Source of the DNA: an uncultured Haloferula sp. | GTDB lineage: Bacteria; Verrucomicrobiota; Verrucomicrobiia; Verrucomicrobiales; Akkermansiaceae | Length of the DNA: 64,000 nt | Assembly: GCA_965652295.1 (NCBI GenBank) | Contig: CBFGTS010000016.1 | Coordinates: 40,257-104,256 of the forward strand | Direction of reading: 5' to 3' | The notes under the pieces: generated by a model | Databases searched by the model: none | What the model saw: only the letters and a program-made list of their open reading frames with translations | What the model was told of the DNA's origin: nothing | Translations under genes and position numbers: made by a program | In this document: one piece after another, positions 1 through 64,000 of the stretch | Layout of the letters: every line of letters starts with the position of its first letter | Numbering within the stretch: position 1 is the stretch's first letter

Positions 1-272
1 ATCCAGGCGAAGACGAAGGCGGCGAAGCAGGGAATGAGGATCCGCAGGGCCCGGCGGCGGATCATGATCGAGTAGAGATTGGGTTTCCCCGCGGCGCGGT
101 CGCGCAGGACCACGCGGGTGACGAAGAAGCCGGTGAGGGTGAGGAAAAAGTAGAGCCCGGTTTCGAAAGGCAGCGGTGTTTCCCAAGCATCGGGGATCCA
201 GTGCAGCCACATCACGCCCAGCACGCCAAAGGCCCGCCAGCCGTCGAGTTGGGTATTGCGCTTCGTGGCCAC
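1..272 (-). CDS. Acyltransferase family 3 (OafA-like) membrane protein, N-terminal part; runs off the window
   Basis: Manual translation from GTG at 272: MATKRNTQLDGWRAFGVLGVMWLHW...GLYFFLTLTGFFVTR...RRALRILIP. This matches the LDGLR..A...V...H / FF.LSGF / RR..RI.P motifs of AT3 proteins. Not in the ORF track because it is truncated. Confidence 0.8.
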   Translation of the reverse strand, partial: MATKRNTQLDGWRAFGVLGVMWLHWIPDAWETPLPFETGLYFFLTLTGFFVTRVVLRDRAAGKPNLYSIMIRRRALRILIPCFAAFVFAW

Positions 273-355
273 GGCGGGGGTTCTAGGTGGCGGGCTCCGA
301 TAGGGACAGGGCAAATCGCCGCGGGCCCCACACGCCGCCTTCCCCTCAACGGAAC

Positions 356-2710
356 CTAACGGGAAGCGGATGGCGGCCGGGTTCCCCATTCCGGGTTGGG
401 GGCGGGCCCCATGGTGAACTGGAGATGGGCGGCGTTCATGAGTTCGTCCCAATACAACCAGCATTGGTCAAGGGTCTCGCCGTCGAGCCGGGCGGACTGG
501 ACATACAGGTTCTCCTTGGAGTTGTTCCTCGTCTCGATGACGAGGGTCTTTCCTGGGCGCAGCTGGATGGTGACCTTCTCGAACAACGGGCTTCCGAGCC
601 CGACAACGGGACGGCTGTCGGTGAGGCCTTTGACGTCGAACAAGCCGAGCGATGCCATCACGTACCATGCTCCGAGCTGGCCCTGATCCTCATCCTGGCC
701 ACGACCGTAGCCGTGAACGGGGTCGGTGCCATAGAAGCGGTCGCAGATCCTCCGGGTCCACTTCTGGGTGAGCCAGGGCTTGCCGGAGAAATTGAAAAGC
801 CAGCTGATGTGAAGGCAGGGTTGGTTGCCGTGGTTATAAAGGGATTGGACTCCGGCGAACGCGTCAATCGTCCGGCCGCCACTGAAATCGTCCTTCTCCG
901 AAACCTCGAAGATGCCGTCCAGACGCTGGTTGAATTCGTCCCTTCCGACCGCCTCGATCAGCGCGACGGGCTGATGGGGCACGAAGAAGGAGTATTGGAC
1001 GGCATTGCCCTCCTGAAAGCCGCGCCAGGCTTCGTGAGGGTGGAATGGGTCGATGAAGCTTCCGTCAGCGGTCTTCGGGTGGATGTAGCGGTTCTCCGGG
1101 TTGAATAGCTGACGCCATCCTTCCGCCAGGCGGCTCAGGTTGGCGTGGTCGTCCTCGTGTCCGAGGTCGCGTGCCATCTGGGCGGCGGCGAAGGCGCTGA
1201 AGCTGTACTCCAGAGTGTGGGACGCGGAGAAGTTCGAGCCGTCCGCGTCGGTGCGATCTTCCGGGTGAAACGGCACGTAACCGCGCTTCACGAACGCCTC
1301 CAGATCCAGCTTTCCAGCTCCGACCGGACGGCCTTTCCAGCCGAGTTCGTTTTTGCGGACCGCCTCGTAGATCGGCCCGATGTCGCCCTTCAGGATGCCG
1401 GTCTGATAGGCACCGGCGATGGCGAGACCAACCATGTTGGTGCCGACGCCTGAAGCGAAGGAGCTGTTGGCGAAACCATCGCCGAACCAGCCCTTGTCCC
1501 GGTAGAGAGTCATCTGCGTGTGGACGAAACTGGAGTACCACTCGGGATAGCTCAGCGCCCACAGCTGGGTGAGATTCCAATAGGCACCCCAGATCGCGTC
1601 GCTGTTGATGAATTGCCGCGTCGGGTCATCCGCGCCTTCGGGGAAGTGCCCGGTCGTGCCGTCGGGCTTCGGATAGTCGCCGTTGGCGTCACTGGCGACG
1701 CCGCGGCCGAGCAAGGCGTGGAAAAGGCCGGTGTAGAATTTCGTCTTGTTGGCGTGGTTGCCGTCCTCGATGGCGAGGCGTCCGAACGCCCGCCTCCATT
1801 CCGCTTGGGCCGCGGCCTTGGCCTGGTCGAAGGAAAGGGTGGCGGCCTCCGCCAGCAGATTCGCCTTGGCGGCCGCGGTGGAGGTGTAGGAAAGACCGAC
1901 TTTGATGCCGATTTCCTCGCCCTCGGTGGTGGCGTAGTTCAGTGCCAGCCCGGCCCCGATGCCTTCCACCGCTTTCCCGCCGTCGAACTCGCCGTCGCGA
2001 TTGAAGGCGACGATTCCCACCGGCTTCCGGTCGAGGGCACCATGGAAATACATCGTCACGCTTCCGCCGGGGTCGTAGCGCTCGATGTATTTCGGAGAGG
2101 TGCGGACGAAGCCTTCGAAATGCAGATCATCGATCATGCGAACGGACGCCGCGGTGACCTCACCGCTCTCGCCCTGCTTGTTTCCGATATCCAGGATGAT
2201 GTGGGCGGAGTCCGCTTCGGGAAACGTGTAGCGGTGAAAGCCCACCCGTTTCGTAGCCGTCAGTTCGGCGGTGATGCCGTAGTCGTCCAGATGAACCTGA
2301 TAGAAGCCCGGTTGCGCGACCTGCTTCCCGCGGGCGAACCGGGAGCGGTAGCCGCTGGAGGGGGCCGTCAAATCGCCCGGCCGCGTTTGAAGCTCTCCCA
2401 CCGTCGGCATGAAGCACACGCCGCCGATCTGCCATTCGTGGAAATGGACGAAGCCTGCCAGCGAGTCGTGCCGGGAATCGTATCCGACCGCTTCCCAACC
2501 GGATGGGTTGCCTTCATGGCCGTTGGTGGACGGTGCCAGCTTCGCCATGCCGTAGGGCACGGCCGCAGGGGTGTAGAAAAACCAGCGGCTGTGCGCGGTC
2601 CCGATCTCGGGATCGACGAACTCAATAGGATCCTGTCCACCCACCGCAAGGACGGTCGCCATGAGAAATGATGCGCACAGCGTCGGCATCGGCTTGAGAA
2701 TGATCGTCAT
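356..2710 (-). CDS. GH92 alpha-mannosidase, secreted
   Basis: 784 aa with signal peptide; FVDPEIGT, PAAVPYGMAKLAP, SHTLEYS, FQEGNAVQYSFFVPH, YNHGNQP and GQDEDQGQLGAWYV motifs typical of GH92. Confidence 0.92.
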   Translation of the reverse strand: MTIILKPMPTLCASFLMATVLAVGGQDPIEFVDPEIGTAHSRWFFYTPAAVPYGMAKLAPSTNGHEGNPSGWEAVGYDSRHDSLAGFVHFHEWQIGGVCFMPTVGELQTRPGDLTAPSSGYRSRFARGKQVAQPGFYQVHLDDYGITAELTATKRVGFHRYTFPEADSAHIILDIGNKQGESGEVTAASVRMIDDLHFEGFVRTSPKYIERYDPGGSVTMYFHGALDRKPVGIVAFNRDGEFDGGKAVEGIGAGLALNYATTEGEEIGIKVGLSYTSTAAAKANLLAEAATLSFDQAKAAAQAEWRRAFGRLAIEDGNHANKTKFYTGLFHALLGRGVASDANGDYPKPDGTTGHFPEGADDPTRQFINSDAIWGAYWNLTQLWALSYPEWYSSFVHTQMTLYRDKGWFGDGFANSSFASGVGTNMVGLAIAGAYQTGILKGDIGPIYEAVRKNELGWKGRPVGAGKLDLEAFVKRGYVPFHPEDRTDADGSNFSASHTLEYSFSAFAAAQMARDLGHEDDHANLSRLAEGWRQLFNPENRYIHPKTADGSFIDPFHPHEAWRGFQEGNAVQYSFFVPHQPVALIEAVGRDEFNQRLDGIFEVSEKDDFSGGRTIDAFAGVQSLYNHGNQPCLHISWLFNFSGKPWLTQKWTRRICDRFYGTDPVHGYGRGQDEDQGQLGAWYVMASLGLFDVKGLTDSRPVVGLGSPLFEKVTIQLRPGKTLVIETRNNSKENLYVQSARLDGETLDQCWLYWDELMNAAHLQFTMGPAPNPEWGTRPPSASR

Positions 2711-2744
2711 GTTGGCGTTCGTGCGATGGCTCGCGGGTCAAGAT

Positions 2745-2762
2745 GAAATGTCCATACATTTC
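2745..2762. promoter_or_regulatory. Palindromic operator 1 (GAAATGT-CCAT-ACATTTC), probable GntR/HutC site
   Basis: Perfect 7-4-7 inverted repeat in the divergent GH92/PMI intergenic region; repeated at 2840. Confidence 0.75.
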
Positions 2763-2839
2763 GAAGGGGATTCAATGGTTGGAGGTCAACCTCGTCAAGC
2801 TAATCCAGATCGGCGGGCGAATTGAGCTTGTCTTCGACC

Positions 2840-2857
2840 GAAATGTAAGAACATTTC
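2840..2857. promoter_or_regulatory. Palindromic operator 2 (GAAATGT-AAGA-ACATTTC)
   Basis: Same arms as 2745-2762; ~40 bp upstream of the PMI start. Confidence 0.75.
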
Positions 2858-2899
2858 CGTTTCAGCAGCCCGCATCCTTGGGTCGTCGATTTCCGCAGC

Positions 2900-4654
2900 A
2901 TGATGAAGCCCGCCAACTACGACAAGCGACCCATCGTGGCGGTTTCCGGGATGGAAGACCAGTGTTGGACCGGCTGGGCGAGGATCGTGTCGACGCTCTC
3001 CGGGCGTCTGGATGCGGAGGGAGGAAGGGTTCTCGTCGTGGAGTGTTGCGTCGGTGTTTCGGTGATAGAGCTCGTTGAGGCGATTCGCCTTCACTTCCCG
3101 GCGGCGGCTGTCTTCGAAGCCTCGGCTGGCTGGCTTGAGCCCGGGGAGATCGAAGGCCGGGTCGCACCATTCCTTGGAAAGGATGATCCCGTCTTCGGTT
3201 ATGTGTCGGCGTTGCGAATGGAGGACTATTTCTCGCCGGAGAAGCTCGTCTCGATGCGGAGGACGATTGCGGAAACCATCGCGCACCGGCCGGTGGTGGT
3301 GGTGGGACCGGGAGCGAGTGTGGTGCATGCCGGGGACGTTCTGGTTTACGCGGAGATGCCGCGTTGGGAGGCGCAGGGGCGGATGCGGCGGGACGAGATG
3401 TCCAACCTCGGAGTCGACAACCGGAAGGAGAAATTGAGCCTCCAGTACAAACGGGCGTTCTTCAATGACTGGCCGGTGTGCGAGCGTCTCAAGCTCGAGC
3501 TGAAGCGCGTCGGATTCCTCTTGGACACCTGCACGGCGGGCGAGCCGAAGCTCATCTCCAGGCAAGCCGCGGCAGAAGCTTACGAAACCGCGCTTTCGCG
3601 CCCGTTCCGCGTGGTGCCCTTCTTCGATCCGGCGCCGTGGGGCGGTCAATGGATGAAGCGGGTCATGGCCCTGCCTGAGGAGGCTCCGAACTACGGCTGG
3701 TGCTTCGATTGCGTCCCGGAGGAAAACAGCATCCTTTTCCGCTTCGGCGATACAGTGGTGGAACTGCCATCGATGAACGTCGTGTTCTTCGATCCCGTCC
3801 GCTTGCTGGGTCCGCGTGTCCATGCGCGCTTCGGCCTCAGCTTCCCCATCCGCTTCGACCTGCTGGATACCGTCGGCGGGGGTAATCTTTCTTTCCAGGT
3901 TCATCCGTTCACGGACTACGCCCAGCGCCACTTCGGGATCCCTTACACGCAGGACGAATCCTACTATCTGCTCGCGGCGGAGGAAGACTCGGCTGTCTAT
4001 CTCGGGCTGAAGGAAGGCGTCGTGCCGGAGGAAATGATCGGCGCGCTTGAGGCCGCGCGGTCGGAGGGCGTCCGTTTCGACGATACCCGGTTCGTCTGCA
4101 AATGGCCGGCGAAGGTCCACGATCACTACCTCATCCCGGCCGGCACCTGCCATTGTTCCGGAGCGGGCACGCTGGTGCTCGAAATCAGCGCCACGCCGAA
4201 CATCTTCACCTTCAAGTTGTGGGATTGGGGCCGGATGGGTCTGGACGGCCTGCCCCGCCCGATCAACGTCGGGCGCGGCAAGCTCAACATTGCCTGGGAC
4301 CGGACGGAGAAGTGGGTGAAACGGGAGCTGGTCAACGCGGTCACTGAGATCGCGAGCGGCGATGGCTGGCGCGAGGAACGCACGGGTCTGCATGAGTTGG
4401 AGTTCATTGAAACCCGCCGTCACTGGTTCACCGGCACCGTCGAGCACCACACCGGCGGCGGTGTGAATGTCATCAATCTCATCGAAGGGAAAGAAGCGGT
4501 GGTGGAGAGTCCGACGGGCGCCTTCGAGCCTTTCGTGGTGCACTACGCCGAAACCTTCATCATTCCGGCCGGCATCGGTGCCTACACCATCCGCCCGTTT
4601 GGCGAAGCCGAAGGTACCCGCTGTGCGACACTCAAGGCTTTCGTCCGAACGTAA
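2900..4654 (+). CDS. Class I mannose-6-phosphate isomerase (cupin) with a ~230-aa extra N-terminal domain
   Basis: P.F.PAPWGG, FPIRFDLLDT, LSFQVHP, QDESYY and IPAGTCH..G..LVLEIS cupin metal motifs; sits in a mannosidase/transporter locus. Confidence 0.85.
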   Translation: MMKPANYDKRPIVAVSGMEDQCWTGWARIVSTLSGRLDAEGGRVLVVECCVGVSVIELVEAIRLHFPAAAVFEASAGWLEPGEIEGRVAPFLGKDDPVFGYVSALRMEDYFSPEKLVSMRRTIAETIAHRPVVVVGPGASVVHAGDVLVYAEMPRWEAQGRMRRDEMSNLGVDNRKEKLSLQYKRAFFNDWPVCERLKLELKRVGFLLDTCTAGEPKLISRQAAAEAYETALSRPFRVVPFFDPAPWGGQWMKRVMALPEEAPNYGWCFDCVPEENSILFRFGDTVVELPSMNVVFFDPVRLLGPRVHARFGLSFPIRFDLLDTVGGGNLSFQVHPFTDYAQRHFGIPYTQDESYYLLAAEEDSAVYLGLKEGVVPEEMIGALEAARSEGVRFDDTRFVCKWPAKVHDHYLIPAGTCHCSGAGTLVLEISATPNIFTFKLWDWGRMGLDGLPRPINVGRGKLNIAWDRTEKWVKRELVNAVTEIASGDGWREERTGLHELEFIETRRHWFTGTVEHHTGGGVNVINLIEGKEAVVESPTGAFEPFVVHYAETFIIPAGIGAYTIRPFGEAEGTRCATLKAFVRT

Positions 4655-4662
4655 CCCGAGCC

Positions 4663-6012
4663 ATGTCCGCCCCACGGAAATCCCCGATGAGCCGTTTGTT
4701 GCTCTTGAGTGCCCTGACTTCGTCGATCGGTTCGTTCCTGTTCGGCTTCGACACCGCGGTCATCGCGGGGACGACTTCATCGTTGCGGGAAGTTTTCGCC
4801 CTCAGCGACTCCCAGGTCGGCTTCGCCGTTTCCTCAGCCCTTTTCGGGGCATTGTTCGGCGCGGCGGCGGTGGGGAAACCCTGCGAACGGTTCGGCCGGG
4901 TGAAGACCTTGTTCGTGTTGGCGGTGCTTTATCTGGTGTCCGTCGTCGGCTGTGCGGGGGCCTGGGATGTGAACTCGCTGATGATCTTCCGTTTTGTCGG
5001 AGGACTCGCCGTGGGTGGTTCATCGGTCGTTTCGCCGATGTACATCACGGAGATCACACCTCCTTCGCGCCGGGGACTGCTGGTGGCGATCAGCCAGCTC
5101 AACATCGTGGCCGGCATTCTCGCCGCGCTGGTTTCCAACTATATCATCGCGGAAACCCTGGGGATGGCCCCCGAAGGGCATGCGTGGCGCTGGATGTTCG
5201 GCGCGGAGGCCTTGCCCGCCCTGCTGTTCCTCATTTCCGTGCTGCTCATCCCGGAAAGCCCGCGCTGGTTGGCTCATCGAGGCTGTCACGAACAAGCTCT
5301 CACCACGCTACGACGGCTGGGCTACCCTGACGGCGAAGGCGACCTTGCCCGCATCGAGGCATCGTACCATGGCGGGGAAGCGGCCCGCGAATCCCTTCTC
5401 CAGAAGCGCCATCTCAAACCCTTGCTGTTGGTCTTCGCCCTTGCGGCGTTCAACCAGTTTGATGGCATCAATGCCATTCTGTACTACGTCACCGATATCT
5501 TCCGGATGGCTGGCTTCGCCGAAACGGACGCCTTCAAACAATCCGCCGTGGTCGGCGCGGTGAACCTTGTCTTCACGGTCGTGGGCATGGCGCTGATCGA
5601 CCGCGTCGGCCGCAGGCTGCTGCTGCTGGCCGGTTCCATCACCTTCATCCTTTCCCACGCGCTCGCGGCGTGGGTATTTCTCAGCGGAAGCGGCGGTTGG
5701 CTCGCAGTGGTCGCCGCCGGTGGCATCGTCGCTTCCCACGCCTATTCCCAGGGCGCGGTGATCTGGGTCTGCATCAACGAACTGCTGCCGAACGCCATCC
5801 GTGCCGCCGGGGCATCGGCGGCCTGTTTCGTCCTCTGGGGGCTTGCGATCGTTGTCAGCACGGCGTTTCCCATCATGATCTCGGTCTGGGGCGGCTTCGT
5901 GTTCCTGATTTTCGCCGCGATGATGGCGATCCAGTTCTTCGTCGTCTGGGGATTCATGCCCGAGACGAAAGGTCGCTCTCTCGAGGAGATCGAGCGTTCG
6001 CTGAGCGGTTGA
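4663..6012 (+). CDS. MFS sugar porter
   Basis: FLFGFDTAVIAG, RFGR, PESPRWL, DRVGRR and PETKGRSLEEI sugar-porter signatures; about 12 hydrophobic segments. Confidence 0.95.
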   Translation: MSAPRKSPMSRLLLLSALTSSIGSFLFGFDTAVIAGTTSSLREVFALSDSQVGFAVSSALFGALFGAAAVGKPCERFGRVKTLFVLAVLYLVSVVGCAGAWDVNSLMIFRFVGGLAVGGSSVVSPMYITEITPPSRRGLLVAISQLNIVAGILAALVSNYIIAETLGMAPEGHAWRWMFGAEALPALLFLISVLLIPESPRWLAHRGCHEQALTTLRRLGYPDGEGDLARIEASYHGGEAARESLLQKRHLKPLLLVFALAAFNQFDGINAILYYVTDIFRMAGFAETDAFKQSAVVGAVNLVFTVVGMALIDRVGRRLLLLAGSITFILSHALAAWVFLSGSGGWLAVVAAGGIVASHAYSQGAVIWVCINELLPNAIRAAGASAACFVLWGLAIVVSTAFPIMISVWGGFVFLIFAAMMAIQFFVVWGFMPETKGRSLEEIERSLSG

Positions 6013-6077
6013 GTTTCCCGACCCTGGTGGGAACATTTGGCTCGGCGTCGAATCCTCCGTATGAACCATCGCCCCGA

Positions 6078-6809
6078 ATGACGATCGATCCCAGCAGTCC
6101 GGTGCCGCTCCACGCCCAGGTGGAGAGCCTGCTGCGTGAGATGATCAAGCAGCCGAAGTACCAACAGGGAGAGCTGCTGCCGCCGGAGGCAAGAATCGCC
6201 GAACAACTGGAGGTCAGCCGCAATACCGTGCGTGCGGCCATTTCCCGGCTGGTGCAGGAAGGGGTGTTGGAAAGGAGGGCCGGCCGCGGCACCCGTTACG
6301 TCCATGAGCCGCTGCGGACGAGCTTGAAGAGCTGGCCGAGTTTCAGCCGCGAGATGAAGCAAAAGGGTATCGAGGTGTCCGTCTTCTCGCTGAATGCCGA
6401 GCTGCTTTCGCCTCCAGATGAAATCGTGCGAGCGCTCCATCTTTCCGAAGACGAGAGGAAAGGGCGGATTCTCAAGATGGAGCGGATCCGGGGATACCAT
6501 GATGTACCCGCCGTGTATTCGATCTCGTGGTTCCATCCGAGGACCGGTCTCCAGGTCGCCGACGATTTCTCCCGGCCTTTGTACCAATTGATCCACGCCA
6601 AGAGCGGTCTGGCCGCCGACTCATCCGAGGAAGAGATCTCGGCGGCTGTGGCGGACCGCGCGCTTGGTGAAAGGCTCTGCTGCGAGGCGGGGGACGCGGT
6701 TCTCGTCCGCAGGCGCATCGTGCGCGATCCGGCGAGGAAGGAGATCGAATACAACCTGAACTTTTACCGGGCCGATCGTTTTTCCTACGGATTGACGCTT
6801 CAGAAATAG
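6078..6809 (+). CDS. GntR family regulator, HutC/UTRA subfamily
   Basis: From ATG 6078: P.H.QV...L, LLPPE..IA..L.VSRNTVRAAI..LV.EG.L.RR.GRGT wHTH, followed by a UTRA-type C-terminus (YRADRF). Confidence 0.93.
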   Translation: MTIDPSSPVPLHAQVESLLREMIKQPKYQQGELLPPEARIAEQLEVSRNTVRAAISRLVQEGVLERRAGRGTRYVHEPLRTSLKSWPSFSREMKQKGIEVSVFSLNAELLSPPDEIVRALHLSEDERKGRILKMERIRGYHDVPAVYSISWFHPRTGLQVADDFSRPLYQLIHAKSGLAADSSEEEISAAVADRALGERLCCEAGDAVLVRRRIVRDPARKEIEYNLNFYRADRFSYGLTLQK

Positions 6810-6850
6810 GACTCTCTTTCAGGAGAGCGGGCTTTATCGGCGCTCCCTTC

Positions 6851-9283
6851 CTACCAGGCTGGATTGCCGCGATCGTCATACGGCAGCCATAGTAGGGCCA
6901 CGCGGTCGACCTGGACCTGGGTGCGGGAGGGTTTGAGGACCTCGATGTCGAGATCGAGAGCTTCGGGAGCGAAGCTGCGATCGAGCTCGGCGATATCGGC
7001 CTGGAGTTCTTCTTCAAGCGCCTTCATGTCCGCCTCGATGGCCTCCACCTTGTCTTCGGCCAGGCCGATGTCCCGGTGCTGCTGGAAAGCGCGGCTGGCG
7101 CGGGAGACGGAGGTCCGGGCGCTGCGGCGTCGGCCGCCGAGCACGCCGCCGAGGAGCGAGCCGAAGACGCTCATGCCGGCTTCGAGCTTCGCCGTATTGG
7201 CCTGCCCTTTTTCGCGCTCGACCGCGGCCTCGGCGGTGCGAAGACGGTTCTCCAGGGTCTTGAGCTTGGACTCGGTCTTGTCGCGGAGCTTCTCCACGAC
7301 TTCATCGCGCGCCTCGCGGGCGGCGTGGGAAAGGCGGACGCGGAAGTCGGCCTCGGATTCGCCGAGCCGCGAATATTGCCTGAGTTCCCGGCTGCAGAAA
7401 ATTTCGGCCCGCTCGTGGTGGTAGAGCCAATCGTCGAACTCCTTGGCGACGCCCTTGTAGTTGTCGGCGTTCATGGCGAAGCCGGGCAGTTCCGCGAAGC
7501 CGGCACCTTCGCCGGGCTGGTGGCTGAGTTCCTCCGGCTTGAGCGGAGGAGGAACTTCGCGATCCCAGTCGATGCCGGTGGCGGTGACGGGATTGACCTT
7601 GCGGACGGTGCGGGAGCCTTCGACCCCGGCCTTGGCGGAGGAAAAACGGACGGTGCCGACGCGCAGCAGGTGAGGCCGGTAGGTGACGTCGCGGGTGGAG
7701 CCGGCGACCGGCGCGAAGTGCTCGATGATGCCGGGGCCGACGATGGGGCGGGCCGAGGACGGATGGACGGAGGTGGGTGGTCCCATGGACATGGGGTTCG
7801 TGGAGGGGGACCGGGCTGGTCCCGCCACGGCCTGCGACGGGCCGGCGCAGCCACTGAACGCATCCCGCTTCGGATCCATCAGCTTTTTGATCGACCCGCG
7901 GGTGAGGGGGCCGGCGAGGTAGCTCATGACCCAGCGGACGTGGAAAAGCTCCGGCGCGTCCGCGTGGACGTTGTTGAGGAGGAAAACGCGGCTGCCGAGG
8001 CCGGAGAGGAGTTTCTCCATGTTGGCGCGGTTGAACTGCGAGTTCTGCGCGGCGGCGGCACCTTCGAGTCCGTCGAGCACGCGCAGCTTGTCGCGCTCCG
8101 TTTGCAGGCGGCCGAGGAACCAGGTGCCGATGTTCGACAGCGCTTTGTAGTCGAGATCGACCGGATTCTGCGTGGCGAGCAGGCAGCCGAGGCCGAAGGC
8201 GCGGCCCTGCTTGAGCATGGTCATCATCGGCTTCTTGCTCGGCGGATTGGCCGTGGGCGGGAGGTAGCCGTAGATTTCATCCATGTAGAGCAGCGCCCGC
8301 AACGAGGTCGTACCGCTCTGTGTGCGCATCCAGCCAAGCATCTGGTTGAGCAGCAGGCTGACGAAGAACATCCGCTCGCTGTCGGAAAGGTGGGCGATGC
8401 TGAAAATGGAGACACGCGGCTTGCCGTCGGGGGCGTGCAGCATGCTGGCAATGTCGAGCGGCGGGCCTTCGAGCCAGGTCTGGAAACCGGGCGAGGCGAG
8501 CATGGCGTTGAACTTCAGCGCCAGGCTCTGGCGGTCGCTGGTGGAAATGAAGCTCTCCAAATCGAGCACGCCGACTTTGTCGAAAGGTGGCTTCTGGAGG
8601 TGGCGGATCAGGCTTTCCAGTGAAAGATCGCGGCCGCCACGCCATTCGTGGCTGAAGACGTTGGCGAGCAGGATGGCCTCGGGCGATTGGATTGGGTCGG
8701 CATCGACGCCGACCAGCGACAGCAGTGAGGCGACGGTCGACTCGATGCGTTCGCCGAACAGCTCGCCATCGTCGACGATCTCGAAAGGCGGCGCGGCGAG
8801 CGAGGCGAGGATGGAGACCGGGATGCCGGCGTTGGAGCCGGGGGTGAAAATGTTGACGTCCACGCTGTCGCGCAGCGTCCGGATGCGCTCGGGAGTCTGG
8901 CCCCAGTCAGCGAGGCCGTTCTTCCACATGTGGGCGGTTTTCTCCGCGAACTCATCGGGAGTGACGCCCTTTCGCGTGGCGTCGTCCTCGTTGATCCAAG
9001 GGTGGAAATCGGACGCGGCGAGATCGGGAAAGGTGAGGAGGAGGTTGGCGATGTCGCCTTTGGGATCGATGACGATCGCCGGGATGTGGTCGATGGCGGC
9101 TTCTTCCAGCAGGGCCATGCAGAGGCCGGTTTTCCCGGAGCCGGTCATGCCGAGGACGACGCCGTGGGTGACGAGGTCCCTTGAGTCGTAAAGCACGAGA
9201 TCCTCGGTCGGCTTGGCGGCCTCGGGATCGAAGGTTTTCCCGAGGTAGAACGAGCCGAGCTTTTCGTAGGTGGAGGCGTCCAT
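6851..9283 (-). CDS. HerA/FtsK-superfamily P-loop ATPase (DUF87/DUF853-like) with C-terminal coiled coil
   Basis: Walker A GMTGSGKT, IDPKGD, Walker B LYMDE, GRAFGLG..LATQNP; charged heptad-rich C-terminus. Confidence 0.8.
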   Translation of the reverse strand: MDASTYEKLGSFYLGKTFDPEAAKPTEDLVLYDSRDLVTHGVVLGMTGSGKTGLCMALLEEAAIDHIPAIVIDPKGDIANLLLTFPDLAASDFHPWINEDDATRKGVTPDEFAEKTAHMWKNGLADWGQTPERIRTLRDSVDVNIFTPGSNAGIPVSILASLAAPPFEIVDDGELFGERIESTVASLLSLVGVDADPIQSPEAILLANVFSHEWRGGRDLSLESLIRHLQKPPFDKVGVLDLESFISTSDRQSLALKFNAMLASPGFQTWLEGPPLDIASMLHAPDGKPRVSIFSIAHLSDSERMFFVSLLLNQMLGWMRTQSGTTSLRALLYMDEIYGYLPPTANPPSKKPMMTMLKQGRAFGLGCLLATQNPVDLDYKALSNIGTWFLGRLQTERDKLRVLDGLEGAAAAQNSQFNRANMEKLLSGLGSRVFLLNNVHADAPELFHVRWVMSYLAGPLTRGSIKKLMDPKRDAFSGCAGPSQAVAGPARSPSTNPMSMGPPTSVHPSSARPIVGPGIIEHFAPVAGSTRDVTYRPHLLRVGTVRFSSAKAGVEGSRTVRKVNPVTATGIDWDREVPPPLKPEELSHQPGEGAGFAELPGFAMNADNYKGVAKEFDDWLYHHERAEIFCSRELRQYSRLGESEADFRVRLSHAAREARDEVVEKLRDKTESKLKTLENRLRTAEAAVEREKGQANTAKLEAGMSVFGSLLGGVLGGRRRSARTSVSRASRAFQQHRDIGLAEDKVEAIEADMKALEEELQADIAELDRSFAPEALDLDIEVLKPSRTQVQVDRVALLWLPYDDRGNPAW

Positions 9284-9343
9284 TTCCGGCGCAGGATGGA
9301 CGTTGCAAGGACGGAGTGCGAAGCAGAAATGCAGGCTGGCGGG

Positions 9344-12483
<3,140 letters not shown>

Positions 12484-12487
<4 letters not shown>

Positions 12488-13656
12488 TTCGCGGAGGGCG
12501 CGGGCGTTTCTGCGGGCTTCGGATTCGCCGGCGCGCCGGGGCGGGCGGAGGTCAGGCCGGAGACGAGGACGCGGGTCCCGGCGGGCAGCTCGCTCTCGAT
12601 GACGCGCATGTCGCCGTGTTTAGGGCCCAGGGTGACGGTTCGGGAACGGACGATGTTCTCCTCATCGACGGTAAGCACCGTAGTAAGGTCCTGCTGCGAC
12701 CGGACCGCCACTTCCGGGACGAGCGTGGCGGTGTATTCGCCGCGGCCGGGAAGGCGGAGCTTGGCGAACATGCCGGGGAGCAGGAAGCCGTCGTCATTGG
12801 GGAAAACGGCACGGGCGCGCAGGGTGGCGGTGGCGGCATCGAAGGCGTTGTTGACGAAGTCGATGTGACCCTTCCGCGGAAAGCCTTCGTCGCCGTCGAG
12901 GCTCATCTCGACAGGCACTTTGCGGCTGCGGGCGGACTCGCGTTTGCCTTCCTGATCGAGGCGCAGGTATTTGAGCACGGTGGATTCGTCGGCATTGATG
13001 CGGCAGTAGATCGGCTGGGTGGAGACGATGGTGGTGAGCAGGGTGGATTGAGCGGTGCCGCCGCTGATGAGGTTGCCGATGGAGACGTAGTTGTCGGAAA
13101 TGAGGCCGTTGATCGGCGACCGGACTTCGGTGTAGCCGAGGTTGAGGCGTGCGGTTTCGACCTGGGCCTCGGCGGCCTGCACACGGGCGCTGGCTTCGGC
13201 CAGCGTGCCTTGGCGTATATCGACCTCCTCCTTGGCGATCGCGTTGCGTTCCAGGAGCTGCCGGGCGCGGTCGAAGTTCGATCCGGCGAGCTTTTCCGAC
13301 GCGCGGGCCTGCTTGAGCTCGGCCTCGGCGGCCTTCAGCGCGGCTTCGAACGGGGCCCGGTCGAGGGTGAAGAGCAGGTCGCCCTCCTCGACCTTCTGAC
13401 CATCGGTGAAGTGAATTTCCTCCAGCAGCCCGCTGACCCGGGCGCGCACTTCGACGCTGTCGATGGCTTCGAGCCGGCCGTTGTATTCGTCCCACGAGAC
13501 GATGTCCTGCCGGACGGGATGTACGAACTCCACCGTAGGTGGGGGTGGCGCGGATTTCTGCCGGGTCTCCTTTTTCGAACAGGAGGTGGCGAGAAGCGCG
13601 AGGAGGATCGTGGAAAGGACGGGATACGGGGACATGGCGGAGAGGAAGGGGTTCAC
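12484..13656 (-). CDS. RND periplasmic adaptor (MFP) lipoprotein
   Basis: Lipobox-like LATSC; VEVRARVSG, G..V..GDLLF, LNLGYTEVRSPING; overlaps its neighbours by 4 bp. Confidence 0.95.
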
Positions 13657-15056
13657 CAGCGGCCGCCGAGGGCGCGGATGAGGTTGACGGTGTTGATGAA
13701 ATCGGAGCCGCGGAGGAGGGCCTGCTGGCGTTCGGCATCGAGCGCGGTGCGTTCGGCATCGAGGACGCTGAGATAGTTGGCTGTGCCTCCCTGGTACTGC
13801 TCGCGAGCGGTGTCGCGGGCCTGAAGAGATGCGCGGACCGCACGCGCCTGGGCGGCGGCCTGGGTGTCGAGCAGACGGGTGGCGGCGAGCCGCGTCTCGA
13901 CCTCGGCGAGGGCTTCGAGAATCGTCTGCTGGTAGATCTCGAGCACCTCCTCGTAGCGCGCCTGGGAGCGTGCGAGTTCGGCCTGGTTGCGGCCACCTTG
14001 GAAAATGGGGACGTAAACATCGGGACCGATTCCCCAGAAGCGCGCGCCCCGGTTGAAGAGGCTTTCGAAGTCGGCCGCTTGAAAACCGAGCGAGCCGGTG
14101 ATGCGGACCGAGGGGTAGAAGGCGGCGGTGGCGACGCCGACGCGGGCGTTTTCGGCGGCGAGCCGGCGCTCGGCCTGGCGGATGTCAGGGCGGGCGCGGA
14201 GCAGCTCGGCGGGGATGCCGGCCGGGATGGAGGGCGGCCGGCCAGCGAGCGGATCGGCCGCGATGCGGTAGTTGGAAGCGGCGCGTCCGGCCAGAGCGGC
14301 GAGCGCGGCCTCCTGCGCGGCGCGCTGGCGGCGGAGGGCGGCGATGTCCGCCTGGCTGGTGGCTAGCAGGGCTTCGGCCTGGGAGACATCGAGTGAGCTG
14401 ACCGCGCCGAGCTCGTGGCGATCGCGGACGACTTGGAGAGAGCCCTCGCGGCTTTCCACGCCGGCCTCGACGATCTGGATCTGCCGATCGAGCGCCCGCA
14501 GGTTGAAATAGCCCGCGGCGGCCTCCGCTTCGAGCGCGAGCCTCAGGGCATTGAGGTCTTCGGCGCTGGCCTGCGCATCGGCGGCGGCGGCCTGGACGCT
14601 GCGGCGGATGCGGCCGAAGAGGTCGATTTCCCAACTGGCGCTCAGCGGTGCTGCGAAGAGATTGCCCGTGCTGCCGCCATTCGGGATTTCCTCCGAGGAC
14701 CGGCTGCGCGAGGCGGAGGGCGAAGCGGAGAGCTGCGGGTAAGCGTCCGCCGCAGCGAGCCGGACGATCGCGCGGGCCTGCTCGACGCGTTTCAGGCCGG
14801 CTTTCAACTCGTGGTTGGAGGCGCGAACATCGGCGACGAGGCGGTTCAGTCCGCCATCGCCGAAGACTTTCCACCAATCGTCGCGTCGGGCGGCCTCGCG
14901 ACCGTTCTTGCGGGAGTCGTAGCGGTAATCGGCCGGCATTTCGGCCACCGGGGCATCGTAGTCCGGGCCGACCGTGCAGCCGCCGAGCAGCATCGCGGCG
15001 GAAAGGAATGGCAGGCCCGCGAGCGAACCCGGGCGTCGGAGAAAAAATGGGATCAT
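13653..15056 (-). CDS. RND outer-membrane factor lipoprotein (OprM/NodT-like)
   Basis: LLGGCTVGPDY lipobox, WW..F.D..L, SWEIDLFGR, LL..RPDI..AE, C-terminal L.RALGG.W. Confidence 0.95.
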   Translation of the reverse strand: MIPFFLRRPGSLAGLPFLSAAMLLGGCTVGPDYDAPVAEMPADYRYDSRKNGREAARRDDWWKVFGDGGLNRLVADVRASNHELKAGLKRVEQARAIVRLAAADAYPQLSASPSASRSRSSEEIPNGGSTGNLFAAPLSASWEIDLFGRIRRSVQAAAADAQASAEDLNALRLALEAEAAAGYFNLRALDRQIQIVEAGVESREGSLQVVRDRHELGAVSSLDVSQAEALLATSQADIAALRRQRAAQEAALAALAGRAASNYRIAADPLAGRPPSIPAGIPAELLRARPDIRQAERRLAAENARVGVATAAFYPSVRITGSLGFQAADFESLFNRGARFWGIGPDVYVPIFQGGRNQAELARSQARYEEVLEIYQQTILEALAEVETRLAATRLLDTQAAAQARAVRASLQARDTAREQYQGGTANYLSVLDAERTALDAERQQALLRGSDFINTVNLIRALGGRW

Positions 15057-15089
15057 GAGAGGCGGCCCGGCAGTCGCGCCGGAAGCGGG

Positions 15090-15141
15090 TTACACCGGCG
15101 AGTTTACTTTCGTGGGGCCGGATGTAAACTGGAGAGTTTAC
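15090..15141. promoter_or_regulatory. Two TetR operator copies (TTACACCGGCGAGTTTAC 15090-15107; GTAAACT-GGAG-AGTTTAC 15124-15141)
   Basis: One perfect palindrome plus a degenerate copy in the divergent OMF/tetR intergenic region. Confidence 0.7.
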
Positions 15142-15189
15142 TTTTTTAGCGTTTGGATTCAGCCTCGGCGCTTCACGGTGGTTTGGCAA

Positions 15190-15789
15190 ATGAGTCGGAG
15201 TGACGAAAAGAGGCTGGCGATCCTGAACGCGGCGGTGGGCGAGTTCAGCGAGGCGGGCTATGCAGCGGCGAAGATGGATGCGATCGCGGCGCGGGCGGAG
15301 GTGTCGAAGCGCACGGTTTACAACCACTTCGAGAGCAAGGAGGCGCTGTTCCAGAAGATCAGCGAGCGGCTGTGCAGCCAGCTGGTGGTGGCCACGGAGA
15401 TGCCCTACGATCCGCAGCGGGCGGTGCGGGATCAGCTGATGGAGCTGGCCTTGCGGCACCTCGAACTCGTGGGCTCCAAGGATTTCATGGACATGACGCG
15501 GGTGATCCTGCCGGAGCGGGTGCGGAATCCGGAACTGGCGAAGGGCGTGTTCGATCGCCTGCGTCGCGGGGAGACCGGGCTCGGGCGCTGGATGGAGCAG
15601 GCGATGGCCGCCGGCACGGTGCGCGACGGCGATTGGCGATCGGTGGCGCGGAAGTTCGGCGCGATGCTGAGCGAGTTCGGCTTCTGGCCGCAGCTGCTTG
15701 GAAATGAGGAGCCGCTCGACAAGGCCGGGCGCGAGGAGGTGGCGCGCAGGGTGGTGGCGCTTTTTATGGATGGAGTGGTGGCAAGGTGA
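15190..15789 (+). CDS. TetR/AcrR family regulator
   Basis: From ATG 15190: KRLAILNAA..EF...GY....MDAIAARAEVSKRTVYNHFESKEALF HTH; divergent from the RND operon. Confidence 0.95.
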   Translation: MSRSDEKRLAILNAAVGEFSEAGYAAAKMDAIAARAEVSKRTVYNHFESKEALFQKISERLCSQLVVATEMPYDPQRAVRDQLMELALRHLELVGSKDFMDMTRVILPERVRNPELAKGVFDRLRRGETGLGRWMEQAMAAGTVRDGDWRSVARKFGAMLSEFGFWPQLLGNEEPLDKAGREEVARRVVALFMDGVVAR

Positions 15790-15875
15790 AGGCCGGCTGC
15801 AGGGAGACGGCCCGGGCCGAGTTTCGGTGCAAGAGCTGAGGCCGCGCGGGTTGTGGTAGGAGGGCGTCCCACCTC

Positions 15876-17513
15876 CTACCAGTCCAGTAGAAGGTTGTAG
15901 GAGAAGACGCGGTTGTCGGGGAGGGTGGGCGTTTCGTCATTGTCGATCTTGTCGTAAACGTTGCGCGGCGGGGAGATGGTACTGTCCTTGCCGTGGATGA
16001 AGTCCTGATCTTCGACGATGCAGCGGTAGGCCTTGTTGAGGGCGAGGGCGCGTTCACGGGACGGGGTGATGAGGTCGTAGACGTCCCTGGCTTTCGCGAG
16101 CTTTTCGCGGTCGAGCCGGCCATCGGTGAACCAGCGCTGCTCCATTTCATCATTGTTGCGGAACTCGCTGCCGCCGCCGACGCGGGCGAGGTAGGTGGCG
16201 ATTTCGCCCGTGGATTCGCCTTTCGAAGGGGCGTCCGGCATGCCTTTGAGGTTGATGTAGCCCCAGCCTTCCGCTCCATCGACCTTGCGGGGAAACGAGA
16301 AGGTCTTGTCGACCGTCACGCCCACGGCGTTGTGACAGCCCATGCAGGAGAAATTTTCCTCGAAGGTCATCGCACGCAGGCGGCCTTCGGCGTTCTCGAT
16401 GAAACCCTGGACGACCCAGCCGCTTTTGTTGTCGATGCCCTGATCGCCGAGGCCGAGGTAGTTCGGCAGGTTGCCGGCGTCCTTTTCGAAGCCCTCCTCC
16501 TCGTAGCGGCGGGCATAGACGGCCTTGTTGGCGGCCTTGGCCTTGCGCAGGTAGCGGACCTCCTTCATGCGGGTGGAGACGCCGATGGTGCCATCGCTTT
16601 CCACGCCGACGTAGCGGACGGTGTGGAGGAACTCGGTGCCCTGCGGGTAAAGATGGGTGTCGATGAACTCGCCGGCGGCGGCTCCGGTCCACGAGTCGAG
16701 ACGGGTGATCCGGATGGCGGTGCCGAGGTGTCCGTCGCCATCGAGGTCGAGGCCGAGTTCGCGCTCATCGACCGGCAGGCAGGTGATGGACTCAAGGCCC
16801 TTCATCTTCGCTTCGAGAATGGCGAGGTTGCTACGGTAAACATCGTTGCTGGGTGAGCCATCGGCGTTGCTGCGGAAGGCTTCGGGCAGCCGGATCATGA
16901 CGTCGTCGGTCGATCCGTTGGTCGGCCAGAAGGTGCTGGGGAGCGGCTTGTAGTTGAAGGCGACCCAGCCGGAGCCGTCGCGGGCGAAGCCGTTCTCATC
17001 GAAGGCGGCGGGGCCGAGGTGGAGGTCGGCGAGGTCGGGGATCCAGCCTTCGAAACCGGCTTCGCGGAGGCGGCTGGGAAGTTCGGAGTAGTTGTCCTGG
17101 CGGATGTAGGCGATGATCTCCTCGTCGCTGATGCGGGCCACGCGCTCGGAGCGGTCTTCGAAAAGGTTCTGCCAATGATTGGTCATGCCGAGGTCGCTGA
17201 AGGCGTAGTCGCGCTGCAAGTCCCCATCGCCGAGGACGTTCTCGCGACCCTCGATCGGGTTCTGGTGGCAGACGTAGCAGGGATTGTGGCGGGCCTCGGT
17301 GAGGGTGTAGCACTGCGGAGGGAGCACGGCCTCGGCGTTGGCGAGGATGTGCTTCGGATGGACGTCGGGCACCGGCGGGAGGACGCCGCGGGAGGCCTTG
17401 AGCGCGCCGATCATGCGCTCCGGCGTGGCGTTTTCCACGACCTCCGGCGTGGTGGCGGAAAGGGCGGAGAGGACGGGGAGCGCGACGACGACAAGAAGAG
17501 GTTTCATTTTCAT
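15876..17513 (-). CDS. Exported hypothetical protein with two CxxCH motifs (putative di-haem c cytochrome)
   Basis: Sec-type signal peptide; CYVCH near the N-terminus, CMGCH in the C-terminal third; a DLDGDGHL Ca-binding-like loop. Confidence 0.65.
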   Translation of the reverse strand: MKMKPLLVVVALPVLSALSATTPEVVENATPERMIGALKASRGVLPPVPDVHPKHILANAEAVLPPQCYTLTEARHNPCYVCHQNPIEGRENVLGDGDLQRDYAFSDLGMTNHWQNLFEDRSERVARISDEEIIAYIRQDNYSELPSRLREAGFEGWIPDLADLHLGPAAFDENGFARDGSGWVAFNYKPLPSTFWPTNGSTDDVMIRLPEAFRSNADGSPSNDVYRSNLAILEAKMKGLESITCLPVDERELGLDLDGDGHLGTAIRITRLDSWTGAAAGEFIDTHLYPQGTEFLHTVRYVGVESDGTIGVSTRMKEVRYLRKAKAANKAVYARRYEEEGFEKDAGNLPNYLGLGDQGIDNKSGWVVQGFIENAEGRLRAMTFEENFSCMGCHNAVGVTVDKTFSFPRKVDGAEGWGYINLKGMPDAPSKGESTGEIATYLARVGGGSEFRNNDEMEQRWFTDGRLDREKLAKARDVYDLITPSRERALALNKAYRCIVEDQDFIHGKDSTISPPRNVYDKIDNDETPTLPDNRVFSYNLLLDW

Positions 17514-17524
17514 GAAGGAAGAGA

Positions 17525-17550
17525 GGGGGCGGGCCGTTGAGCCCGCCCCC
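17525..17550. terminator. GC-rich hairpin between the phoX-like gene and the cytochrome gene (attenuator or mRNA stabiliser)
   Basis: GGGGGCGGGC-CGTTGA-GCCCGCCCCC; no strong U tract on the minus strand. Confidence 0.45.
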
Positions 17551-17579
17551 CGTGGTTTGTTCTGCCAGGAACAGGAAAA

Positions 17580-19163
17580 TCATTCGCCGAACTGGACCGG
17601 CGCGCGGTTCAGCTGGTTCACGAAGTGTTGGTTGTCGATATGGGAGACGTTGAACATCCACACCGCGTCGCCGAGGCCGTCGGGGACATCGGCGAGGTCG
17701 GTGCTGTCCGGGTGCTGGACGCAGACGGCGAACTCGGTCGGAATGGCCGGGTTCCAGATCATGCCGGTGGCTTCCGAGCCATCGACGCGAAGGCTGAGGA
17801 AATGGTCGAGCGACTCGCCGACGCCATCGTTGTTGACGTCGCGCACCATCCAGATGTCGCCTCCGGTGCTGGAACTGTTCGGGGAATCCTCGATGACGTA
17901 AATGTTGCCGAGAGCGTCGATGGCGAGGTTGTCGGGCGAATTGAGGGTGCCGCTGGTGCCGGCGAAGCCAGCGTTTTTCGGGGTGCCGGCTTCGCTGGCG
18001 AAGACGCGGACGATCGCCTTGCCGCTCGGGCCGGCTGGCTGCGGTGAGGCCCAGGGATTGAAATGAGCACCGCGGCTGCGGTGGGAGCGGTTCCAACCCC
18101 ACCAGCCCCGGCGTGCCGGGTTTTCGAGGATCTCAATGGAATAGACGGACGCCTCCGAAGTGGCGGTGAAGTAGATGACCTCGTTGCCGTTGGCGAGGCG
18201 GCTGATGGCCATGTCCTCGGGACGACCGAAAGGCGTGCCCCCGGCGTCGTTCGCCGCGACGCGGCCGGCGCGATAGGACAGGTTGTCGAAGTCATCGACG
18301 AAGGGATCGGTGATGCCCGGCAGCGGCGTGCCGCTGGCGTCGGTCAGCGGCACCCAGGTGGCGGCACCGGTGCGGGTGGCCGCGCCATTGGTGGCGCTGT
18401 TCCAGTTTTCAGATGACGAGCCTTGGAAGGCATCCACGGAAAGGATGAAGGTTTGGCCTTGGGTGTAGTCGCCTGCGGTGGACATCACGAACTTGTAGAT
18501 CGAGCCCGAATTGTCCTCGTCCACGAAGTAGATCGTGTCGTTGAACTTCTTCGAGAAGTTGATGCCTTCGTGGGAGACGTTGGCGATGCTATCGAGCACC
18601 CGGGCTTCGACATCCCCGGCGGAGGCGAAGGGATTGAGGACCTCGACCACGCGGCCGGTGCCGGCCCATTCCTCGGCGAGGAAAAGGGTGCCGTTCGGGG
18701 TGAATCGGCACGGGTCGAATGCGCCGAAGTCGTTGGTATAGTCACCGGTTTCCCCCTGGCCATCGCCTTGGAAGATCAGCTCGGCATGGTTGTCGTAGAC
18801 GCTGTAGCGGGTGACGCCGGCGCTCCACTGCGTTTCATGAGGGATGAAGAGGTATTCGCCGTTCGGATCGTAGGCGATCATGTCGAACATCGAGGCGTTG
18901 CTGCCGAGGTTGGCGGCGCGGAGGGTGGATTGGCCGTAGCTGAGGACTTCGTCCTCGACCTCGCGGAGGCTGAGAACATTTTTCTGGCTGATGCCGGCGG
19001 GAGAAACCCAGGGCGAGGTGAGTTCCTCCGCCGAGTTCGGAGAGGTGACGGGTGCGGATTCGGTCAGTGGTGTGAACCAGACCGGCGTGCCGGCGAAGGA
19101 GGCGCCGGAGGTGGCGACAAGGGCGGCCAGGAGAAGCTGGCGGCGGGTGACAAGGCGTTTCAT
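17580..19163 (-). CDS. phoX: PhoX-like (DUF839) alkaline phosphatase, Tat-exported
   Basis: TRRQLL twin-arginine signal; PhoX motifs IPHE, TPNGTLFLAEE, SHEG, DED..GSIYKF, RPED, SPDNL, IED, SEATG and VQHP. Confidence 0.8.
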   Translation of the reverse strand: MKRLVTRRQLLLAALVATSGASFAGTPVWFTPLTESAPVTSPNSAEELTSPWVSPAGISQKNVLSLREVEDEVLSYGQSTLRAANLGSNASMFDMIAYDPNGEYLFIPHETQWSAGVTRYSVYDNHAELIFQGDGQGETGDYTNDFGAFDPCRFTPNGTLFLAEEWAGTGRVVEVLNPFASAGDVEARVLDSIANVSHEGINFSKKFNDTIYFVDEDNSGSIYKFVMSTAGDYTQGQTFILSVDAFQGSSSENWNSATNGAATRTGAATWVPLTDASGTPLPGITDPFVDDFDNLSYRAGRVAANDAGGTPFGRPEDMAISRLANGNEVIYFTATSEASVYSIEILENPARRGWWGWNRSHRSRGAHFNPWASPQPAGPSGKAIVRVFASEAGTPKNAGFAGTSGTLNSPDNLAIDALGNIYVIEDSPNSSSTGGDIWMVRDVNNDGVGESLDHFLSLRVDGSEATGMIWNPAIPTEFAVCVQHPDSTDLADVPDGLGDAVWMFNVSHIDNQHFVNQLNRAPVQFGE

Positions 19164-19365
19164 GTGTTTCGTAGTTTGATTGCTGGTGCCAGTGGGCGCG
19201 GAGAATGACGCGCCCGGCCCGGGAGCCTCTGAGGGATTGATCGCCCCGGGACATCTCCTTTAGGGTGCCGGTTGTTTCACATGGCGGTTTCGTCGCTTTC
19301 CAGTCGCTGCGAGATCGTGTTTGATGAGATGGGCCGGTCGGCCATGGGGGCAGACCAAGCGGGGT

Positions 19366-19406
19366 CGTCACATGGGTCCGGAGCACTCGTGACGGAAGCG
19401 TCACAT
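19366..19406. promoter_or_regulatory. Candidate Pho-box-like site (CGTCACAT x2, 33 bp apart; GTGACG-GAAG-CGTCAC)
   Basis: Lies in the divergent phoX/TBDR intergenic region; same motif at 23071-23098 and 26711-26762. Confidence 0.5.
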
Positions 19407-19461
19407 GGGGCGGCTTCATGGATGGCGGCGGGGCGGCTACGCCCTTCCCGCTTCCCGCCCG

Positions 19462-22400
19462 ATGCACGCTCTCCGTTTTCCGCTCCCCACACCGGCCGTC
19501 CTCACGCGTCGCCTGAGGAAATGCATCGCGGTCGCCGCAATTCTCAGCGGGCTTGGCGGCCTGGTCCTGCCGGTTTCCGCCGAGGGGTTGCCGCAGGCGG
19601 CCGGGGTCTTCACCTTCGAGGAGTTCTCTTCCCTGCTTCCGCAAAAGGACGGCTCGCCCCGCGGTGTGGTGCGCTTTGAAACCGCCGCGGCCGGTTTCCT
19701 GCTGGCGGATGAGGAATCCCTCCCGGCGTGGCGATACCTGCGATGGACGATGCCGCCGGGCCCATGGGCGGGAACTACGATGGATCTCGTGGATGCGTCC
19801 GGCATCGGGCTCGCGCCGCCGGAGGGCGGGGAGGATCTCGAGGGTCCGTGGGTTCCCGGCGATGTCGCTCAAGGTCCCGCTCCGGTTGCGAAAGGCGAAC
19901 TTGCCGGCAATCCGCTGCCGATCGAGCAGCGCGCCGGTACCGCCGTGCTGGAGGGCGAGGTTTCCGACGTGACGACGCTCGAACCCATCGCCGGGGCGAT
20001 CGTCTCCGTGACCGGAACCGGCCGCGAGGACGAGACGGATGCCCAGGGGCGCTTCCGCATCACGAATCTACCCGAAGGCAACGCCACCGTGGAAGCGTTG
20101 AAGCTCGGCTACTCGACCGGCACCGCGGCAGCGACTTTGCGGAACGGCACCACCGCCGAAGTTCGCATCGCCTTGCGGGTGAAATCCCAGGACACCCATG
20201 AGGGCGAATACATGCTGGCGGAGGAGTCGATTGTCGGGGAATACAACGAGTCGAATCAGGGGGATTTCAATCTGGATCTGGATCTTTCGACACCGACGCT
20301 CCGGAGCGGGATGACCGAGGAGGAGTTCACCAAGGCGGCGGTGAGTGACGCGGGCGAAGCGTTGGAGAAAGTGTCGGGTGCCAACGTCGTGGATGGAGCT
20401 TTCGCGGTGGTTCGAGGACTGGCCGACCGTTACGTGACGACCACGCTCAATGGCGGTCAGATTTCCTCGGCGGTGCCCGACCGAAAGGCGGTGCGGCTGG
20501 ACCTTTTCCCGACCTCCGCGATGCGGGCGATCGTGGTAGACAAGCTTTATCGGGAGCCGTTGCTCGGCGACTTCGGCGGCGCTGCGATCGATCTTCAAAC
20601 CAAAATCTTCCCCTCCGAGCCGGTGGTCGATTTCAAGTACAAGCAAGAGTTCAATCCGTCCCTGCCGGATTACATCCTGCTGCCGAACGACAGTGATCTG
20701 GGGTATTTCAGCAGTCTCGGCGGCGGTCGGAAGATCAATCTGGACTCGCTCATCGGCGACAATGGCTTTCTCATTCCCGGTCAGCCGACGAAAAGCGCGG
20801 GGGCCCCGCCGACGGTGCCCGAGGCGCAGGCGGCCTGGCTCGCACTGTTCGACTCGCGAGACCTGCGTCCGAGTGCCCGAAGAAGTCGGGACGAGGAGTC
20901 CTTCAGTGCGACGATCGGAAACACGTATTCCCTATCGGATGACCTCAAGTTCGGATTCCTGATCGCGGGCGGGGCCAAATCGGAAGACAGCTACAATGCG
21001 ACGGAAGTTCTTCAGGTGAACGGAACCACGTGGGATGAAGAGGAGTTCCAGCGCCAGTATGAATGGAACCTCTACGCGGCGGCGGGCCTCAAGTTCAGGG
21101 ACCAGCACGAGATCACCGCCACCTATTTCCGAAAAAACATTACTCAGGACAACGTCACGACGGCCCGCAACATCGAGGATGGGGAGATTTACGGCACGCC
21201 GGAATTCTTCAACGCTACCACAAGGCTTTATGGTGCGGCGGCGACGCTTCGTGGGAATTTTGAAGAGATCGATCCGCTGGAGCAGGATCTTGAACTGCTC
21301 CAGTTCGCCGGGAAACATCAGTTCGGTGAGCGGGGACCTACTCTCAAGTGGGCCTTCACCGAGTCCGACGCCCTTGAGGAGCGGCCGAACTACTCGCTCT
21401 TCCAGTGGACCACGCTCGACTTCACGGACGACCAGGCTTTCGACCTTGCCCGTGGGATCGAGAACCAACGGCTCTTTAGCCAGATTGCCCGATCGTTTCC
21501 AGACGCTCCCACGTTCCAGTCCCTTGATGAAGCGGGGGAATTCCTGCTTTCCAAGGGTGTTCCGCAGGCGAGCGTGACGCGGGCGCTGGATGCGGTGCTC
21601 GCGCGATACCCGGTGGTCGATCCTTCGCTTGGGGCCATCGATACCCTGGCTCTCCTCGCGATCACCCAGCAGGCGGGGCCAGGCAATTACTCGCCGAGAA
21701 CTACTCAGAAGATTGAGGAGAACACGGTGGACCAGCGGCTCGACCTGGATGTTCCTTACTATTTCAGTGAGGACGATGAGACCGCCGGGGTGCGGCTTAA
21801 TATGGGGTTTTCCAATGTGGAGAAGGAGCGCACTTCGCAAATCTCCATCTTTGACCTCATTCCCGAGTTTCAGGACGCCGCGGGCAACAACATCTACGGC
21901 CTGCCCGAGGAGCTGTTGGTCCAGCTTGGAGAGGAGTTCGTCAACAACCCGCAGCTCCTGCGCGACTTCATCACGGGTTACTGGGCGGGCTCGATTTACT
22001 TCAACGACAACACGCTGGGCAACAACCTCAGTCCGCCAGCGCAGTTGATCAACAACGTCGAGGGCAGCCACAAGATCACCTCGCACTACCTGGGTGGTGA
22101 GATCTTCCGCGACGATTGGTTCCTGCGCGGAGGCGTTCGCTATGAAAAGGAAGAGCGTTCGGCGGTGATCCTCGATCCCTCACCCATCCTGCCACCCGAG
22201 TTTCAGAACCTTCAGCCCAGCAACTATGAGGAGCTGCTGCCGACCCTTACCGCGGGCTCGAACTACTTCGATGGCAAGGTGAAGCTGATCGCCGGTTGGT
22301 CCCGCACCGCAGCCCGCCCGACCTTCTACGAATGGCTGCCGACGAAATCGATCGACCTCTCGACCGGTTTCATCCGGCAGGGCAATCCGTTCCTTGAGAA

Positions 22401-23055
22401 CTCGGAGGTCACAAACTATGACCTCGCGATCGAGTATCTCTTGAATCCGAGCACCAGCGCGCGGGTCAGCTTTTTCCACAAGACCATCACGGCGCCGGTG
22501 ATTGAGCAGCGGTTGACCTCCGATTTCATCACCTATAGCAACGGGGAGGACAGCAGCCTGAGCGGCGTCGAGTTCGAGTTGGATATCCAGGATCTCGGCC
22601 CCTTCTCCCTCGGCGCGAATTTTACCTACATCAATGCGGAGCTGCTATATGAGGTGGAGAATCCGTCGACCGGTCTTGATGAGATCACCGCAGTCCAGTT
22701 CCCCTACCAGCCCGAGTGGCTCGCCAACTTCAATCTTGGGTATGAGCACGAAAAATGGGGCCTCGCTGTCAATCTGATCTATAACTTCACCGGGGCCTAC
22801 AACACGATCCTGCGGCGAACGGAGGCGGATCCGAATCTGGAGCAGCAGTCGACACAGTCGATCGACCTGGTGTTGCGAAAGACCTGGGAGGATGTGATGG
22901 GCGTGGAGTTCGAGCTGGGTGCGGGGGTGAAGAACCTGTTCGCGACGGACCGTGAACTGGTCTGGCGCGGCGGCGCGCCGACGATTGATGGCAGAACCCA
23001 TCGCACCATCGACGCGCAGCGAACCTACTTCGTTGAGATGAAGTGCTCGTTCTGA
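19462..23055 (+). CDS. TonB-dependent receptor with N-terminal carboxypeptidase-regulatory-like domain
   Basis: Signal peptide after MHALR (start uncertain); G.VSD..T.EPI.GA.VSV domain; plug motif SDAGEAL.KVSG...VVRGL.DRY..T.LNG; RPTFYE, GNP.LE, GVEFE, VKNLF; C-terminal Phe. Confidence 0.9.
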   Translation: MHALRFPLPTPAVLTRRLRKCIAVAAILSGLGGLVLPVSAEGLPQAAGVFTFEEFSSLLPQKDGSPRGVVRFETAAAGFLLADEESLPAWRYLRWTMPPGPWAGTTMDLVDASGIGLAPPEGGEDLEGPWVPGDVAQGPAPVAKGELAGNPLPIEQRAGTAVLEGEVSDVTTLEPIAGAIVSVTGTGREDETDAQGRFRITNLPEGNATVEALKLGYSTGTAAATLRNGTTAEVRIALRVKSQDTHEGEYMLAEESIVGEYNESNQGDFNLDLDLSTPTLRSGMTEEEFTKAAVSDAGEALEKVSGANVVDGAFAVVRGLADRYVTTTLNGGQISSAVPDRKAVRLDLFPTSAMRAIVVDKLYREPLLGDFGGAAIDLQTKIFPSEPVVDFKYKQEFNPSLPDYILLPNDSDLGYFSSLGGGRKINLDSLIGDNGFLIPGQPTKSAGAPPTVPEAQAAWLALFDSRDLRPSARRSRDEESFSATIGNTYSLSDDLKFGFLIAGGAKSEDSYNATEVLQVNGTTWDEEEFQRQYEWNLYAAAGLKFRDQHEITATYFRKNITQDNVTTARNIEDGEIYGTPEFFNATTRLYGAAATLRGNFEEIDPLEQDLELLQFAGKHQFGERGPTLKWAFTESDALEERPNYSLFQWTTLDFTDDQAFDLARGIENQRLFSQIARSFPDAPTFQSLDEAGEFLLSKGVPQASVTRALDAVLARYPVVDPSLGAIDTLALLAITQQAGPGNYSPRTTQKIEENTVDQRLDLDVPYYFSEDDETAGVRLNMGFSNVEKERTSQISIFDLIPEFQDAAGNNIYGLPEELLVQLGEEFVNNPQLLRDFITGYWAGSIYFNDNTLGNNLSPPAQLINNVEGSHKITSHYLGGEIFRDDWFLRGGVRYEKEERSAVILDPSPILPPEFQNLQPSNYEELLPTLTAGSNYFDGKVKLIAGWSRTAARPTFYEWLPTKSIDLSTGFIRQGNPFLENSEVTNYDLAIEYLLNPSTSARVSFFHKTITAPVIEQRLTSDFITYSNGEDSSLSGVEFELDIQDLGPFSLGANFTYINAELLYEVENPSTGLDEITAVQFPYQPEWLANFNLGYEHEKWGLAVNLIYNFTGAYNTILRRTEADPNLEQQSTQSIDLVLRKTWEDVMGVEFELGAGVKNLFATDRELVWRGGAPTIDGRTHRTIDAQRTYFVEMKCSF

Positions 23056-23070
23056 GCGGCGGATCGATGG

Positions 23071-23098
23071 GTGACGGAGGATGTGACGAATCCGTTTC
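23071..23098. promoter_or_regulatory. Candidate Pho-box-like site (GTGACG at 23071 and 23083)
   Basis: Same hexamer as the other island intergenic sites; spacing here is 12 bp. Confidence 0.35.
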
Positions 23099-23195
23099 AT
23101 CAAAGTGGTCTGCGGATGCCGGGGCGATTTCTAGGGTCCCTCGCCGCCCGATGAGAATCAGTGCGAAGGGTGGCAAATCTAGTCGTCTCCAACCT

Positions 23196-26100
23196 ATGAA
23201 ACAACATTACCCCATGAATCCTGCGTGGATCGCAGGTCTGCTTAGCCTCGGTGCGGTCGCCGCATCCCAGGCAGCGGATATTGACGTGGTCGCCACGCAA
23301 CTGGCTGCCACCGACAAAAATGGCATCAACTGGGGAACCCCCGTTCTCGCCACCGATACCACCTGGACCGCCGACAATATCTACATCCTGACGGATCGCG
23401 TGTATGTGACCGACGGTACGACGTTGACCATCGAGCCCGGCACCAGGATTTACAGCACCAATAGCGACCCGCTGAACACCCCAGGGGATCCGTCCGACGA
23501 CTCGGTGGGTTCGGTGATCATCTCCCGCGGTGCGAAGATCGAAGCTGCTGGCACCGCCAACGCGCCGATCATTTTTGACGCCATTGAAAATCTCGAAGCC
23601 GAGCGTGGCGTCGATCTCAACGGTGATTCGGTGGTGGCCTCCGCTCTTGGAGCCAGCGACACGGCGAAGTGGGGCGGCCTGATCGTTCTCGGCAACGCCT
23701 CAATCTCGCTGGTCAATACCAGCTCCCAGCCAGTCCGCAACGACGTGATTGAAGGCACGACTCCGGTGGGTTCACGCAATGCCGACAGCGACAACTTCAG
23801 CGACCTTCTGGAGTATGGTTACGACGGTCTGTTTCCTCAGGACGACGCGGATGACAGCGGCACGCTGCAATACATCTCGATTCGTCACGGTGGCTTCAAC
23901 CTGTCCGCCGACAACGAGATCAATGGCCTGACGCTGGGTGGCGTGGGTTCCGGCACGACGATCGATCACATCGAAGTCTTCGCCAACGAGGACGACGGCA
24001 TCGAGTTCTTCGGTGGCACGGTGAACTGCAGCCACCTTTCGGTTTCCTTCTGCAAGGACGACGGCATCGACATCGACCAAGGTTACAATGGCAACCTCCA
24101 GTTCGTGTTCGTGGTGCAGAATAACAACGGCGACAACCTCGGCGAGTGGGACGGCATCGACACCAACGACGGTGCGGCCAAGGTCGGCAACACCGCTGCT
24201 CTTCCTTCCTCCCCGCAAATCTGGAACGCGACCTTCGTCGGTGGTTCGGCTGCGAATGGACCGAAGGCGGGTGCGGGCAAGGACAACGGTCTTTACCTTG
24301 ACGACAACTTCAACGGTGCGCTGCGCAACTCGATCATCCACGACGTGATGGGTCACCTTGCGGAGTTCGCCGGTGACGGCCACTTCCAATCGACCGACGC
24401 GCAGACCGGGGACAATCCGGCGGCAGCCGCGACGGCCGGCTTCCAAAGCATCACGGTGGGCGCGATCGGTGCCGGCAGCACGACCTCGACGGTGGTGACC
24501 GGTGGCGGTCGTCCGTCGGACTTCTACTCCGAGGACTTCCTCGGTGATCTGGAGAACGACAACAGCGAGCCGGGCCAAGATCCGATGTTCACTCGTTACA
24601 CCCGTGACGGATCGAACAACGTGGTGTCCATCGATCCACGCCCGACGATGCTGAACACCAGCGTTCAAAGTGGTGCTCCGGTGGCGGCGAACTATCGCGG
24701 CGCGTTCGATTCGAGCGACCTCTGGATCGACAGCTGGACCGCGCTGTCCGAGTACGGCTTGCTCGATGAACCGGTCGTAGACGTGGTCGCCACCCAGCTG
24801 GCTGCCACCGACAAAAACGGTATCAATTGGGGGACTCCGGTTCTCGCCACCGATACCACCTGGACCGCCGACAATATCTACATCCTGACGGATCGCGTGT
24901 ATGTGACCGACGGTACGACGTTGACCATCGAGCCCGGCACCAGGATTTACAGCACCAATAGCGACCCGCTGAACACCCCAGGGGATCCGTCCGACGACTC
25001 GGTGGGTTCGGTGATCATCTCCCGCGGTGCGAAGATCGAAGCTGCTGGCACCGCCAACGCGCCGATCATTTTTGACGCCATTGAAAATCTCGAAGCCGAG
25101 CGTGGCGTCGATCTCAACGGTGATTCGGTGGTGGCCTCCGCTCTTGGAGCCAGCGACACGGCGAAGTGGGGCGGCCTGATCGTTCTCGGCAACGCCTCAA
25201 TCTCGCTGGTCAATACCAGCTCCCAGCCAGTCCGCAACGACGTGATTGAAGGCACGACTCCGGTGGGTTCACGCAATGCCGACAGCGACAACTTCAGCGA
25301 CCTTCTGGAGTATGGTTACGACGGTCTGTTTCCTCAGGACGACGCGGATGACAGCGGCACGCTGCAATACATCTCGATTCGTCACGGTGGCTTCAACCTG
25401 TCCGCCGACAACGAGATCAATGGCCTGACGCTGGGTGGCGTGGGTTCCGGCACGACGATCGATCACATCGAAGTCTTCGCCAACGAGGACGACGGCATCG
25501 AGTTCTTCGGTGGCACGGTGAACTGCAGCCACCTTTCGGTTTCCTTCTGCAAGGACGACGGCATCGACATCGACCAAGGTTACAATGGCAACCTCCAGTT
25601 CGTGTTCGTGGTGCAGAATAACAACGGCGACAACCTCGGCGAGTGGGACGGCATCGACACCAACGACGGTGCGGCCAAGGTCGGCAACACCGCTGCTCTT
25701 CCTTCCTCCCCGCAAATCTGGAACGCGACCTTCGTCGGTGGTTCGGCTGCGAATGGACCGAAGGCGGGTGCGGGCAAGGACAACGGTCTTTACCTTGACG
25801 ACAACTTCAACGGTGCGCTGCGCAACTCGATCATCCACGACGTGATGGGTCACCTTGCGGAGTTCGCCGGTGACGGCCACTTCCAATCGACCGACGCGCA
25901 GACCGGGGACAATCCGGCGGCAGCCGCGACGGCCGGCTTCCAAAGCATCACGGTGGGCGCGATCGGTGCCGGCAGCACGACCTCGACGGTGGTGACCGGT
26001 GGCGGTCGTCCGTCGGACTTCTACTCCGAGGACTTCCTCGGTGATCTGGAGAACGACAACAGCGAGCCGGGTCAGGACCCGATGTTCGCCAGCTACACCC

Positions 26101-26648
26101 GTGACGGGTCAAACAACGTGGTTTCCATCGACCCACGCCCGACGACGCTGAACACCAGCGTTCAAAGCGGAGCGCCGGTGACGGCGAATTACCGTGGTGC
26201 GTTCGATTCGAGCGATCTCTGGATCGACAGCTGGACCGCACTCTCGGCCTACGGTTACCTGATGGCACCAGCGACCGATACCGACGGCGACGGTCTCTCC
26301 GACGACGACGAGACCAACGTCCACGGCACCGATCCGAACCTTGCCGACACCGATGGCGACGGCATCAACGACGGCGTCGAGGTGACGTATGCCTCGCTCG
26401 GCTTCGATCCGACCGTGGCCGACGCGGCCAGCGTCTTCGGAGGCCTCTACACCGAGTCGTCGATCCAGGATCTCGCCACCGCTGGGCAGGTGATCATCCA
26501 GGCCAACGGCGCGAACGTGGACCTGACCCTCCCGGTCTACACCTCGGAGGACCTCAGCACCTGGACGCCGGCCGGTGACCTGGAGCTGACGATTCCCAAG
26601 GACGGCGACAAGCAGTTCTACCGCATCGAAGTCAGTGGCGCTGAATAA
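23196..26648 (+). CDS. Large secreted surface protein: two ~499-aa beta-helix-like domains, TSP3-like Ca-binding repeats and a C-terminal ...FYRIE tail
   Basis: Signal peptide; the family motif WGGLIVLGNA...DDSGTLQYISIRHGG...NEINGLTLGGVGSGTTIDHIEV...DDGIEFFGGTVN occurs twice; DTDGDGLSD..E...GTDP..ADTDGDG.NDG.E; SEDLSTW...QFYRIEV. Confidence 0.8.
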   Translation: MKQHYPMNPAWIAGLLSLGAVAASQAADIDVVATQLAATDKNGINWGTPVLATDTTWTADNIYILTDRVYVTDGTTLTIEPGTRIYSTNSDPLNTPGDPSDDSVGSVIISRGAKIEAAGTANAPIIFDAIENLEAERGVDLNGDSVVASALGASDTAKWGGLIVLGNASISLVNTSSQPVRNDVIEGTTPVGSRNADSDNFSDLLEYGYDGLFPQDDADDSGTLQYISIRHGGFNLSADNEINGLTLGGVGSGTTIDHIEVFANEDDGIEFFGGTVNCSHLSVSFCKDDGIDIDQGYNGNLQFVFVVQNNNGDNLGEWDGIDTNDGAAKVGNTAALPSSPQIWNATFVGGSAANGPKAGAGKDNGLYLDDNFNGALRNSIIHDVMGHLAEFAGDGHFQSTDAQTGDNPAAAATAGFQSITVGAIGAGSTTSTVVTGGGRPSDFYSEDFLGDLENDNSEPGQDPMFTRYTRDGSNNVVSIDPRPTMLNTSVQSGAPVAANYRGAFDSSDLWIDSWTALSEYGLLDEPVVDVVATQLAATDKNGINWGTPVLATDTTWTADNIYILTDRVYVTDGTTLTIEPGTRIYSTNSDPLNTPGDPSDDSVGSVIISRGAKIEAAGTANAPIIFDAIENLEAERGVDLNGDSVVASALGASDTAKWGGLIVLGNASISLVNTSSQPVRNDVIEGTTPVGSRNADSDNFSDLLEYGYDGLFPQDDADDSGTLQYISIRHGGFNLSADNEINGLTLGGVGSGTTIDHIEVFANEDDGIEFFGGTVNCSHLSVSFCKDDGIDIDQGYNGNLQFVFVVQNNNGDNLGEWDGIDTNDGAAKVGNTAALPSSPQIWNATFVGGSAANGPKAGAGKDNGLYLDDNFNGALRNSIIHDVMGHLAEFAGDGHFQSTDAQTGDNPAAAATAGFQSITVGAIGAGSTTSTVVTGGGRPSDFYSEDFLGDLENDNSEPGQDPMFASYTRDGSNNVVSIDPRPTTLNTSVQSGAPVTANYRGAFDSSDLWIDSWTALSAYGYLMAPATDTDGDGLSDDDETNVHGTDPNLADTDGDGINDGVEVTYASLGFDPTVADAASVFGGLYTESSIQDLATAGQVIIQANGANVDLTLPVYTSEDLSTWTPAGDLELTIPKDGDKQFYRIEVSGAE
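23283..26254 (+). repeat. Intragenic tandem duplication, period 1497 bp (23283-24757 / 24780-26254)
   Basis: Direct comparison of several segments; alternative-frame ORFs in the two copies translate identically (114, 60, 67 and 86 aa ORFs offset by 1497). Confidence 0.97.
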
Positions 26649-26673
26649 TCTCCCGTAGTTCGCATCTCCTCCC

Positions 26674-26706
26674 AAAGCCGTCCGGGTTCGTCCCGGGCGG
26701 CTTTTT
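26674..26706 (+). terminator. Rho-independent terminator
   Basis: AAAGCCGTCCGGG-TTCGT-CCCGGGCGGCTTTTT directly after the surface-protein gene. Confidence 0.85.
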
Positions 26707-26710
26707 GCTT

Positions 26711-26762
26711 TGTGACGAAACTCCCGGAGATCCGTCACCTCTCTCTGACGAAAGCGTCACAT
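26711..26762. promoter_or_regulatory. Candidate Pho-box-like site upstream of the TonB operon
   Basis: CGTCAC at 26733 and 26755 (22 bp apart); GTGACG/CTGACG at 26712 and 26745 (33 bp apart); CTGACG-AAAG-CGTCACAT. Confidence 0.55.
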
Positions 26763-26820
26763 CGAACCCGTGGGCAAAGCGGCGGGCGGGAGGTTTGATT
26801 CGCCCGCTTTGCGACGAGCC

Positions 26821-27606
26821 ATGCGTATCCCCATCCTTTCCCTCATCCTCGTGCCGTTGTTCGCGGCTCGGGCCTTCAGCCAGGAAGCCGATCTTTCCGA
26901 GACGGCCAAGCTCAAGGAATCGGTCCGCGAGTGGATCGAAACCATGCGCGAGATCCAGATCGAGGAAACCACCTGGGAGCGCGACCGGGAGCTGTTGGAA
27001 GGCCAGCGGGAATCGCTGGACAGCGAAATCTCTGACCTGAAGAAACGTCTCGAAGACGCTCGCGAGGAGAAGTCCGGAGCGGACCAGCAATCGGTGGAGG
27101 AAGTCGCCCGCCGCGACGCGCTGGTGAAGGCGGACGAGAAGCTCGCCGCCGAGGTTCGGGAGCTGGAGAAAGGTCTCGTCGCCCGTTTGTCATCCTTTCC
27201 ACCGCCGCTCGCGGAGGACCCGCGGATCAAGGAACTGATGGAGCAGGTGCGGAAGGACGTGACGGTGACGGGCGAGGAAGCGGGAAAGAACCTCACCAAG
27301 CGGCTGAACAACGTGCTGAACCTGCTCACCGAGGCGGAGAAATGGCAGCAGGCGGTGCATTTGCGCGAGGAACTCCGGACGGCGGACGATGGCCGCAAGT
27401 TCAACATGCAGGTGATCTACTATGGTCTTGGTAGTGCGTATGCGGTCAACGAGGCCGGTGACTACGCGCTGGTGGGCACGGCCGGCGAGTCCGGATGGAT
27501 TTTCGAGCCGCGAAACGAACTCGCCCCGCAGATCCGGGAAATGGTCTCGGTGCTGACCGGCGACGCCGAGGCGCGCTTCACCACTCTTCCTCTTTCTCTC
27601 CCATGA
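26821..27606 (+). CDS. DUF3450 family coiled-coil periplasmic protein (TtpB-like)
   Basis: Signal peptide, long coiled coil, C-terminal ..IYYGLG.AYAV...G.W...A..I...LP; first gene of the TonB operon. Confidence 0.7.
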   Translation: MRIPILSLILVPLFAARAFSQEADLSETAKLKESVREWIETMREIQIEETTWERDRELLEGQRESLDSEISDLKKRLEDAREEKSGADQQSVEEVARRDALVKADEKLAAEVRELEKGLVARLSSFPPPLAEDPRIKELMEQVRKDVTVTGEEAGKNLTKRLNNVLNLLTEAEKWQQAVHLREELRTADDGRKFNMQVIYYGLGSAYAVNEAGDYALVGTAGESGWIFEPRNELAPQIREMVSVLTGDAEARFTTLPLSLP

Positions 27607-29045
27607 AACTCCGGATTCCCCTGATCTCGCTGGGCCTCATCGGCGCGGTGGCGGCCCAGACGACTTCCGAGCAGCAGCTCGCCGAGGCTCGTGACGAACT
27701 GAAAAAGACGCGCGCGGAATACACCGCGATGCGGACGGACCTTTTCCGCCAGATCAACAAACTGGACGACGAGGCGCTGGAGCTGGGTCGCGAGCTGCGG
27801 GCGCTGGAGCGGGAGGCCGAGCTGCGGAACAACCGTGAGCAGGCGCTGAAGCGTGAGATCGAGGGCCGCGAGGCTGGGTTCAACTATACGACCGGTATTC
27901 TCAACCAGTATGGCGACGCGTTCCTCACCCGCCTCCATCCGGCGGAAAACCAGCTCTACAAGAGCCGGATCGATGACGCCGCGGCGAAGGCGACGGCCGC
28001 CGGCGAGGACCTGATGTCGGAGCTCGACCAGCGGCTCGTGGCCGCCCGCACCGGTCTTGAGCGTCTTGGCAACGTGATCGGCGGTCATCGCTTCGAGGGC
28101 GAGGGTCTGCGCAATGGCAGTGAGGCGATCCGGGGCAAGTTCCTCGTGCTCGGCCCGTCCGTTTACATGGCGGAATCGGACGGTGGCTTCGAGGGCGTGG
28201 CGACCTTCGCCGCCGGCGGCACCGCCTTGCCGACGGTCGTCGCCCTTCAGGATGTGCCGGAGAGCGCGATCGCCGAGGTGATTCAAACCGGCTCCGGCGG
28301 GCTTCCGTATGATCCGACCATGGGCAAGGCGATCGAGGTGCAGGCCGCGGAGGAGTCCATCGGCGAGACGATCGAAAAGGGCGGCATCGTCGGCCACGCG
28401 ATCCTGCTTCTGGGCGCGGTCGCGATTGGTCTGACCCTCTTCAAGGTCCTCGAGATCACCCGTTTCCCGGTGCCTTCGCGTCGGCTGGTCAACGAGATCC
28501 TCGACGACCTGCTGGCCGATCGCCAGGACGCCGCCGCGAAGAAAGCCGCGACTGTTCCCGGCATGGCCGGCGCGTTGGTCCGCACCGGAGTGGAGCGTTT
28601 CTACGAGAAACGCCGCGTGCTGGAAGAGGCGCTGTTCGAAAAGCTGGTGTGCATCAAGCCGCGGCTCGAGCGCTTCCTGCCGTTCCTCGGGCTCACAGCT
28701 GCGGCGGCTCCGCTGATGGGTCTGCTCGGCACCGTGCTCGGCATCATCAAGACCTTCAAGGCAATGGCTCTCTACGGCTCCGGCAACCAGAAGGCCTTCA
28801 CGCAGGGCATTTCCGAGGCGCTCATCACCACGGCCGAGGGTCTGGTGGTCGCGATCCCGGTGCTGGTGCTCCACGGCCTGATGAAAAGTCTCGCCCGCGG
28901 CAAGTTCTCCGAGATCGAGGGCGTGGCCATCTCGCTGATGAACGGGACGACCGAACTCGAGCGCTCCGCCGATGCCAAGGCGGGAGCCGCGACCCGCGAG
29001 GACGAAGGCGACGGCGACTCCGAACTGCTTCCCAACCCCGCCTGA
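27603..29045 (+). CDS. Large MotA/TolQ/ExbB family protein (TtpC-like)
   Basis: Signal peptide, coiled coil, DPTMG motif, then ExbB TM motifs AAPLMGLLGTVLGII..F and GISEALITTAEGLVVAIP. Confidence 0.85.
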   Translation: MKLRIPLISLGLIGAVAAQTTSEQQLAEARDELKKTRAEYTAMRTDLFRQINKLDDEALELGRELRALEREAELRNNREQALKREIEGREAGFNYTTGILNQYGDAFLTRLHPAENQLYKSRIDDAAAKATAAGEDLMSELDQRLVAARTGLERLGNVIGGHRFEGEGLRNGSEAIRGKFLVLGPSVYMAESDGGFEGVATFAAGGTALPTVVALQDVPESAIAEVIQTGSGGLPYDPTMGKAIEVQAAEESIGETIEKGGIVGHAILLLGAVAIGLTLFKVLEITRFPVPSRRLVNEILDDLLADRQDAAAKKAATVPGMAGALVRTGVERFYEKRRVLEEALFEKLVCIKPRLERFLPFLGLTAAAAPLMGLLGTVLGIIKTFKAMALYGSGNQKAFTQGISEALITTAEGLVVAIPVLVLHGLMKSLARGKFSEIEGVAISLMNGTTELERSADAKAGAATREDEGDGDSELLPNPA

Positions 29046-29051
29046 CGAGCC

Positions 29052-29654
29052 ATGCTGTCGCTTTTCCGTGACGCCCTTCAGACCTTCCTCACCGGCGGAG
29101 GGATCATGTACATGCTCGGCAGCGTGGCCTTCATCCTTTACGCCACGGCCTTCGCCGCGCTGGCCTATGTTTCCCGGGGAAACCTGAACGACAAACAGTC
29201 GGCCGACTGGCCCCAGTGGCTCCGCGATCCGGAGAAGGCTCCGGGACGCCTCGGCGAGGCGCTGCGCTACGTGGTCCACGGCGATCGACTTACGATCAAG
29301 ATCGTGCAACGCCGCATGTCCGAGGTGCGCACCAACGTCGTGTCCGCCATCGACCGCCGCCTGCTGGTCGTCAACACCCTCACCGCCGCCGCGCCGCTGG
29401 CCGGGCTGCTGGGCACCGTGATGGGGATGCTGGCGATGTTTTCCGGCCTCGCCCAGGGCAAGGGGCAGGCGGGCATGCAGGCCGTGGCCAATGGCATGCA
29501 GGAGGCGCTCATCACCACCCAGACCGGCCTCACCATCGCGCTGCCCGGGCTTTTCATCGCGCTCATCGTGAAGGGCAAGCGCGATGCGGTCGCGGCCGCC
29601 CTGGCACGGCTCGAATCCCTCATTCTCACCACGCGCTTCCACCGCGAACACTGA
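29052..29654 (+). CDS. exbB: ExbB/MotA/TolQ proton channel
   Basis: APLAGLLGTVMGM..MF and G..EALITTQTGL.IALP. Confidence 0.88.
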   Translation: MLSLFRDALQTFLTGGGIMYMLGSVAFILYATAFAALAYVSRGNLNDKQSADWPQWLRDPEKAPGRLGEALRYVVHGDRLTIKIVQRRMSEVRTNVVSAIDRRLLVVNTLTAAAPLAGLLGTVMGMLAMFSGLAQGKGQAGMQAVANGMQEALITTQTGLTIALPGLFIALIVKGKRDAVAAALARLESLILTTRFHREH

Positions 29655-29660
29655 TCCGCC

Positions 29661-30071
29661 ATGTTTGGAAAATCCCTTGGAGACGAAGGCGACGACGAGG
29701 TCCACATCGACCTCTCGCCGATGATCGACTGCATTTTCATCCTGCTCATCTTCTTCATCGTCTCGACAGTCTTCGTCGAGGAAACGGGCGTGAAGGTGAA
29801 CAAGCCGGATGTCGGAGCCGCGGCCAGCGCGCTGGACAGCAACTCGATCCTGCTGGCGGTGACCAAGGACGACAAGGTGTTCTACGGCGGCGAAAGCATC
29901 GGCATCCAGGGGATCATCGGAAAGATCAAGCCGCTGCTGGCGGAGACGCCGGACATGCCGGTGATCATCCAGGGCGACAAGGACGCCACCCACGGCACCG
30001 TCCAGCGGGTCCACGGTCAGGCGATGCTCGCCGGTGCCCAGAAGGAGAAGATCTCCGTTTCTACCAAATAG
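29661..30071 (+). CDS. exbD: ExbD/TolR
   Basis: [23 protein letters not shown] and VIIQGD. Confidence 0.92.
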
Positions 30072-30078
30072 ACCGTAG

Positions 30079-30732
30079 ATGGCGAAGAAACTCCACGTAT
30101 ATCGGCCTCCGCGCGGGCGCTTCACCGGGATCTTCGCGATCCTCGGCGGCGTCGTCGCGACCATTGCCGTGTTCGTGGTCATCCCGCTTTCGCAGCGCCT
30201 GGCGGAGACGCTTTCTCCGCCGGTCGCAGCGCCGCCGGAGGTGGCCGTGGAGCCGCCGGAGGATTTCAACGTGGAACTTGAGGAGCCGCCGGAAGAGGTC
30301 GAGGAAACCCCTCCGGAGGAGCCGATGGAAGAACCGGCGAACCTCGACCTCGGGCTGGATCTCGGGGATCTCTCGGTGGGAACCGGCGGATCGTTCATCG
30401 TCGAGATTCCGAAGTTCGCGATGGCGGGAGGCGATGATCCCTTTGGAAGCGGCGATCTCGACAGCCCGCCGCAGCCGGTCACGAAATCCCAGCCCGTCTA
30501 TCCCAGCAAGCTGCTGAGCAAAGGCATCGGCGGCAAGGTGGTGGTGGCCGTGACGGTCGCCGCCGACGGCAAGGTGGCGGGCGCGAAGGTCCGCGATTCG
30601 TCCGGCAACCGCGATCTCGATGCGGCCGCGCTCAAGGCGGTGCGGAAGTGGAAGTTCAGGCCCGCCGTCAGCGGCGGAAGGAAGATTCAGGCCACGGCTT
30701 TGGTGCCGTTCAACTTTGAAGTGAAGCGATGA
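30079..30732 (+). CDS. tonB: Energy transducer TonB
   Basis: N-terminal TM, Pro/Glu-rich spacer, C-terminal P.YP....GI.G.V.V...DG.V...LD.AA..AV.KWKF.PA. Confidence 0.92.
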   Translation: MAKKLHVYRPPRGRFTGIFAILGGVVATIAVFVVIPLSQRLAETLSPPVAAPPEVAVEPPEDFNVELEEPPEEVEETPPEEPMEEPANLDLGLDLGDLSVGTGGSFIVEIPKFAMAGGDDPFGSGDLDSPPQPVTKSQPVYPSKLLSKGIGGKVVVAVTVAADGKVAGAKVRDSSGNRDLDAAALKAVRKWKFRPAVSGGRKIQATALVPFNFEVKR

Positions 30733-32249
30733 AGAAGAAGCAAAGCAGATGGTGGATGGTGAATGTTGGATGGTGGATCATCGTGGCCAGCGCTCTTTCC
30801 GTGGCCACGCCGGCACTCGCCGAAAAGATCATCCCTCCATCGAACCTGTTCCGCGATCCGCAGTTCGTGCGCGAATTCGTGGGGAGCTACGGCTTCCATT
30901 CGGAAATCGAACCGAAGGTCTCCCCGGAGGAGAGCCGGGTGCTGGTGAAGATCCAGGAGCTGTTCGAGGAGTCGAAGTTTTCCGAGGCGGAAACGGAGAT
31001 GGTCCGCTTCATCAAGGAGACCGAGGCACCGACGGATCCCGAGAAGCAGCCCCGCGAGATCAGCGCGGCGATGGTGTTCGTACTAGGGAACCTGTATTTC
31101 TCCGCCGATCGCACCGAGGAGGCGCGGCGTGCATTTCTGGAAGCGATCCGTCGTTTTCCGAAGTTCCGCCGGGCGCACGTGAACCTCGGCTATCTCTATG
31201 TTTCCAAGGAAGAGTTCGACAAGGCCCAGGGGCACTTCCAGGAGGCGATCTCGCTCGGTGAGGGCAGCCCGCGGGTCTTCGGCCTGCTCGGCTACACCTA
31301 CCTGTTGAAGCAGCAGGCATTGGCGGCGGAGAATGCCTACCGCCAGGCATATCTGCTCGATCCGAATTCGAAGGACTGGAAGCTCGGACTCGCGCAGGCG
31401 CTGATCCAGCAGGAGAAGTTCGACGAGGCCTCCGCGCTGCTCGGCAATCTGGTGGAGGAATTTCCCGAGGACCCGCAACTCTGGCTCCAGCAGACGAACG
31501 CGCTGCTCGCCCAGGAAAAGAAGGTCGAGGCCGCGGTGAATCTGGAGATCCTGCGGATGAAGGGGCTTGCGGGAGAAGGCGAACTCACGCTGCTCGGCAA
31601 TCTTTACATGGACCAGAACGAGCCGCAGCTCGCACTCTTCGCCTACCTCGCTGCACTGGAGAAGGCAGGCACGCTGAACGTCGATACCGCACTCAAATCG
31701 GCCAAGATCCTCAACGATTACGGCTATCCGGAGAAGGCGGCGGCCTACGTCGAACAGGTCCGCGCCAAGGGCGGGTCGAACCTTTCCACCGATGACCGCG
31801 TGAAGATCGACCTGATCGAGGTCCAGATCGCCCGCGCCGACAACAACCTCGAACGGGTTGGTGCCCTGCTGGAAGACCTGCTCGCCCGCGATCCGGCGAA
31901 CGGCGAAGTGCTGCTGGAACTCGGCAAGCACTACGACACGCTCGCAAAGAACGCCGAAGACGAGGACAGGAAGAGCGAATACCTCAACGAGGCGAAGACC
32001 CGCTTCCAGATCGCCGCCGGCCGCGAGGGCGATGTCGGCTACGGCGCGAATCTGGCTCTGGGGCAGCTCTTCACCCGCGAGCTGCAATACACGGACGCGC
32101 TGCCTTACCTCGAAAAGGCCGCCGAGATGAAGCCGAGTGACAATCTGAAGTCCTACGTCAGCAAGGTCCGCCGCGCCGCCGACCGCCAACGTCAGCGGGA
32201 GGAGCGAGAAGCCGCCGACCGTGAAGCCAAAGACAAAGCCAAGCAATGA
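30729..32249 (+). CDS. Periplasmic TPR protein (TtpD-like)
   Basis: Signal peptide; several TPR-like helical repeats (LGNLY, AHVNLGYLY, LGLAQAL). Confidence 0.8.
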   Translation: MKKKQSRWWMVNVGWWIIVASALSVATPALAEKIIPPSNLFRDPQFVREFVGSYGFHSEIEPKVSPEESRVLVKIQELFEESKFSEAETEMVRFIKETEAPTDPEKQPREISAAMVFVLGNLYFSADRTEEARRAFLEAIRRFPKFRRAHVNLGYLYVSKEEFDKAQGHFQEAISLGEGSPRVFGLLGYTYLLKQQALAAENAYRQAYLLDPNSKDWKLGLAQALIQQEKFDEASALLGNLVEEFPEDPQLWLQQTNALLAQEKKVEAAVNLEILRMKGLAGEGELTLLGNLYMDQNEPQLALFAYLAALEKAGTLNVDTALKSAKILNDYGYPEKAAAYVEQVRAKGGSNLSTDDRVKIDLIEVQIARADNNLERVGALLEDLLARDPANGEVLLELGKHYDTLAKNAEDEDRKSEYLNEAKTRFQIAAGREGDVGYGANLALGQLFTRELQYTDALPYLEKAAEMKPSDNLKSYVSKVRRAADRQRQREEREAADREAKDKAKQ

Positions 32250-32262
32250 TTTGCAACTTTCG

Positions 32263-32340
32263 ACCGCAGATGAACGCCGATGGACGCAGAGGAAGAGTTC
32301 GGCTGAATCGTGAGCTGCGTTCGTCCCCGGTTATCTGAGT
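32263..32340. repeat. Degenerate 10-bp-period inverted repeat (CGCAGATGAA-type) between the TPR and porin genes
   Basis: ACCGCAGATGAACGCCGATGGACGCAGAG ... CTGCGTTCGTCCCCGGTTATCTGAGT. Confidence 0.4.
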
Positions 32341-32364
32341 TTTTCCACTCCCGCATCATTTTCC

Positions 32365-33669
32365 ATGAAGATTCCGTTCATCCTCGCCTGTGCTACGGCA
32401 TGCATCGTAGCCGCCCCCGCCAACGACGCGCTCGACATCCTCGAGGGCAACAAGAAGGTCGATGACGTCACGCTGCCGCCGCTGCCCGACGGCGCGGAAG
32501 GCGCGGAGGAGGAAAAACCGGCCGTGTTCGTGGAGAAGGCGTGGTCGCCGAATCCGAGGCTCGACCCGATCTGGTCGCGCGCCGTGCTTTACGACAAGCC
32601 CGATGATCCGTGGGTCCAGCAGCTTGCGATCATGGGATTCTTCGAATTCGGCGGCGCGTGGGGCGATGCCGAGGTCGAGGGAGCTCGGAACGTCGAGCTG
32701 GACACCAGCCGCACGCGCCGTGCGCGGCTGGGCGCGCGGATGAAGATTTTCGGCAACACGGAGATCGAGACGGTGGGCGAGTTCGCCGGCGACAGTGAGT
32801 TCCAGCGACTGGAGCGGTTGAAAGGAAAGACCGGACTGCCGAAGGGGTTTGCGGTCGAATACGGCAAGTTCCGCCCGCATTTCGGAATCGAGGGCTCGAA
32901 GGATCCGCACCAGCTCCTCACGCCGGAGCGTTCGCTGCTGGCGTCGATGTTGATGCCTGCCAGCACCTTGGGAGCGTCCGTTTCCCAGCAGATCAATGCC
33001 TGGGAATGGCACCTCGGATGGTTTTCCGGGGACAATGATCGCTACGTTCCGGGCTTCGAGGGCAACGGATTCATCGCCGCGGGCCTCGCGTATCAGATGG
33101 ATGAGCGGATCGAGGGCGGCGACGTGATGCGCACGCGCTGGCACCTCGACTACATCCACAACATGGACCACCGGAAGAGCCGGTCGATTCCGCGCTACAA
33201 CGTCGCAGGCAGGACGGCGGCGAACGGTCCCCAAGGTCCGATTTCGAATCCGGCGTTCCGGCATCTCGTTTCCACCGGCTTTTCGGCGGAGGGCGAACGC
33301 TTCGGTTTCGAGGGCGACTTCATGCTGGCGAACGGCGATCTCAACGCGTGGGGCATGACGCTCACGCCGAGCTACTGGGTGCTTCCCGAGCGCCTGCAAA
33401 TCGTGGGCCGCTACCACTACGCGGACACCGACGCGGCGGGCGGACTCATCGGCGGGCTCGGTGTGGGTGGCGATCCGCTTTTCGACACTTCACCGCTGTT
33501 CGTGGGCGACGAGTTTCATTCATTCTACCTCGGGGCCAACCTGCATCTTTATCAGGACAAGGTCGTGTGGCTCAACGGCCTTGAGTATTCCATCATGAAG
33601 GACCAGGCCGGTGCCGGGTTCGACACCGACGGCTTCATCTGGCATTCCGCCGCACGGGTATCGTTCTAA
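32365..33669 (+). CDS. Outer-membrane porin, OprO/OprP-like (phosphate-selective family)
   Basis: Signal peptide, RRARLG basic ladder, YGKF.PHFG.EG..S...L...ERS, alternating beta strands, C-terminal Phe. Confidence 0.7.
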   Translation: MKIPFILACATACIVAAPANDALDILEGNKKVDDVTLPPLPDGAEGAEEEKPAVFVEKAWSPNPRLDPIWSRAVLYDKPDDPWVQQLAIMGFFEFGGAWGDAEVEGARNVELDTSRTRRARLGARMKIFGNTEIETVGEFAGDSEFQRLERLKGKTGLPKGFAVEYGKFRPHFGIEGSKDPHQLLTPERSLLASMLMPASTLGASVSQQINAWEWHLGWFSGDNDRYVPGFEGNGFIAAGLAYQMDERIEGGDVMRTRWHLDYIHNMDHRKSRSIPRYNVAGRTAANGPQGPISNPAFRHLVSTGFSAEGERFGFEGDFMLANGDLNAWGMTLTPSYWVLPERLQIVGRYHYADTDAAGGLIGGLGVGGDPLFDTSPLFVGDEFHSFYLGANLHLYQDKVVWLNGLEYSIMKDQAGAGFDTDGFIWHSAARVSF

Positions 33670-33746
33670 CGAAGCCCCTCAGGAGAGCGGCTTTGCAAAC
33701 CGCTGCCTTCTTTCGGTCGGCCAGGGCTGCCCGACCCTACCTTGCG

Positions 33747-34397
33747 TCACTCCACGGTGACGGGCGTGCCGACCTTCACCTTGCGGAAAACGGTGGGGAC
33801 GATGGCGCGCGGTCCGCGGATGCAGCCGTGGGATGCGGGATAGCGGGGGACGTTGCCGATGTGGTGGCCGACGCCGTCATTGGTCAGCCGCATCCAGTAA
33901 GGCATTGGCGCGCCGGTAAAACTTCCGCCTTCGGGAACCTCGGAGGGTTTTTCCACGCCATGGACACGCTCGCCCTCGGCATCGAAGACCTTGCCGTAGG
34001 CGTTGGAGCTCTTGTCGATTGTCTTTTCGAGGATCGTGTAATCTCCGGCAGGGGTCGGGAAGCCGCCCTTGCCGGTGGAAACAGGATAGTCGATGGCCAC
34101 CTCGTCCCCGTTCATCAGGAAACCGCGCTGGAGTTTGCGTGAGATCACCAGGCGCGAATTGCTCGCATTGGTCCGCGAAAGGACCTCCTCGTTCTTCCAG
34201 ATCTTTTGGGTCTTCGGGTAGCTCCGCTCGGCCTTGAAATGCTCGTAGGTGCCCGGCTCGTAAGGGTTGATCGGCCGGCCTTCCTTATCGACCGGTTTGC
34301 CGTCTTCTCCGAGTCTGATTCCGGGCTCCTTCGCGCAGTTCGCCACCAGTAGGGTGAGCAGCGTGAGAGACAGGGCCTTGATCCACAGTTTTTTCAT
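33747..34397 (-). CDS. L,D-transpeptidase (YkuD) lipoprotein
   Basis: LLVANC lipobox; PVSTGK...TP.G.Y, MPYWMRL, HIG...ASHGCIR. Confidence 0.9.
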   Translation of the reverse strand: MKKLWIKALSLTLLTLLVANCAKEPGIRLGEDGKPVDKEGRPINPYEPGTYEHFKAERSYPKTQKIWKNEEVLSRTNASNSRLVISRKLQRGFLMNGDEVAIDYPVSTGKGGFPTPAGDYTILEKTIDKSSNAYGKVFDAEGERVHGVEKPSEVPEGGSFTGAPMPYWMRLTNDGVGHHIGNVPRYPASHGCIRGPRAIVPTVFRKVKVGTPVTVE

Positions 34398-34450
34398 GTG
34401 CCAGAAGGGGATTGGGCGGAGCCTATACCCTCCTGATGCCGGGGGCGCAA

Positions 34451-35788
34451 TCATTTGGATTCGCCGGGGTCGAGGGCCTCGGCCCGCTTCCGCAAGGCTG
34501 TGGCGGCGGTTTGATTGCGGTTTTCCGATTCCCAGAGGGAGGCCAGCTCCCGCAGAGCGGCGGCGGTTTCCGCCCGGGCTTCGGGCGGGTAGGTTTTGAT
34601 GGCGGCGCGCAGGCGTTCTTCCGCGGCGGCGGTGCGGCCGGTCTCGATCAGGTGGGCGGCGAAGGCCCGTTGGAAATCCGGATCCGCGGCGGGTCCGTCG
34701 GGGCCCGAGAGCGCTTCAGCCTCGCGGAACCTGCCTGCAGCGAGAGTCGTGGTTTCCGGATCACGCCGCGTGGCGACGGCGAGCAGCACCGCCAGCCGCG
34801 GATCCTCCGGGTGCTCAAAGATGCCTTTTTCCAGCAGCAGACGCGCTTTCCGTGGTTCCCCGGCTGCCAGCCACTCCTCCGCCAGGTCGGCGAACTCATC
34901 CGTGTCCCCGCCACGGAGCTTCAACAGTTCCGCCGCGTGCCCGCGTGCCCGTGCGGGGTCGTCGATTTTGCGGAAATACTTGGCCAGGGCCTGGTGAGCG
35001 AGCCAGCGGCGGCGATCAATCTCCAGCACCTTTTCGAGCGCTTCCACGCCCTCGCTGCCGTGGTCGCCGGCGAAAAGCAACACGCCCAGCCGCGTCCTCA
35101 TGGAGAGCGACGATGGCGCGACCTCGACGTGCCGCCGCAGAACATCGATGGCCCGGTCGAGCCGCCCGGTGGTGCGGAAATGTTCGCTCGCCGCCTTGGC
35201 CAGGCCCGCATCGGCGGGGAACGAGGTCAGCGTCCGATCGAGCATTGCATCGACCCGCTGCCGCGCCCCGGCGTCATCCGCCGGGAAGAGGTTGCGCGCC
35301 AATTCCAGGCCGAATCTTGCCATGGACGGCGAGGTGCCTGTTTCCGCCTCGGCGAACATCGCCAGCGAGCGCTCGCGTAATCCGCGCAGCTCGTAATTGC
35401 GGAACAACCGGCGCTGGACGCCGATGCTGGCGGGGAACCTTTCCGCCGCTTGTTCCAACGTGTTTCCCGCCAAGGCGGCGGCCGCATCGTCCTGCGGGGC
35501 TACATTGAGCAGGACATCGGCGTAGGCGAGCTGCGCCTCCAGCCGCTCCGGATGCCGATGGGCGAACTCCCGGTAGAGAGTCACCGCCGCTTTTTCCTCG
35601 CCCGCCGCGAGCCGCTGGACGGCAACTTCCTTGACCAAGGGCCACGCATCGGGATCGGCGGCCAGCGCCTTTTCGTAGAACGGTCGCGGGTCACGATCGC
35701 GCGCGGCTTCCAGCACGCCCCGGGCGAAATCGACCTTCGGATCCGCCAGCAGCGGGGCCGTGAGGGCGAGGATCACGAGGCGTTTCAT
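34451..35788 (-). CDS. Exported TPR protein
   Basis: MKRLVILALTAPLLA signal; Ala/Leu-rich helical repeats. Confidence 0.7.
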   Translation of the reverse strand: MKRLVILALTAPLLADPKVDFARGVLEAARDRDPRPFYEKALAADPDAWPLVKEVAVQRLAAGEEKAAVTLYREFAHRHPERLEAQLAYADVLLNVAPQDDAAAALAGNTLEQAAERFPASIGVQRRLFRNYELRGLRERSLAMFAEAETGTSPSMARFGLELARNLFPADDAGARQRVDAMLDRTLTSFPADAGLAKAASEHFRTTGRLDRAIDVLRRHVEVAPSSLSMRTRLGVLLFAGDHGSEGVEALEKVLEIDRRRWLAHQALAKYFRKIDDPARARGHAAELLKLRGGDTDEFADLAEEWLAAGEPRKARLLLEKGIFEHPEDPRLAVLLAVATRRDPETTTLAAGRFREAEALSGPDGPAADPDFQRAFAAHLIETGRTAAAEERLRAAIKTYPPEARAETAAALRELASLWESENRNQTAATALRKRAEALDPGESK

Positions 35789-35949
35789 GGCCCGATGCTC
35801 CTTCCGCATGGGGCCGGGTGGCCAGCGGAAACCGCGCGCCCTCTGATCACCATCCGGCTCGCCGGGAAGGGAGGCGTCGCCCGGGCGATTTGGATTTCCC
35901 GCCGCGGGGGTTGGAATCCGGCAGGCTTTGTGCTGGTTTCCCTCCGTCC

Positions 35950-38607
35950 ATGCAGAGCGAAAAGGAACGACTCGCCGAATCCCCGAAACGCAGCTCCGCG
36001 TGGCGTCGCTGGGGGCCGTACCTGAGCGAGCGCCAGTGGGGGACGGTGCGCGAGGACTACTCGGCCAGCGGCTGGAGCTGGGGCGCTTTTCCGCACGACC
36101 ACGCCCGTCGCCGCGCCTACCGGTGGGGCGAGGACGGTCTGCAGGGCTGGACCGACCGCCAATGCCGTCTGTGTTTCGCCCCCGCGCTGTGGAACGGCAA
36201 GGATCCGATCCTCAAGGAGCGCCTCTTCGGCCTCGGCGGCCACGAGGGGAACCACGGTGAGGACGTCAAGGAGTGCTACTACTACCTCGATTCCACGCCG
36301 ACCCACTCCTACACCAAGGCGCTCTACAAGTACCCGCAGTGCGAATTCCCCTACACCCGCCTGCGCAACGAGAATGCCTCCCGCCCCCGTAGCGAGCCCG
36401 AGCTGGAACTTGCCGACCTCGGCGTGTTCGACGAGGGACGCTATTTCGACGTCGTCCAGGAGGTCGCCAAGCGCACCCCCGAGGACATTCTGTGGCGGAT
36501 CAGCATCACCAACCGCGGGCCCAAACCCGCGCCGATCCATCTGCTGCCGCAGCTCTGGTTCCGCAACACGTGGAGCTTCGGCGTGCTGCGGGAGGAGCCG
36601 GTGGAAAAGCCGACGATCACCCTGGAGGATGGTTCCCTGCTGCTCACCCACTCGACGCTCGGCCGCTTCCATTTCGTGGCGGAAACCGCGGAAGGCGGCC
36701 CTCCTGTGAAATGGCTTTTCACCGACAACGAAACCAACGAGCCGTCGGTGTTCGGGGTGAAGGCGAGTCACAAATATTTCAAGGATGGCTTCGACCGCCA
36801 CCTCATTCATGGAGACAAGGACGCCGTCTCGAAAAGACCGACCGGAACCAAGGCGGCGGCCTGGTTCAAAGCCCGCATCCCGGCGGGGAAAACCGTCGTC
36901 TTCCGCTGCCGTCTGCACCGGGCGAAGGAGGACAACGGCCTCGCGGGACTGGAACAGTTCGACGAAACCTTTGCCGCCCGCGAGGCGGAGTGCGATGAAT
37001 TTTACCGTCAGGTCATGCCCCACGGGGCCTCGGACGAGGAGCGGCTGATCTGCCGTCAGGGGTACGCCGGCCTGTTGTGGACGAAGCAGTTCTACCACTA
37101 CGCCATCGATGAGTGGCTCTCCGGCGACAAGAACGGCCCGCGGCCACCCGTCGAGCGCATGAAGGGCCGCAATCACGACTGGGGCCACTTCCTCGCCCGT
37201 GATGTGCTCTCCATGCCCGACAAATGGGAGTACCCCTGGTTCGCCGCCTGGGACACCGCCTTCCACATGATCCCCTTCGCGCGGATCGATCCGGAATTCG
37301 CCAAGCACCAGCTCCTTCTGCTACTACGGGAGTGGTACATGCACCCGAACGGGCAGCTCCCGGCCTACGAGTGGAATTTCTCCGACGTCAACCCGCCGGT
37401 CCACGCCTGGGCCGTCTGGCGGGTGTACAAGATCGCCGCCAAAAACGGCGACCGCGACCTGCTGTTCCTCGAGCGCTGTTTCCAGAAGCTGCTGCTCAAC
37501 TTCACCTGGTGGGTCAACCGCAAGGACGCCGACGGCAACCACGTCTTCGGCGGCGGCTTCCTCGGGCTCGACAACATCGGCGTCTTCGACCGCTCCCACC
37601 ATCTGCCCGATGGCTCGACGCTCTTCCAGGCGGACGGCACCGCGTGGATGGCCGGCTACTGCCTCACCATGCTCACCATGGCGTTGGAGCTCGCCCGCAC
37701 GCGCCCGGCCTACGAGGACATCGCCTCGAAATTCTTCGAGCACTTCGTTTCCATCACCGATGCGATCAACTCCGATGAAAACAACGGCCTGTGGGATGAA
37801 GAGGACGGCTTCTACTATGACCGCCTGATTTTCGACGACCAGGAGTCCGTGCCCCTGCGTACCCGCTCGCTCGTCGGGCTGCTGCCGTTGTGCGCGTCCA
37901 CGGTGCTCAACCAGTCGCACCTCGATGAGCTGCCCGGCTTCCGCAAGCGGGTCGACTACTTTCTCACCATCCGGCCCGACCTCCTGCGCTACATCAAGGT
38001 TCGCCGTCACGATGGCGAGAAGAACCCCGTGCGCTGCCTGCTCGCCATTCCCACCGAGCGGCGGCTGCTGCGCTGCATGGAGCGGCTCACCGATCCGAAG
38101 GAGTTCCTCAGCCGGTTCGGCATCCGCTCCCTCTCCAAAGCCCACGAGAAGCCGTTCGTCTTCGAGCACGGCGGCCAGCGCAATGAAGTCGCCTACACCC
38201 CCGGTGAGTCGGATACCGACATGTTCGGCGGCAACTCGAACTGGCGCGGACCGATCTGGTTCCCCATCAACTTCATCATCATCGAGGCACTCGAACGCTA
38301 TCACTATTTTTATGGCGACACGCTCAAGGTCGAGTATCCCAAGGGCTCCGGAAATGAGGTGACCTTCCGCGAGGTGGCCGAGGACCTCTCGAACCGCCTC
38401 GTCTCACTCTTCAAGCCGGACGAAAACGGCTACCGCCCGTGTTTCGGCGAAGCCAAGCGGTACACCGACGTGGCGCATTGGCAGCACCTGCTCCTCTTCC
38501 ACGAGTATTTCCACGCCGAGACCGGCGAAGGCCTCGGCGCATCCCACCAGACTGGCTGGACGGCTCTGGTCATCCGTTTGATCCGCGAGCAGCTGGAAAA
38601 GGAGTAA
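35950..38607 (+). CDS. GH63/MGH1-like glucosidase (alpha/alpha)6
   Basis: [52 protein letters not shown]; real start probably ATG 35950. Confidence 0.88.
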
Positions 38608-38656
38608 GCGCTTCGTTGAGCGGGCATGTATCCAAGGCTCGAAGCGCTTTTTAGAT

Positions 38657-38770
38657 CACGGAGACACCGAGAAAACAGAGGCCACGGAGAAAGGCAGGGC
38701 TGCGGCTTTTTAGCGCGACCCGTGCTCGGGTTCTACTCCGTGGCCTCCGTTTTCTCTCAGTGTCTCCGTG
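38657..38770. repeat. Long imperfect inverted repeat made of ~9-bp CACGGAG units
   Basis: Left arm CACGGAGACACCGAGAAAACAGAGGCCACGGAG (38657-38689); right arm CTCCGTGGCCTCCGTTTTCTCTCAGTGTCTCCGTG (38736-38770). Confidence 0.8.
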
Positions 38771-38890
38771 TTGGAAAGAAAGACCGCCCAGTTGTGAACT
38801 GGCCTTGTACAAACCTAACGGAGGGCCAGAGAGTAGAGGGAGCGCCGATGATGAAATCGGCGTCTCCGTACTCCGGCCGCTCGTTTCCCA

Positions 38891-40156
38891 TCACGCCTCA
38901 CCGGGAATCGGCGGGACCTCGGCAGGAAGCTCGACCGGTCCCTTCTCGAAGGCGAGGGCCGTGGGTTGGAGGGTGAGGTTGTAGAACGGCGATTTCTCGT
39001 TCTTCAGGAGGTCCACCCAGCGGACCATCTGGCCGGTGTAGGCGGAGATGCGGCCCATGATGGCGGCGGCGGTGACCTCGGCGATGCGCTCGGCGTCGTT
39101 GAGCGGCTTTTCCTCCAGCACGCCGCGCAGCAGATCGACGTGCTCCTGAACCATGGCGTTGTCACTATCGACGGTGATGTCGGGAATCGAGACGTCCTTG
39201 CCGTCGAGCTTGCCACCACCGTAGCAGGCACCGGACGCGCCGGTGAACATCTCGCCGACGCGGCTGTAAGCCCCGGCGAGCTGGCGGCACTGGCTGTGGA
39301 TGTGAACGTCGTCACCGAAGTCGAAATCGACGCTGAAGAAGTCGAACTGATTCCCGGTGCGGCGACGCGCGCGCCCGCCGAAGCCGAGTGCGGAAACGGG
39401 CATGCGACCGAGGAACCAGCAGGCGATGTCGATCTGGTGGACGTGCTGCTCGACGATGTGATCGCCGGAAAGCTCGACGAAGTTCAGCCAGTTGCGGGTG
39501 AGGTATTCGGTGTCCGACCAGCCATCCTGGCGGTCGCGGATCCAGGGGATTTCGCCGTTCCACTGGATGACTCCGCCGCGGAGGTCGCCGATGGCCCCTG
39601 CGTCGATCTTCGCCTTGTTGAGGAGGTATCCCTTCTGGTGGCGGCGCTGGGTGCCGGCGACCACGCCGAGGCCCTTGGAGGCCGCGAGCTTGCCGGTCTC
39701 GATGACCGAGCGGCAGCCGGGGGCGTCGACGGCGACGGGCTTTTCCATGAAGACGTGTTTCTCCGCCTCGACCGCGGCGGCGAAATGGACCGGCCGGAAG
39801 GCGGGAGGCGTGGCGAGAAGGACGAAGTTGCAGTCGGTTTTCAGGGCCTTCTGGTAGGCGTCGTAGCCGGAAAAGACCTGGTCCGCGGGGACGTTGTGGT
39901 GCTTCGCGGTCCCCTCGGCGTTCTCTTTGAAGGCGTCCGCCGTGGCCACCACCTTGGCCTGGAGCTTGAGGATCTTGCAGGCCTCAAGGAAATCGTTGAC
40001 GGCACCGTTGCCGCGGCCGCCGCAGCCGACGAGAGCGACCTTGATTTCAGGGGCGCTGCCTGCGACTTGGGCGAAGAGATGAGGCGCGGCGGCCAGCGAG
40101 GCCCCGGCGAGGGTGCCTTGTTTCAGGAAACGACGGCGGGAGTGGAACGGAGTCAT
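38891..40156 (-). CDS. Tat-exported Gfo/Idh/MocA oxidoreductase
   Basis: SRRRFLK signal; ALVGCGGRG, LATPP.FRP.H, HVFMEKP, SGDHIVEQHVH. Confidence 0.92.
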   Translation of the reverse strand: MTPFHSRRRFLKQGTLAGASLAAAPHLFAQVAGSAPEIKVALVGCGGRGNGAVNDFLEACKILKLQAKVVATADAFKENAEGTAKHHNVPADQVFSGYDAYQKALKTDCNFVLLATPPAFRPVHFAAAVEAEKHVFMEKPVAVDAPGCRSVIETGKLAASKGLGVVAGTQRRHQKGYLLNKAKIDAGAIGDLRGGVIQWNGEIPWIRDRQDGWSDTEYLTRNWLNFVELSGDHIVEQHVHQIDIACWFLGRMPVSALGFGGRARRRTGNQFDFFSVDFDFGDDVHIHSQCRQLAGAYSRVGEMFTGASGACYGGGKLDGKDVSIPDITVDSDNAMVQEHVDLLRGVLEEKPLNDAERIAEVTAAAIMGRISAYTGQMVRWVDLLKNEKSPFYNLTLQPTALAFEKGPVELPAEVPPIPGEA

Positions 40157-40261
40157 CGGATGGAGATGGATTTGGAATGAACGCCGGAGCGGAATCGCTC
40201 GGACAGCAGCTAGGAACGGTTTCGCGGTTCGCGAAATTTCAACGGTTGGCGATTACCCACG

Positions 40262-40296
40262 AAAAAGCGCCGCCGGAACATTCCGGCGGCGCTTTT
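40262..40296 (-). terminator. Rho-independent terminator (possibly bidirectional)
   Basis: AAAAGCGCCGCCGGAA-CA-TTCCGGCGGCGCTTTT perfect hairpin after the thioredoxin gene. Confidence 0.88.
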
Positions 40297-40321
40297 GGAG
40301 AAATCGCTGGGACGGGCGGTG

Positions 40322-41341
40322 TTACTCGGCGGGCTCGTCCTTTTCGGCGTCGTCCGCGGCACCTTCCTCGGGTTCCTCAGCGGCGCCTTCCTCGGACTCC
40401 TCGGCAGCACCCGTGGACTGGGCGGCCATCTGGGACACGCGCTCCTTGAAGGCGTCGATGTTGCCGCCGATCTCCGAATCCGGATCGACGGCCTTGGCTT
40501 CGTCGAAGGCCGTGAGGGCTTCATCGAAGCGGCCCAGCTGGGCCAGAATCATGGCCTTGATGGTGGCGATCTGCTGCTTCTGCTCGCCTTTGAAATCGCC
40601 GGTCTCAAGGGTTTCGGCGACGTACTTCAGCGCGCTGTCGTGGTCGCCCTTCTGAGCGAATTCGTTGAGCTTCGACTCGAAATCGACGTAGCGCTGCTTC
40701 TCCTCCATTTTGGCGACGTAGCCGGTCTTATCGTCGGGGTCGGCGGCTTTGATTTTCTCCACCACGCCGTCGTAGAACTGAGCCACCATCGCCTCATCAA
40801 GGGCCATGGTTTCCAGGGCATTCACGAGTGCCTCGGCCTTCTCGGCTCCTTCAAGTTCCTCGGCCTTTTCGAAGGCGGCGTCGCGCGCTTTCCGGTTCTC
40901 GAGCAGCTTGTCGAGGTGCTCCACGTAGGCCTCGGCACCGCCTTCCTGATAGCCGGTGGTGGCGAAGGGACGGCCCTCGGCGTCGGCCAGGACGATGGTG
41001 GGAAAGCCCTGGATGCCGTATTTTTCCTGAAGCTCGGCGTTCTGCTTCTGGGTTTCTTCGGAGAGCTTCGAGGTGTCTTGCGGGAAATCCAGTTCCACGA
41101 GCACGAACTTGTCCTTCACGCCTTCCTTGAAGGCATCCTTCTGGAAGACCTCCTCGTTGAGCTTGATGCACCAGCCGCACCAGTCGGAGCCGGTGAAGTC
41201 CATGAGCAGGGATTTGTTGTCTTTGGCGGCTTCGGCCTTGGCGGCATCGAAGTCCGACGTCCAGCCCTCGCCCGCGGCGAAAGCGCTTCCGATGGCCATC
41301 GCGCAGACAACCGATTTGAAGAGGCGGGTAATTTGCATCAT
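40322..41341 (-). CDS. Exported thioredoxin-family protein (WCGWC) with TPR-like C-terminus and acidic tail
   Basis: Signal peptide, DFTGSDWCGWC, GFPT; start at ATG 41341 or 41338. Confidence 0.88.
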   Translation of the reverse strand: MMQITRLFKSVVCAMAIGSAFAAGEGWTSDFDAAKAEAAKDNKSLLMDFTGSDWCGWCIKLNEEVFQKDAFKEGVKDKFVLVELDFPQDTSKLSEETQKQNAELQEKYGIQGFPTIVLADAEGRPFATTGYQEGGAEAYVEHLDKLLENRKARDAAFEKAEELEGAEKAEALVNALETMALDEAMVAQFYDGVVEKIKAADPDDKTGYVAKMEEKQRYVDFESKLNEFAQKGDHDSALKYVAETLETGDFKGEQKQQIATIKAMILAQLGRFDEALTAFDEAKAVDPDSEIGGNIDAFKERVSQMAAQSTGAAEESEEGAAEEPEEGAADDAEKDEPAE

Positions 41342-41488
41342 GCGGAAACGCTCGGATGGCATCCGCCGATGTCGAGCGAATTCCGGCCGGAACGCGAAAT
41401 TGCGTGGAGCGCCGAATATGAATTCGGCACCGCCTTCGACGAAAGCGCCGGCTTGTCCAAGCCAGCCGGCTGAGCAAGAAACAGGCAC

Positions 41489-42139
41489 ATGGAACCCCTG
41501 CAGACCGCCGCCGCCTACGATCGGATCGCCGCTTGGTGGCGGGACCAGCATGCCACGTCCGTTTATGGACTCGCCGCGCTCCGTCGCGTGCTGGTGCTAT
41601 CGCCGAAGACGGGACGGGCGATCGATATCGGATGTGGCAGCGAGGGACGCTTCATCCGTGCCTTCCGGGAGGCGGGCTTCGAGGCTTCGGGCATCGACGC
41701 CTCGGCGGAAATGATCCGCTTGATCGAGGAACGTCATCCGTGGGCGGAGTTCGAGACGGTCGATGTCTGTGATTGGCAACCGCGTGGAACCTACGAACTG
41801 ATCACTGCGTGGGACTCCACCTTTCACCTGCCGCTGGACCAGCAGGAACCGGTGCTGGCCACGCTCTGCCAAGCGCTGGCACCGGAGGGCGTGCTGCTTT
41901 TCACCTGCGGTGCCGCGGCCGAAGCGGGTGAGGTGAGCGGTTCTTTCGCCGGCGAGGAGTTCGAATACAGCACCTTGGGCATCCCCCGTTACCTAGAACT
42001 TCTGCATGCCCACGGTTGCCTGGTCGTGCATGTCGAGCTGGACCAATACCCCGAAACCCATACAGTCATCATCGCCCGTAAACTTCCGGGAACAGGCTGT
42101 CGGGCTCCTGCCTTGTGCCAATCTGGATCATTGGCATGA
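41489..42139 (+). CDS. Class I SAM-dependent methyltransferase
   Basis: IDIGCGSEG, GIDAS.EMI, WDSTFHLP, L.PEGVLLFT. Confidence 0.88.
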   Translation: MEPLQTAAAYDRIAAWWRDQHATSVYGLAALRRVLVLSPKTGRAIDIGCGSEGRFIRAFREAGFEASGIDASAEMIRLIEERHPWAEFETVDVCDWQPRGTYELITAWDSTFHLPLDQQEPVLATLCQALAPEGVLLFTCGAAAEAGEVSGSFAGEEFEYSTLGIPRYLELLHAHGCLVVHVELDQYPETHTVIIARKLPGTGCRAPALCQSGSLA

Positions 42140-42179
42140 TCAGAACCAGCAACCAAGAATCGGCGTCCCTACCTATTAG

Positions 42180-42608
42180 ATGATTGGCGATATCGTGATA
42201 GTCCAATTCTCGCTACTGGCATGCTCGCAGTGCGCCTACGACCGAGTCATGTCGACATGGTATGTGTTCGCAGCGATTCGAGTAGGAGTGGTTCTTGTGG
42301 TCGCCAAAGATCGCTTGGACTTGGTGCGGATACTGGGACTGTTCGCGCTATTCGAGGCCGCGTACTTTCTCGCATGGCGGTTTCTGGTCTGGTATTCGCA
42401 CCCGTCGGTTTCTGGCGGAACGGTTGAGAAGATTGCGTCGGCGGGGCTTTTGGTCCTCTCGGCGGGTGTCCCGGCGGTAGCGGTTTTGTGGTGTGCCGCT
42501 CAAGTCCCCTATTTTCGGAAGTCGGAAGTGAATCGGCTGAGTCTCAAGAGAGCGTTGTTGTTGATTCCCTCACTCTTCGTCGTTTCCTTGCTTCAACCCG
42601 CAGTGTGA
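42180..42608 (+). CDS. Hypothetical membrane protein (lower GC)
   Basis: 142 aa with about 4 hydrophobic segments; the first 60 nt are ~53% GC, visibly lower than the flanks. Confidence 0.45.
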   Translation: MIGDIVIVQFSLLACSQCAYDRVMSTWYVFAAIRVGVVLVVAKDRLDLVRILGLFALFEAAYFLAWRFLVWYSHPSVSGGTVEKIASAGLLVLSAGVPAVAVLWCAAQVPYFRKSEVNRLSLKRALLLIPSLFVVSLLQPAV

Positions 42609-42664
42609 AAACAACAAGCGGAAGGTGGAGTAGCTCAACTGCTTGAGCCGCTCCCCGTGCGAAA

Positions 42665-44110
42665 TCACCCAACGAACAACCCGCGATCCGCCAGGTGGCG
42701 GATCCAGGGGCGGAAGTCGAGGTCCGGTGCTTCGGTGCGGGCGAAGGCTTCCAGCTCGTCGAGGGTGCGCGATCCATCGAGCGCGGCGACCACGGACTGG
42801 TGGTTCTCCGGGAAATGGCAGGTGCGGTGGAAGGCATCGACGATCGGCTGGTGCCGGCGTGCGAAGTGGAGATTGAGCGGCGAAAGACGGGGCTTCGCGG
42901 GGGTGCCGGCGATGGTGATGGAATCGGTCCGCAGCTCGATCCAGCCGAGGCGGGCGGCCTGGAAGACCCACTTCGAGATCGCCTGTCCGCAGGTCGCGGG
43001 GTCCCAGCGCGGGCCGAGGCGGACGGCGCATTCTTCCATCAACGTGGTCAGCGGTCGGGCCGAGGGCGCGGAGGCGACCAAGGCGGCGTGAAGCAGGCCG
43101 ATGAGTTCGCCGTGCACGGCTTCCGCGGGCAGCTTGGGCACGGTGAGCCGGGCTTCGAAATGCAGCACGACCGACTGGGTTGTGGCGGGGTCGAGCGGCG
43201 CGCCGGCGGGGGAAAACAGGCTGACGCGGTGCGAGCGGCCGGACAGCAGGTCGAGCGTCTGTTGGAGAAGCACGGGATCGTTTTCCAACGGTTTCAAGCG
43301 CGCCAACGCGTCGGCAGGCAGGTGGGGAGGGAGGTTGTCGGTGAGGCTGGCCTCGCCGAGGTAGCGGAGGTTTTTCCGACCGGTCCAGGCGAGCACCTGG
43401 CCGAAATGAAAAGCTTCGCAGTGAGGGGCGAGTTCGTCGAAAGGCAGAATGGCGGGGCCCTTGCGGCGCATGTCGCGGTAGATCGCGGAGAGGTGGCGGG
43501 TGTAGGGGGAGTCGCCGAGGGCGGCGGTGGTTTCGAGGGACTCCAGCAGGGAATCGAGACCCTTGCCTTCGGGATCGAGCGCTCCGAGGACGGGCAGCAT
43601 TGTCGCGGCCTCGCGTCGCAGGGCCCAGCCGGGCAGCGTGTTGTAGCTGATGCTGGCGATGCCCGATTCGGCAAGGGTCCGGGCGATCAGATCCAGCAGC
43701 GCGGCCTTTGCCTCATCGCCGATCCACGACAGCATGCCGTGGGCAATGACATAATCGAAGGGTCCGGCCGGCGGTTCCCAGGCAGTGAGATCGGCGTGCT
43801 CGAAGGTGATGTTTTTCAGCCCTGCCTCGGTGGCGGCCTGCCGCGCGGAGCGGATGGCGGAATCGGAGAAATCGATGCCGTGGAAGGTTCCCTCGGGAAA
43901 GCGTTCGGCCAGGGGCAGCAGGTTGTGCCCGGATGCGCAGCCGATTTCCAGAACGCGGGCCTGATCGGTGAGTGCCGGTGAAATGAGGCCGCAGCAGCGG
44001 GCGGCGGCTCCCAGCGTGCCGGGGTGGGTCTCCGGGTGGGAGAGCGCGGGGTAGCGGTGCTGTGAGTAAAGCTCGCGGACGGCGTCGGGCATGGGCGGAG
44101 CGTTGAGCAT
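42665..44110 (-). CDS. Class I SAM methyltransferase with methyltransferase-regulatory domain
   Basis: YP...HP.THP..L, RVLEIGCASG.NL, FDYVIAHG.LSWI, SYNTLPGW, YLGEA, LDGSRT. Confidence 0.85.
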   Translation of the reverse strand: MLNAPPMPDAVRELYSQHRYPALSHPETHPGTLGAAARCCGLISPALTDQARVLEIGCASGHNLLPLAERFPEGTFHGIDFSDSAIRSARQAATEAGLKNITFEHADLTAWEPPAGPFDYVIAHGMLSWIGDEAKAALLDLIARTLAESGIASISYNTLPGWALRREAATMLPVLGALDPEGKGLDSLLESLETTAALGDSPYTRHLSAIYRDMRRKGPAILPFDELAPHCEAFHFGQVLAWTGRKNLRYLGEASLTDNLPPHLPADALARLKPLENDPVLLQQTLDLLSGRSHRVSLFSPAGAPLDPATTQSVVLHFEARLTVPKLPAEAVHGELIGLLHAALVASAPSARPLTTLMEECAVRLGPRWDPATCGQAISKWVFQAARLGWIELRTDSITIAGTPAKPRLSPLNLHFARRHQPIVDAFHRTCHFPENHQSVVAALDGSRTLDELEAFARTEAPDLDFRPWIRHLADRGLFVG

Positions 44111-44160
44111 CCGGCGCTGCGGTCAAGGCTCGTTGCGGGCGGAGGGATTCCGAGGTTTCC

Positions 44161-45786
44161 ATGGTTAGCAGATTGGCGGCTGAGATTCTGACGGCTAGTC
44201 TTGTAGAGTCGCCCGTCGTTTTGATCCAAAACCCGATACTTCCCGGCTTTCATCCCGACCCCTCGATCGTGAGGGTGGGGGACGATTTCTATCTGGCGAA
44301 CTCCACTTTCGAATGGTTTCCGGGCGTACCGATCCATCATTCGCGGGATTTGAAACACTGGCGGCTGATTGGCCACGCCCTCACCCGTCCTTCGCAGCTC
44401 GATTTGCGCGGCGTGCCGGACTCCGGTGGCGTCTGGGCACCCTCGATGAGCCATGCGGACGGGAAATTCTGGCTTGTCTCCACCAACCTACGGAACACCG
44501 GGATGGGTCGTCCGTTCAAGGACATCAAAATCCATCTCACCACTGCCGAGCGCGCCGAGGGGCCGTGGAGCGATCCGGTGGAGCTGGACTCGATCGGTTT
44601 CGATCCCTCGCTTTTCCACGATGACGATGGCCGAAAGTGGCTGGTGAACATGGAGTGGGACTTCCGCAAGGGCCGCTACCGTTTCGCCGGGATCGTGATT
44701 CAGGAGTTCGACCCGCAGGCCGGCAGGCTCGTCGGCGAGCGGCGGAAGATCCTTCACAAGGAGAACATCCTGACCGAGGGACCGAACCTGTACAAGCACG
44801 ACGGCTGGTATTATCTGATGCTCGCCGAGGGCGGCACGGGCTGGAACCACGGGATTTCGATGGCGCGTAGCCGCGAATTGCACGGGCCGTATGAGCTGGA
44901 CCCGCAGGCATCGGTCATCACGACGCGCGATGATTACGGGCATCCGCTTCAGAAATCAGGACATGGCGAACTCGTGCAAACGGCGGCTGGCGAGTGGTTT
45001 CTGGCTCATCTGGCGAGCCGTCCGGTCGGCTTCGACCGGCGCTGCACGCTGGGCCGCGAGACCTGCCTGCAGCGGGTGGAGTGGCAGGACGGCTGGCTTC
45101 GGCTGGAAGGGGGCGGGCACTCGCCTGCGGTGGAGGTCCGCGAGCCGGCCGACCTCGCGGAGCAGCCGTGGCCGGAGGTTCCTGAGCGGGACGATTTCGA
45201 CAACGAAGTACTGGATTTCTCGTGGCAATCGCTGCGGGTGCCGGTGGATGCGGGCTGGGTGGACCTTGCCTCGCGCCCCGGCTGGCTGCGGCTGCGCGGG
45301 CGCGAGTCGGTGCACTCGCATTTCGACCAGAGCCTGTTGGCGAAACGGCTGACGACCCATCGGGCGGTGGCCACCACGCTGCTTGAATTCGAGCCGGAGC
45401 ACTACATGCAGATGGCGGGGCTGGTGTGCTGGTACAACTCGGCGAACCACTACTACCTGCGCGTCACCCACGAGGAAGGCCGCGGCAAGGTGGTGGGAGT
45501 GACGCTCACCGACAAGGGAGCCTACGACGAGCTGGACGGAATCCCGATCGGCGGCTGGGACCGGGTTTTCCTGCGGGCGGAGATCGAGCGCGACACGCTG
45601 CGGTTTTCCGTCTCTTCTGATGGGACGGACTGGCTGGCGGCGGGCCCTGCATTCGATTTCACGAAACTTTCCGACGACTACGCCGCGGGCTTCACGGGGA
45701 CCATGATCGGCATCGCCGCGCAGGACCTGGCGGACCGCGACAAGACCGCCGACTTTGACTTCTTCGAGCTCCAACGATTTCCATGA
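44161..45786 (+). CDS. GH43 beta-xylosidase/arabinofuranosidase with C-terminal ConA-like domain (start may be TTG 44221)
   Basis: NPILPGFHPDPSI, STFEWFPG, GGVWAP, GFDPSLF, TEGP.LY, GHG, LGRET, FTG.MIG. Confidence 0.93.
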   Translation: MVSRLAAEILTASLVESPVVLIQNPILPGFHPDPSIVRVGDDFYLANSTFEWFPGVPIHHSRDLKHWRLIGHALTRPSQLDLRGVPDSGGVWAPSMSHADGKFWLVSTNLRNTGMGRPFKDIKIHLTTAERAEGPWSDPVELDSIGFDPSLFHDDDGRKWLVNMEWDFRKGRYRFAGIVIQEFDPQAGRLVGERRKILHKENILTEGPNLYKHDGWYYLMLAEGGTGWNHGISMARSRELHGPYELDPQASVITTRDDYGHPLQKSGHGELVQTAAGEWFLAHLASRPVGFDRRCTLGRETCLQRVEWQDGWLRLEGGGHSPAVEVREPADLAEQPWPEVPERDDFDNEVLDFSWQSLRVPVDAGWVDLASRPGWLRLRGRESVHSHFDQSLLAKRLTTHRAVATTLLEFEPEHYMQMAGLVCWYNSANHYYLRVTHEEGRGKVVGVTLTDKGAYDELDGIPIGGWDRVFLRAEIERDTLRFSVSSDGTDWLAAGPAFDFTKLSDDYAAGFTGTMIGIAAQDLADRDKTADFDFFELQRFP

Positions 45787-47582
45787 TCACCCGCTACGAC
45801 TACATCAACATCGCCTTCTACTTCCTTTTCATCGCGGGGGTGGGGATCTACTTCATGTGGCGTAGCAAGAACACGTCTGACTACTTCCGGGCCGGCGGGT
45901 TGCTGCCATGGTGGGTGACGGGGGCCTCGACATGGATGGCGTCGTTCAGTGCGTGGACCTTCACCGGGGCGGCGGCGAAAATGTACCAGAGCGGGCCGTA
46001 TGCCTTCGGGCTGTATTACGCGGTATTGATCCCTTGGGCGGTGCTGCTGTTCTTCACCTGCTTCCGTTTCCGGCGCATGCAGGTGGTGACGCCGTTGGAA
46101 GCGGTTCGTCTGCGCTTCGGGCAGACCTCGCAGGTCTTTTTCACCTGGGCGCGGCTGCCGTTCATGCTGATCTTCGGGGGAATCTCGCTGAATGCGATCG
46201 CGGTGTTCATGGCGGCGGTGTTCGGGATGGATGTCCAGGTGGTGATGGTGGGCATGGGAATCATCGTCACGGCGCTCGCGCTGCTGGGCGGGTCCTTCGG
46301 CGTGGCGGCGAGCGATTTCGTGCAGATGTTCCTGATCGTGCTGGTGACGGTGGTGGTCACCGTGCTGGCGCTGAAGTTGCCGGGGATCGGCGGGATCAGC
46401 GGAATGATCGAGCAGGCTCCGAGCGCGCACTACAACTGGAGCGAGATCGCGCGACCGGAGTTCATCATCCTGTGGTTCGTGGCGCTGAACATCACCAAGC
46501 TTTTCGAGGAGAACGCGATCGACAAGTCGGCCAAGTTCCTGATGGCGCGCGACGACCGCAACGCGCGGATGACGCTGATCATTCCGGTGCTCGGAGCGAT
46601 TCTCGGACCGGCGTTGTGGCTCATCCCGCCGACGGTGGCGGCGATCAACCACCCGGACATGGGCTCGCTCTACCCGACGCTGAAAGTGCCCGAGGAGGCG
46701 GCGTTTTTGCAAACCGCGGCGGACGTGCTGCCGCAGGGGATGTTGGGGCTGCTGGTGTGTGGGATTTTTGCGGCCACGCTGACCTCGATGGATGCCGGGC
46801 TGAATCAGGGTGCGGGGATTTTTGTCCGGAACTTCTACCTCCCGATCATGAACCCGGACTGCCCGGAAAAGAGGCTTCTTTTGATCAGCAAGGTCGCCAC
46901 CGGCGTCTGCGGGCTGGTAATGCTGGGCTTTGGTCTGATGTGGGAGAACATGCGGCAGTCGAACCTGTTCGACCTCGTCAACCAGGTGGCGATCAGCCTC
47001 GGGATTCCGATTTCGATCCCGCTGTTCCTCGGCTTGTTTTATCGGAAAACCCCGCCCTGGGCGGCGTGGAGCACGGTGCTTGTCGGCCTCGCGGTTTCGC
47101 TGGCCCTCAACACGCTGCTCAAGGATGCCCAGGGTGATGCGAGCCTCGCCCGCGTTGCCTGGATTCCGGGACTGGAAGGGGACATCAAGTCGGAGGAGAT
47201 GACGCAGTTCACGCTCTTCGCTACGGTGTTCATGGTAGGCGGAATCTCGATCGCCTGGTTCTTCCTGACCTCCGTTTTCTACAAAAACAGCCCGGAGGCG
47301 TACAAGCGGAACGTGGACGAGTTCTTCACGCGCCTGAAGACGCCGGTGGAGGCGAAGACCGGCGAGGAAGCGCGCGAGGACCAGGCCGTGGCCGGATCGA
47401 TCGGCAAGCTGCTGCTGATCTACGGTGCCTTCGTCGCGTCGCTGGTGTGGATTCCCAATCCCATGAGCGGCCGGCTCTGCTTCCTCGGTGTGGGAGGCTT
47501 CATGGTGGTGGTGGGCGTGTTCCTCTGGCGGTCGCATCGCACCCAGCGGCCGCCGCTGCTGTCGGGACGCGAAACGGAATGA
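45783..47582 (+). CDS. Sodium:solute symporter (SSS)
   Basis: SDYFRAGG.LPWW..G.S.W...FSAWTF.G.A, RFG, GIFAAT.TS.D; many TM segments. Confidence 0.9.
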   Translation: MITRYDYINIAFYFLFIAGVGIYFMWRSKNTSDYFRAGGLLPWWVTGASTWMASFSAWTFTGAAAKMYQSGPYAFGLYYAVLIPWAVLLFFTCFRFRRMQVVTPLEAVRLRFGQTSQVFFTWARLPFMLIFGGISLNAIAVFMAAVFGMDVQVVMVGMGIIVTALALLGGSFGVAASDFVQMFLIVLVTVVVTVLALKLPGIGGISGMIEQAPSAHYNWSEIARPEFIILWFVALNITKLFEENAIDKSAKFLMARDDRNARMTLIIPVLGAILGPALWLIPPTVAAINHPDMGSLYPTLKVPEEAAFLQTAADVLPQGMLGLLVCGIFAATLTSMDAGLNQGAGIFVRNFYLPIMNPDCPEKRLLLISKVATGVCGLVMLGFGLMWENMRQSNLFDLVNQVAISLGIPISIPLFLGLFYRKTPPWAAWSTVLVGLAVSLALNTLLKDAQGDASLARVAWIPGLEGDIKSEEMTQFTLFATVFMVGGISIAWFFLTSVFYKNSPEAYKRNVDEFFTRLKTPVEAKTGEEAREDQAVAGSIGKLLLIYGAFVASLVWIPNPMSGRLCFLGVGGFMVVVGVFLWRSHRTQRPPLLSGRETE

Positions 47583-47590
47583 TGACGACG

Positions 47591-49003
47591 ATGAGAACTT
47601 ATATCCTGAAGACAATCCTGGCTTTCAGCTGGGTCGGCCTCGCTGCGGCGCAGGGCGTCGTGGAGGTGGACAGCCTTGCGGGGTTGGCCGAGGCGGCAGC
47701 GGGCAATGGCCGCGAGATCCGCATGAAACCCGGAGTCTACCGGATGGCGGATTATCTCACGGATGAGGTGCTGAAGGAGATCGGCGATTACGTCGATCGT
47801 TCCCAGTCGCGTCCGCCGGTGCCGATGTTCCTTTTCAGGGGAAACGACAACCGCATCGACTTGCGCGACGTCATCATCGAGATCGACACCACGCTCTACG
47901 CAAAAGTCCCGCAGGGTGGCTACACGCGCTGCCTGATCATCGAGGGCAAGGGCAATTTCCTGCATGGCCTGACGATCCGCAACACCGGCCCGAACACCGG
48001 CAGCAGCGGCAATATTCTCTCGGTGCAGGGTGACGACAACACGCTGGAGAACGTGCAGCTCCACGTGCATGGATCGTTCCCGTGGGGATACGGCGACCTG
48101 CTCGGGAAGGGCGGGCCGAACCTCCTCCATCTGGAAAAGCAGAGCGGTATCCAAGTGATCGGCAGCCGCACGTTGCTCAAGCGTTGCCGGGTATTCAGCC
48201 GCGCCTTCGGGCACTGCTTCTACATCCAGGGGGGCGAGGGCAGCAGGTTGGAGGACTGTTATGCGGAGGGCTCGGTGAGGAGCACCACCGACATGCTCAA
48301 GGACACCTCCGGCCCGGTTCACGACATGGGTTTCCCGTCGGTTTACAAAAACCGTGACGGACGCTTCGTGATCACGCCGGGATACATGAAAAGCCTCTCC
48401 GAGGACGGCTTCCGCACCTATGGCAATGCCGGCAGCGTGACCTTGCTGAATTGCACCGCGATCAACACCCGCGCGGGCTTCGAGATCGGAGTTCGCGATG
48501 ATTCACCGACGAAGACCATCGTCGAGAACTGCGTGGCGCGTGGTTGCGAACGGGCGTTCCTGATCGGCTCACAAACGATTGTCCGGCGGTGCCGTGGCGA
48601 CATCGTTCACGGGCCGTTGCTCTACCTCCGCGGTGGCCATGACTCGGACGTGGAACTCGAACTCATCGGCGATCCGCCGGAAAGCCTGGTGCATCTGCTG
48701 GCGACCATCGCGGGGGAGAATCACAAGGTGAAGTTGGGAGTGCAGCGCGGTTTCGCGGGTTTCCCGCAGCTCCCGATCCTCTTCGGCTTCGGCATGCCGG
48801 CGCACGCTGAAATGGCGAGCGAGCCTGAGCCGGCCCCGGCCAGGAACATCGAGCTGACGAGCACCATCGGCTTCGCTCCGGTGATTGTCAGCGGGCAGGT
48901 CGAAGGCTCGACCATCGAAACCACCGCCCGCGAGGTGAAGGACGAGGACCTGCGCAAGGACCCGGGCCCGTGGGAGCGCCGGCCCGTGGCTCCTTCGAAA
49001 TGA
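47591..49003 (+). CDS. Secreted right-handed beta-helix protein (pectin-lyase-like fold)
   Basis: Signal peptide; repeated short beta/Asn/Cys ladder segments (LENVQLHV, LKRCRV, LEDCYAE, LLNCTA, VENCVA); GHCFYIQG and EDG.R.Y. Confidence 0.65.
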   Translation: MRTYILKTILAFSWVGLAAAQGVVEVDSLAGLAEAAAGNGREIRMKPGVYRMADYLTDEVLKEIGDYVDRSQSRPPVPMFLFRGNDNRIDLRDVIIEIDTTLYAKVPQGGYTRCLIIEGKGNFLHGLTIRNTGPNTGSSGNILSVQGDDNTLENVQLHVHGSFPWGYGDLLGKGGPNLLHLEKQSGIQVIGSRTLLKRCRVFSRAFGHCFYIQGGEGSRLEDCYAEGSVRSTTDMLKDTSGPVHDMGFPSVYKNRDGRFVITPGYMKSLSEDGFRTYGNAGSVTLLNCTAINTRAGFEIGVRDDSPTKTIVENCVARGCERAFLIGSQTIVRRCRGDIVHGPLLYLRGGHDSDVELELIGDPPESLVHLLATIAGENHKVKLGVQRGFAGFPQLPILFGFGMPAHAEMASEPEPAPARNIELTSTIGFAPVIVSGQVEGSTIETTAREVKDEDLRKDPGPWERRPVAPSK

Positions 49004-49083
49004 CCTTCGCCGCGGGTGGGCGGATGCTGAGGTGAACATCGGGTTCGGAGGGCGAACTTCATCGCCATCCATGACGGGTTCCT

Positions 49084-49117
49084 CTCCGTGATCTCCGTTT
49101 TCCTCAGTTCCTCCGTG
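49084..49117. repeat. Single-arm copy of the CTCCGTG periodic repeat
   Basis: CTCCGTGATCTCCGTTTTCCTCAGTTCCTCCGTG aligns with 38736-38770. Confidence 0.65.
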
Positions 49118-49160
49118 GTGGGAAAAAGCCGGACCGACCCGCGCGGCCGCAGGATGCGAT

Positions 49161-50210
49161 TCAGCGCCGGTCCGGCAGCGAGGCTCCATCGACCCAGGAG
49201 CCTTCGACGAGGATCTGGCGGAAAATCCGCGGGACGCCCGTCGAGCGGTCATTGATCAGGGAGTTCAGCATCAGGAAGCCGACGCGGCCGATTTCCTCCG
49301 GGTGCTGGTCGATGCCGGAATCTGCGGCACCGTCGAGAATGCTGGTTACGGCGAGGCCGACGTCTTCCGGGACCCGCACGCCGGCCTTGCTCAGAACGGT
49401 GGGCAGGCCGCCCAGGTCGGTGAGGATGGCGTCGACTTTCTCCCGCCGGATCCATTCGGCGATGGCGGTTCCATGGCTGGAGTGGGGCTCGCTGATGGAG
49501 CAGAGCGGAACCTGTTCGGCGGCCGGCAGGGTGTGACGGGCGAAAAGGTAGCCGGCAAGGAAGAGGTGGCCGCGGCGGAGGTTGGCGTCATCGGTGACGA
49601 AGCCGATGCGGCGGTAGCCCCGCTCGCGGATGGAGGCGATGGCGAGCTGGGTGTTGGCGGCCTGGTCGGCGGTCACGAGGTGCGTCCTCGGTTCCTGGAG
49701 CGAGCGGCCGAAGCGGACCACGGAGTAGTCCTCCCAGGGAAATCCGGTCCAATCGGGATGAGGATTTTGCGGCGGCAGCAGCAGCCCGCGAATCCCTCGG
49801 GCCGAAAGGATGCCATGGAGCCTCTGCGGCCGGCAGTCCGGGCCGATCTTGAACTCCTCGAGCCGGTAACCGAATTTCTGGGCGGCCTTGAGCGCGCCTT
49901 TCCAGTAGCAGTCGAACTCTTCGTAGCTCCGCAGTTTCGAGGGTTGTTCCCAGGCGTTGATCCAGCCGATGGAGGCGGCGATCGGCGTGTCCGCGCGGTC
50001 GCGGCGATAGCTTGCCAGGGCGGCCAGCATCGGATCGGGGCGATAGCCGATCCGCCGGGCCTCCTGCTCGACCTTTTCGCGGGTGGCCTCCGAGATCCTC
50101 GGGTGCCCGCGGAGTGCGAGGGAAACCGTGGCATGGCTGACTCCCAGATTGCGGGCGATGTCGCGCAGGCTCACCCGGCGCGAGCCGGAAGATGGAGACT
50201 CGTCAGACAC
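49161..50210 (-). CDS. LacI family transcriptional regulator
   Basis: VSLRDIA..LGVSHATVSLALR..PRIS..TR.KV...A..IGYRP; RGYRRIG; RVPEDV. Confidence 0.93.
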   Translation of the reverse strand: MSDESPSSGSRRVSLRDIARNLGVSHATVSLALRGHPRISEATREKVEQEARRIGYRPDPMLAALASYRRDRADTPIAASIGWINAWEQPSKLRSYEEFDCYWKGALKAAQKFGYRLEEFKIGPDCRPQRLHGILSARGIRGLLLPPQNPHPDWTGFPWEDYSVVRFGRSLQEPRTHLVTADQAANTQLAIASIRERGYRRIGFVTDDANLRRGHLFLAGYLFARHTLPAAEQVPLCSISEPHSSHGTAIAEWIRREKVDAILTDLGGLPTVLSKAGVRVPEDVGLAVTSILDGAADSGIDQHPEEIGRVGFLMLNSLINDRSTGVPRIFRQILVEGSWVDGASLPDRR

Positions 50211-50225
50211 ATCACGGACATATCA

Positions 50226-50324
50226 GTGTCACCGGAGCTGCCAAGAGGGTTTTCGGCGGTTGTGACGTGGGCGTTTCAAATCGCGGGGAAAACGCCCGGG
50301 GAAATGTCAGGTTTCCAGTGACAC
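50226..50324. promoter_or_regulatory. Inverted pair GTGTCACCGGA (50226-50236) / TCCAGTGACAC (50314-50324), candidate regulator sites
   Basis: 10/11 inverted match in the divergent lacI/GH88 intergenic region. Confidence 0.35.
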
Positions 50325-50517
50325 CCAAGGCTGGGTTGCCACCTTGGGGCCGTCCCGTGCATGCTCAACGCGAAGGTTAGGAAACGTATCATAGCTTCCT
50401 GCTTTCTTGGGTTGATGGATGGGTGTCTGGGGTCCGCTCCGGGCGCCCATCCTCTACCGGGGCGCTCCCGAGCCGCCTCTCATGAAAGAAATTTTCCCCT
50501 ACCATTTCCGGCCAATC

Positions 50518-51699
50518 ATGCACTCCACCACCGCTGCCTCCTCTCCTCCCGTCCTTCAGCTGTCCGAAATCAGGAGCGCCTTCGACCTCTGTGCGGTGAA
50601 GGCTCTCGGCAACCTTCCCGCCCTGGCCGACAGCCAAAGAACCTGGGCCTTCGACCTTGAGGGGGACTATCAGAACTGGAACGAGGGTTTCTTCGAGATC
50701 GGCAACTGGACCGCCGGGTTTTTCACCGGCATGGGTCTGCTGGCGTGGATGGATACCAAGGACGACGCCTTCCTCGACGCCGTCTCGGGCATGGACGAGC
50801 TTTTCGAGCGGAAGGTGAACGAGGGCGCGGCCGATACGATGCACGATCTCGGCTTCCTTTACCTGCCCTACGCGGTGGGACGGTATGAGCTGACCGGAGA
50901 CGAGCCCGCCAAGGAACTCGCCTTGAAGGCAGCGGAGGTGCTGGCTGGCCGTTTCATTGAAAAAGGCGGCTACATCCGGGCCTGGGGCCGCATGGATGAA
51001 ACCGGGCCCGCTTACGATTACGACGGGCTGGCGATCATCGACTGCATGATGAACCTGCCGCTGCTCTACTGGGCCTCCCGGGTCACGGGAAACCCGCGCT
51101 TCAAGGAAATGGCGGTCCGCCATAGCGACACCACCCTCAAGAACTTCGTCCGCGACGATGGATCGGTCTATCACTCGTTCCGCTTTGAAGAGGACGGCTC
51201 GCCGAAGGGTCCGGACAACTATTGCGGTCGCGCGGTGGAATCGCACTGGGCCCGTGGTGCGGCATGGGCGATGTATGGCTTCGCGCTCGGCTACAAGCAC
51301 ACCGGCGACGAACGTTATCTCGAAGCCTCCCTCAAGGTCACCAAGCGCTGGATTTCCCTGCTGGATGAGGAAGTCGTGCCGGTCTGGGATTTCTGTCTCG
51401 AGCCGGGCGAACCGCTTTTGCGCGATTCCTCCGCGGCGGCCATCGCGGTCTGCGCGATTCAGGAGCTCGGCCGCCACGGTCAGGCGGACGCGGAGATGCT
51501 TGCCGCCAAGGATGCCCTGCTAGCCCGCCTGTGCTCGGAGGACTACTTCGACGCCCGCCCGGAAATTCGCGGCGTCCTGAAGCAGGGCGAGGTCGGCGAC
51601 GGCGTGGGCAAGGCCCGCAGTGCCTACACGAGCTGGGGCGACTACTATCTCATGGAAGGCCTCGCCGTCGAGCTTGGCCACGAACCGACCTGGTGGTGA
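50518..51699 (+). CDS. GH88 unsaturated glucuronyl hydrolase
   Basis: WTAGFFTG, HDLGF.Y, IIDCMMN, WARGAAW, RDSSAAAI, WGDYY.ME. Confidence 0.92.
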   Translation: MHSTTAASSPPVLQLSEIRSAFDLCAVKALGNLPALADSQRTWAFDLEGDYQNWNEGFFEIGNWTAGFFTGMGLLAWMDTKDDAFLDAVSGMDELFERKVNEGAADTMHDLGFLYLPYAVGRYELTGDEPAKELALKAAEVLAGRFIEKGGYIRAWGRMDETGPAYDYDGLAIIDCMMNLPLLYWASRVTGNPRFKEMAVRHSDTTLKNFVRDDGSVYHSFRFEEDGSPKGPDNYCGRAVESHWARGAAWAMYGFALGYKHTGDERYLEASLKVTKRWISLLDEEVVPVWDFCLEPGEPLLRDSSAAAIAVCAIQELGRHGQADAEMLAAKDALLARLCSEDYFDARPEIRGVLKQGEVGDGVGKARSAYTSWGDYYLMEGLAVELGHEPTWW

Positions 51700-51708
51700 T
51701 CTGAGGCC

Positions 51709-53853
51709 ATGCCCCGAACCTATATTTCCGAATTCCGGCTCGGGGACACCCTGATCCGCTATCCCCACGATCCTGCAAGCGGCTTCGTCGGGCTCGAGAT
51801 GCTGCCCGCGGAAATGGCGGATGCCGTCGTCGAGCCCCGCGAATCCCTGCGCGGCGAGGATTTCATCGATGTGCTGCCGGGCGATGACCCGTGGCCGGCC
51901 CGTCCGATCGAGTCGCTCTTGCAGTTCAAGCTCGTCGGCGATCCGTATCCCGGTGCCTTCGTGCAGGGTCACTCGATGCGGAACTCCGAGACGCTCGGGC
52001 GGTTCCGTTTCGAGGGCCAGGAGGAGATTTCCGAAAACGGGGCCATCACCATCGAGACCCGGCTCCGCTCGGCGGACGGACTGCTGGCCGTGCACGCCAT
52101 CCGCTGGTGCGAGGGCGATGAGGCGCTGACGGTTCGCTGTCGGCTGGAGAACCACTCCGACCGGCCGGTGACCCTGGAAATGTTCGCCAGCTTCTCGCTT
52201 TCCGGCATCACGCCGTTTCATGAGGCCGATGCCCCGGAACGGCTGGCGGTGCATCGTTTCCGCTCGGTGTGGAGCGCCGAGGCCCGGCACGTGCGTGAGA
52301 CCTTGGAGGACCTCCACCTCGAACGTTCGTGGAGCGGAGCGGGCGCGTTCAGCGAGCGCTTCGGACAGGTGGGCACCATGCCGGTGCGCAAGTGGTTTCC
52401 CTTCGTCGCGGTCGAAGATACGGCAGCTGGCGTACTTTGGGGCGCGAGGCTCAACTGGGCCGGCTCGTGGCAGATGGAGATCTTCCGCCAGCACGATGAC
52501 ATCGCCCTTTCCGGCGGCCTCGCGGACCGTGAGTTCGGGCACTGGATGAAGGTGGTCGCGCCCGGCGAAACCTTCGAAGCGACACCCGCGACGGTGGCCT
52601 GCGTCCATGGCGGGCTGGACGAACTCTGTGACCGTCTCACCGCGATGCAGGACGCTCCGGTGAACGCCCACCCGGAGGTCGAGCAGGACCTGCCGGTCGT
52701 CTTCAACGAGTGGTGCACCACCTGGGGTGATCCGAGCCACGCGAACCTCTGTGCGATCGCCGACCGACTCAAGGGCTCCGGCGTGCGCTACCTCGTCATC
52801 GATGCCGGTTGGTACAAGCAGGAAGGCACCGACTGGAGCAGCGGTCACGGCGATTGGATCCCCAGCCCCACGCTTTTCCCGGATGGACTCAAGGCCGCGG
52901 CCGATGCGATCCGCGAGCGCGGGCTGATTCCCGGGTTGTGGTATGAGATGGAAACGGTGGGTTCGCAGAGCGCTTCCTTCCAAGAGGGGAAATATCTCAT
53001 CGAACGCGACGGCCAGCCGGTCACCGTCCGCGAGCGCCGCTTCTGGGACATGAACGATCCCGCTGCGGAGAAGTTTCTTTCCGAGAAGGTGATCGATCTT
53101 CTGGAAAGCTGTGGCTTCGGCTACCTGAAGGTGGACTACAACGAAACCGCCGGGCTCGGTTGCGATCATCCCGATTCCCTAGGCGAGGGCCTGCGTCGGC
53201 AGGTGGAGGGCAGCTACCGCTTCTTTGAAAAGATCCGCGAGCGGTTGCCCGGGCTGGTCATCGAGAACTGCTCGTCCGGCGGTCACCGCCTGGAGCCCTC
53301 GATGATGGCGCTGACGGCCATGTCGTCCTTCTCCGACGCGCACGAACTTGCCGAAATCCCGATCATCGCCGCCAACCTGCACCGCCTGCTCCTGCCGCGG
53401 CAGAATCAGATCTGGGCCGTGCTGCACCCGCACGATTCGCTGCAACGCGTGGCCTACAGCCTTGCCGCCACCTTCCTCGGCCGGATGTGCCTTTCCGGGG
53501 CCATCGAGAAACTGCCCGGGGAATCCTGGCAGCTCGTCCGCGAGGGCATCGCCCTCTACGGCAGGGCCGCGCCGGTGATCAAGTACGGCAGAAGCCGTAA
53601 ATACGGCCCGGCTCCCGCGAGCTGGCGCCATCCCCGCGGCTGGCAGGCGCTGGTCCGCCGCTCGGAAACGCAGGCGCTGGTGGTGGTGCATACTTTCGAG
53701 AACGCGCCGGAGTCGATCGAGGTGCCGCTGGAGGGAGGATGGGAGCTGGATGGCTCCCTCGGTGACGCGCCGTCCGCGCTTGCCGACGGGATTCTCACCC
53801 ACCGCACGGGAGGCGATTTCACCGGCTCGGTATGGCTTTTCCGCCGGTCATGA
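51709..53853 (+). CDS. GH36 alpha-galactosidase-like
   Basis: FNEW, VIDAGW, GDW, FPDGL, PGLW.E.E, YLKVDYN, IENCSSGG.R, SFSD. Confidence 0.88.
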   Translation: MPRTYISEFRLGDTLIRYPHDPASGFVGLEMLPAEMADAVVEPRESLRGEDFIDVLPGDDPWPARPIESLLQFKLVGDPYPGAFVQGHSMRNSETLGRFRFEGQEEISENGAITIETRLRSADGLLAVHAIRWCEGDEALTVRCRLENHSDRPVTLEMFASFSLSGITPFHEADAPERLAVHRFRSVWSAEARHVRETLEDLHLERSWSGAGAFSERFGQVGTMPVRKWFPFVAVEDTAAGVLWGARLNWAGSWQMEIFRQHDDIALSGGLADREFGHWMKVVAPGETFEATPATVACVHGGLDELCDRLTAMQDAPVNAHPEVEQDLPVVFNEWCTTWGDPSHANLCAIADRLKGSGVRYLVIDAGWYKQEGTDWSSGHGDWIPSPTLFPDGLKAAADAIRERGLIPGLWYEMETVGSQSASFQEGKYLIERDGQPVTVRERRFWDMNDPAAEKFLSEKVIDLLESCGFGYLKVDYNETAGLGCDHPDSLGEGLRRQVEGSYRFFEKIRERLPGLVIENCSSGGHRLEPSMMALTAMSSFSDAHELAEIPIIAANLHRLLLPRQNQIWAVLHPHDSLQRVAYSLAATFLGRMCLSGAIEKLPGESWQLVREGIALYGRAAPVIKYGRSRKYGPAPASWRHPRGWQALVRRSETQALVVVHTFENAPESIEVPLEGGWELDGSLGDAPSALADGILTHRTGGDFTGSVWLFRRS

Positions 53854-55526
53854 AGCGCGCGCCGGCAGCGACGAGGCGATGGTGGAAGTGCCTCGGAATT
53901 CCGCTGATCGTGCTGCTGGCCGGTAGCGCGCGGGCGGCCGAGCCGGCCGTGTGGCAATGGTCGGTGCCGATGGGGGAATCCCGCGCGTGGCTGTGGGTTC
54001 CGGAGCACTGCGAGGAGGTGCGGGCGGTGGTTTTCGCCAAGCACAACATGATCGAGCGCGGCATCCTCGAACACCCCGCGATGCGCGGGGCTCTCGCCGA
54101 TATCGGGGTCGCCGAGGTCTTCGTGTACCCGAGCGATGGCCCGGTGTTCGACTTTTCCGATGGGGTGGGCGAGCGCTTCGAGCTGCTCCTCGCCCGCTTG
54201 GCGGAGGCGTCCGGCTACGACGAGATTTCGTCGGCACCGGTGGTGCCGATGGGACATTCGGCGCATGCGTCCTTTCCGTGGAACTTCGCCGCGTGGAATC
54301 CCGGCCGGACGCTGGCCGCCTTGTCGGTGAAGGGCGATGGGCCGCTGACCGATCTCACGGGCAGCGGGCGACCGAATCCGGATTGGGGGAACCGCACGCT
54401 CGCCGGCGTGCCGGGCCTCATGGTGATGGGGGAGTATGAGTGGTGGGAAAAGCGGCTCGATCCGCTGCGGACCTACCGGGAGGAGCATCCGGACGCGCCG
54501 CTGGCCTTGTATGCGGACGCAGGGGCGGGCCACTTCGAGGCGGGCGATCGTTTGGTGCGCTTCCTGGCGATGTTCATCCGCAAGGCCGCCGCGGCAAGGC
54601 TGCCTGAGACCCCGGGCGGTGCTTTGCGGCCGGTGGACCCGAAGCAGGGATGGCTGGTCGATCGTTGGCGTGGCGACGCGATGCCCCGGGCGGAAGCGGC
54701 GGCTTTCGCGAACTACGATGGAGATCGTAGCGAGGCGTTCTGGTGTTTTGATGCAGCGACGGCTCGTGCGACCGAAGAAGCCCATGCCTCGAGCCGGGGG
54801 AAGAAGCCGCTGCAAGTCGGTTTCAAGCAGGAGGGCGGGTTCGTCGCCATCTCGAACAGCCACGCTGGCACCGAGCTTGGGTTCCGGCCCGGTGGGGATG
54901 GTCTGACCTTCCGCTTGGAAGCGGATTTCATGGAACCACTGCCGCCGGATCCGCCGCTGGCGACGAAAGACGAGCGTCCACCGGCGCGTGTCGTCGTGCC
55001 CAAGGCCGCCGCGCCGGGCCGTCATCCGGAGGGCGAGGTCACGGTTTCAAAGATCGTCGGACCCGTGGAGGCACTGGGCGGCGGGCGTTTTCGTTTTTCG
55101 CCCGATTGGATGACGCCGCCCCCCGGCGACCGCACTCCGGAGGCGTGGTTCATTGCCCGGCATCCGGGAGACGAGGAGTTCAAGCCGTCGGCCCGGCAGG
55201 CCGTCATGCGCTTTCCATGGCGGACCGAAGGCTTGGCTCAGTCGATCGATTTCGCGGAGATCGCCGATCAGCCGGCCAACGCGGCCCGGCTCGAACTTGA
55301 GGCGGTGTCGGACCGCGGGCTGCCGGTGCGGTATTACGTGAGGGAGGGCCCGGCGTATGTCCGGGGCGGCAGCCTGCATTTCACCCCGGTGCCTCCGGCG
55401 GCGAAATATCCGGTCCGGATCACCGTGGTGGCCTGGCAGGAAGGGACGGCCGGTGATCCGGCAATCCGCGCCGCCGCGCCCTGTGAACGGAGCTTTCTGT
55501 TGCTTGATTCCGAGCCGGGCCGGTGA
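53850..55526 (+). CDS. Secreted hypothetical protein, possible alpha/beta hydrolase with Ig-like C-terminus
   Basis: Signal peptide; PMGHSAHA elbow-like motif and a later AGH; ATGA coupling to the GH36 stop. Confidence 0.5.
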   Translation: MKRAPAATRRWWKCLGIPLIVLLAGSARAAEPAVWQWSVPMGESRAWLWVPEHCEEVRAVVFAKHNMIERGILEHPAMRGALADIGVAEVFVYPSDGPVFDFSDGVGERFELLLARLAEASGYDEISSAPVVPMGHSAHASFPWNFAAWNPGRTLAALSVKGDGPLTDLTGSGRPNPDWGNRTLAGVPGLMVMGEYEWWEKRLDPLRTYREEHPDAPLALYADAGAGHFEAGDRLVRFLAMFIRKAAAARLPETPGGALRPVDPKQGWLVDRWRGDAMPRAEAAAFANYDGDRSEAFWCFDAATARATEEAHASSRGKKPLQVGFKQEGGFVAISNSHAGTELGFRPGGDGLTFRLEADFMEPLPPDPPLATKDERPPARVVVPKAAAPGRHPEGEVTVSKIVGPVEALGGGRFRFSPDWMTPPPGDRTPEAWFIARHPGDEEFKPSARQAVMRFPWRTEGLAQSIDFAEIADQPANAARLELEAVSDRGLPVRYYVREGPAYVRGGSLHFTPVPPAAKYPVRITVVAWQEGTAGDPAIRAAAPCERSFLLLDSEPGR

Positions 55527-55632
55527 CCGCTCGCGCCCCAGCATTTGAGCAGGTTTCCAATGACACCCGCAGCGTCCTTTTCCATCGCCCGCGTCGCGGT
55601 TTGCTCGGCGCCGTGGAGTTCCTCCGTCGTTC

Positions 55633-57402
55633 ATGAATGCAGAACTGGCAGGCTATGACTCAGCCCGACCCTGGCGCACGCTCTGGCGGCTCTACCGCCC
55701 GGAGCGTCGCTCGCTGCTGATCGGCGAGCTGTTTTTCCTGCTGAAAGCGAGCCCGCTGTGGGTGGTGCCGATCGTGACGGCGAACATCGTCGATGCCGTG
55801 CTGATGCCTCATGGCGCGGGTCTGAAGTCGTTGTGGGTGAATGCGGCGATCGGCGCGGTGATGCTGGCGCAGAACATCCCGACAGGCGTGCTTTACGGCC
55901 GGTTCTCGAGCCGGGCCCTGCGCGGCACGGAGAATCTCCTGCGTTCGGCCTTGGTGCGGAAGCTGCAGATGCTCTCGATCGGCTACCATCAGCGGCGCAG
56001 CACCGGCAGCCTGCAGACGAAGGTTCTGCGCGATGTCGAGGCGATCGAGCAGATGAGCCGCCAGCTCATCGATGCCGGCATTACCGCCGTGGTCAGCGTG
56101 ATGGTGGCGATCGCCGTCACGGCGATACGGATGCCGGCCTTTGTGCCGGTGTTTTTCCTGCTGATCCCGATCGTGGCCTTCATTCGGATCGCCTTCAGCG
56201 CCCGCATGAAGCGCTACAACACGGATTTCCGCGCGCGGATCGAATCGATGAGCACGCGGGTGCTGGGGATGATCGCGATGGTTCCGGTCACGCGTGCCCA
56301 TGCCACCGAGGGCGAGGCGTTGGCGAGGGTCGAGTCGAGTTTCGGCGAGGTCCGGGAAGCGGGTAAGCGGCTGGATCGCCATGGAGCCCTGTTCGGTGCG
56401 GTGGCGTGGGTGCTGTTCATGCTTCTGCAGCTCGGCGTGCTGGTGGGCGGAGCGTGGCTGGTGATCGAGGGCCGGCTCACCCTTTCTCCGGGCGACCTGG
56501 TGCTGCTTTCCGGCTACACCGCCTCCATCGTGACCGCGGTGATGCAGCTCAACAACATGCTTCCGGTCATCACGCGCGGCTTCGAGTCGATCCGCAGCAT
56601 CGGTGAAGTACTAGAGCGGCAGGAGTTGGAGGAGAACGACGGCAAACCCGGGCTGCCCCGGCTCACCGGTACGTTTCATTTTGAAAACGTCCACTTCGAG
56701 TATCCCGCGAGCGACGGCGAGGAACGGATGACCACGCTGCGTGGGGTCGACCTCACGGTGGGCGCGGGCGAGACGATCGGCATCGTCGGTCCGAGTGGTT
56801 CGGGCAAGTCGACCTTGATGAGCCTGCTAGTCGGCTTCCACCGGCCGACGGTCGGAACGATCCTCGTCGATGGCCGCGATCTCCATTCGCTCGATCTCCG
56901 CAGCTATCGCCGTTTTCTCGCGGTGGTCGGCCAGGAAACGCTGCTGTTTGAAGGGACCCTGCGCGAGAACATCGCCTACGGTTTGCAGGACGTGTCCGAG
57001 GAGCGGATGCAAACGGCCGTCCGGGACGCCAACGCCGATGACTTCATCCGCGCGCTTCCCCAGGGGCTCGACACGTTCATTGGCGAAGGTGGGGCGCGCC
57101 TCAGCGGCGGTCAGCGCCAGCGGGTCGCCATCGCCCGCGCCCTGCTGCGCGAACCGCGCGTGCTGATCCTCGACGAGGCCACCAGCGCGCTCGATGCCGG
57201 CAGCGAGGCGCTCGTGCAGGACGCGCTCGACCGCTTGATGGCCGGGCGGACGAGCTTCGTGGTGGCGCATCGTCTCGGTACGCTCCGCCGGGCGGATCGC
57301 ATCGTCGTGCTTGAGGAAGGGCGCGTCGTCCGCTGCGGCACGCCTGCCGAACTCGCCGCGGCCGACCCCTCCCGCTTCTCCGCTTTTCTCCAACCTGCCT
57401 GA
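55633..57402 (+). CDS. ABC transporter, fused TMD-NBD (exporter type)
   Basis: GPSGSGKST, LSGGQRQR, ILDEATSALD, AHRL; about 6 N-terminal TMs. Confidence 0.95.
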   Translation: MNAELAGYDSARPWRTLWRLYRPERRSLLIGELFFLLKASPLWVVPIVTANIVDAVLMPHGAGLKSLWVNAAIGAVMLAQNIPTGVLYGRFSSRALRGTENLLRSALVRKLQMLSIGYHQRRSTGSLQTKVLRDVEAIEQMSRQLIDAGITAVVSVMVAIAVTAIRMPAFVPVFFLLIPIVAFIRIAFSARMKRYNTDFRARIESMSTRVLGMIAMVPVTRAHATEGEALARVESSFGEVREAGKRLDRHGALFGAVAWVLFMLLQLGVLVGGAWLVIEGRLTLSPGDLVLLSGYTASIVTAVMQLNNMLPVITRGFESIRSIGEVLERQELEENDGKPGLPRLTGTFHFENVHFEYPASDGEERMTTLRGVDLTVGAGETIGIVGPSGSGKSTLMSLLVGFHRPTVGTILVDGRDLHSLDLRSYRRFLAVVGQETLLFEGTLRENIAYGLQDVSEERMQTAVRDANADDFIRALPQGLDTFIGEGGARLSGGQRQRVAIARALLREPRVLILDEATSALDAGSEALVQDALDRLMAGRTSFVVAHRLGTLRRADRIVVLEEGRVVRCGTPAELAAADPSRFSAFLQPA

Positions 57403-57405
57403 TTC

Positions 57406-58272
57406 ATGATCCAACACCGTTTTCTCACCATCGACGAAGGCCTCGCGCAATTGATGCACGTGGACGAAGCCCACCCCGAAAACGACTGGGTCGTGCCGGT
57501 CGGTCATCCGCAGGCGCGGGACATGCAGCTCATCGGTGGCGGCCGCGTGTTGATCGGCCATCACCACGGTTGGTCGGAGTTCGACCTCGGGACCGGGGAG
57601 GTGCTTTTCGAAAACACCCGCTACGAGGGCGTCACCGCCGCCCGCCGTCAGCCGGACGGGCGGACCTTGCTCGCCGGCGTCGATATCGCGGGGGTGACGG
57701 GGGTGGCGGTCGTCGAGCTCGACGCCGAGGGCAACGAACTACGAAAGATCCAGTACGAGGGCGACTACGTGCGCCTGATCCGCCAGACCGCGCAAGGCAC
57801 GCTGCTGATGTCCTGCAACGACCGCATCCGCGAAGCCGACCTCGAGGGCAACTACCTGCGCGAGTTCCCGGTGGAGGACTTCTTCCACGCCTGGAAATCG
57901 CTGCGTCTGCCGAACGGCCACCTGCTGGTTTCGGCAGGCTATGGTGCTTTCATGGTCGAGCTGGATGCCGAGGGCGCGATTCTCCGGAAGTTCGGCACCA
58001 AGGAGCAGCTTCCCGCGAAGGTGAACCCGTTCTTCTACGCCACTTTCCAGCTCCTTCCGAACGCCCACATCGTGCTCGCCAACTGGCAGGGCCACGGCGA
58101 GGGCTTCGGGGAATCCGGCGTGCAGCTGTTGGAGTTCGATCCCGCGGGCAAGCTCGTCTGGCAATGGAGCGACGCCTCGCGCATCTCCTCCCTGCAAGGA
58201 CTCCTGGTGCTCGACGAGCTGGATGTTTCCCTCCTCCATGACGAGCGCGAAGGCGTGATGAAACCTCTCTGA
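57406..58272 (+). CDS. Hypothetical beta-propeller-like protein, no signal peptide
   Basis: Repeated units of the type (R/L)LP(N/D)G..L+ / E(L/F)D..G...W. Confidence 0.55.
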   Translation: MIQHRFLTIDEGLAQLMHVDEAHPENDWVVPVGHPQARDMQLIGGGRVLIGHHHGWSEFDLGTGEVLFENTRYEGVTAARRQPDGRTLLAGVDIAGVTGVAVVELDAEGNELRKIQYEGDYVRLIRQTAQGTLLMSCNDRIREADLEGNYLREFPVEDFFHAWKSLRLPNGHLLVSAGYGAFMVELDAEGAILRKFGTKEQLPAKVNPFFYATFQLLPNAHIVLANWQGHGEGFGESGVQLLEFDPAGKLVWQWSDASRISSLQGLLVLDELDVSLLHDEREGVMKPL

Positions 58273-58276
58273 AACC

Positions 58277-59233
58277 ATGATCGATCCCGTAAAAATCTGG
58301 CCCGACGACCGCGGGCGGCACATCCAGGCGCACGGCGGCGCCATCATCGAAATCGAAGGCACCTTCTACTGGTTCGGCGAGGACCGCTCGCCCGACAACG
58401 ATCCGGGCACCTGCCCGGTCGCCTGCTACGCCTCGAAGGATCTCATGAACTGGGAGTGCCGCGGCCAGGTATTCGAGGGCCGGAATCCGGCGCAAATCGA
58501 GGGTTTGTGGCAGATCGAGCGCCCCAAGGTGTTCCACTGCAAGGCCACCGGGATGTTCGTGATGTACATGCACATCGACGGACAGGTGCCCGGTCACTGG
58601 TCGCGCTACCGGCGCGCCGAGGTGGGTGTGGCGGTCAGCGACACGGTCGATGGCAAGTACGAGTGGGTTCGTAGTTTTCGTCCGCTCGGCAAGGAAAGCC
58701 GCGATATCGGACAGTTCATCGACGACGACGGCCAGGCCTATCTTATCTTCGAGACCCGCCCGGAAGGCGGCTTCCACATCGCCCGGCTGTCGGAGGACTA
58801 CCTCGACGTCGTCGAGTCCGTGGCGTTCCTCAAGGCACCCATCGAGGGTGGGGCGATCGTGCGTCACGAGGGGCTCTACTACTGCATCGGTTCGTATCTC
58901 ACCGGCTGGTGGCCGAACGCGAACCAGTACGCCGTGGCCGAGAAACTCGAAGGCCCCTGGTCCGAGTTCCGCGACATGGCACCGCCGGAGACGCTGACCT
59001 ACGGATCGCAGTCCACTTATCTTCTCAAGATCGTGGGCAGCGAGGAAACCACCATCATCTACATGGGCGATGTTTGGAGACCCTACGAACTCACCGACAG
59101 CCGCTACCTCTGGTATCCGCTGGAGATCGGCGGCGGCCAACTGGCGCTCAAGCCACGGGAAGGCTGGATGCCCGGGCCGTGGTCGATCGATCTCAAGAGC
59201 GGCCATGTGACCTTCGCGGCGGCCGGAAGTTGA
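58277..59233 (+). CDS. GH43 family protein (GH43_24-like beta-1,3-galactanase type)
   Basis: HIQAHGG, FYWFGE, IERPKV, ESRD...F.DDDG.AYL, TGW.PN, T..SQS, YMGD.W, SRY.W.PL. Confidence 0.8.
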   Translation: MIDPVKIWPDDRGRHIQAHGGAIIEIEGTFYWFGEDRSPDNDPGTCPVACYASKDLMNWECRGQVFEGRNPAQIEGLWQIERPKVFHCKATGMFVMYMHIDGQVPGHWSRYRRAEVGVAVSDTVDGKYEWVRSFRPLGKESRDIGQFIDDDGQAYLIFETRPEGGFHIARLSEDYLDVVESVAFLKAPIEGGAIVRHEGLYYCIGSYLTGWWPNANQYAVAEKLEGPWSEFRDMAPPETLTYGSQSTYLLKIVGSEETTIIYMGDVWRPYELTDSRYLWYPLEIGGGQLALKPREGWMPGPWSIDLKSGHVTFAAAGS

Positions 59234-59242
59234 AGAGTTGTC

Positions 59243-59270
59243 AGGGCGGCGGGAGAATCCCCGCCGCCCC
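59243..59270. terminator. Hairpin between convergent operons
   Basis: GGGCGGCGGG-AGAAT-CCCCGCCGCCCC. Confidence 0.55.
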
Positions 59271-59330
59271 ACGTCGTCGTCTTTGGGGGAGGGTTCGCGT
59301 CGGTGGTCGTAAGGTTCCCTTTCGGGGCGT

Positions 59331-59486
59331 TCAGCTTCGTTTGCCCGGCTTGCCGGCCAGAGAGTTCTTGCTGTTGTTTGCCTGGCGGTCGTCGTCCGCC
59401 TTTCGCCGGACACGTTCAACGGCGTCGGCCTTGGCTTGTTTCTGTGCGTCGTTCTTGCGCTTCGATTTCGGGGATTTGTCGCTCAT
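59331..59486 (-). CDS. Small basic 51-aa hypothetical protein (below the ORF-track cutoff)
   Basis: Manual translation MSDKSPKSKRKNDAQKQAKADAVERVRRKADDDRQANNSKNSLAGKPGKRS; starts 19 bp after the GH130 stop; mostly G/C-ending codons. Confidence 0.6.
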   Translation of the reverse strand: MSDKSPKSKRKNDAQKQAKADAVERVRRKADDDRQANNSKNSLAGKPGKRS

Positions 59487-59504
59487 GGTCTTGTTGGGTT
59501 GGAC

Positions 59505-60992
59505 CTAGCCGCCCTGCCCGCGGAGGCTTCCGAGGAGGGTGGCGAGGTCGAAGGTACAGAAGGAGGTGGAAGTATCGCTGAGGCCGTAGGGAAGGATCAG
59601 TCGCGAGTGGTGGACCAAAGCTCCGCAGGTATAGACGACATTCGGCACGTAGCCGTTTCGCTGCGGCTCGGCGGGTTCGACGAGCGGGTGTTCAAGGTGG
59701 CCGAGGACGATCGAAGGGTCGTCGAGATCGAGCAGCATGGCCCCGATGCAATAGCGACGCATCGGACCGACGCCGTGGGTCAGCAGGAGCCAGCCCGCCG
59801 GGGTTTCGATCGGCGAGCCGCAGTTGCCGATTTTCACCGCCTCCCAGGCATGGGTCGGACGTTGCAGAAGCTGCGCTTCCTCCCAGGTATGGGGGTCCTC
59901 GGAAAACATCAGATAGAGGTTCTCGTCGTCCTGCCGGGAGATCATGGCATACTTCCCGTGAATGCGTCGTGGGAACAGGCTCATCCCCTTGTTGCGGACC
60001 GAGGAGCCGTTGAGCGAAACCGAGCGGAACGAATGGAAATCGGAGGTTTCCAGGAGCTGGGGGACGATCGCGTGACCATTGTAGGCGGTGTAGGTCGCGT
60101 AGTAGGTAACCGTGCCGTCGTCTTCGGTGAACCGGACGAAGCGGGCGTCTTCGATGCCATTGCTTTCGATCGATGAGTTCGGAAAGATGATTCTTTCGCC
60201 GAGCGGGATCGAGGGGTCGAAGCGGACCTCGTAGTTGATCGATGCCAGCCAGTCGATGCACTCGCGGGTTTGCCGGGATTCACGCTGGGACAGCCGGGTG
60301 GAACCGATGGCGGTGCTCAGCGCCGCCTTGAGTTCGCTGCGGGTGAAGGTGTCGCCGAGCGATTGCCGGAGGGCTTCCGACCACGGGGTTTCGAACTCCA
60401 GCTCGCGTAGTTTCCGGAAGAAGGGTCCGCGACGGAAGGTCGGGTTGGGATTCAGCGCCGGTGCGGAAACGTGGCCGCCGGGGACATCGAGCACGATCTG
60501 GTGGTCGGAGCCGATGATGCCGGTGCGGAAGGCGATCGAGGAAATGTGACCTTCGCCGGTGGCGCGGAGACTGAGGATGAAGCGCAGTTCGCCGGGCTCG
60601 AGGCCGGATTGGTCCGGATGGGGAACGATCGAGGGATTGAACAACGCGGCGCTTTCCACCGCATATTCGCCGGAGATGAGGGAACCCAGGTAGAGCCGCT
60701 GGGGGCGGGACAGGCTGCCGTCGTGCGGGACGAGCCCGCGGAGGCGGTCGTAGTGCTGCTGCCAGGTCAGCTCGAGCCGGGGGTGGCGACCGCCGAATTG
60801 CTCGTGAAGCAGCCCCAGACGCCGGTCGATCTCCTCGGCATCGACCGCCAGTGCGCGCTCGATGATCCGGCGGACGGAATCCACGTCGCCGGGAACGAAG
60901 GCGCGGACGATGACGCGGGATTTGTCTGGATTGAGATAGATGCCGGTCGCTTCAGCGACGGGCGGCGAGGTGTCGGAATCGGGTGGAATCAT
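59505..60992 (-). CDS. GH130 family glycoside phosphorylase/hydrolase (long form)
   Basis: FNPSIV, GEGHISSI, GIEDARF, YATYTAY, NKGM.LFP, KIG, THGVG, GYVPNVVYTCG; ATG 60992 overlaps the GT4 stop. Confidence 0.88.
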   Translation of the reverse strand: MIPPDSDTSPPVAEATGIYLNPDKSRVIVRAFVPGDVDSVRRIIERALAVDAEEIDRRLGLLHEQFGGRHPRLELTWQQHYDRLRGLVPHDGSLSRPQRLYLGSLISGEYAVESAALFNPSIVPHPDQSGLEPGELRFILSLRATGEGHISSIAFRTGIIGSDHQIVLDVPGGHVSAPALNPNPTFRRGPFFRKLRELEFETPWSEALRQSLGDTFTRSELKAALSTAIGSTRLSQRESRQTRECIDWLASINYEVRFDPSIPLGERIIFPNSSIESNGIEDARFVRFTEDDGTVTYYATYTAYNGHAIVPQLLETSDFHSFRSVSLNGSSVRNKGMSLFPRRIHGKYAMISRQDDENLYLMFSEDPHTWEEAQLLQRPTHAWEAVKIGNCGSPIETPAGWLLLTHGVGPMRRYCIGAMLLDLDDPSIVLGHLEHPLVEPAEPQRNGYVPNVVYTCGALVHHSRLILPYGLSDTSTSFCTFDLATLLGSLRGQGG

Positions 60993-63307
60993 GGGGCCGG
61001 GGTGGCGAAGATGCGGCCGGAGCTGAGGTTGGCTTCGGCCGGCCGGGAGGGCCCGGGCTGAGGGGTGAAGAGGTGGGTTCGGCGGCTGATCTCGGAACGC
61101 GAGAGATGGAAGGCGAGGGTCGATTCGGCACCCTGGTTCTGGTTGAGATGATCGCACAGCAGGGCGTCACGACATCCTCCCGTCGTCGGATCGTAGAGCG
61201 ACAGACCGAGGTCGTTGCGCCCGAGGAACCACTCGAAACAGCGCCGCGCGTGGACCGCCCAGCTTTCATCACCGGTCAGATCATAGGCGGCCATGCAGGC
61301 GGAGACGGTCGCGTGGGCCTCGACCGGTTGCTGGTCGAAACGCGCCTTTTCCCCTCCCATCGGCCAGAAGCCATGGCAGCCGATCGGCGAGAAGTGTCCG
61401 GCCTCATGGGTCTGCTGGGCGATGAGCCACTGCAGCGAGGTGAGGCCGATCCGTTCCGCCGCCTCGTCGCCGGAAACGATCAGGGCGTGCGGGAGCTTGG
61501 CATTGTCGTACGTCGCGATGCGCTCGAACCAGTGCCAGTCCGGTGCCGAGTGGGCGCGGTAGAGATCGACCAGCCGGGCCACCAGCATCCGCTGCATGCG
61601 TGCGACCTCGCGATCGCCCTCGAAGCGCTGCAGGTATTCGTGGATGGCCACCAGGGTGAAGGCCCAGGCGCGGGGCGAACTGAAGCGGGCGACCTGCCCC
61701 AGCCCGCGCTGGAAGAGCAGCGCGCTGAGATCGCGGAAGCCGGGATTCGGGGAGTGGCCGAGCGCGGTGCCCGCCGCCCACAAGGCGCGGGCGTGGCTGT
61801 CTTCCGAGCCCTTGCGTTCCAGCCACTGCCGCTCGTGGTTCATGAAGTTGCGGAAGCGGCGCGTGTCGGCGTCGAAGGCATGCCACAGAAACGCCAGATA
61901 AGTGCCGGCCAGCCGGTCGAGGCGCTCGTCCCCGCCGTGCTCGAGCTGGTGGTGGACGGTGTAGATGAAGGCCCGGGCGTTGTCGTCCGTGCAATACGCC
62001 TCATGGAAGTTCGGCACGCTGTAGATGGCGTGCTGGAAGATGCCGGTGTGGTCGCTCATCCGCTCCAGATGGCGCAGGTCCGGCGGCGGGATCGGGTGGA
62101 TTTCCCGACCCGCCGGTCGTTCCAAGGCGGCGGCGTTCGCCGAGATGCTCAGGCCGCTGCGGGCTCGGTCGAAGCTCTCCATGTAGCGCCGGGCGACCTC
62201 CGGCCAGGTCATGCTCCGGCCTTGTTTCCACGCCCGTTTCCGCATCGCGGTCATGCGTATGGGGTGGGCCAGCAGCTCTTCCACGGCCTCGGCGATGGCG
62301 CCCGGGTCGGCGAAGGGCACCAACATCCCGCACTCTTCCGCCAGCAGCTCCGCGGCATGCCAGTAGGGCGTGGAAATGACCGCCTTCCCGGCACCGAAGG
62401 CATAGGCCAGCGTGCCGGAGGTGATCTGCTGCTCGTCGCGGTAGGGCGTCAGGTAAATGTCCGCCCCACCGATGAATTCCTTGAGTTCCTCCTGCGGGAG
62501 AAAGCGGTTGTGAAACACCACCTGGTCGGCCACGCCGAGGGATTCCGCCAACGCGATCAGCTCGTCACGATAAGCCTCCCCGGCGTGGGCGAGGACGTGC
62601 GGATGGGTGGCTCCCACCACCAGATAGACCACGTCCGGATGGCGCCGGAGAATCTCCGGCATCGCGCGGATCACCGTTTCGATCCCCTTGTTGGGAGACA
62701 GCAACCCGAAGGTCAGCAGCACCGTCTTGCCCTCGGCGTCGAAAAGGTCCTTGTAGAAATTCGAGTCCACGAAGGGCATGTCGATCACGCCATGGGGAAT
62801 CACATCGATCCGTTCGGGGCTGATCCCATAGGTGTCCACCAGCACATCGAGGCCCCGGCGGGCCATCACCACGAACCGCGCCGACAGTTGGCCGAGCCGG
62901 TCCATCACCCGCCGCTGGTCCGGGTTGGGTGATTGGAGGACGCTGTGAAGGGTCGTGACCACCGGCCGCTTCAGTTTTTCCAGGAACCCGAGGAGGTGGG
63001 ATCCCGCCGGGCCGCCGTAAATGCCGAATTCATGCTGCACGCAGACCACTTCGACGTTGTTGATCTCGAGGAAATCGGCCGCGCGTGAATACGAAGCGGG
63101 GTCGTCTTGATCGATCTCGAACCTCACCTGCGGCGGGTAATCGTAGCCGCCCGGACGGTCGTTCATTGCGGCGGCGATGCAGCTCGCGGCGGGAAATTCC
63201 GCGGCGACCGATTCGCAGAGGTCGGCCGTGAAGGTGGCGATTCCGCAACGTCGCGGCGTGTAGTTGCCGATGAAGGCGATGTGTCGGGTCGAAGGCGGCG
63301 TGCTCAT
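60989..63307 (-). CDS. GT4 glycosyltransferase fused to a C-terminal six-hairpin (alpha/alpha)6-like domain
   Basis: Y.PRRCGIATF, QHEFGIYGG, FGLLSPNKGIE, TSGTLAYA, STPYWHA; C-terminal GIFQHA, YCTDDNARA, FDQQP.EA, NQGAEST. Confidence 0.88.
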   Translation of the reverse strand: MSTPPSTRHIAFIGNYTPRRCGIATFTADLCESVAAEFPAASCIAAAMNDRPGGYDYPPQVRFEIDQDDPASYSRAADFLEINNVEVVCVQHEFGIYGGPAGSHLLGFLEKLKRPVVTTLHSVLQSPNPDQRRVMDRLGQLSARFVVMARRGLDVLVDTYGISPERIDVIPHGVIDMPFVDSNFYKDLFDAEGKTVLLTFGLLSPNKGIETVIRAMPEILRRHPDVVYLVVGATHPHVLAHAGEAYRDELIALAESLGVADQVVFHNRFLPQEELKEFIGGADIYLTPYRDEQQITSGTLAYAFGAGKAVISTPYWHAAELLAEECGMLVPFADPGAIAEAVEELLAHPIRMTAMRKRAWKQGRSMTWPEVARRYMESFDRARSGLSISANAAALERPAGREIHPIPPPDLRHLERMSDHTGIFQHAIYSVPNFHEAYCTDDNARAFIYTVHHQLEHGGDERLDRLAGTYLAFLWHAFDADTRRFRNFMNHERQWLERKGSEDSHARALWAAGTALGHSPNPGFRDLSALLFQRGLGQVARFSSPRAWAFTLVAIHEYLQRFEGDREVARMQRMLVARLVDLYRAHSAPDWHWFERIATYDNAKLPHALIVSGDEAAERIGLTSLQWLIAQQTHEAGHFSPIGCHGFWPMGGEKARFDQQPVEAHATVSACMAAYDLTGDESWAVHARRCFEWFLGRNDLGLSLYDPTTGGCRDALLCDHLNQNQGAESTLAFHLSRSEISRRTHLFTPQPGPSRPAEANLSSGRIFATPAP

Positions 63308-64000
63308 GCTTGCAGGGTGGAAATCGAAACGATCTCGCGCCCTGAACGGCGGGGGGATCCCTGGGAAGACCCCGACAAAAAGCCATCAAACGGCTTCTTA
63401 CGAAACGACGAGACAGTCGTGCCGGCGAAACCGAAGTCAATTTCTATTTGTGATGTGGAGAGCGCACGAATCCGCGCCGACGTCGCCTCCGCCCCCACCG
63501 CCCTGGCGCTTCAGCTCGGTGGGAACATCCCTCTCATCGCCGCTCATCATTCCGGCCACCCCGAGTAGACCGCCGACTACTTCGACCAGTTCCTCCTCGA
63601 AGACTCTACCCACAACAAGGACGACTCCGAGCCCCTGCAACCGGCGGCGTGGTGTACTGGAGCCGCCCTATTTGACGGGCGTATCCTCAGTCAGGCTGGA
63701 TATCCACCGTGGCTCCCCATTTCATCTCCCGAGGGAGAGAACGGAACCACCCCGCTGCCACGAACGCCCGGATCTTCGCACCCTCCTCCACTGTCCTCAT
63801 TCGCGATCCCGCTCCATTCCCCAACTCCGAAGGGGGGGCTGGGAACGCCCCATTTGTTCGAGCATCAAGGCTCCCTTTGACGACTCCGGTGAAAGGATTG
63901 CTTGTGCTTGTTTTCTAGGACCGACCCCGGACCGAGGACCGACCCGAATGGCGCGGGAATAAGACGCAATTCGTTGATTATTAGAGGCAGAAAGTCGGCC

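Follow-up and report, generated by a model that had tools for sequence, protein, structure and literature searches.

Phosphate utilisation systems that link a surface receptor to phosphate shortage have already been published. The PUSIV locus of Flavobacterium johnsoniae (Fjoh_0541-0549) brings together a TonB-dependent transporter (TBDT), an ElpS-like protein with a pectin-lyase fold, OprP and phoBR, and is induced by Pi depletion (PMC8115612); a 2026 preprint gives PUS3/4 no function (bioRxiv 10.64898/2026.09.03.749221). In Caulobacter crescentus the surface accessory ElpS (CC0170) and the TBDT CC0171 are tied to Pi starvation. ElpS, a lipoprotein encoded beside a T2SS cluster, shows no phosphatase activity itself; its partner cc0171 is constitutive (PMC2996285). 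The proteins FI-FIII are reported to be 31-36% identical to ElpS. As to the energising motor, the TtpBCD system characterised so far works in iron uptake (PMC6957404).

On the enzymatic side, PhoX-type enzymes are iron-dependent and form major routes of organic phosphorus turnover in soil and water. Flavobacterium phoX shares an operon with the MauG-like fjoh_2477 and is inactive when expressed alone (PMC8812569), and Burkholderia BthA lies beside a purple acid phosphatase (PMC6405878). Both partners are di-haem c proteins of the bCcP/MauG family next to an exported iron phosphatase, on which they are proposed to act.

The locus analysed here covers positions 15876-33669 of a 64,000-nucleotide window (the whole stretch of DNA that was analysed). 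It is filled by eleven contiguous open reading frames, two on the minus strand (g1 and g2) and nine on the plus strand (g3 to g11), which diverge at 19164-19461. ORF calls and Pfam matches bear out the divergent layout described in the first-pass annotation; the cluster is genuine and probably turned on by phosphate shortage. We read it as a locus under Pho control, composed of two modules, with which a verrucomicrobium of the Haloferula/Luteolibacter type scavenges phosphorus, and give this explanation as a whole a probability of roughly 60%. The 'self-contained island' of the first-pass annotation does not hold, as the eleven genes include neither an inner-membrane transporter nor a regulator; pstSCAB-phoU lies on contig C11 and a phoBR-like pair on contig C24. 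Nor is the proposed 'phosphorus PUL' new, since its TBDT/beta-helix core matches the layouts of both PUSIV (PMC8115612) and Caulobacter ElpS/CC0171, the surface proteins being compared indirectly, through domain content, homologues and published descriptions.

The likeness to PUSIV concerns several components. The TBDT g3 (19462-23055, plus strand; CarboxypepD_reg, Plug and OMP_b-brl_3) has the same domain trio as Fjoh_0545 (PF07715, PF13715 and PF14905), a pectin-lyase-fold surface protein is adjacent, and a PF07396 porin and Pho control are shared. Different are the verrucomicrobial host, the dedicated six-gene Ttp motor and the position of the phoBR-like genes elsewhere. The surface protein g4 (23196-26648, plus strand) is exported and contains two 499-aa beta-helix units (PF28492 Beta_helix_4, ElpS/FII-like), rich in conserved Asp/Gly motifs, followed by a tail of TSP3 repeats (Pfam TSP3_bac). 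A beta-helix profile of g4 gave no sequence match in the PDB. In contrast to PUSIII/IV, g4 ends in the TSP3 tail and has no lipobox Cys in its signal region, where the flavobacterial homologues have C19. The PusCD type (PUSI/II) differs further: none of the 11 island proteins matches the SusD Pfam family, and g4 belongs to a beta-helix family. Of 80 loci with g4 homologues, collected by means of a flavobacterial alignment, 69 have a neighbouring TBDT; where the locus spans at least 15 kb, 25 of 32 hold a regulator-kinase pair, OprP, PHO4 or a Na/Pi transporter. This arrangement corresponds to that of PUSIV; some of these neighbourhoods also hold PF04101.

The internal duplication of g4 has a period of 1497 nt and is 100% identical over window positions 23343-24574, while 28 of the 36 codons that differ between the copies are synonymous. 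In run X1, which matches the window closely and was used for depth only, the repeat contig has a read depth of 25.1 against 12-13 in the flanks. Two or three beta-helix copies were moreover found in 10 related loci. Depth and multi-copy relatives together rule out an assembly artefact, so the duplicated surface protein reported earlier is real. Compared to a sister locus (L007), g3 and g4 are only 38% and 42% identical against 74-98% for the flanking genes, which suggests that the receptor pair changes independently.

An intrinsic-terminator-like hairpin (26674-26704, plus strand) separates g4 from the motor operon, which is entirely on the plus strand. It comprises a TtpB-like DUF3450 protein (g5, 26821-27606), a long, TtpC-like MotA/TolQ/ExbB protein with an N-terminal extension (g6, 27603-29045), ExbB (g7, 29052-29654; Pfam MotA_ExbB), ExbD (g8, 29661-30071), TonB (g9, 30079-30732; Pfam TonB_C) and an exported TPR protein (g10, 30729-32249), assigned to the TtpD position by place and TPR content only. 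The Ttp-type motor of the first-pass annotation is thereby confirmed. Its order (ttpB-ttpC-exbB-exbD-tonB-ttpD, from DUF3450 onwards) equals that of Vibrio TonB2/TonB3, and the TonB3 operon also opens with a receptor gene; TonB2, however, is controlled by Fur and iron, whereas here a Pho-box-like site precedes an operon that ends in a Porin_O_P gene (PMC6957404). This last gene, g11 (32365-33669), encodes a barrel with a marginal PF07396 match (22.9 bits, cut-off 20.9) and has paralogues elsewhere in the genome, before pstS and after a VTC gene.

The recurring motif noticed earlier is indeed present in three intergenic regions. It reads GT(G/C)AC-N6-GT(G/C)AC, with an 11-bp period, and occurs in the divergent g2/g3 promoter (19389-19404, 18.3 bits), as a weaker site upstream of g4 (23083-23098, 11.4 bits) and upstream of the motor operon (26745-26760, 19.2 bits). 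Additional half-sites are seen near 19276 and 19367 in the g2/g3 promoter region and 11 bp upstream of the g4 site. Genome-wide, pairs of intergenic GT(G/C)AC half-sites are most often spaced at 11 bp (8 pairs; every other spacing from 5 to 44 bp has 0-5). The motif lies 5' of pstS in 24 of 25 loci of relatives compared to 5% of shuffles, the pattern for collecting these sites being originally derived from the island itself. In the host genome it also precedes pstS, the phoBR-like pair, a Na/Pi cotransporter and the VTC gene. A matrix built from the relatives' pstS sites and applied to 2596 upstream regions ranks g5 second, g3 7th, g2 8th and g4 17th; pstS is found at rank 3, VTC at 5, a porin-pst operon at 9, Na/Pi at 10 and the phoB-like gene at 11. 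The best-scoring box in the genome precedes dnaA and some others precede genes without a known phosphorus role, which leaves some doubt about the regulon assignment.

The box is kept before the TBDT in 12 of 17 loci of relatives (12/12 within the genus) and before ttpB in 10 of 14, against 0 of 41 operon-internal genes, and g3 is the only one of the 11 TBDTs in the genome that has it. A CRP-type site was ruled out on the spacing of the motif (GTGA-N8-TCAC, set against the CRP consensus) and because the motif tracks pstS. Altogether the motif behaves as a candidate Pho box of the Haloferula/Luteolibacter-type lineage; with the phosphorus-related neighbours of the homologues, this backs the phosphorus link proposed for the locus. 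A sigma-70 promoter scan performed no better than chance.

The g1/PhoX pair is the most unusual part of the locus and was under-weighted by the first-pass annotation. The short beta-propeller g2 (17580-19163, minus strand) scores 66.8 bits against Pfam PhoX (cut-off 24) and is the sole PF05787 match in the genome. Its best fold match is Pseudomonas fluorescens PhoX (3zwu/4a9v), a six-bladed propeller (E 2e-17, TM 0.56, 14% identity). With g2 as the single phmmer query no PhoX entry of the PDB was hit; a profile search did find it. Residues E199, D215/E216, R314, E316, D411, D426 and E464 of g2 align to E273, D291/D292, R385, E387, D479, D494 and E532 of 3zwu, and E110 and E165 were assigned as ligand positions by motif. 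The list of ten ligand positions is the one attributed to Yong et al. 2014; R385, D292 and the total of ten are given in papers. Nine of the ten active-site positions are retained, including the phosphate-binding Arg and all Ca ligands. The tenth, the Cys iron ligand, is replaced: Asp150 is found in 68 of 68 g2 homologues at the Cys position of three canonical PhoX sequences, and 62 of 63 readable representatives of the wider clade have Asp as well. This Asp-type clade is far broader than the g1-g2 pair. Further differences with the Pseudomonas enzyme are a length shorter by about 100 aa, the di-haem neighbour and a family in which twin-arginine signals seem mostly absent, to judge by the RR pair, which is seen within the first 35 residues of 5 of 68 homologues. 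One of these is g2 itself, which may use Tat given the TRR in its signal region.

The second member of the pair, g1 (15876-17513, minus strand), is separated from g2 by a GC-rich hairpin (17524-17551) that may be terminator-like or stabilising. It is an exported di-haem c protein of 545 aa (PF27085, Aq_1262 family) with CxxCH motifs at residues 79-83 and 390-394, both invariant in 70 of 70 aligned homologues, as are H297, K189 and K317 in the family. Its sequence has no match in the PDB. In the predicted model, residues ~147-411 resemble the sheet fold of cytochrome P460/c'-beta, with a beta-sheet core ending in CxxCH; the top five matches all belong to that family, with Z values of 6.3-6.6 over 127-138 residues, where a Z below 8 can reflect a common arrangement. 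Foldseek gave a probability of 0.96 but an E-value of 0.012, and PF16694 (P460/c'-beta) reaches up to 26.1 bits in g1 homologues, below the cut-off of 27. The known family members are about 150 aa long with one haem, whereas g1 has a second CxxCH and large insertions, at 10-15% identity. CCP_MauG was absent from the 70 family members at E<=1, and no MauG/bCcP entry appears among the fold matches listed for g1, of which the N-terminal haem region is poorly modelled. The model is suggestive of a core like cytochrome P460/c'-beta rather than MauG, although some relation to the MauG/bCcP family may exist. Given this difference with the bCcP/MauG partners and the lack of a PDB sequence match, g1 would fulfil in an unrelated way the need that fjoh_2477 and BthA serve. 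Cytochromes P460 and c'-beta bind NO or hydroxylamine, and some of the matched PDB entries are titled as NO complexes.

Within the best 80 of 430 PF27085 loci, g1 and g2 are adjacent in 74, in several orientations and across phyla. Three Guyparkeria/Halothiobacillus loci among these 80 have g1 without g2, and no third gene recurs beside the pair in more than 11 of them. In the genus, both genes occur in the same 13 of 24 genomes. Fusions are occasional: P0242 is an in-frame g1-PhoX fusion, and the di-haem domain also occurs fused to a Cys-type PhoX, in P0298, and its fusions to other beta-propellers are far commoner. What looked like a PhoX-di-haem fusion in L111 results from read-through of a frameshift and was left out of the count. 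P0244, in which the PhoX part is limited to its N-terminal half, carries little weight. A strict rule that Asp needs a haem partner was rejected, as two genomes (G033 and G111) have an Asp-type PhoX with no di-haem gene found nearby or elsewhere. A draw across the phylum yielded almost nothing (g1 in 2 and g2-like in 3 of 301) and therefore adds little, and the three runs of g2+g1 complex prediction (0.00, 0.52 and 0.00) were given no weight either way.

How these parts belong together can be read in different ways. The locus is two modules, A (g1 and g2) and B (g3 to g11), that are neighbours in few genomes only. The synteny suggested earlier stands for the nine plus-strand genes, whose full order was found in 11 of the 14 genus genomes fetched (the other 3 are cut by contig ends), but not for a single conserved eleven-gene unit. 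Of the 13 genus genomes with the pair, it adjoins the TBDT in one and lies clearly elsewhere in 8, with 4 not judgeable, whereas G001, G008 and G015 have module B with g1 and g2 not found. An obligate, co-evolved eleven-gene machine, in which the beta-helix mobilises polymeric or mineral phosphorus for import by the TBDT and cleavage by g2, and Pi comes in through the porin, is quite unlikely on these counts and on the independent divergence of g3/g4; a TBDT homologue is moreover adjacent in only 3 of the g1 loci (best 80 of 430). Arguments for it are the single box common to g2 and g3, the gammaproteobacterial locus L109 with TBDT, beta-helix, di-haem and PhoX-like genes adjacent, and L066, where g1-g2 neighbours a Ttp motor, phoU and pstS. 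The two modules are probably independently mobile, and as they are unlinked in most relatives a hand-over from TBDT to PhoX is not required. Module B might also import Fe or Ca complexes for the phosphatases under Pho control instead of phosphorus compounds. PhoX-type enzymes require iron and calcium (PMC11098088), the beta-helix abounds in Asp/Gly motifs, and a six-gene Ttp motor is needed for siderophore uptake in Vibrio vulnificus (PMC6957404). We regard metal import as unlikely, however, because g3 is of the 1200-aa CarboxypepD_reg type, unlike the other ten TBDTs (700-925 aa), its relatives are found next to phoBR-like genes, OprP and Pi transporters, and a separate DUF3450 motor without the box is present on C13.

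For module A, one might argue from the Cys-to-Asp change, the P460-like haem fold with its invariant residues, the tight linkage with fusion, and the box upstream of 21 of 69 g2 homologues (against 15 of 800 random windows) that g1 and g2 form a two-component redox enzyme, with substrate bound at the di-iron site of g2 and electrons carried by the di-haem protein. Its substrate would be phosphite, hypophosphite, a phosphonate, a P-N bond or another reduced or unusual phosphorus compound. The retained phosphate-binding Arg and Ca ligands make this very unlikely; Asp-type relatives are also fused to phosphatase-like domains (phytase-like and choice-of-anchor-I fusions are seen among g2 relatives) and occur without haem partner, and the neighbourhoods covered (best 80 of 430) show no recurrent phosphonate or phosphite genes. 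Somewhat less improbable is a protective role of g1, as a peroxide- or NO-handling cytochrome co-expressed with the iron enzyme rather than a maturase. This fits the nearest solved folds, the good peroxidase activity of BthA (PMC6405878) and L090, where g1 is near ORFs that look like a flavohaemoglobin and a sigma-54-type regulator (from translations only), but general detoxification leaves the adjacency in 74 of 80 loci (best 80 of 430) and the in-frame PhoX fusions unexplained.

Under the preferred two-module scavenging reading, Pi shortage would very probably switch on the three promoters through PhoB~P. It is reasonably likely that g4 acts as an ElpS/FII-like non-catalytic binder or accessory, presenting to g3, powered by its own TtpB-TtpC-ExbB-ExbD-TonB-TPR motor, a phosphorus compound too large for the porin, most likely an organic phosphoester. 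Likewise, g2 is likely an Fe/Ca phosphomonoesterase that would free Pi outside the inner membrane, for entry via PstSCAB or the Na/Pi cotransporter encoded elsewhere. More tentatively, g1 may be a redox partner dedicated to g2: once g2 has been exported unfolded (Sec), g1 would load its iron or return it to the oxidised state. The P460-like haem would then be where the reaction takes place, and the N-terminal haem would relay electrons. Taken further, and at somewhat less than even odds, PF27085 could be an unrecognised di-haem enzyme class, built on a P460-like fold, whose role is to mature or redox-drive those PhoX proteins in which the di-iron site is all-carboxylate; it would parallel the MauG-like partners without sharing their structure. 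The locus would then link the pair to an importer of the PUSIV kind in which the receptor pair either is exchanged or diversifies fast; at its bolder end, this has the pair oxidise a reduced phosphorus compound.

The g1-g2 pairing hints at a hitherto unknown activation route for iron-dependent phosphatases. If true, the new-fold haem partner would reveal how an Fe(III) cofactor is put in place or maintained in the periplasm, and could explain the inactivity of some PhoX proteins expressed alone. It would also mean that periplasmic iron phosphatases recruited haem maturases repeatedly and that, in the environment, many phoX genes yield no activity by themselves. The locus furthermore suggests what the Pho box and regulon of a verrucomicrobial genus may look like, and it takes the ElpS/PUSIII-IV transporter type past Bacteroidota and Proteobacteria, while the fast-changing TBDT/beta-helix pair offers a natural pointer to transporter specificity. 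The g1-g2 pair is present in cultured species (named records L036-L038, L068 and L074). As a minor observation on base composition, the GC3 of g3 and g4 is mildly low (0.77-0.78 against a median of 0.82).

The island at 15876-33669 is real, and all eleven envelope genes of the first-pass annotation were found as stated; the names of homologues place the genome near Haloferula/Luteolibacter (Verrucomicrobiota). Two genes lie on the minus strand: g1 (15876-17513), encoding a protein of family PF27085 Aq_1262 with two CxxCH motifs, and g2 (17580-19163), with a PhoX match. The plus strand opens with g3, a TonB-dependent transporter (TBDT), followed by g4, a doubled beta-helix protein (PF28492), by g5-g10, encoding in that order a DUF3450 protein (ttpB), long ExbB (ttpC), short ExbB, ExbD, TonB and a TPR protein, and by g11, a marginal Porin_O_P match. 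The 1497-nt duplication within g4 is genuine, since the repeat shows double depth in sequencing run X1, 28 of its 36 differing codons are synonymous, and 10 related loci carry the unit two or three times. These repeats (window 23283-26267; loci L003-L007, L009, L010, L012, L013, L021) look homogenised: copies share 83-97% DNA identity within one genus genome against 47-82% between genomes (68-81% in the three-copy L012), and concerted evolution or repeated re-duplication is proposed. A close single-copy relative of g4 (P0121, 89%) is possibly an assembly collapse.

Conservation was assessed separately for the g1-g2 pair (module A) and for g3-g11 (module B). For the latter, 20 loci from 19 of 24 relatives were compared, g4 itself being detected in 25 of the 41 genomes searched (own genome counted). 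Eleven of 14 genus genomes show the full order TBDT, beta-helix, ttpB, ttpC, (exbB), exbD, tonB, TPR and porin, and in the other three the locus ends at a contig edge; the short exbB is absent from three of the 11 complete loci. Within the genus, g1 and g2 share one distribution, 13 genomes of 24, and wherever both lie on a single contig (12 genomes) they are neighbours. Across the 13 the pair adjoins the TBDT in one, lies elsewhere in eight and is not judgeable in four. A wider survey of g1 relatives (best 80 of 430 GTDB loci, overlapping the genus set) finds a g2 relative alongside g1 in 74, placed upstream, divergently or downstream, in Verrucomicrobiota, Gammaproteobacteria and others. Three of the six loci without g2 end at contig edges and three belong to Guyparkeria/Halothiobacillus; a TBDT homologue adjoins g1 in three of the same best 80 of 430 (L036, L037, L109). 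The TBDT is rarely beside the pair, so the 18-kb arrangement brings two Pho-type units together locally and is no conserved machine. The component synteny anticipated earlier holds for the module B order and for the g1-g2 pair, whereas the two modules are mostly unlinked. Nor is the island 'self-contained', inner-membrane transporter and regulator both being absent from it.

Compared with sister locus L007, g3 and g4 (window 19462-26648) show 38% and 42% identity against 74-98% for all flanking island proteins, as might be expected if the receptor genes had been exchanged, or were diversifying rapidly, within a conserved locus. A 210-aa protein without Pfam match (L069:3589-4218) follows g1 in 11 of the best 80 of 430 loci. 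The left flank (9344-15789) holds an RND efflux operon and a divergent TetR gene, which adjoins g1 in L036 and L037 too; this flank and a sugar-utilisation cluster at 44275-59233 (GH43, SSF, LacI, GH88, melibiase) appear to lie outside the finding.

Judged by its sequence, module B is an already known kind of system. Four 'phosphate utilisation systems' induced by Pi depletion are described in PMC8115612; among them PUSIV combines a PF07715/PF13715/PF14905 TBDT, the same Pfam trio as in g3, with FII, a lipoprotein of pectin-lyase fold that is a relative of Caulobacter ElpS, and also contains OprP, phoBR and a PF04101 transferase. A 'phosphorus PUL' had been put forward as a combination not known to have been described, but this PUSIV-type layout was already in print. 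According to two further reports, ElpS is induced by Pi starvation and its overproduction raises phosphatase activity, ElpS itself being without activity (PMC2996285), and PusCD1/2 import organophosphate, Pus3/4 being termed hard to predict (bioRxiv 10.64898/2026.09.03.749221). The island motor shares the gene order of Vibrio TonB2/3 as given in PMC6957404. The island differs from the known PUS/ElpS systems in host phylum, in a surface protein without lipobox and in a boxed Ttp motor within the locus; a second DUF3450 operon on contig C13 is unboxed. Neighbourhoods of g4 homologues were drawn from an alignment of 12 flavobacterial-type homologues plus g4 (best 80 of 599 metagenome loci): near the g4 homologue, 69 of these 80 have a TBDT, 24 a response regulator, 19 a kinase, 16 PHO4, 11 OprP, seven PF04101 and four Na/Pi. 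A regulator-kinase pair, OprP, PHO4 or Na/Pi is found in 25 of the 32 long loci within this sample.

Pho control of the locus is probable from a candidate Pho box, GT(G/C)AC-N6-GT(G/C)AC, which is palindrome and 11-bp repeat at once. This recurring motif resembles the classical PhoB box. Throughout the genome's intergenic DNA, half-site spacing is most frequent at 11 bp, and boxes precede a porin-pstSCAB-phoU operon, a Na/Pi cotransporter, a VTC gene, an LTD-domain protein gene and a PhoB/PhoR-like pair of response regulator and kinase. The pattern, its seed read from the island itself, occurs with at most one mismatch in 24 of 25 pstS upstream regions of genus relatives against 5% of mononucleotide shuffles (25 of 28 non-self loci; three partial or weak matches left out). 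With a matrix built from the pstS sites, island genes rank 2, 7, 8 and 17 of 2596 upstream regions. Scores of at least 11 bits are found in relatives, whose genomes are not independent of each other, upstream of the TBDT (12/17 loci), ttpB (10/14) and g4 (4/19), and upstream of 21 of 69 g2 homologues, against 0/41 for three operon-internal genes and 15/800 random windows. Only g3 is boxed among the genome's 11 TBDTs.

The genome's top-scoring box is found some 320 nt ahead of dnaA (G000:C12:95035, L024), possibly tying phosphate status to replication initiation or serving another factor with the same motif. At G000:C17:4867-7542 (L031) a box precedes a VTC-domain gene, DUF4956 and a further Porin_O_P gene, an operon that is a candidate polyphosphate-related unit. 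An 896-aa exported protein with three LTD domains (G000:C18:26356-29046, L025) and a PEP-CTERM protein (G000:C7:36889-37503, L035), both boxed, are candidates for further Pho-regulon surface proteins. The pst operon (G000:C11:109371-114798, L023) encodes unusually long PstC (753 aa) and PstA (539 aa) and two PstB-like proteins, with a porin paralogue upstream bearing three boxes.

In module A, the predicted structure of g2 (pLDDT 89.9) has PhoX as best fold match; of its ligand positions, seven could be aligned to 3zwu directly and two further ones through motifs, on a ligand list attributed to Yong et al. 2014. The position of the Cys iron ligand holds an invariant Asp, as in 62 of 63 readable sequences among 150 listed representatives, which marks a broad clade. 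Ten residues in all, including R385 and D292, form the PhoX site according to PMC11098088 and PMC5768637. Sequence evidence favours a phosphatase role for this clade, since fusions with phytase-like and choice-of-anchor-I domains occur in it. Most g2 homologues lack a twin-arginine motif (RR in 5/68).

For g1 the model is poorer (pLDDT 74, N-terminal haem region poorly modelled), and a kinship of its core with cytochrome P460/c'-beta is suggestive: the top five structure matches of the beta-sheet core all belong to that family (Z 4.7-6.6; Foldseek probability 0.96, E 0.012), and PF16694 matches nearly all homologues at E<=1 (69 of 70), three of them reaching about 1e-5, slightly short of the cut-off. 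Our search, with subscription journals largely outside it, found no literature on Aq_1262/P460-like partners of PhoX (the text check for 'aq_1262' being weak), nor, for Verrucomicrobiota, on such a locus type or on a Pho box.

Most likely, PhoB would switch on three promoters, the beta-helix protein would collect a bulky organophosphorus compound and hand it to the motor-driven TBDT, g2 would free Pi, and Pi would enter via the porin and distant Pst or Na/Pi systems. We give roughly 40% to g1 loading or re-oxidising the g2 iron after unfolded export, by analogy with two published cases: a MauG-like gene adjoins Flavobacterium PhoX, which is inactive by itself (PMC8812569), and the BthA gene adjoins a purple acid phosphatase (PMC6405878). 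Against such a role, Asp-type PhoX occurs without a di-haem partner in two genomes (G033, G111), and g1 relatives without PhoX exist. Rival readings are that g1 performs protective NO/peroxide chemistry, or that g1 and g2 together oxidise reduced P. A PhoX domain occurs in three of 63 longer g1 relatives: in P0242 complete di-haem and PhoX parts are joined in frame, P0298 joins the di-haem part to a Cys-type PhoX, and P0244 has half a PhoX only. Among the remainder, different beta-propellers predominate. In most long PF27085 proteins (P0245-P0304) the fusion partner is a propeller of the PD40/TolB-like or cytochrome d1 type, several of these proteins being named from Desulfobacterota, and the di-haem domain may thus serve beta-propeller partners besides PhoX.
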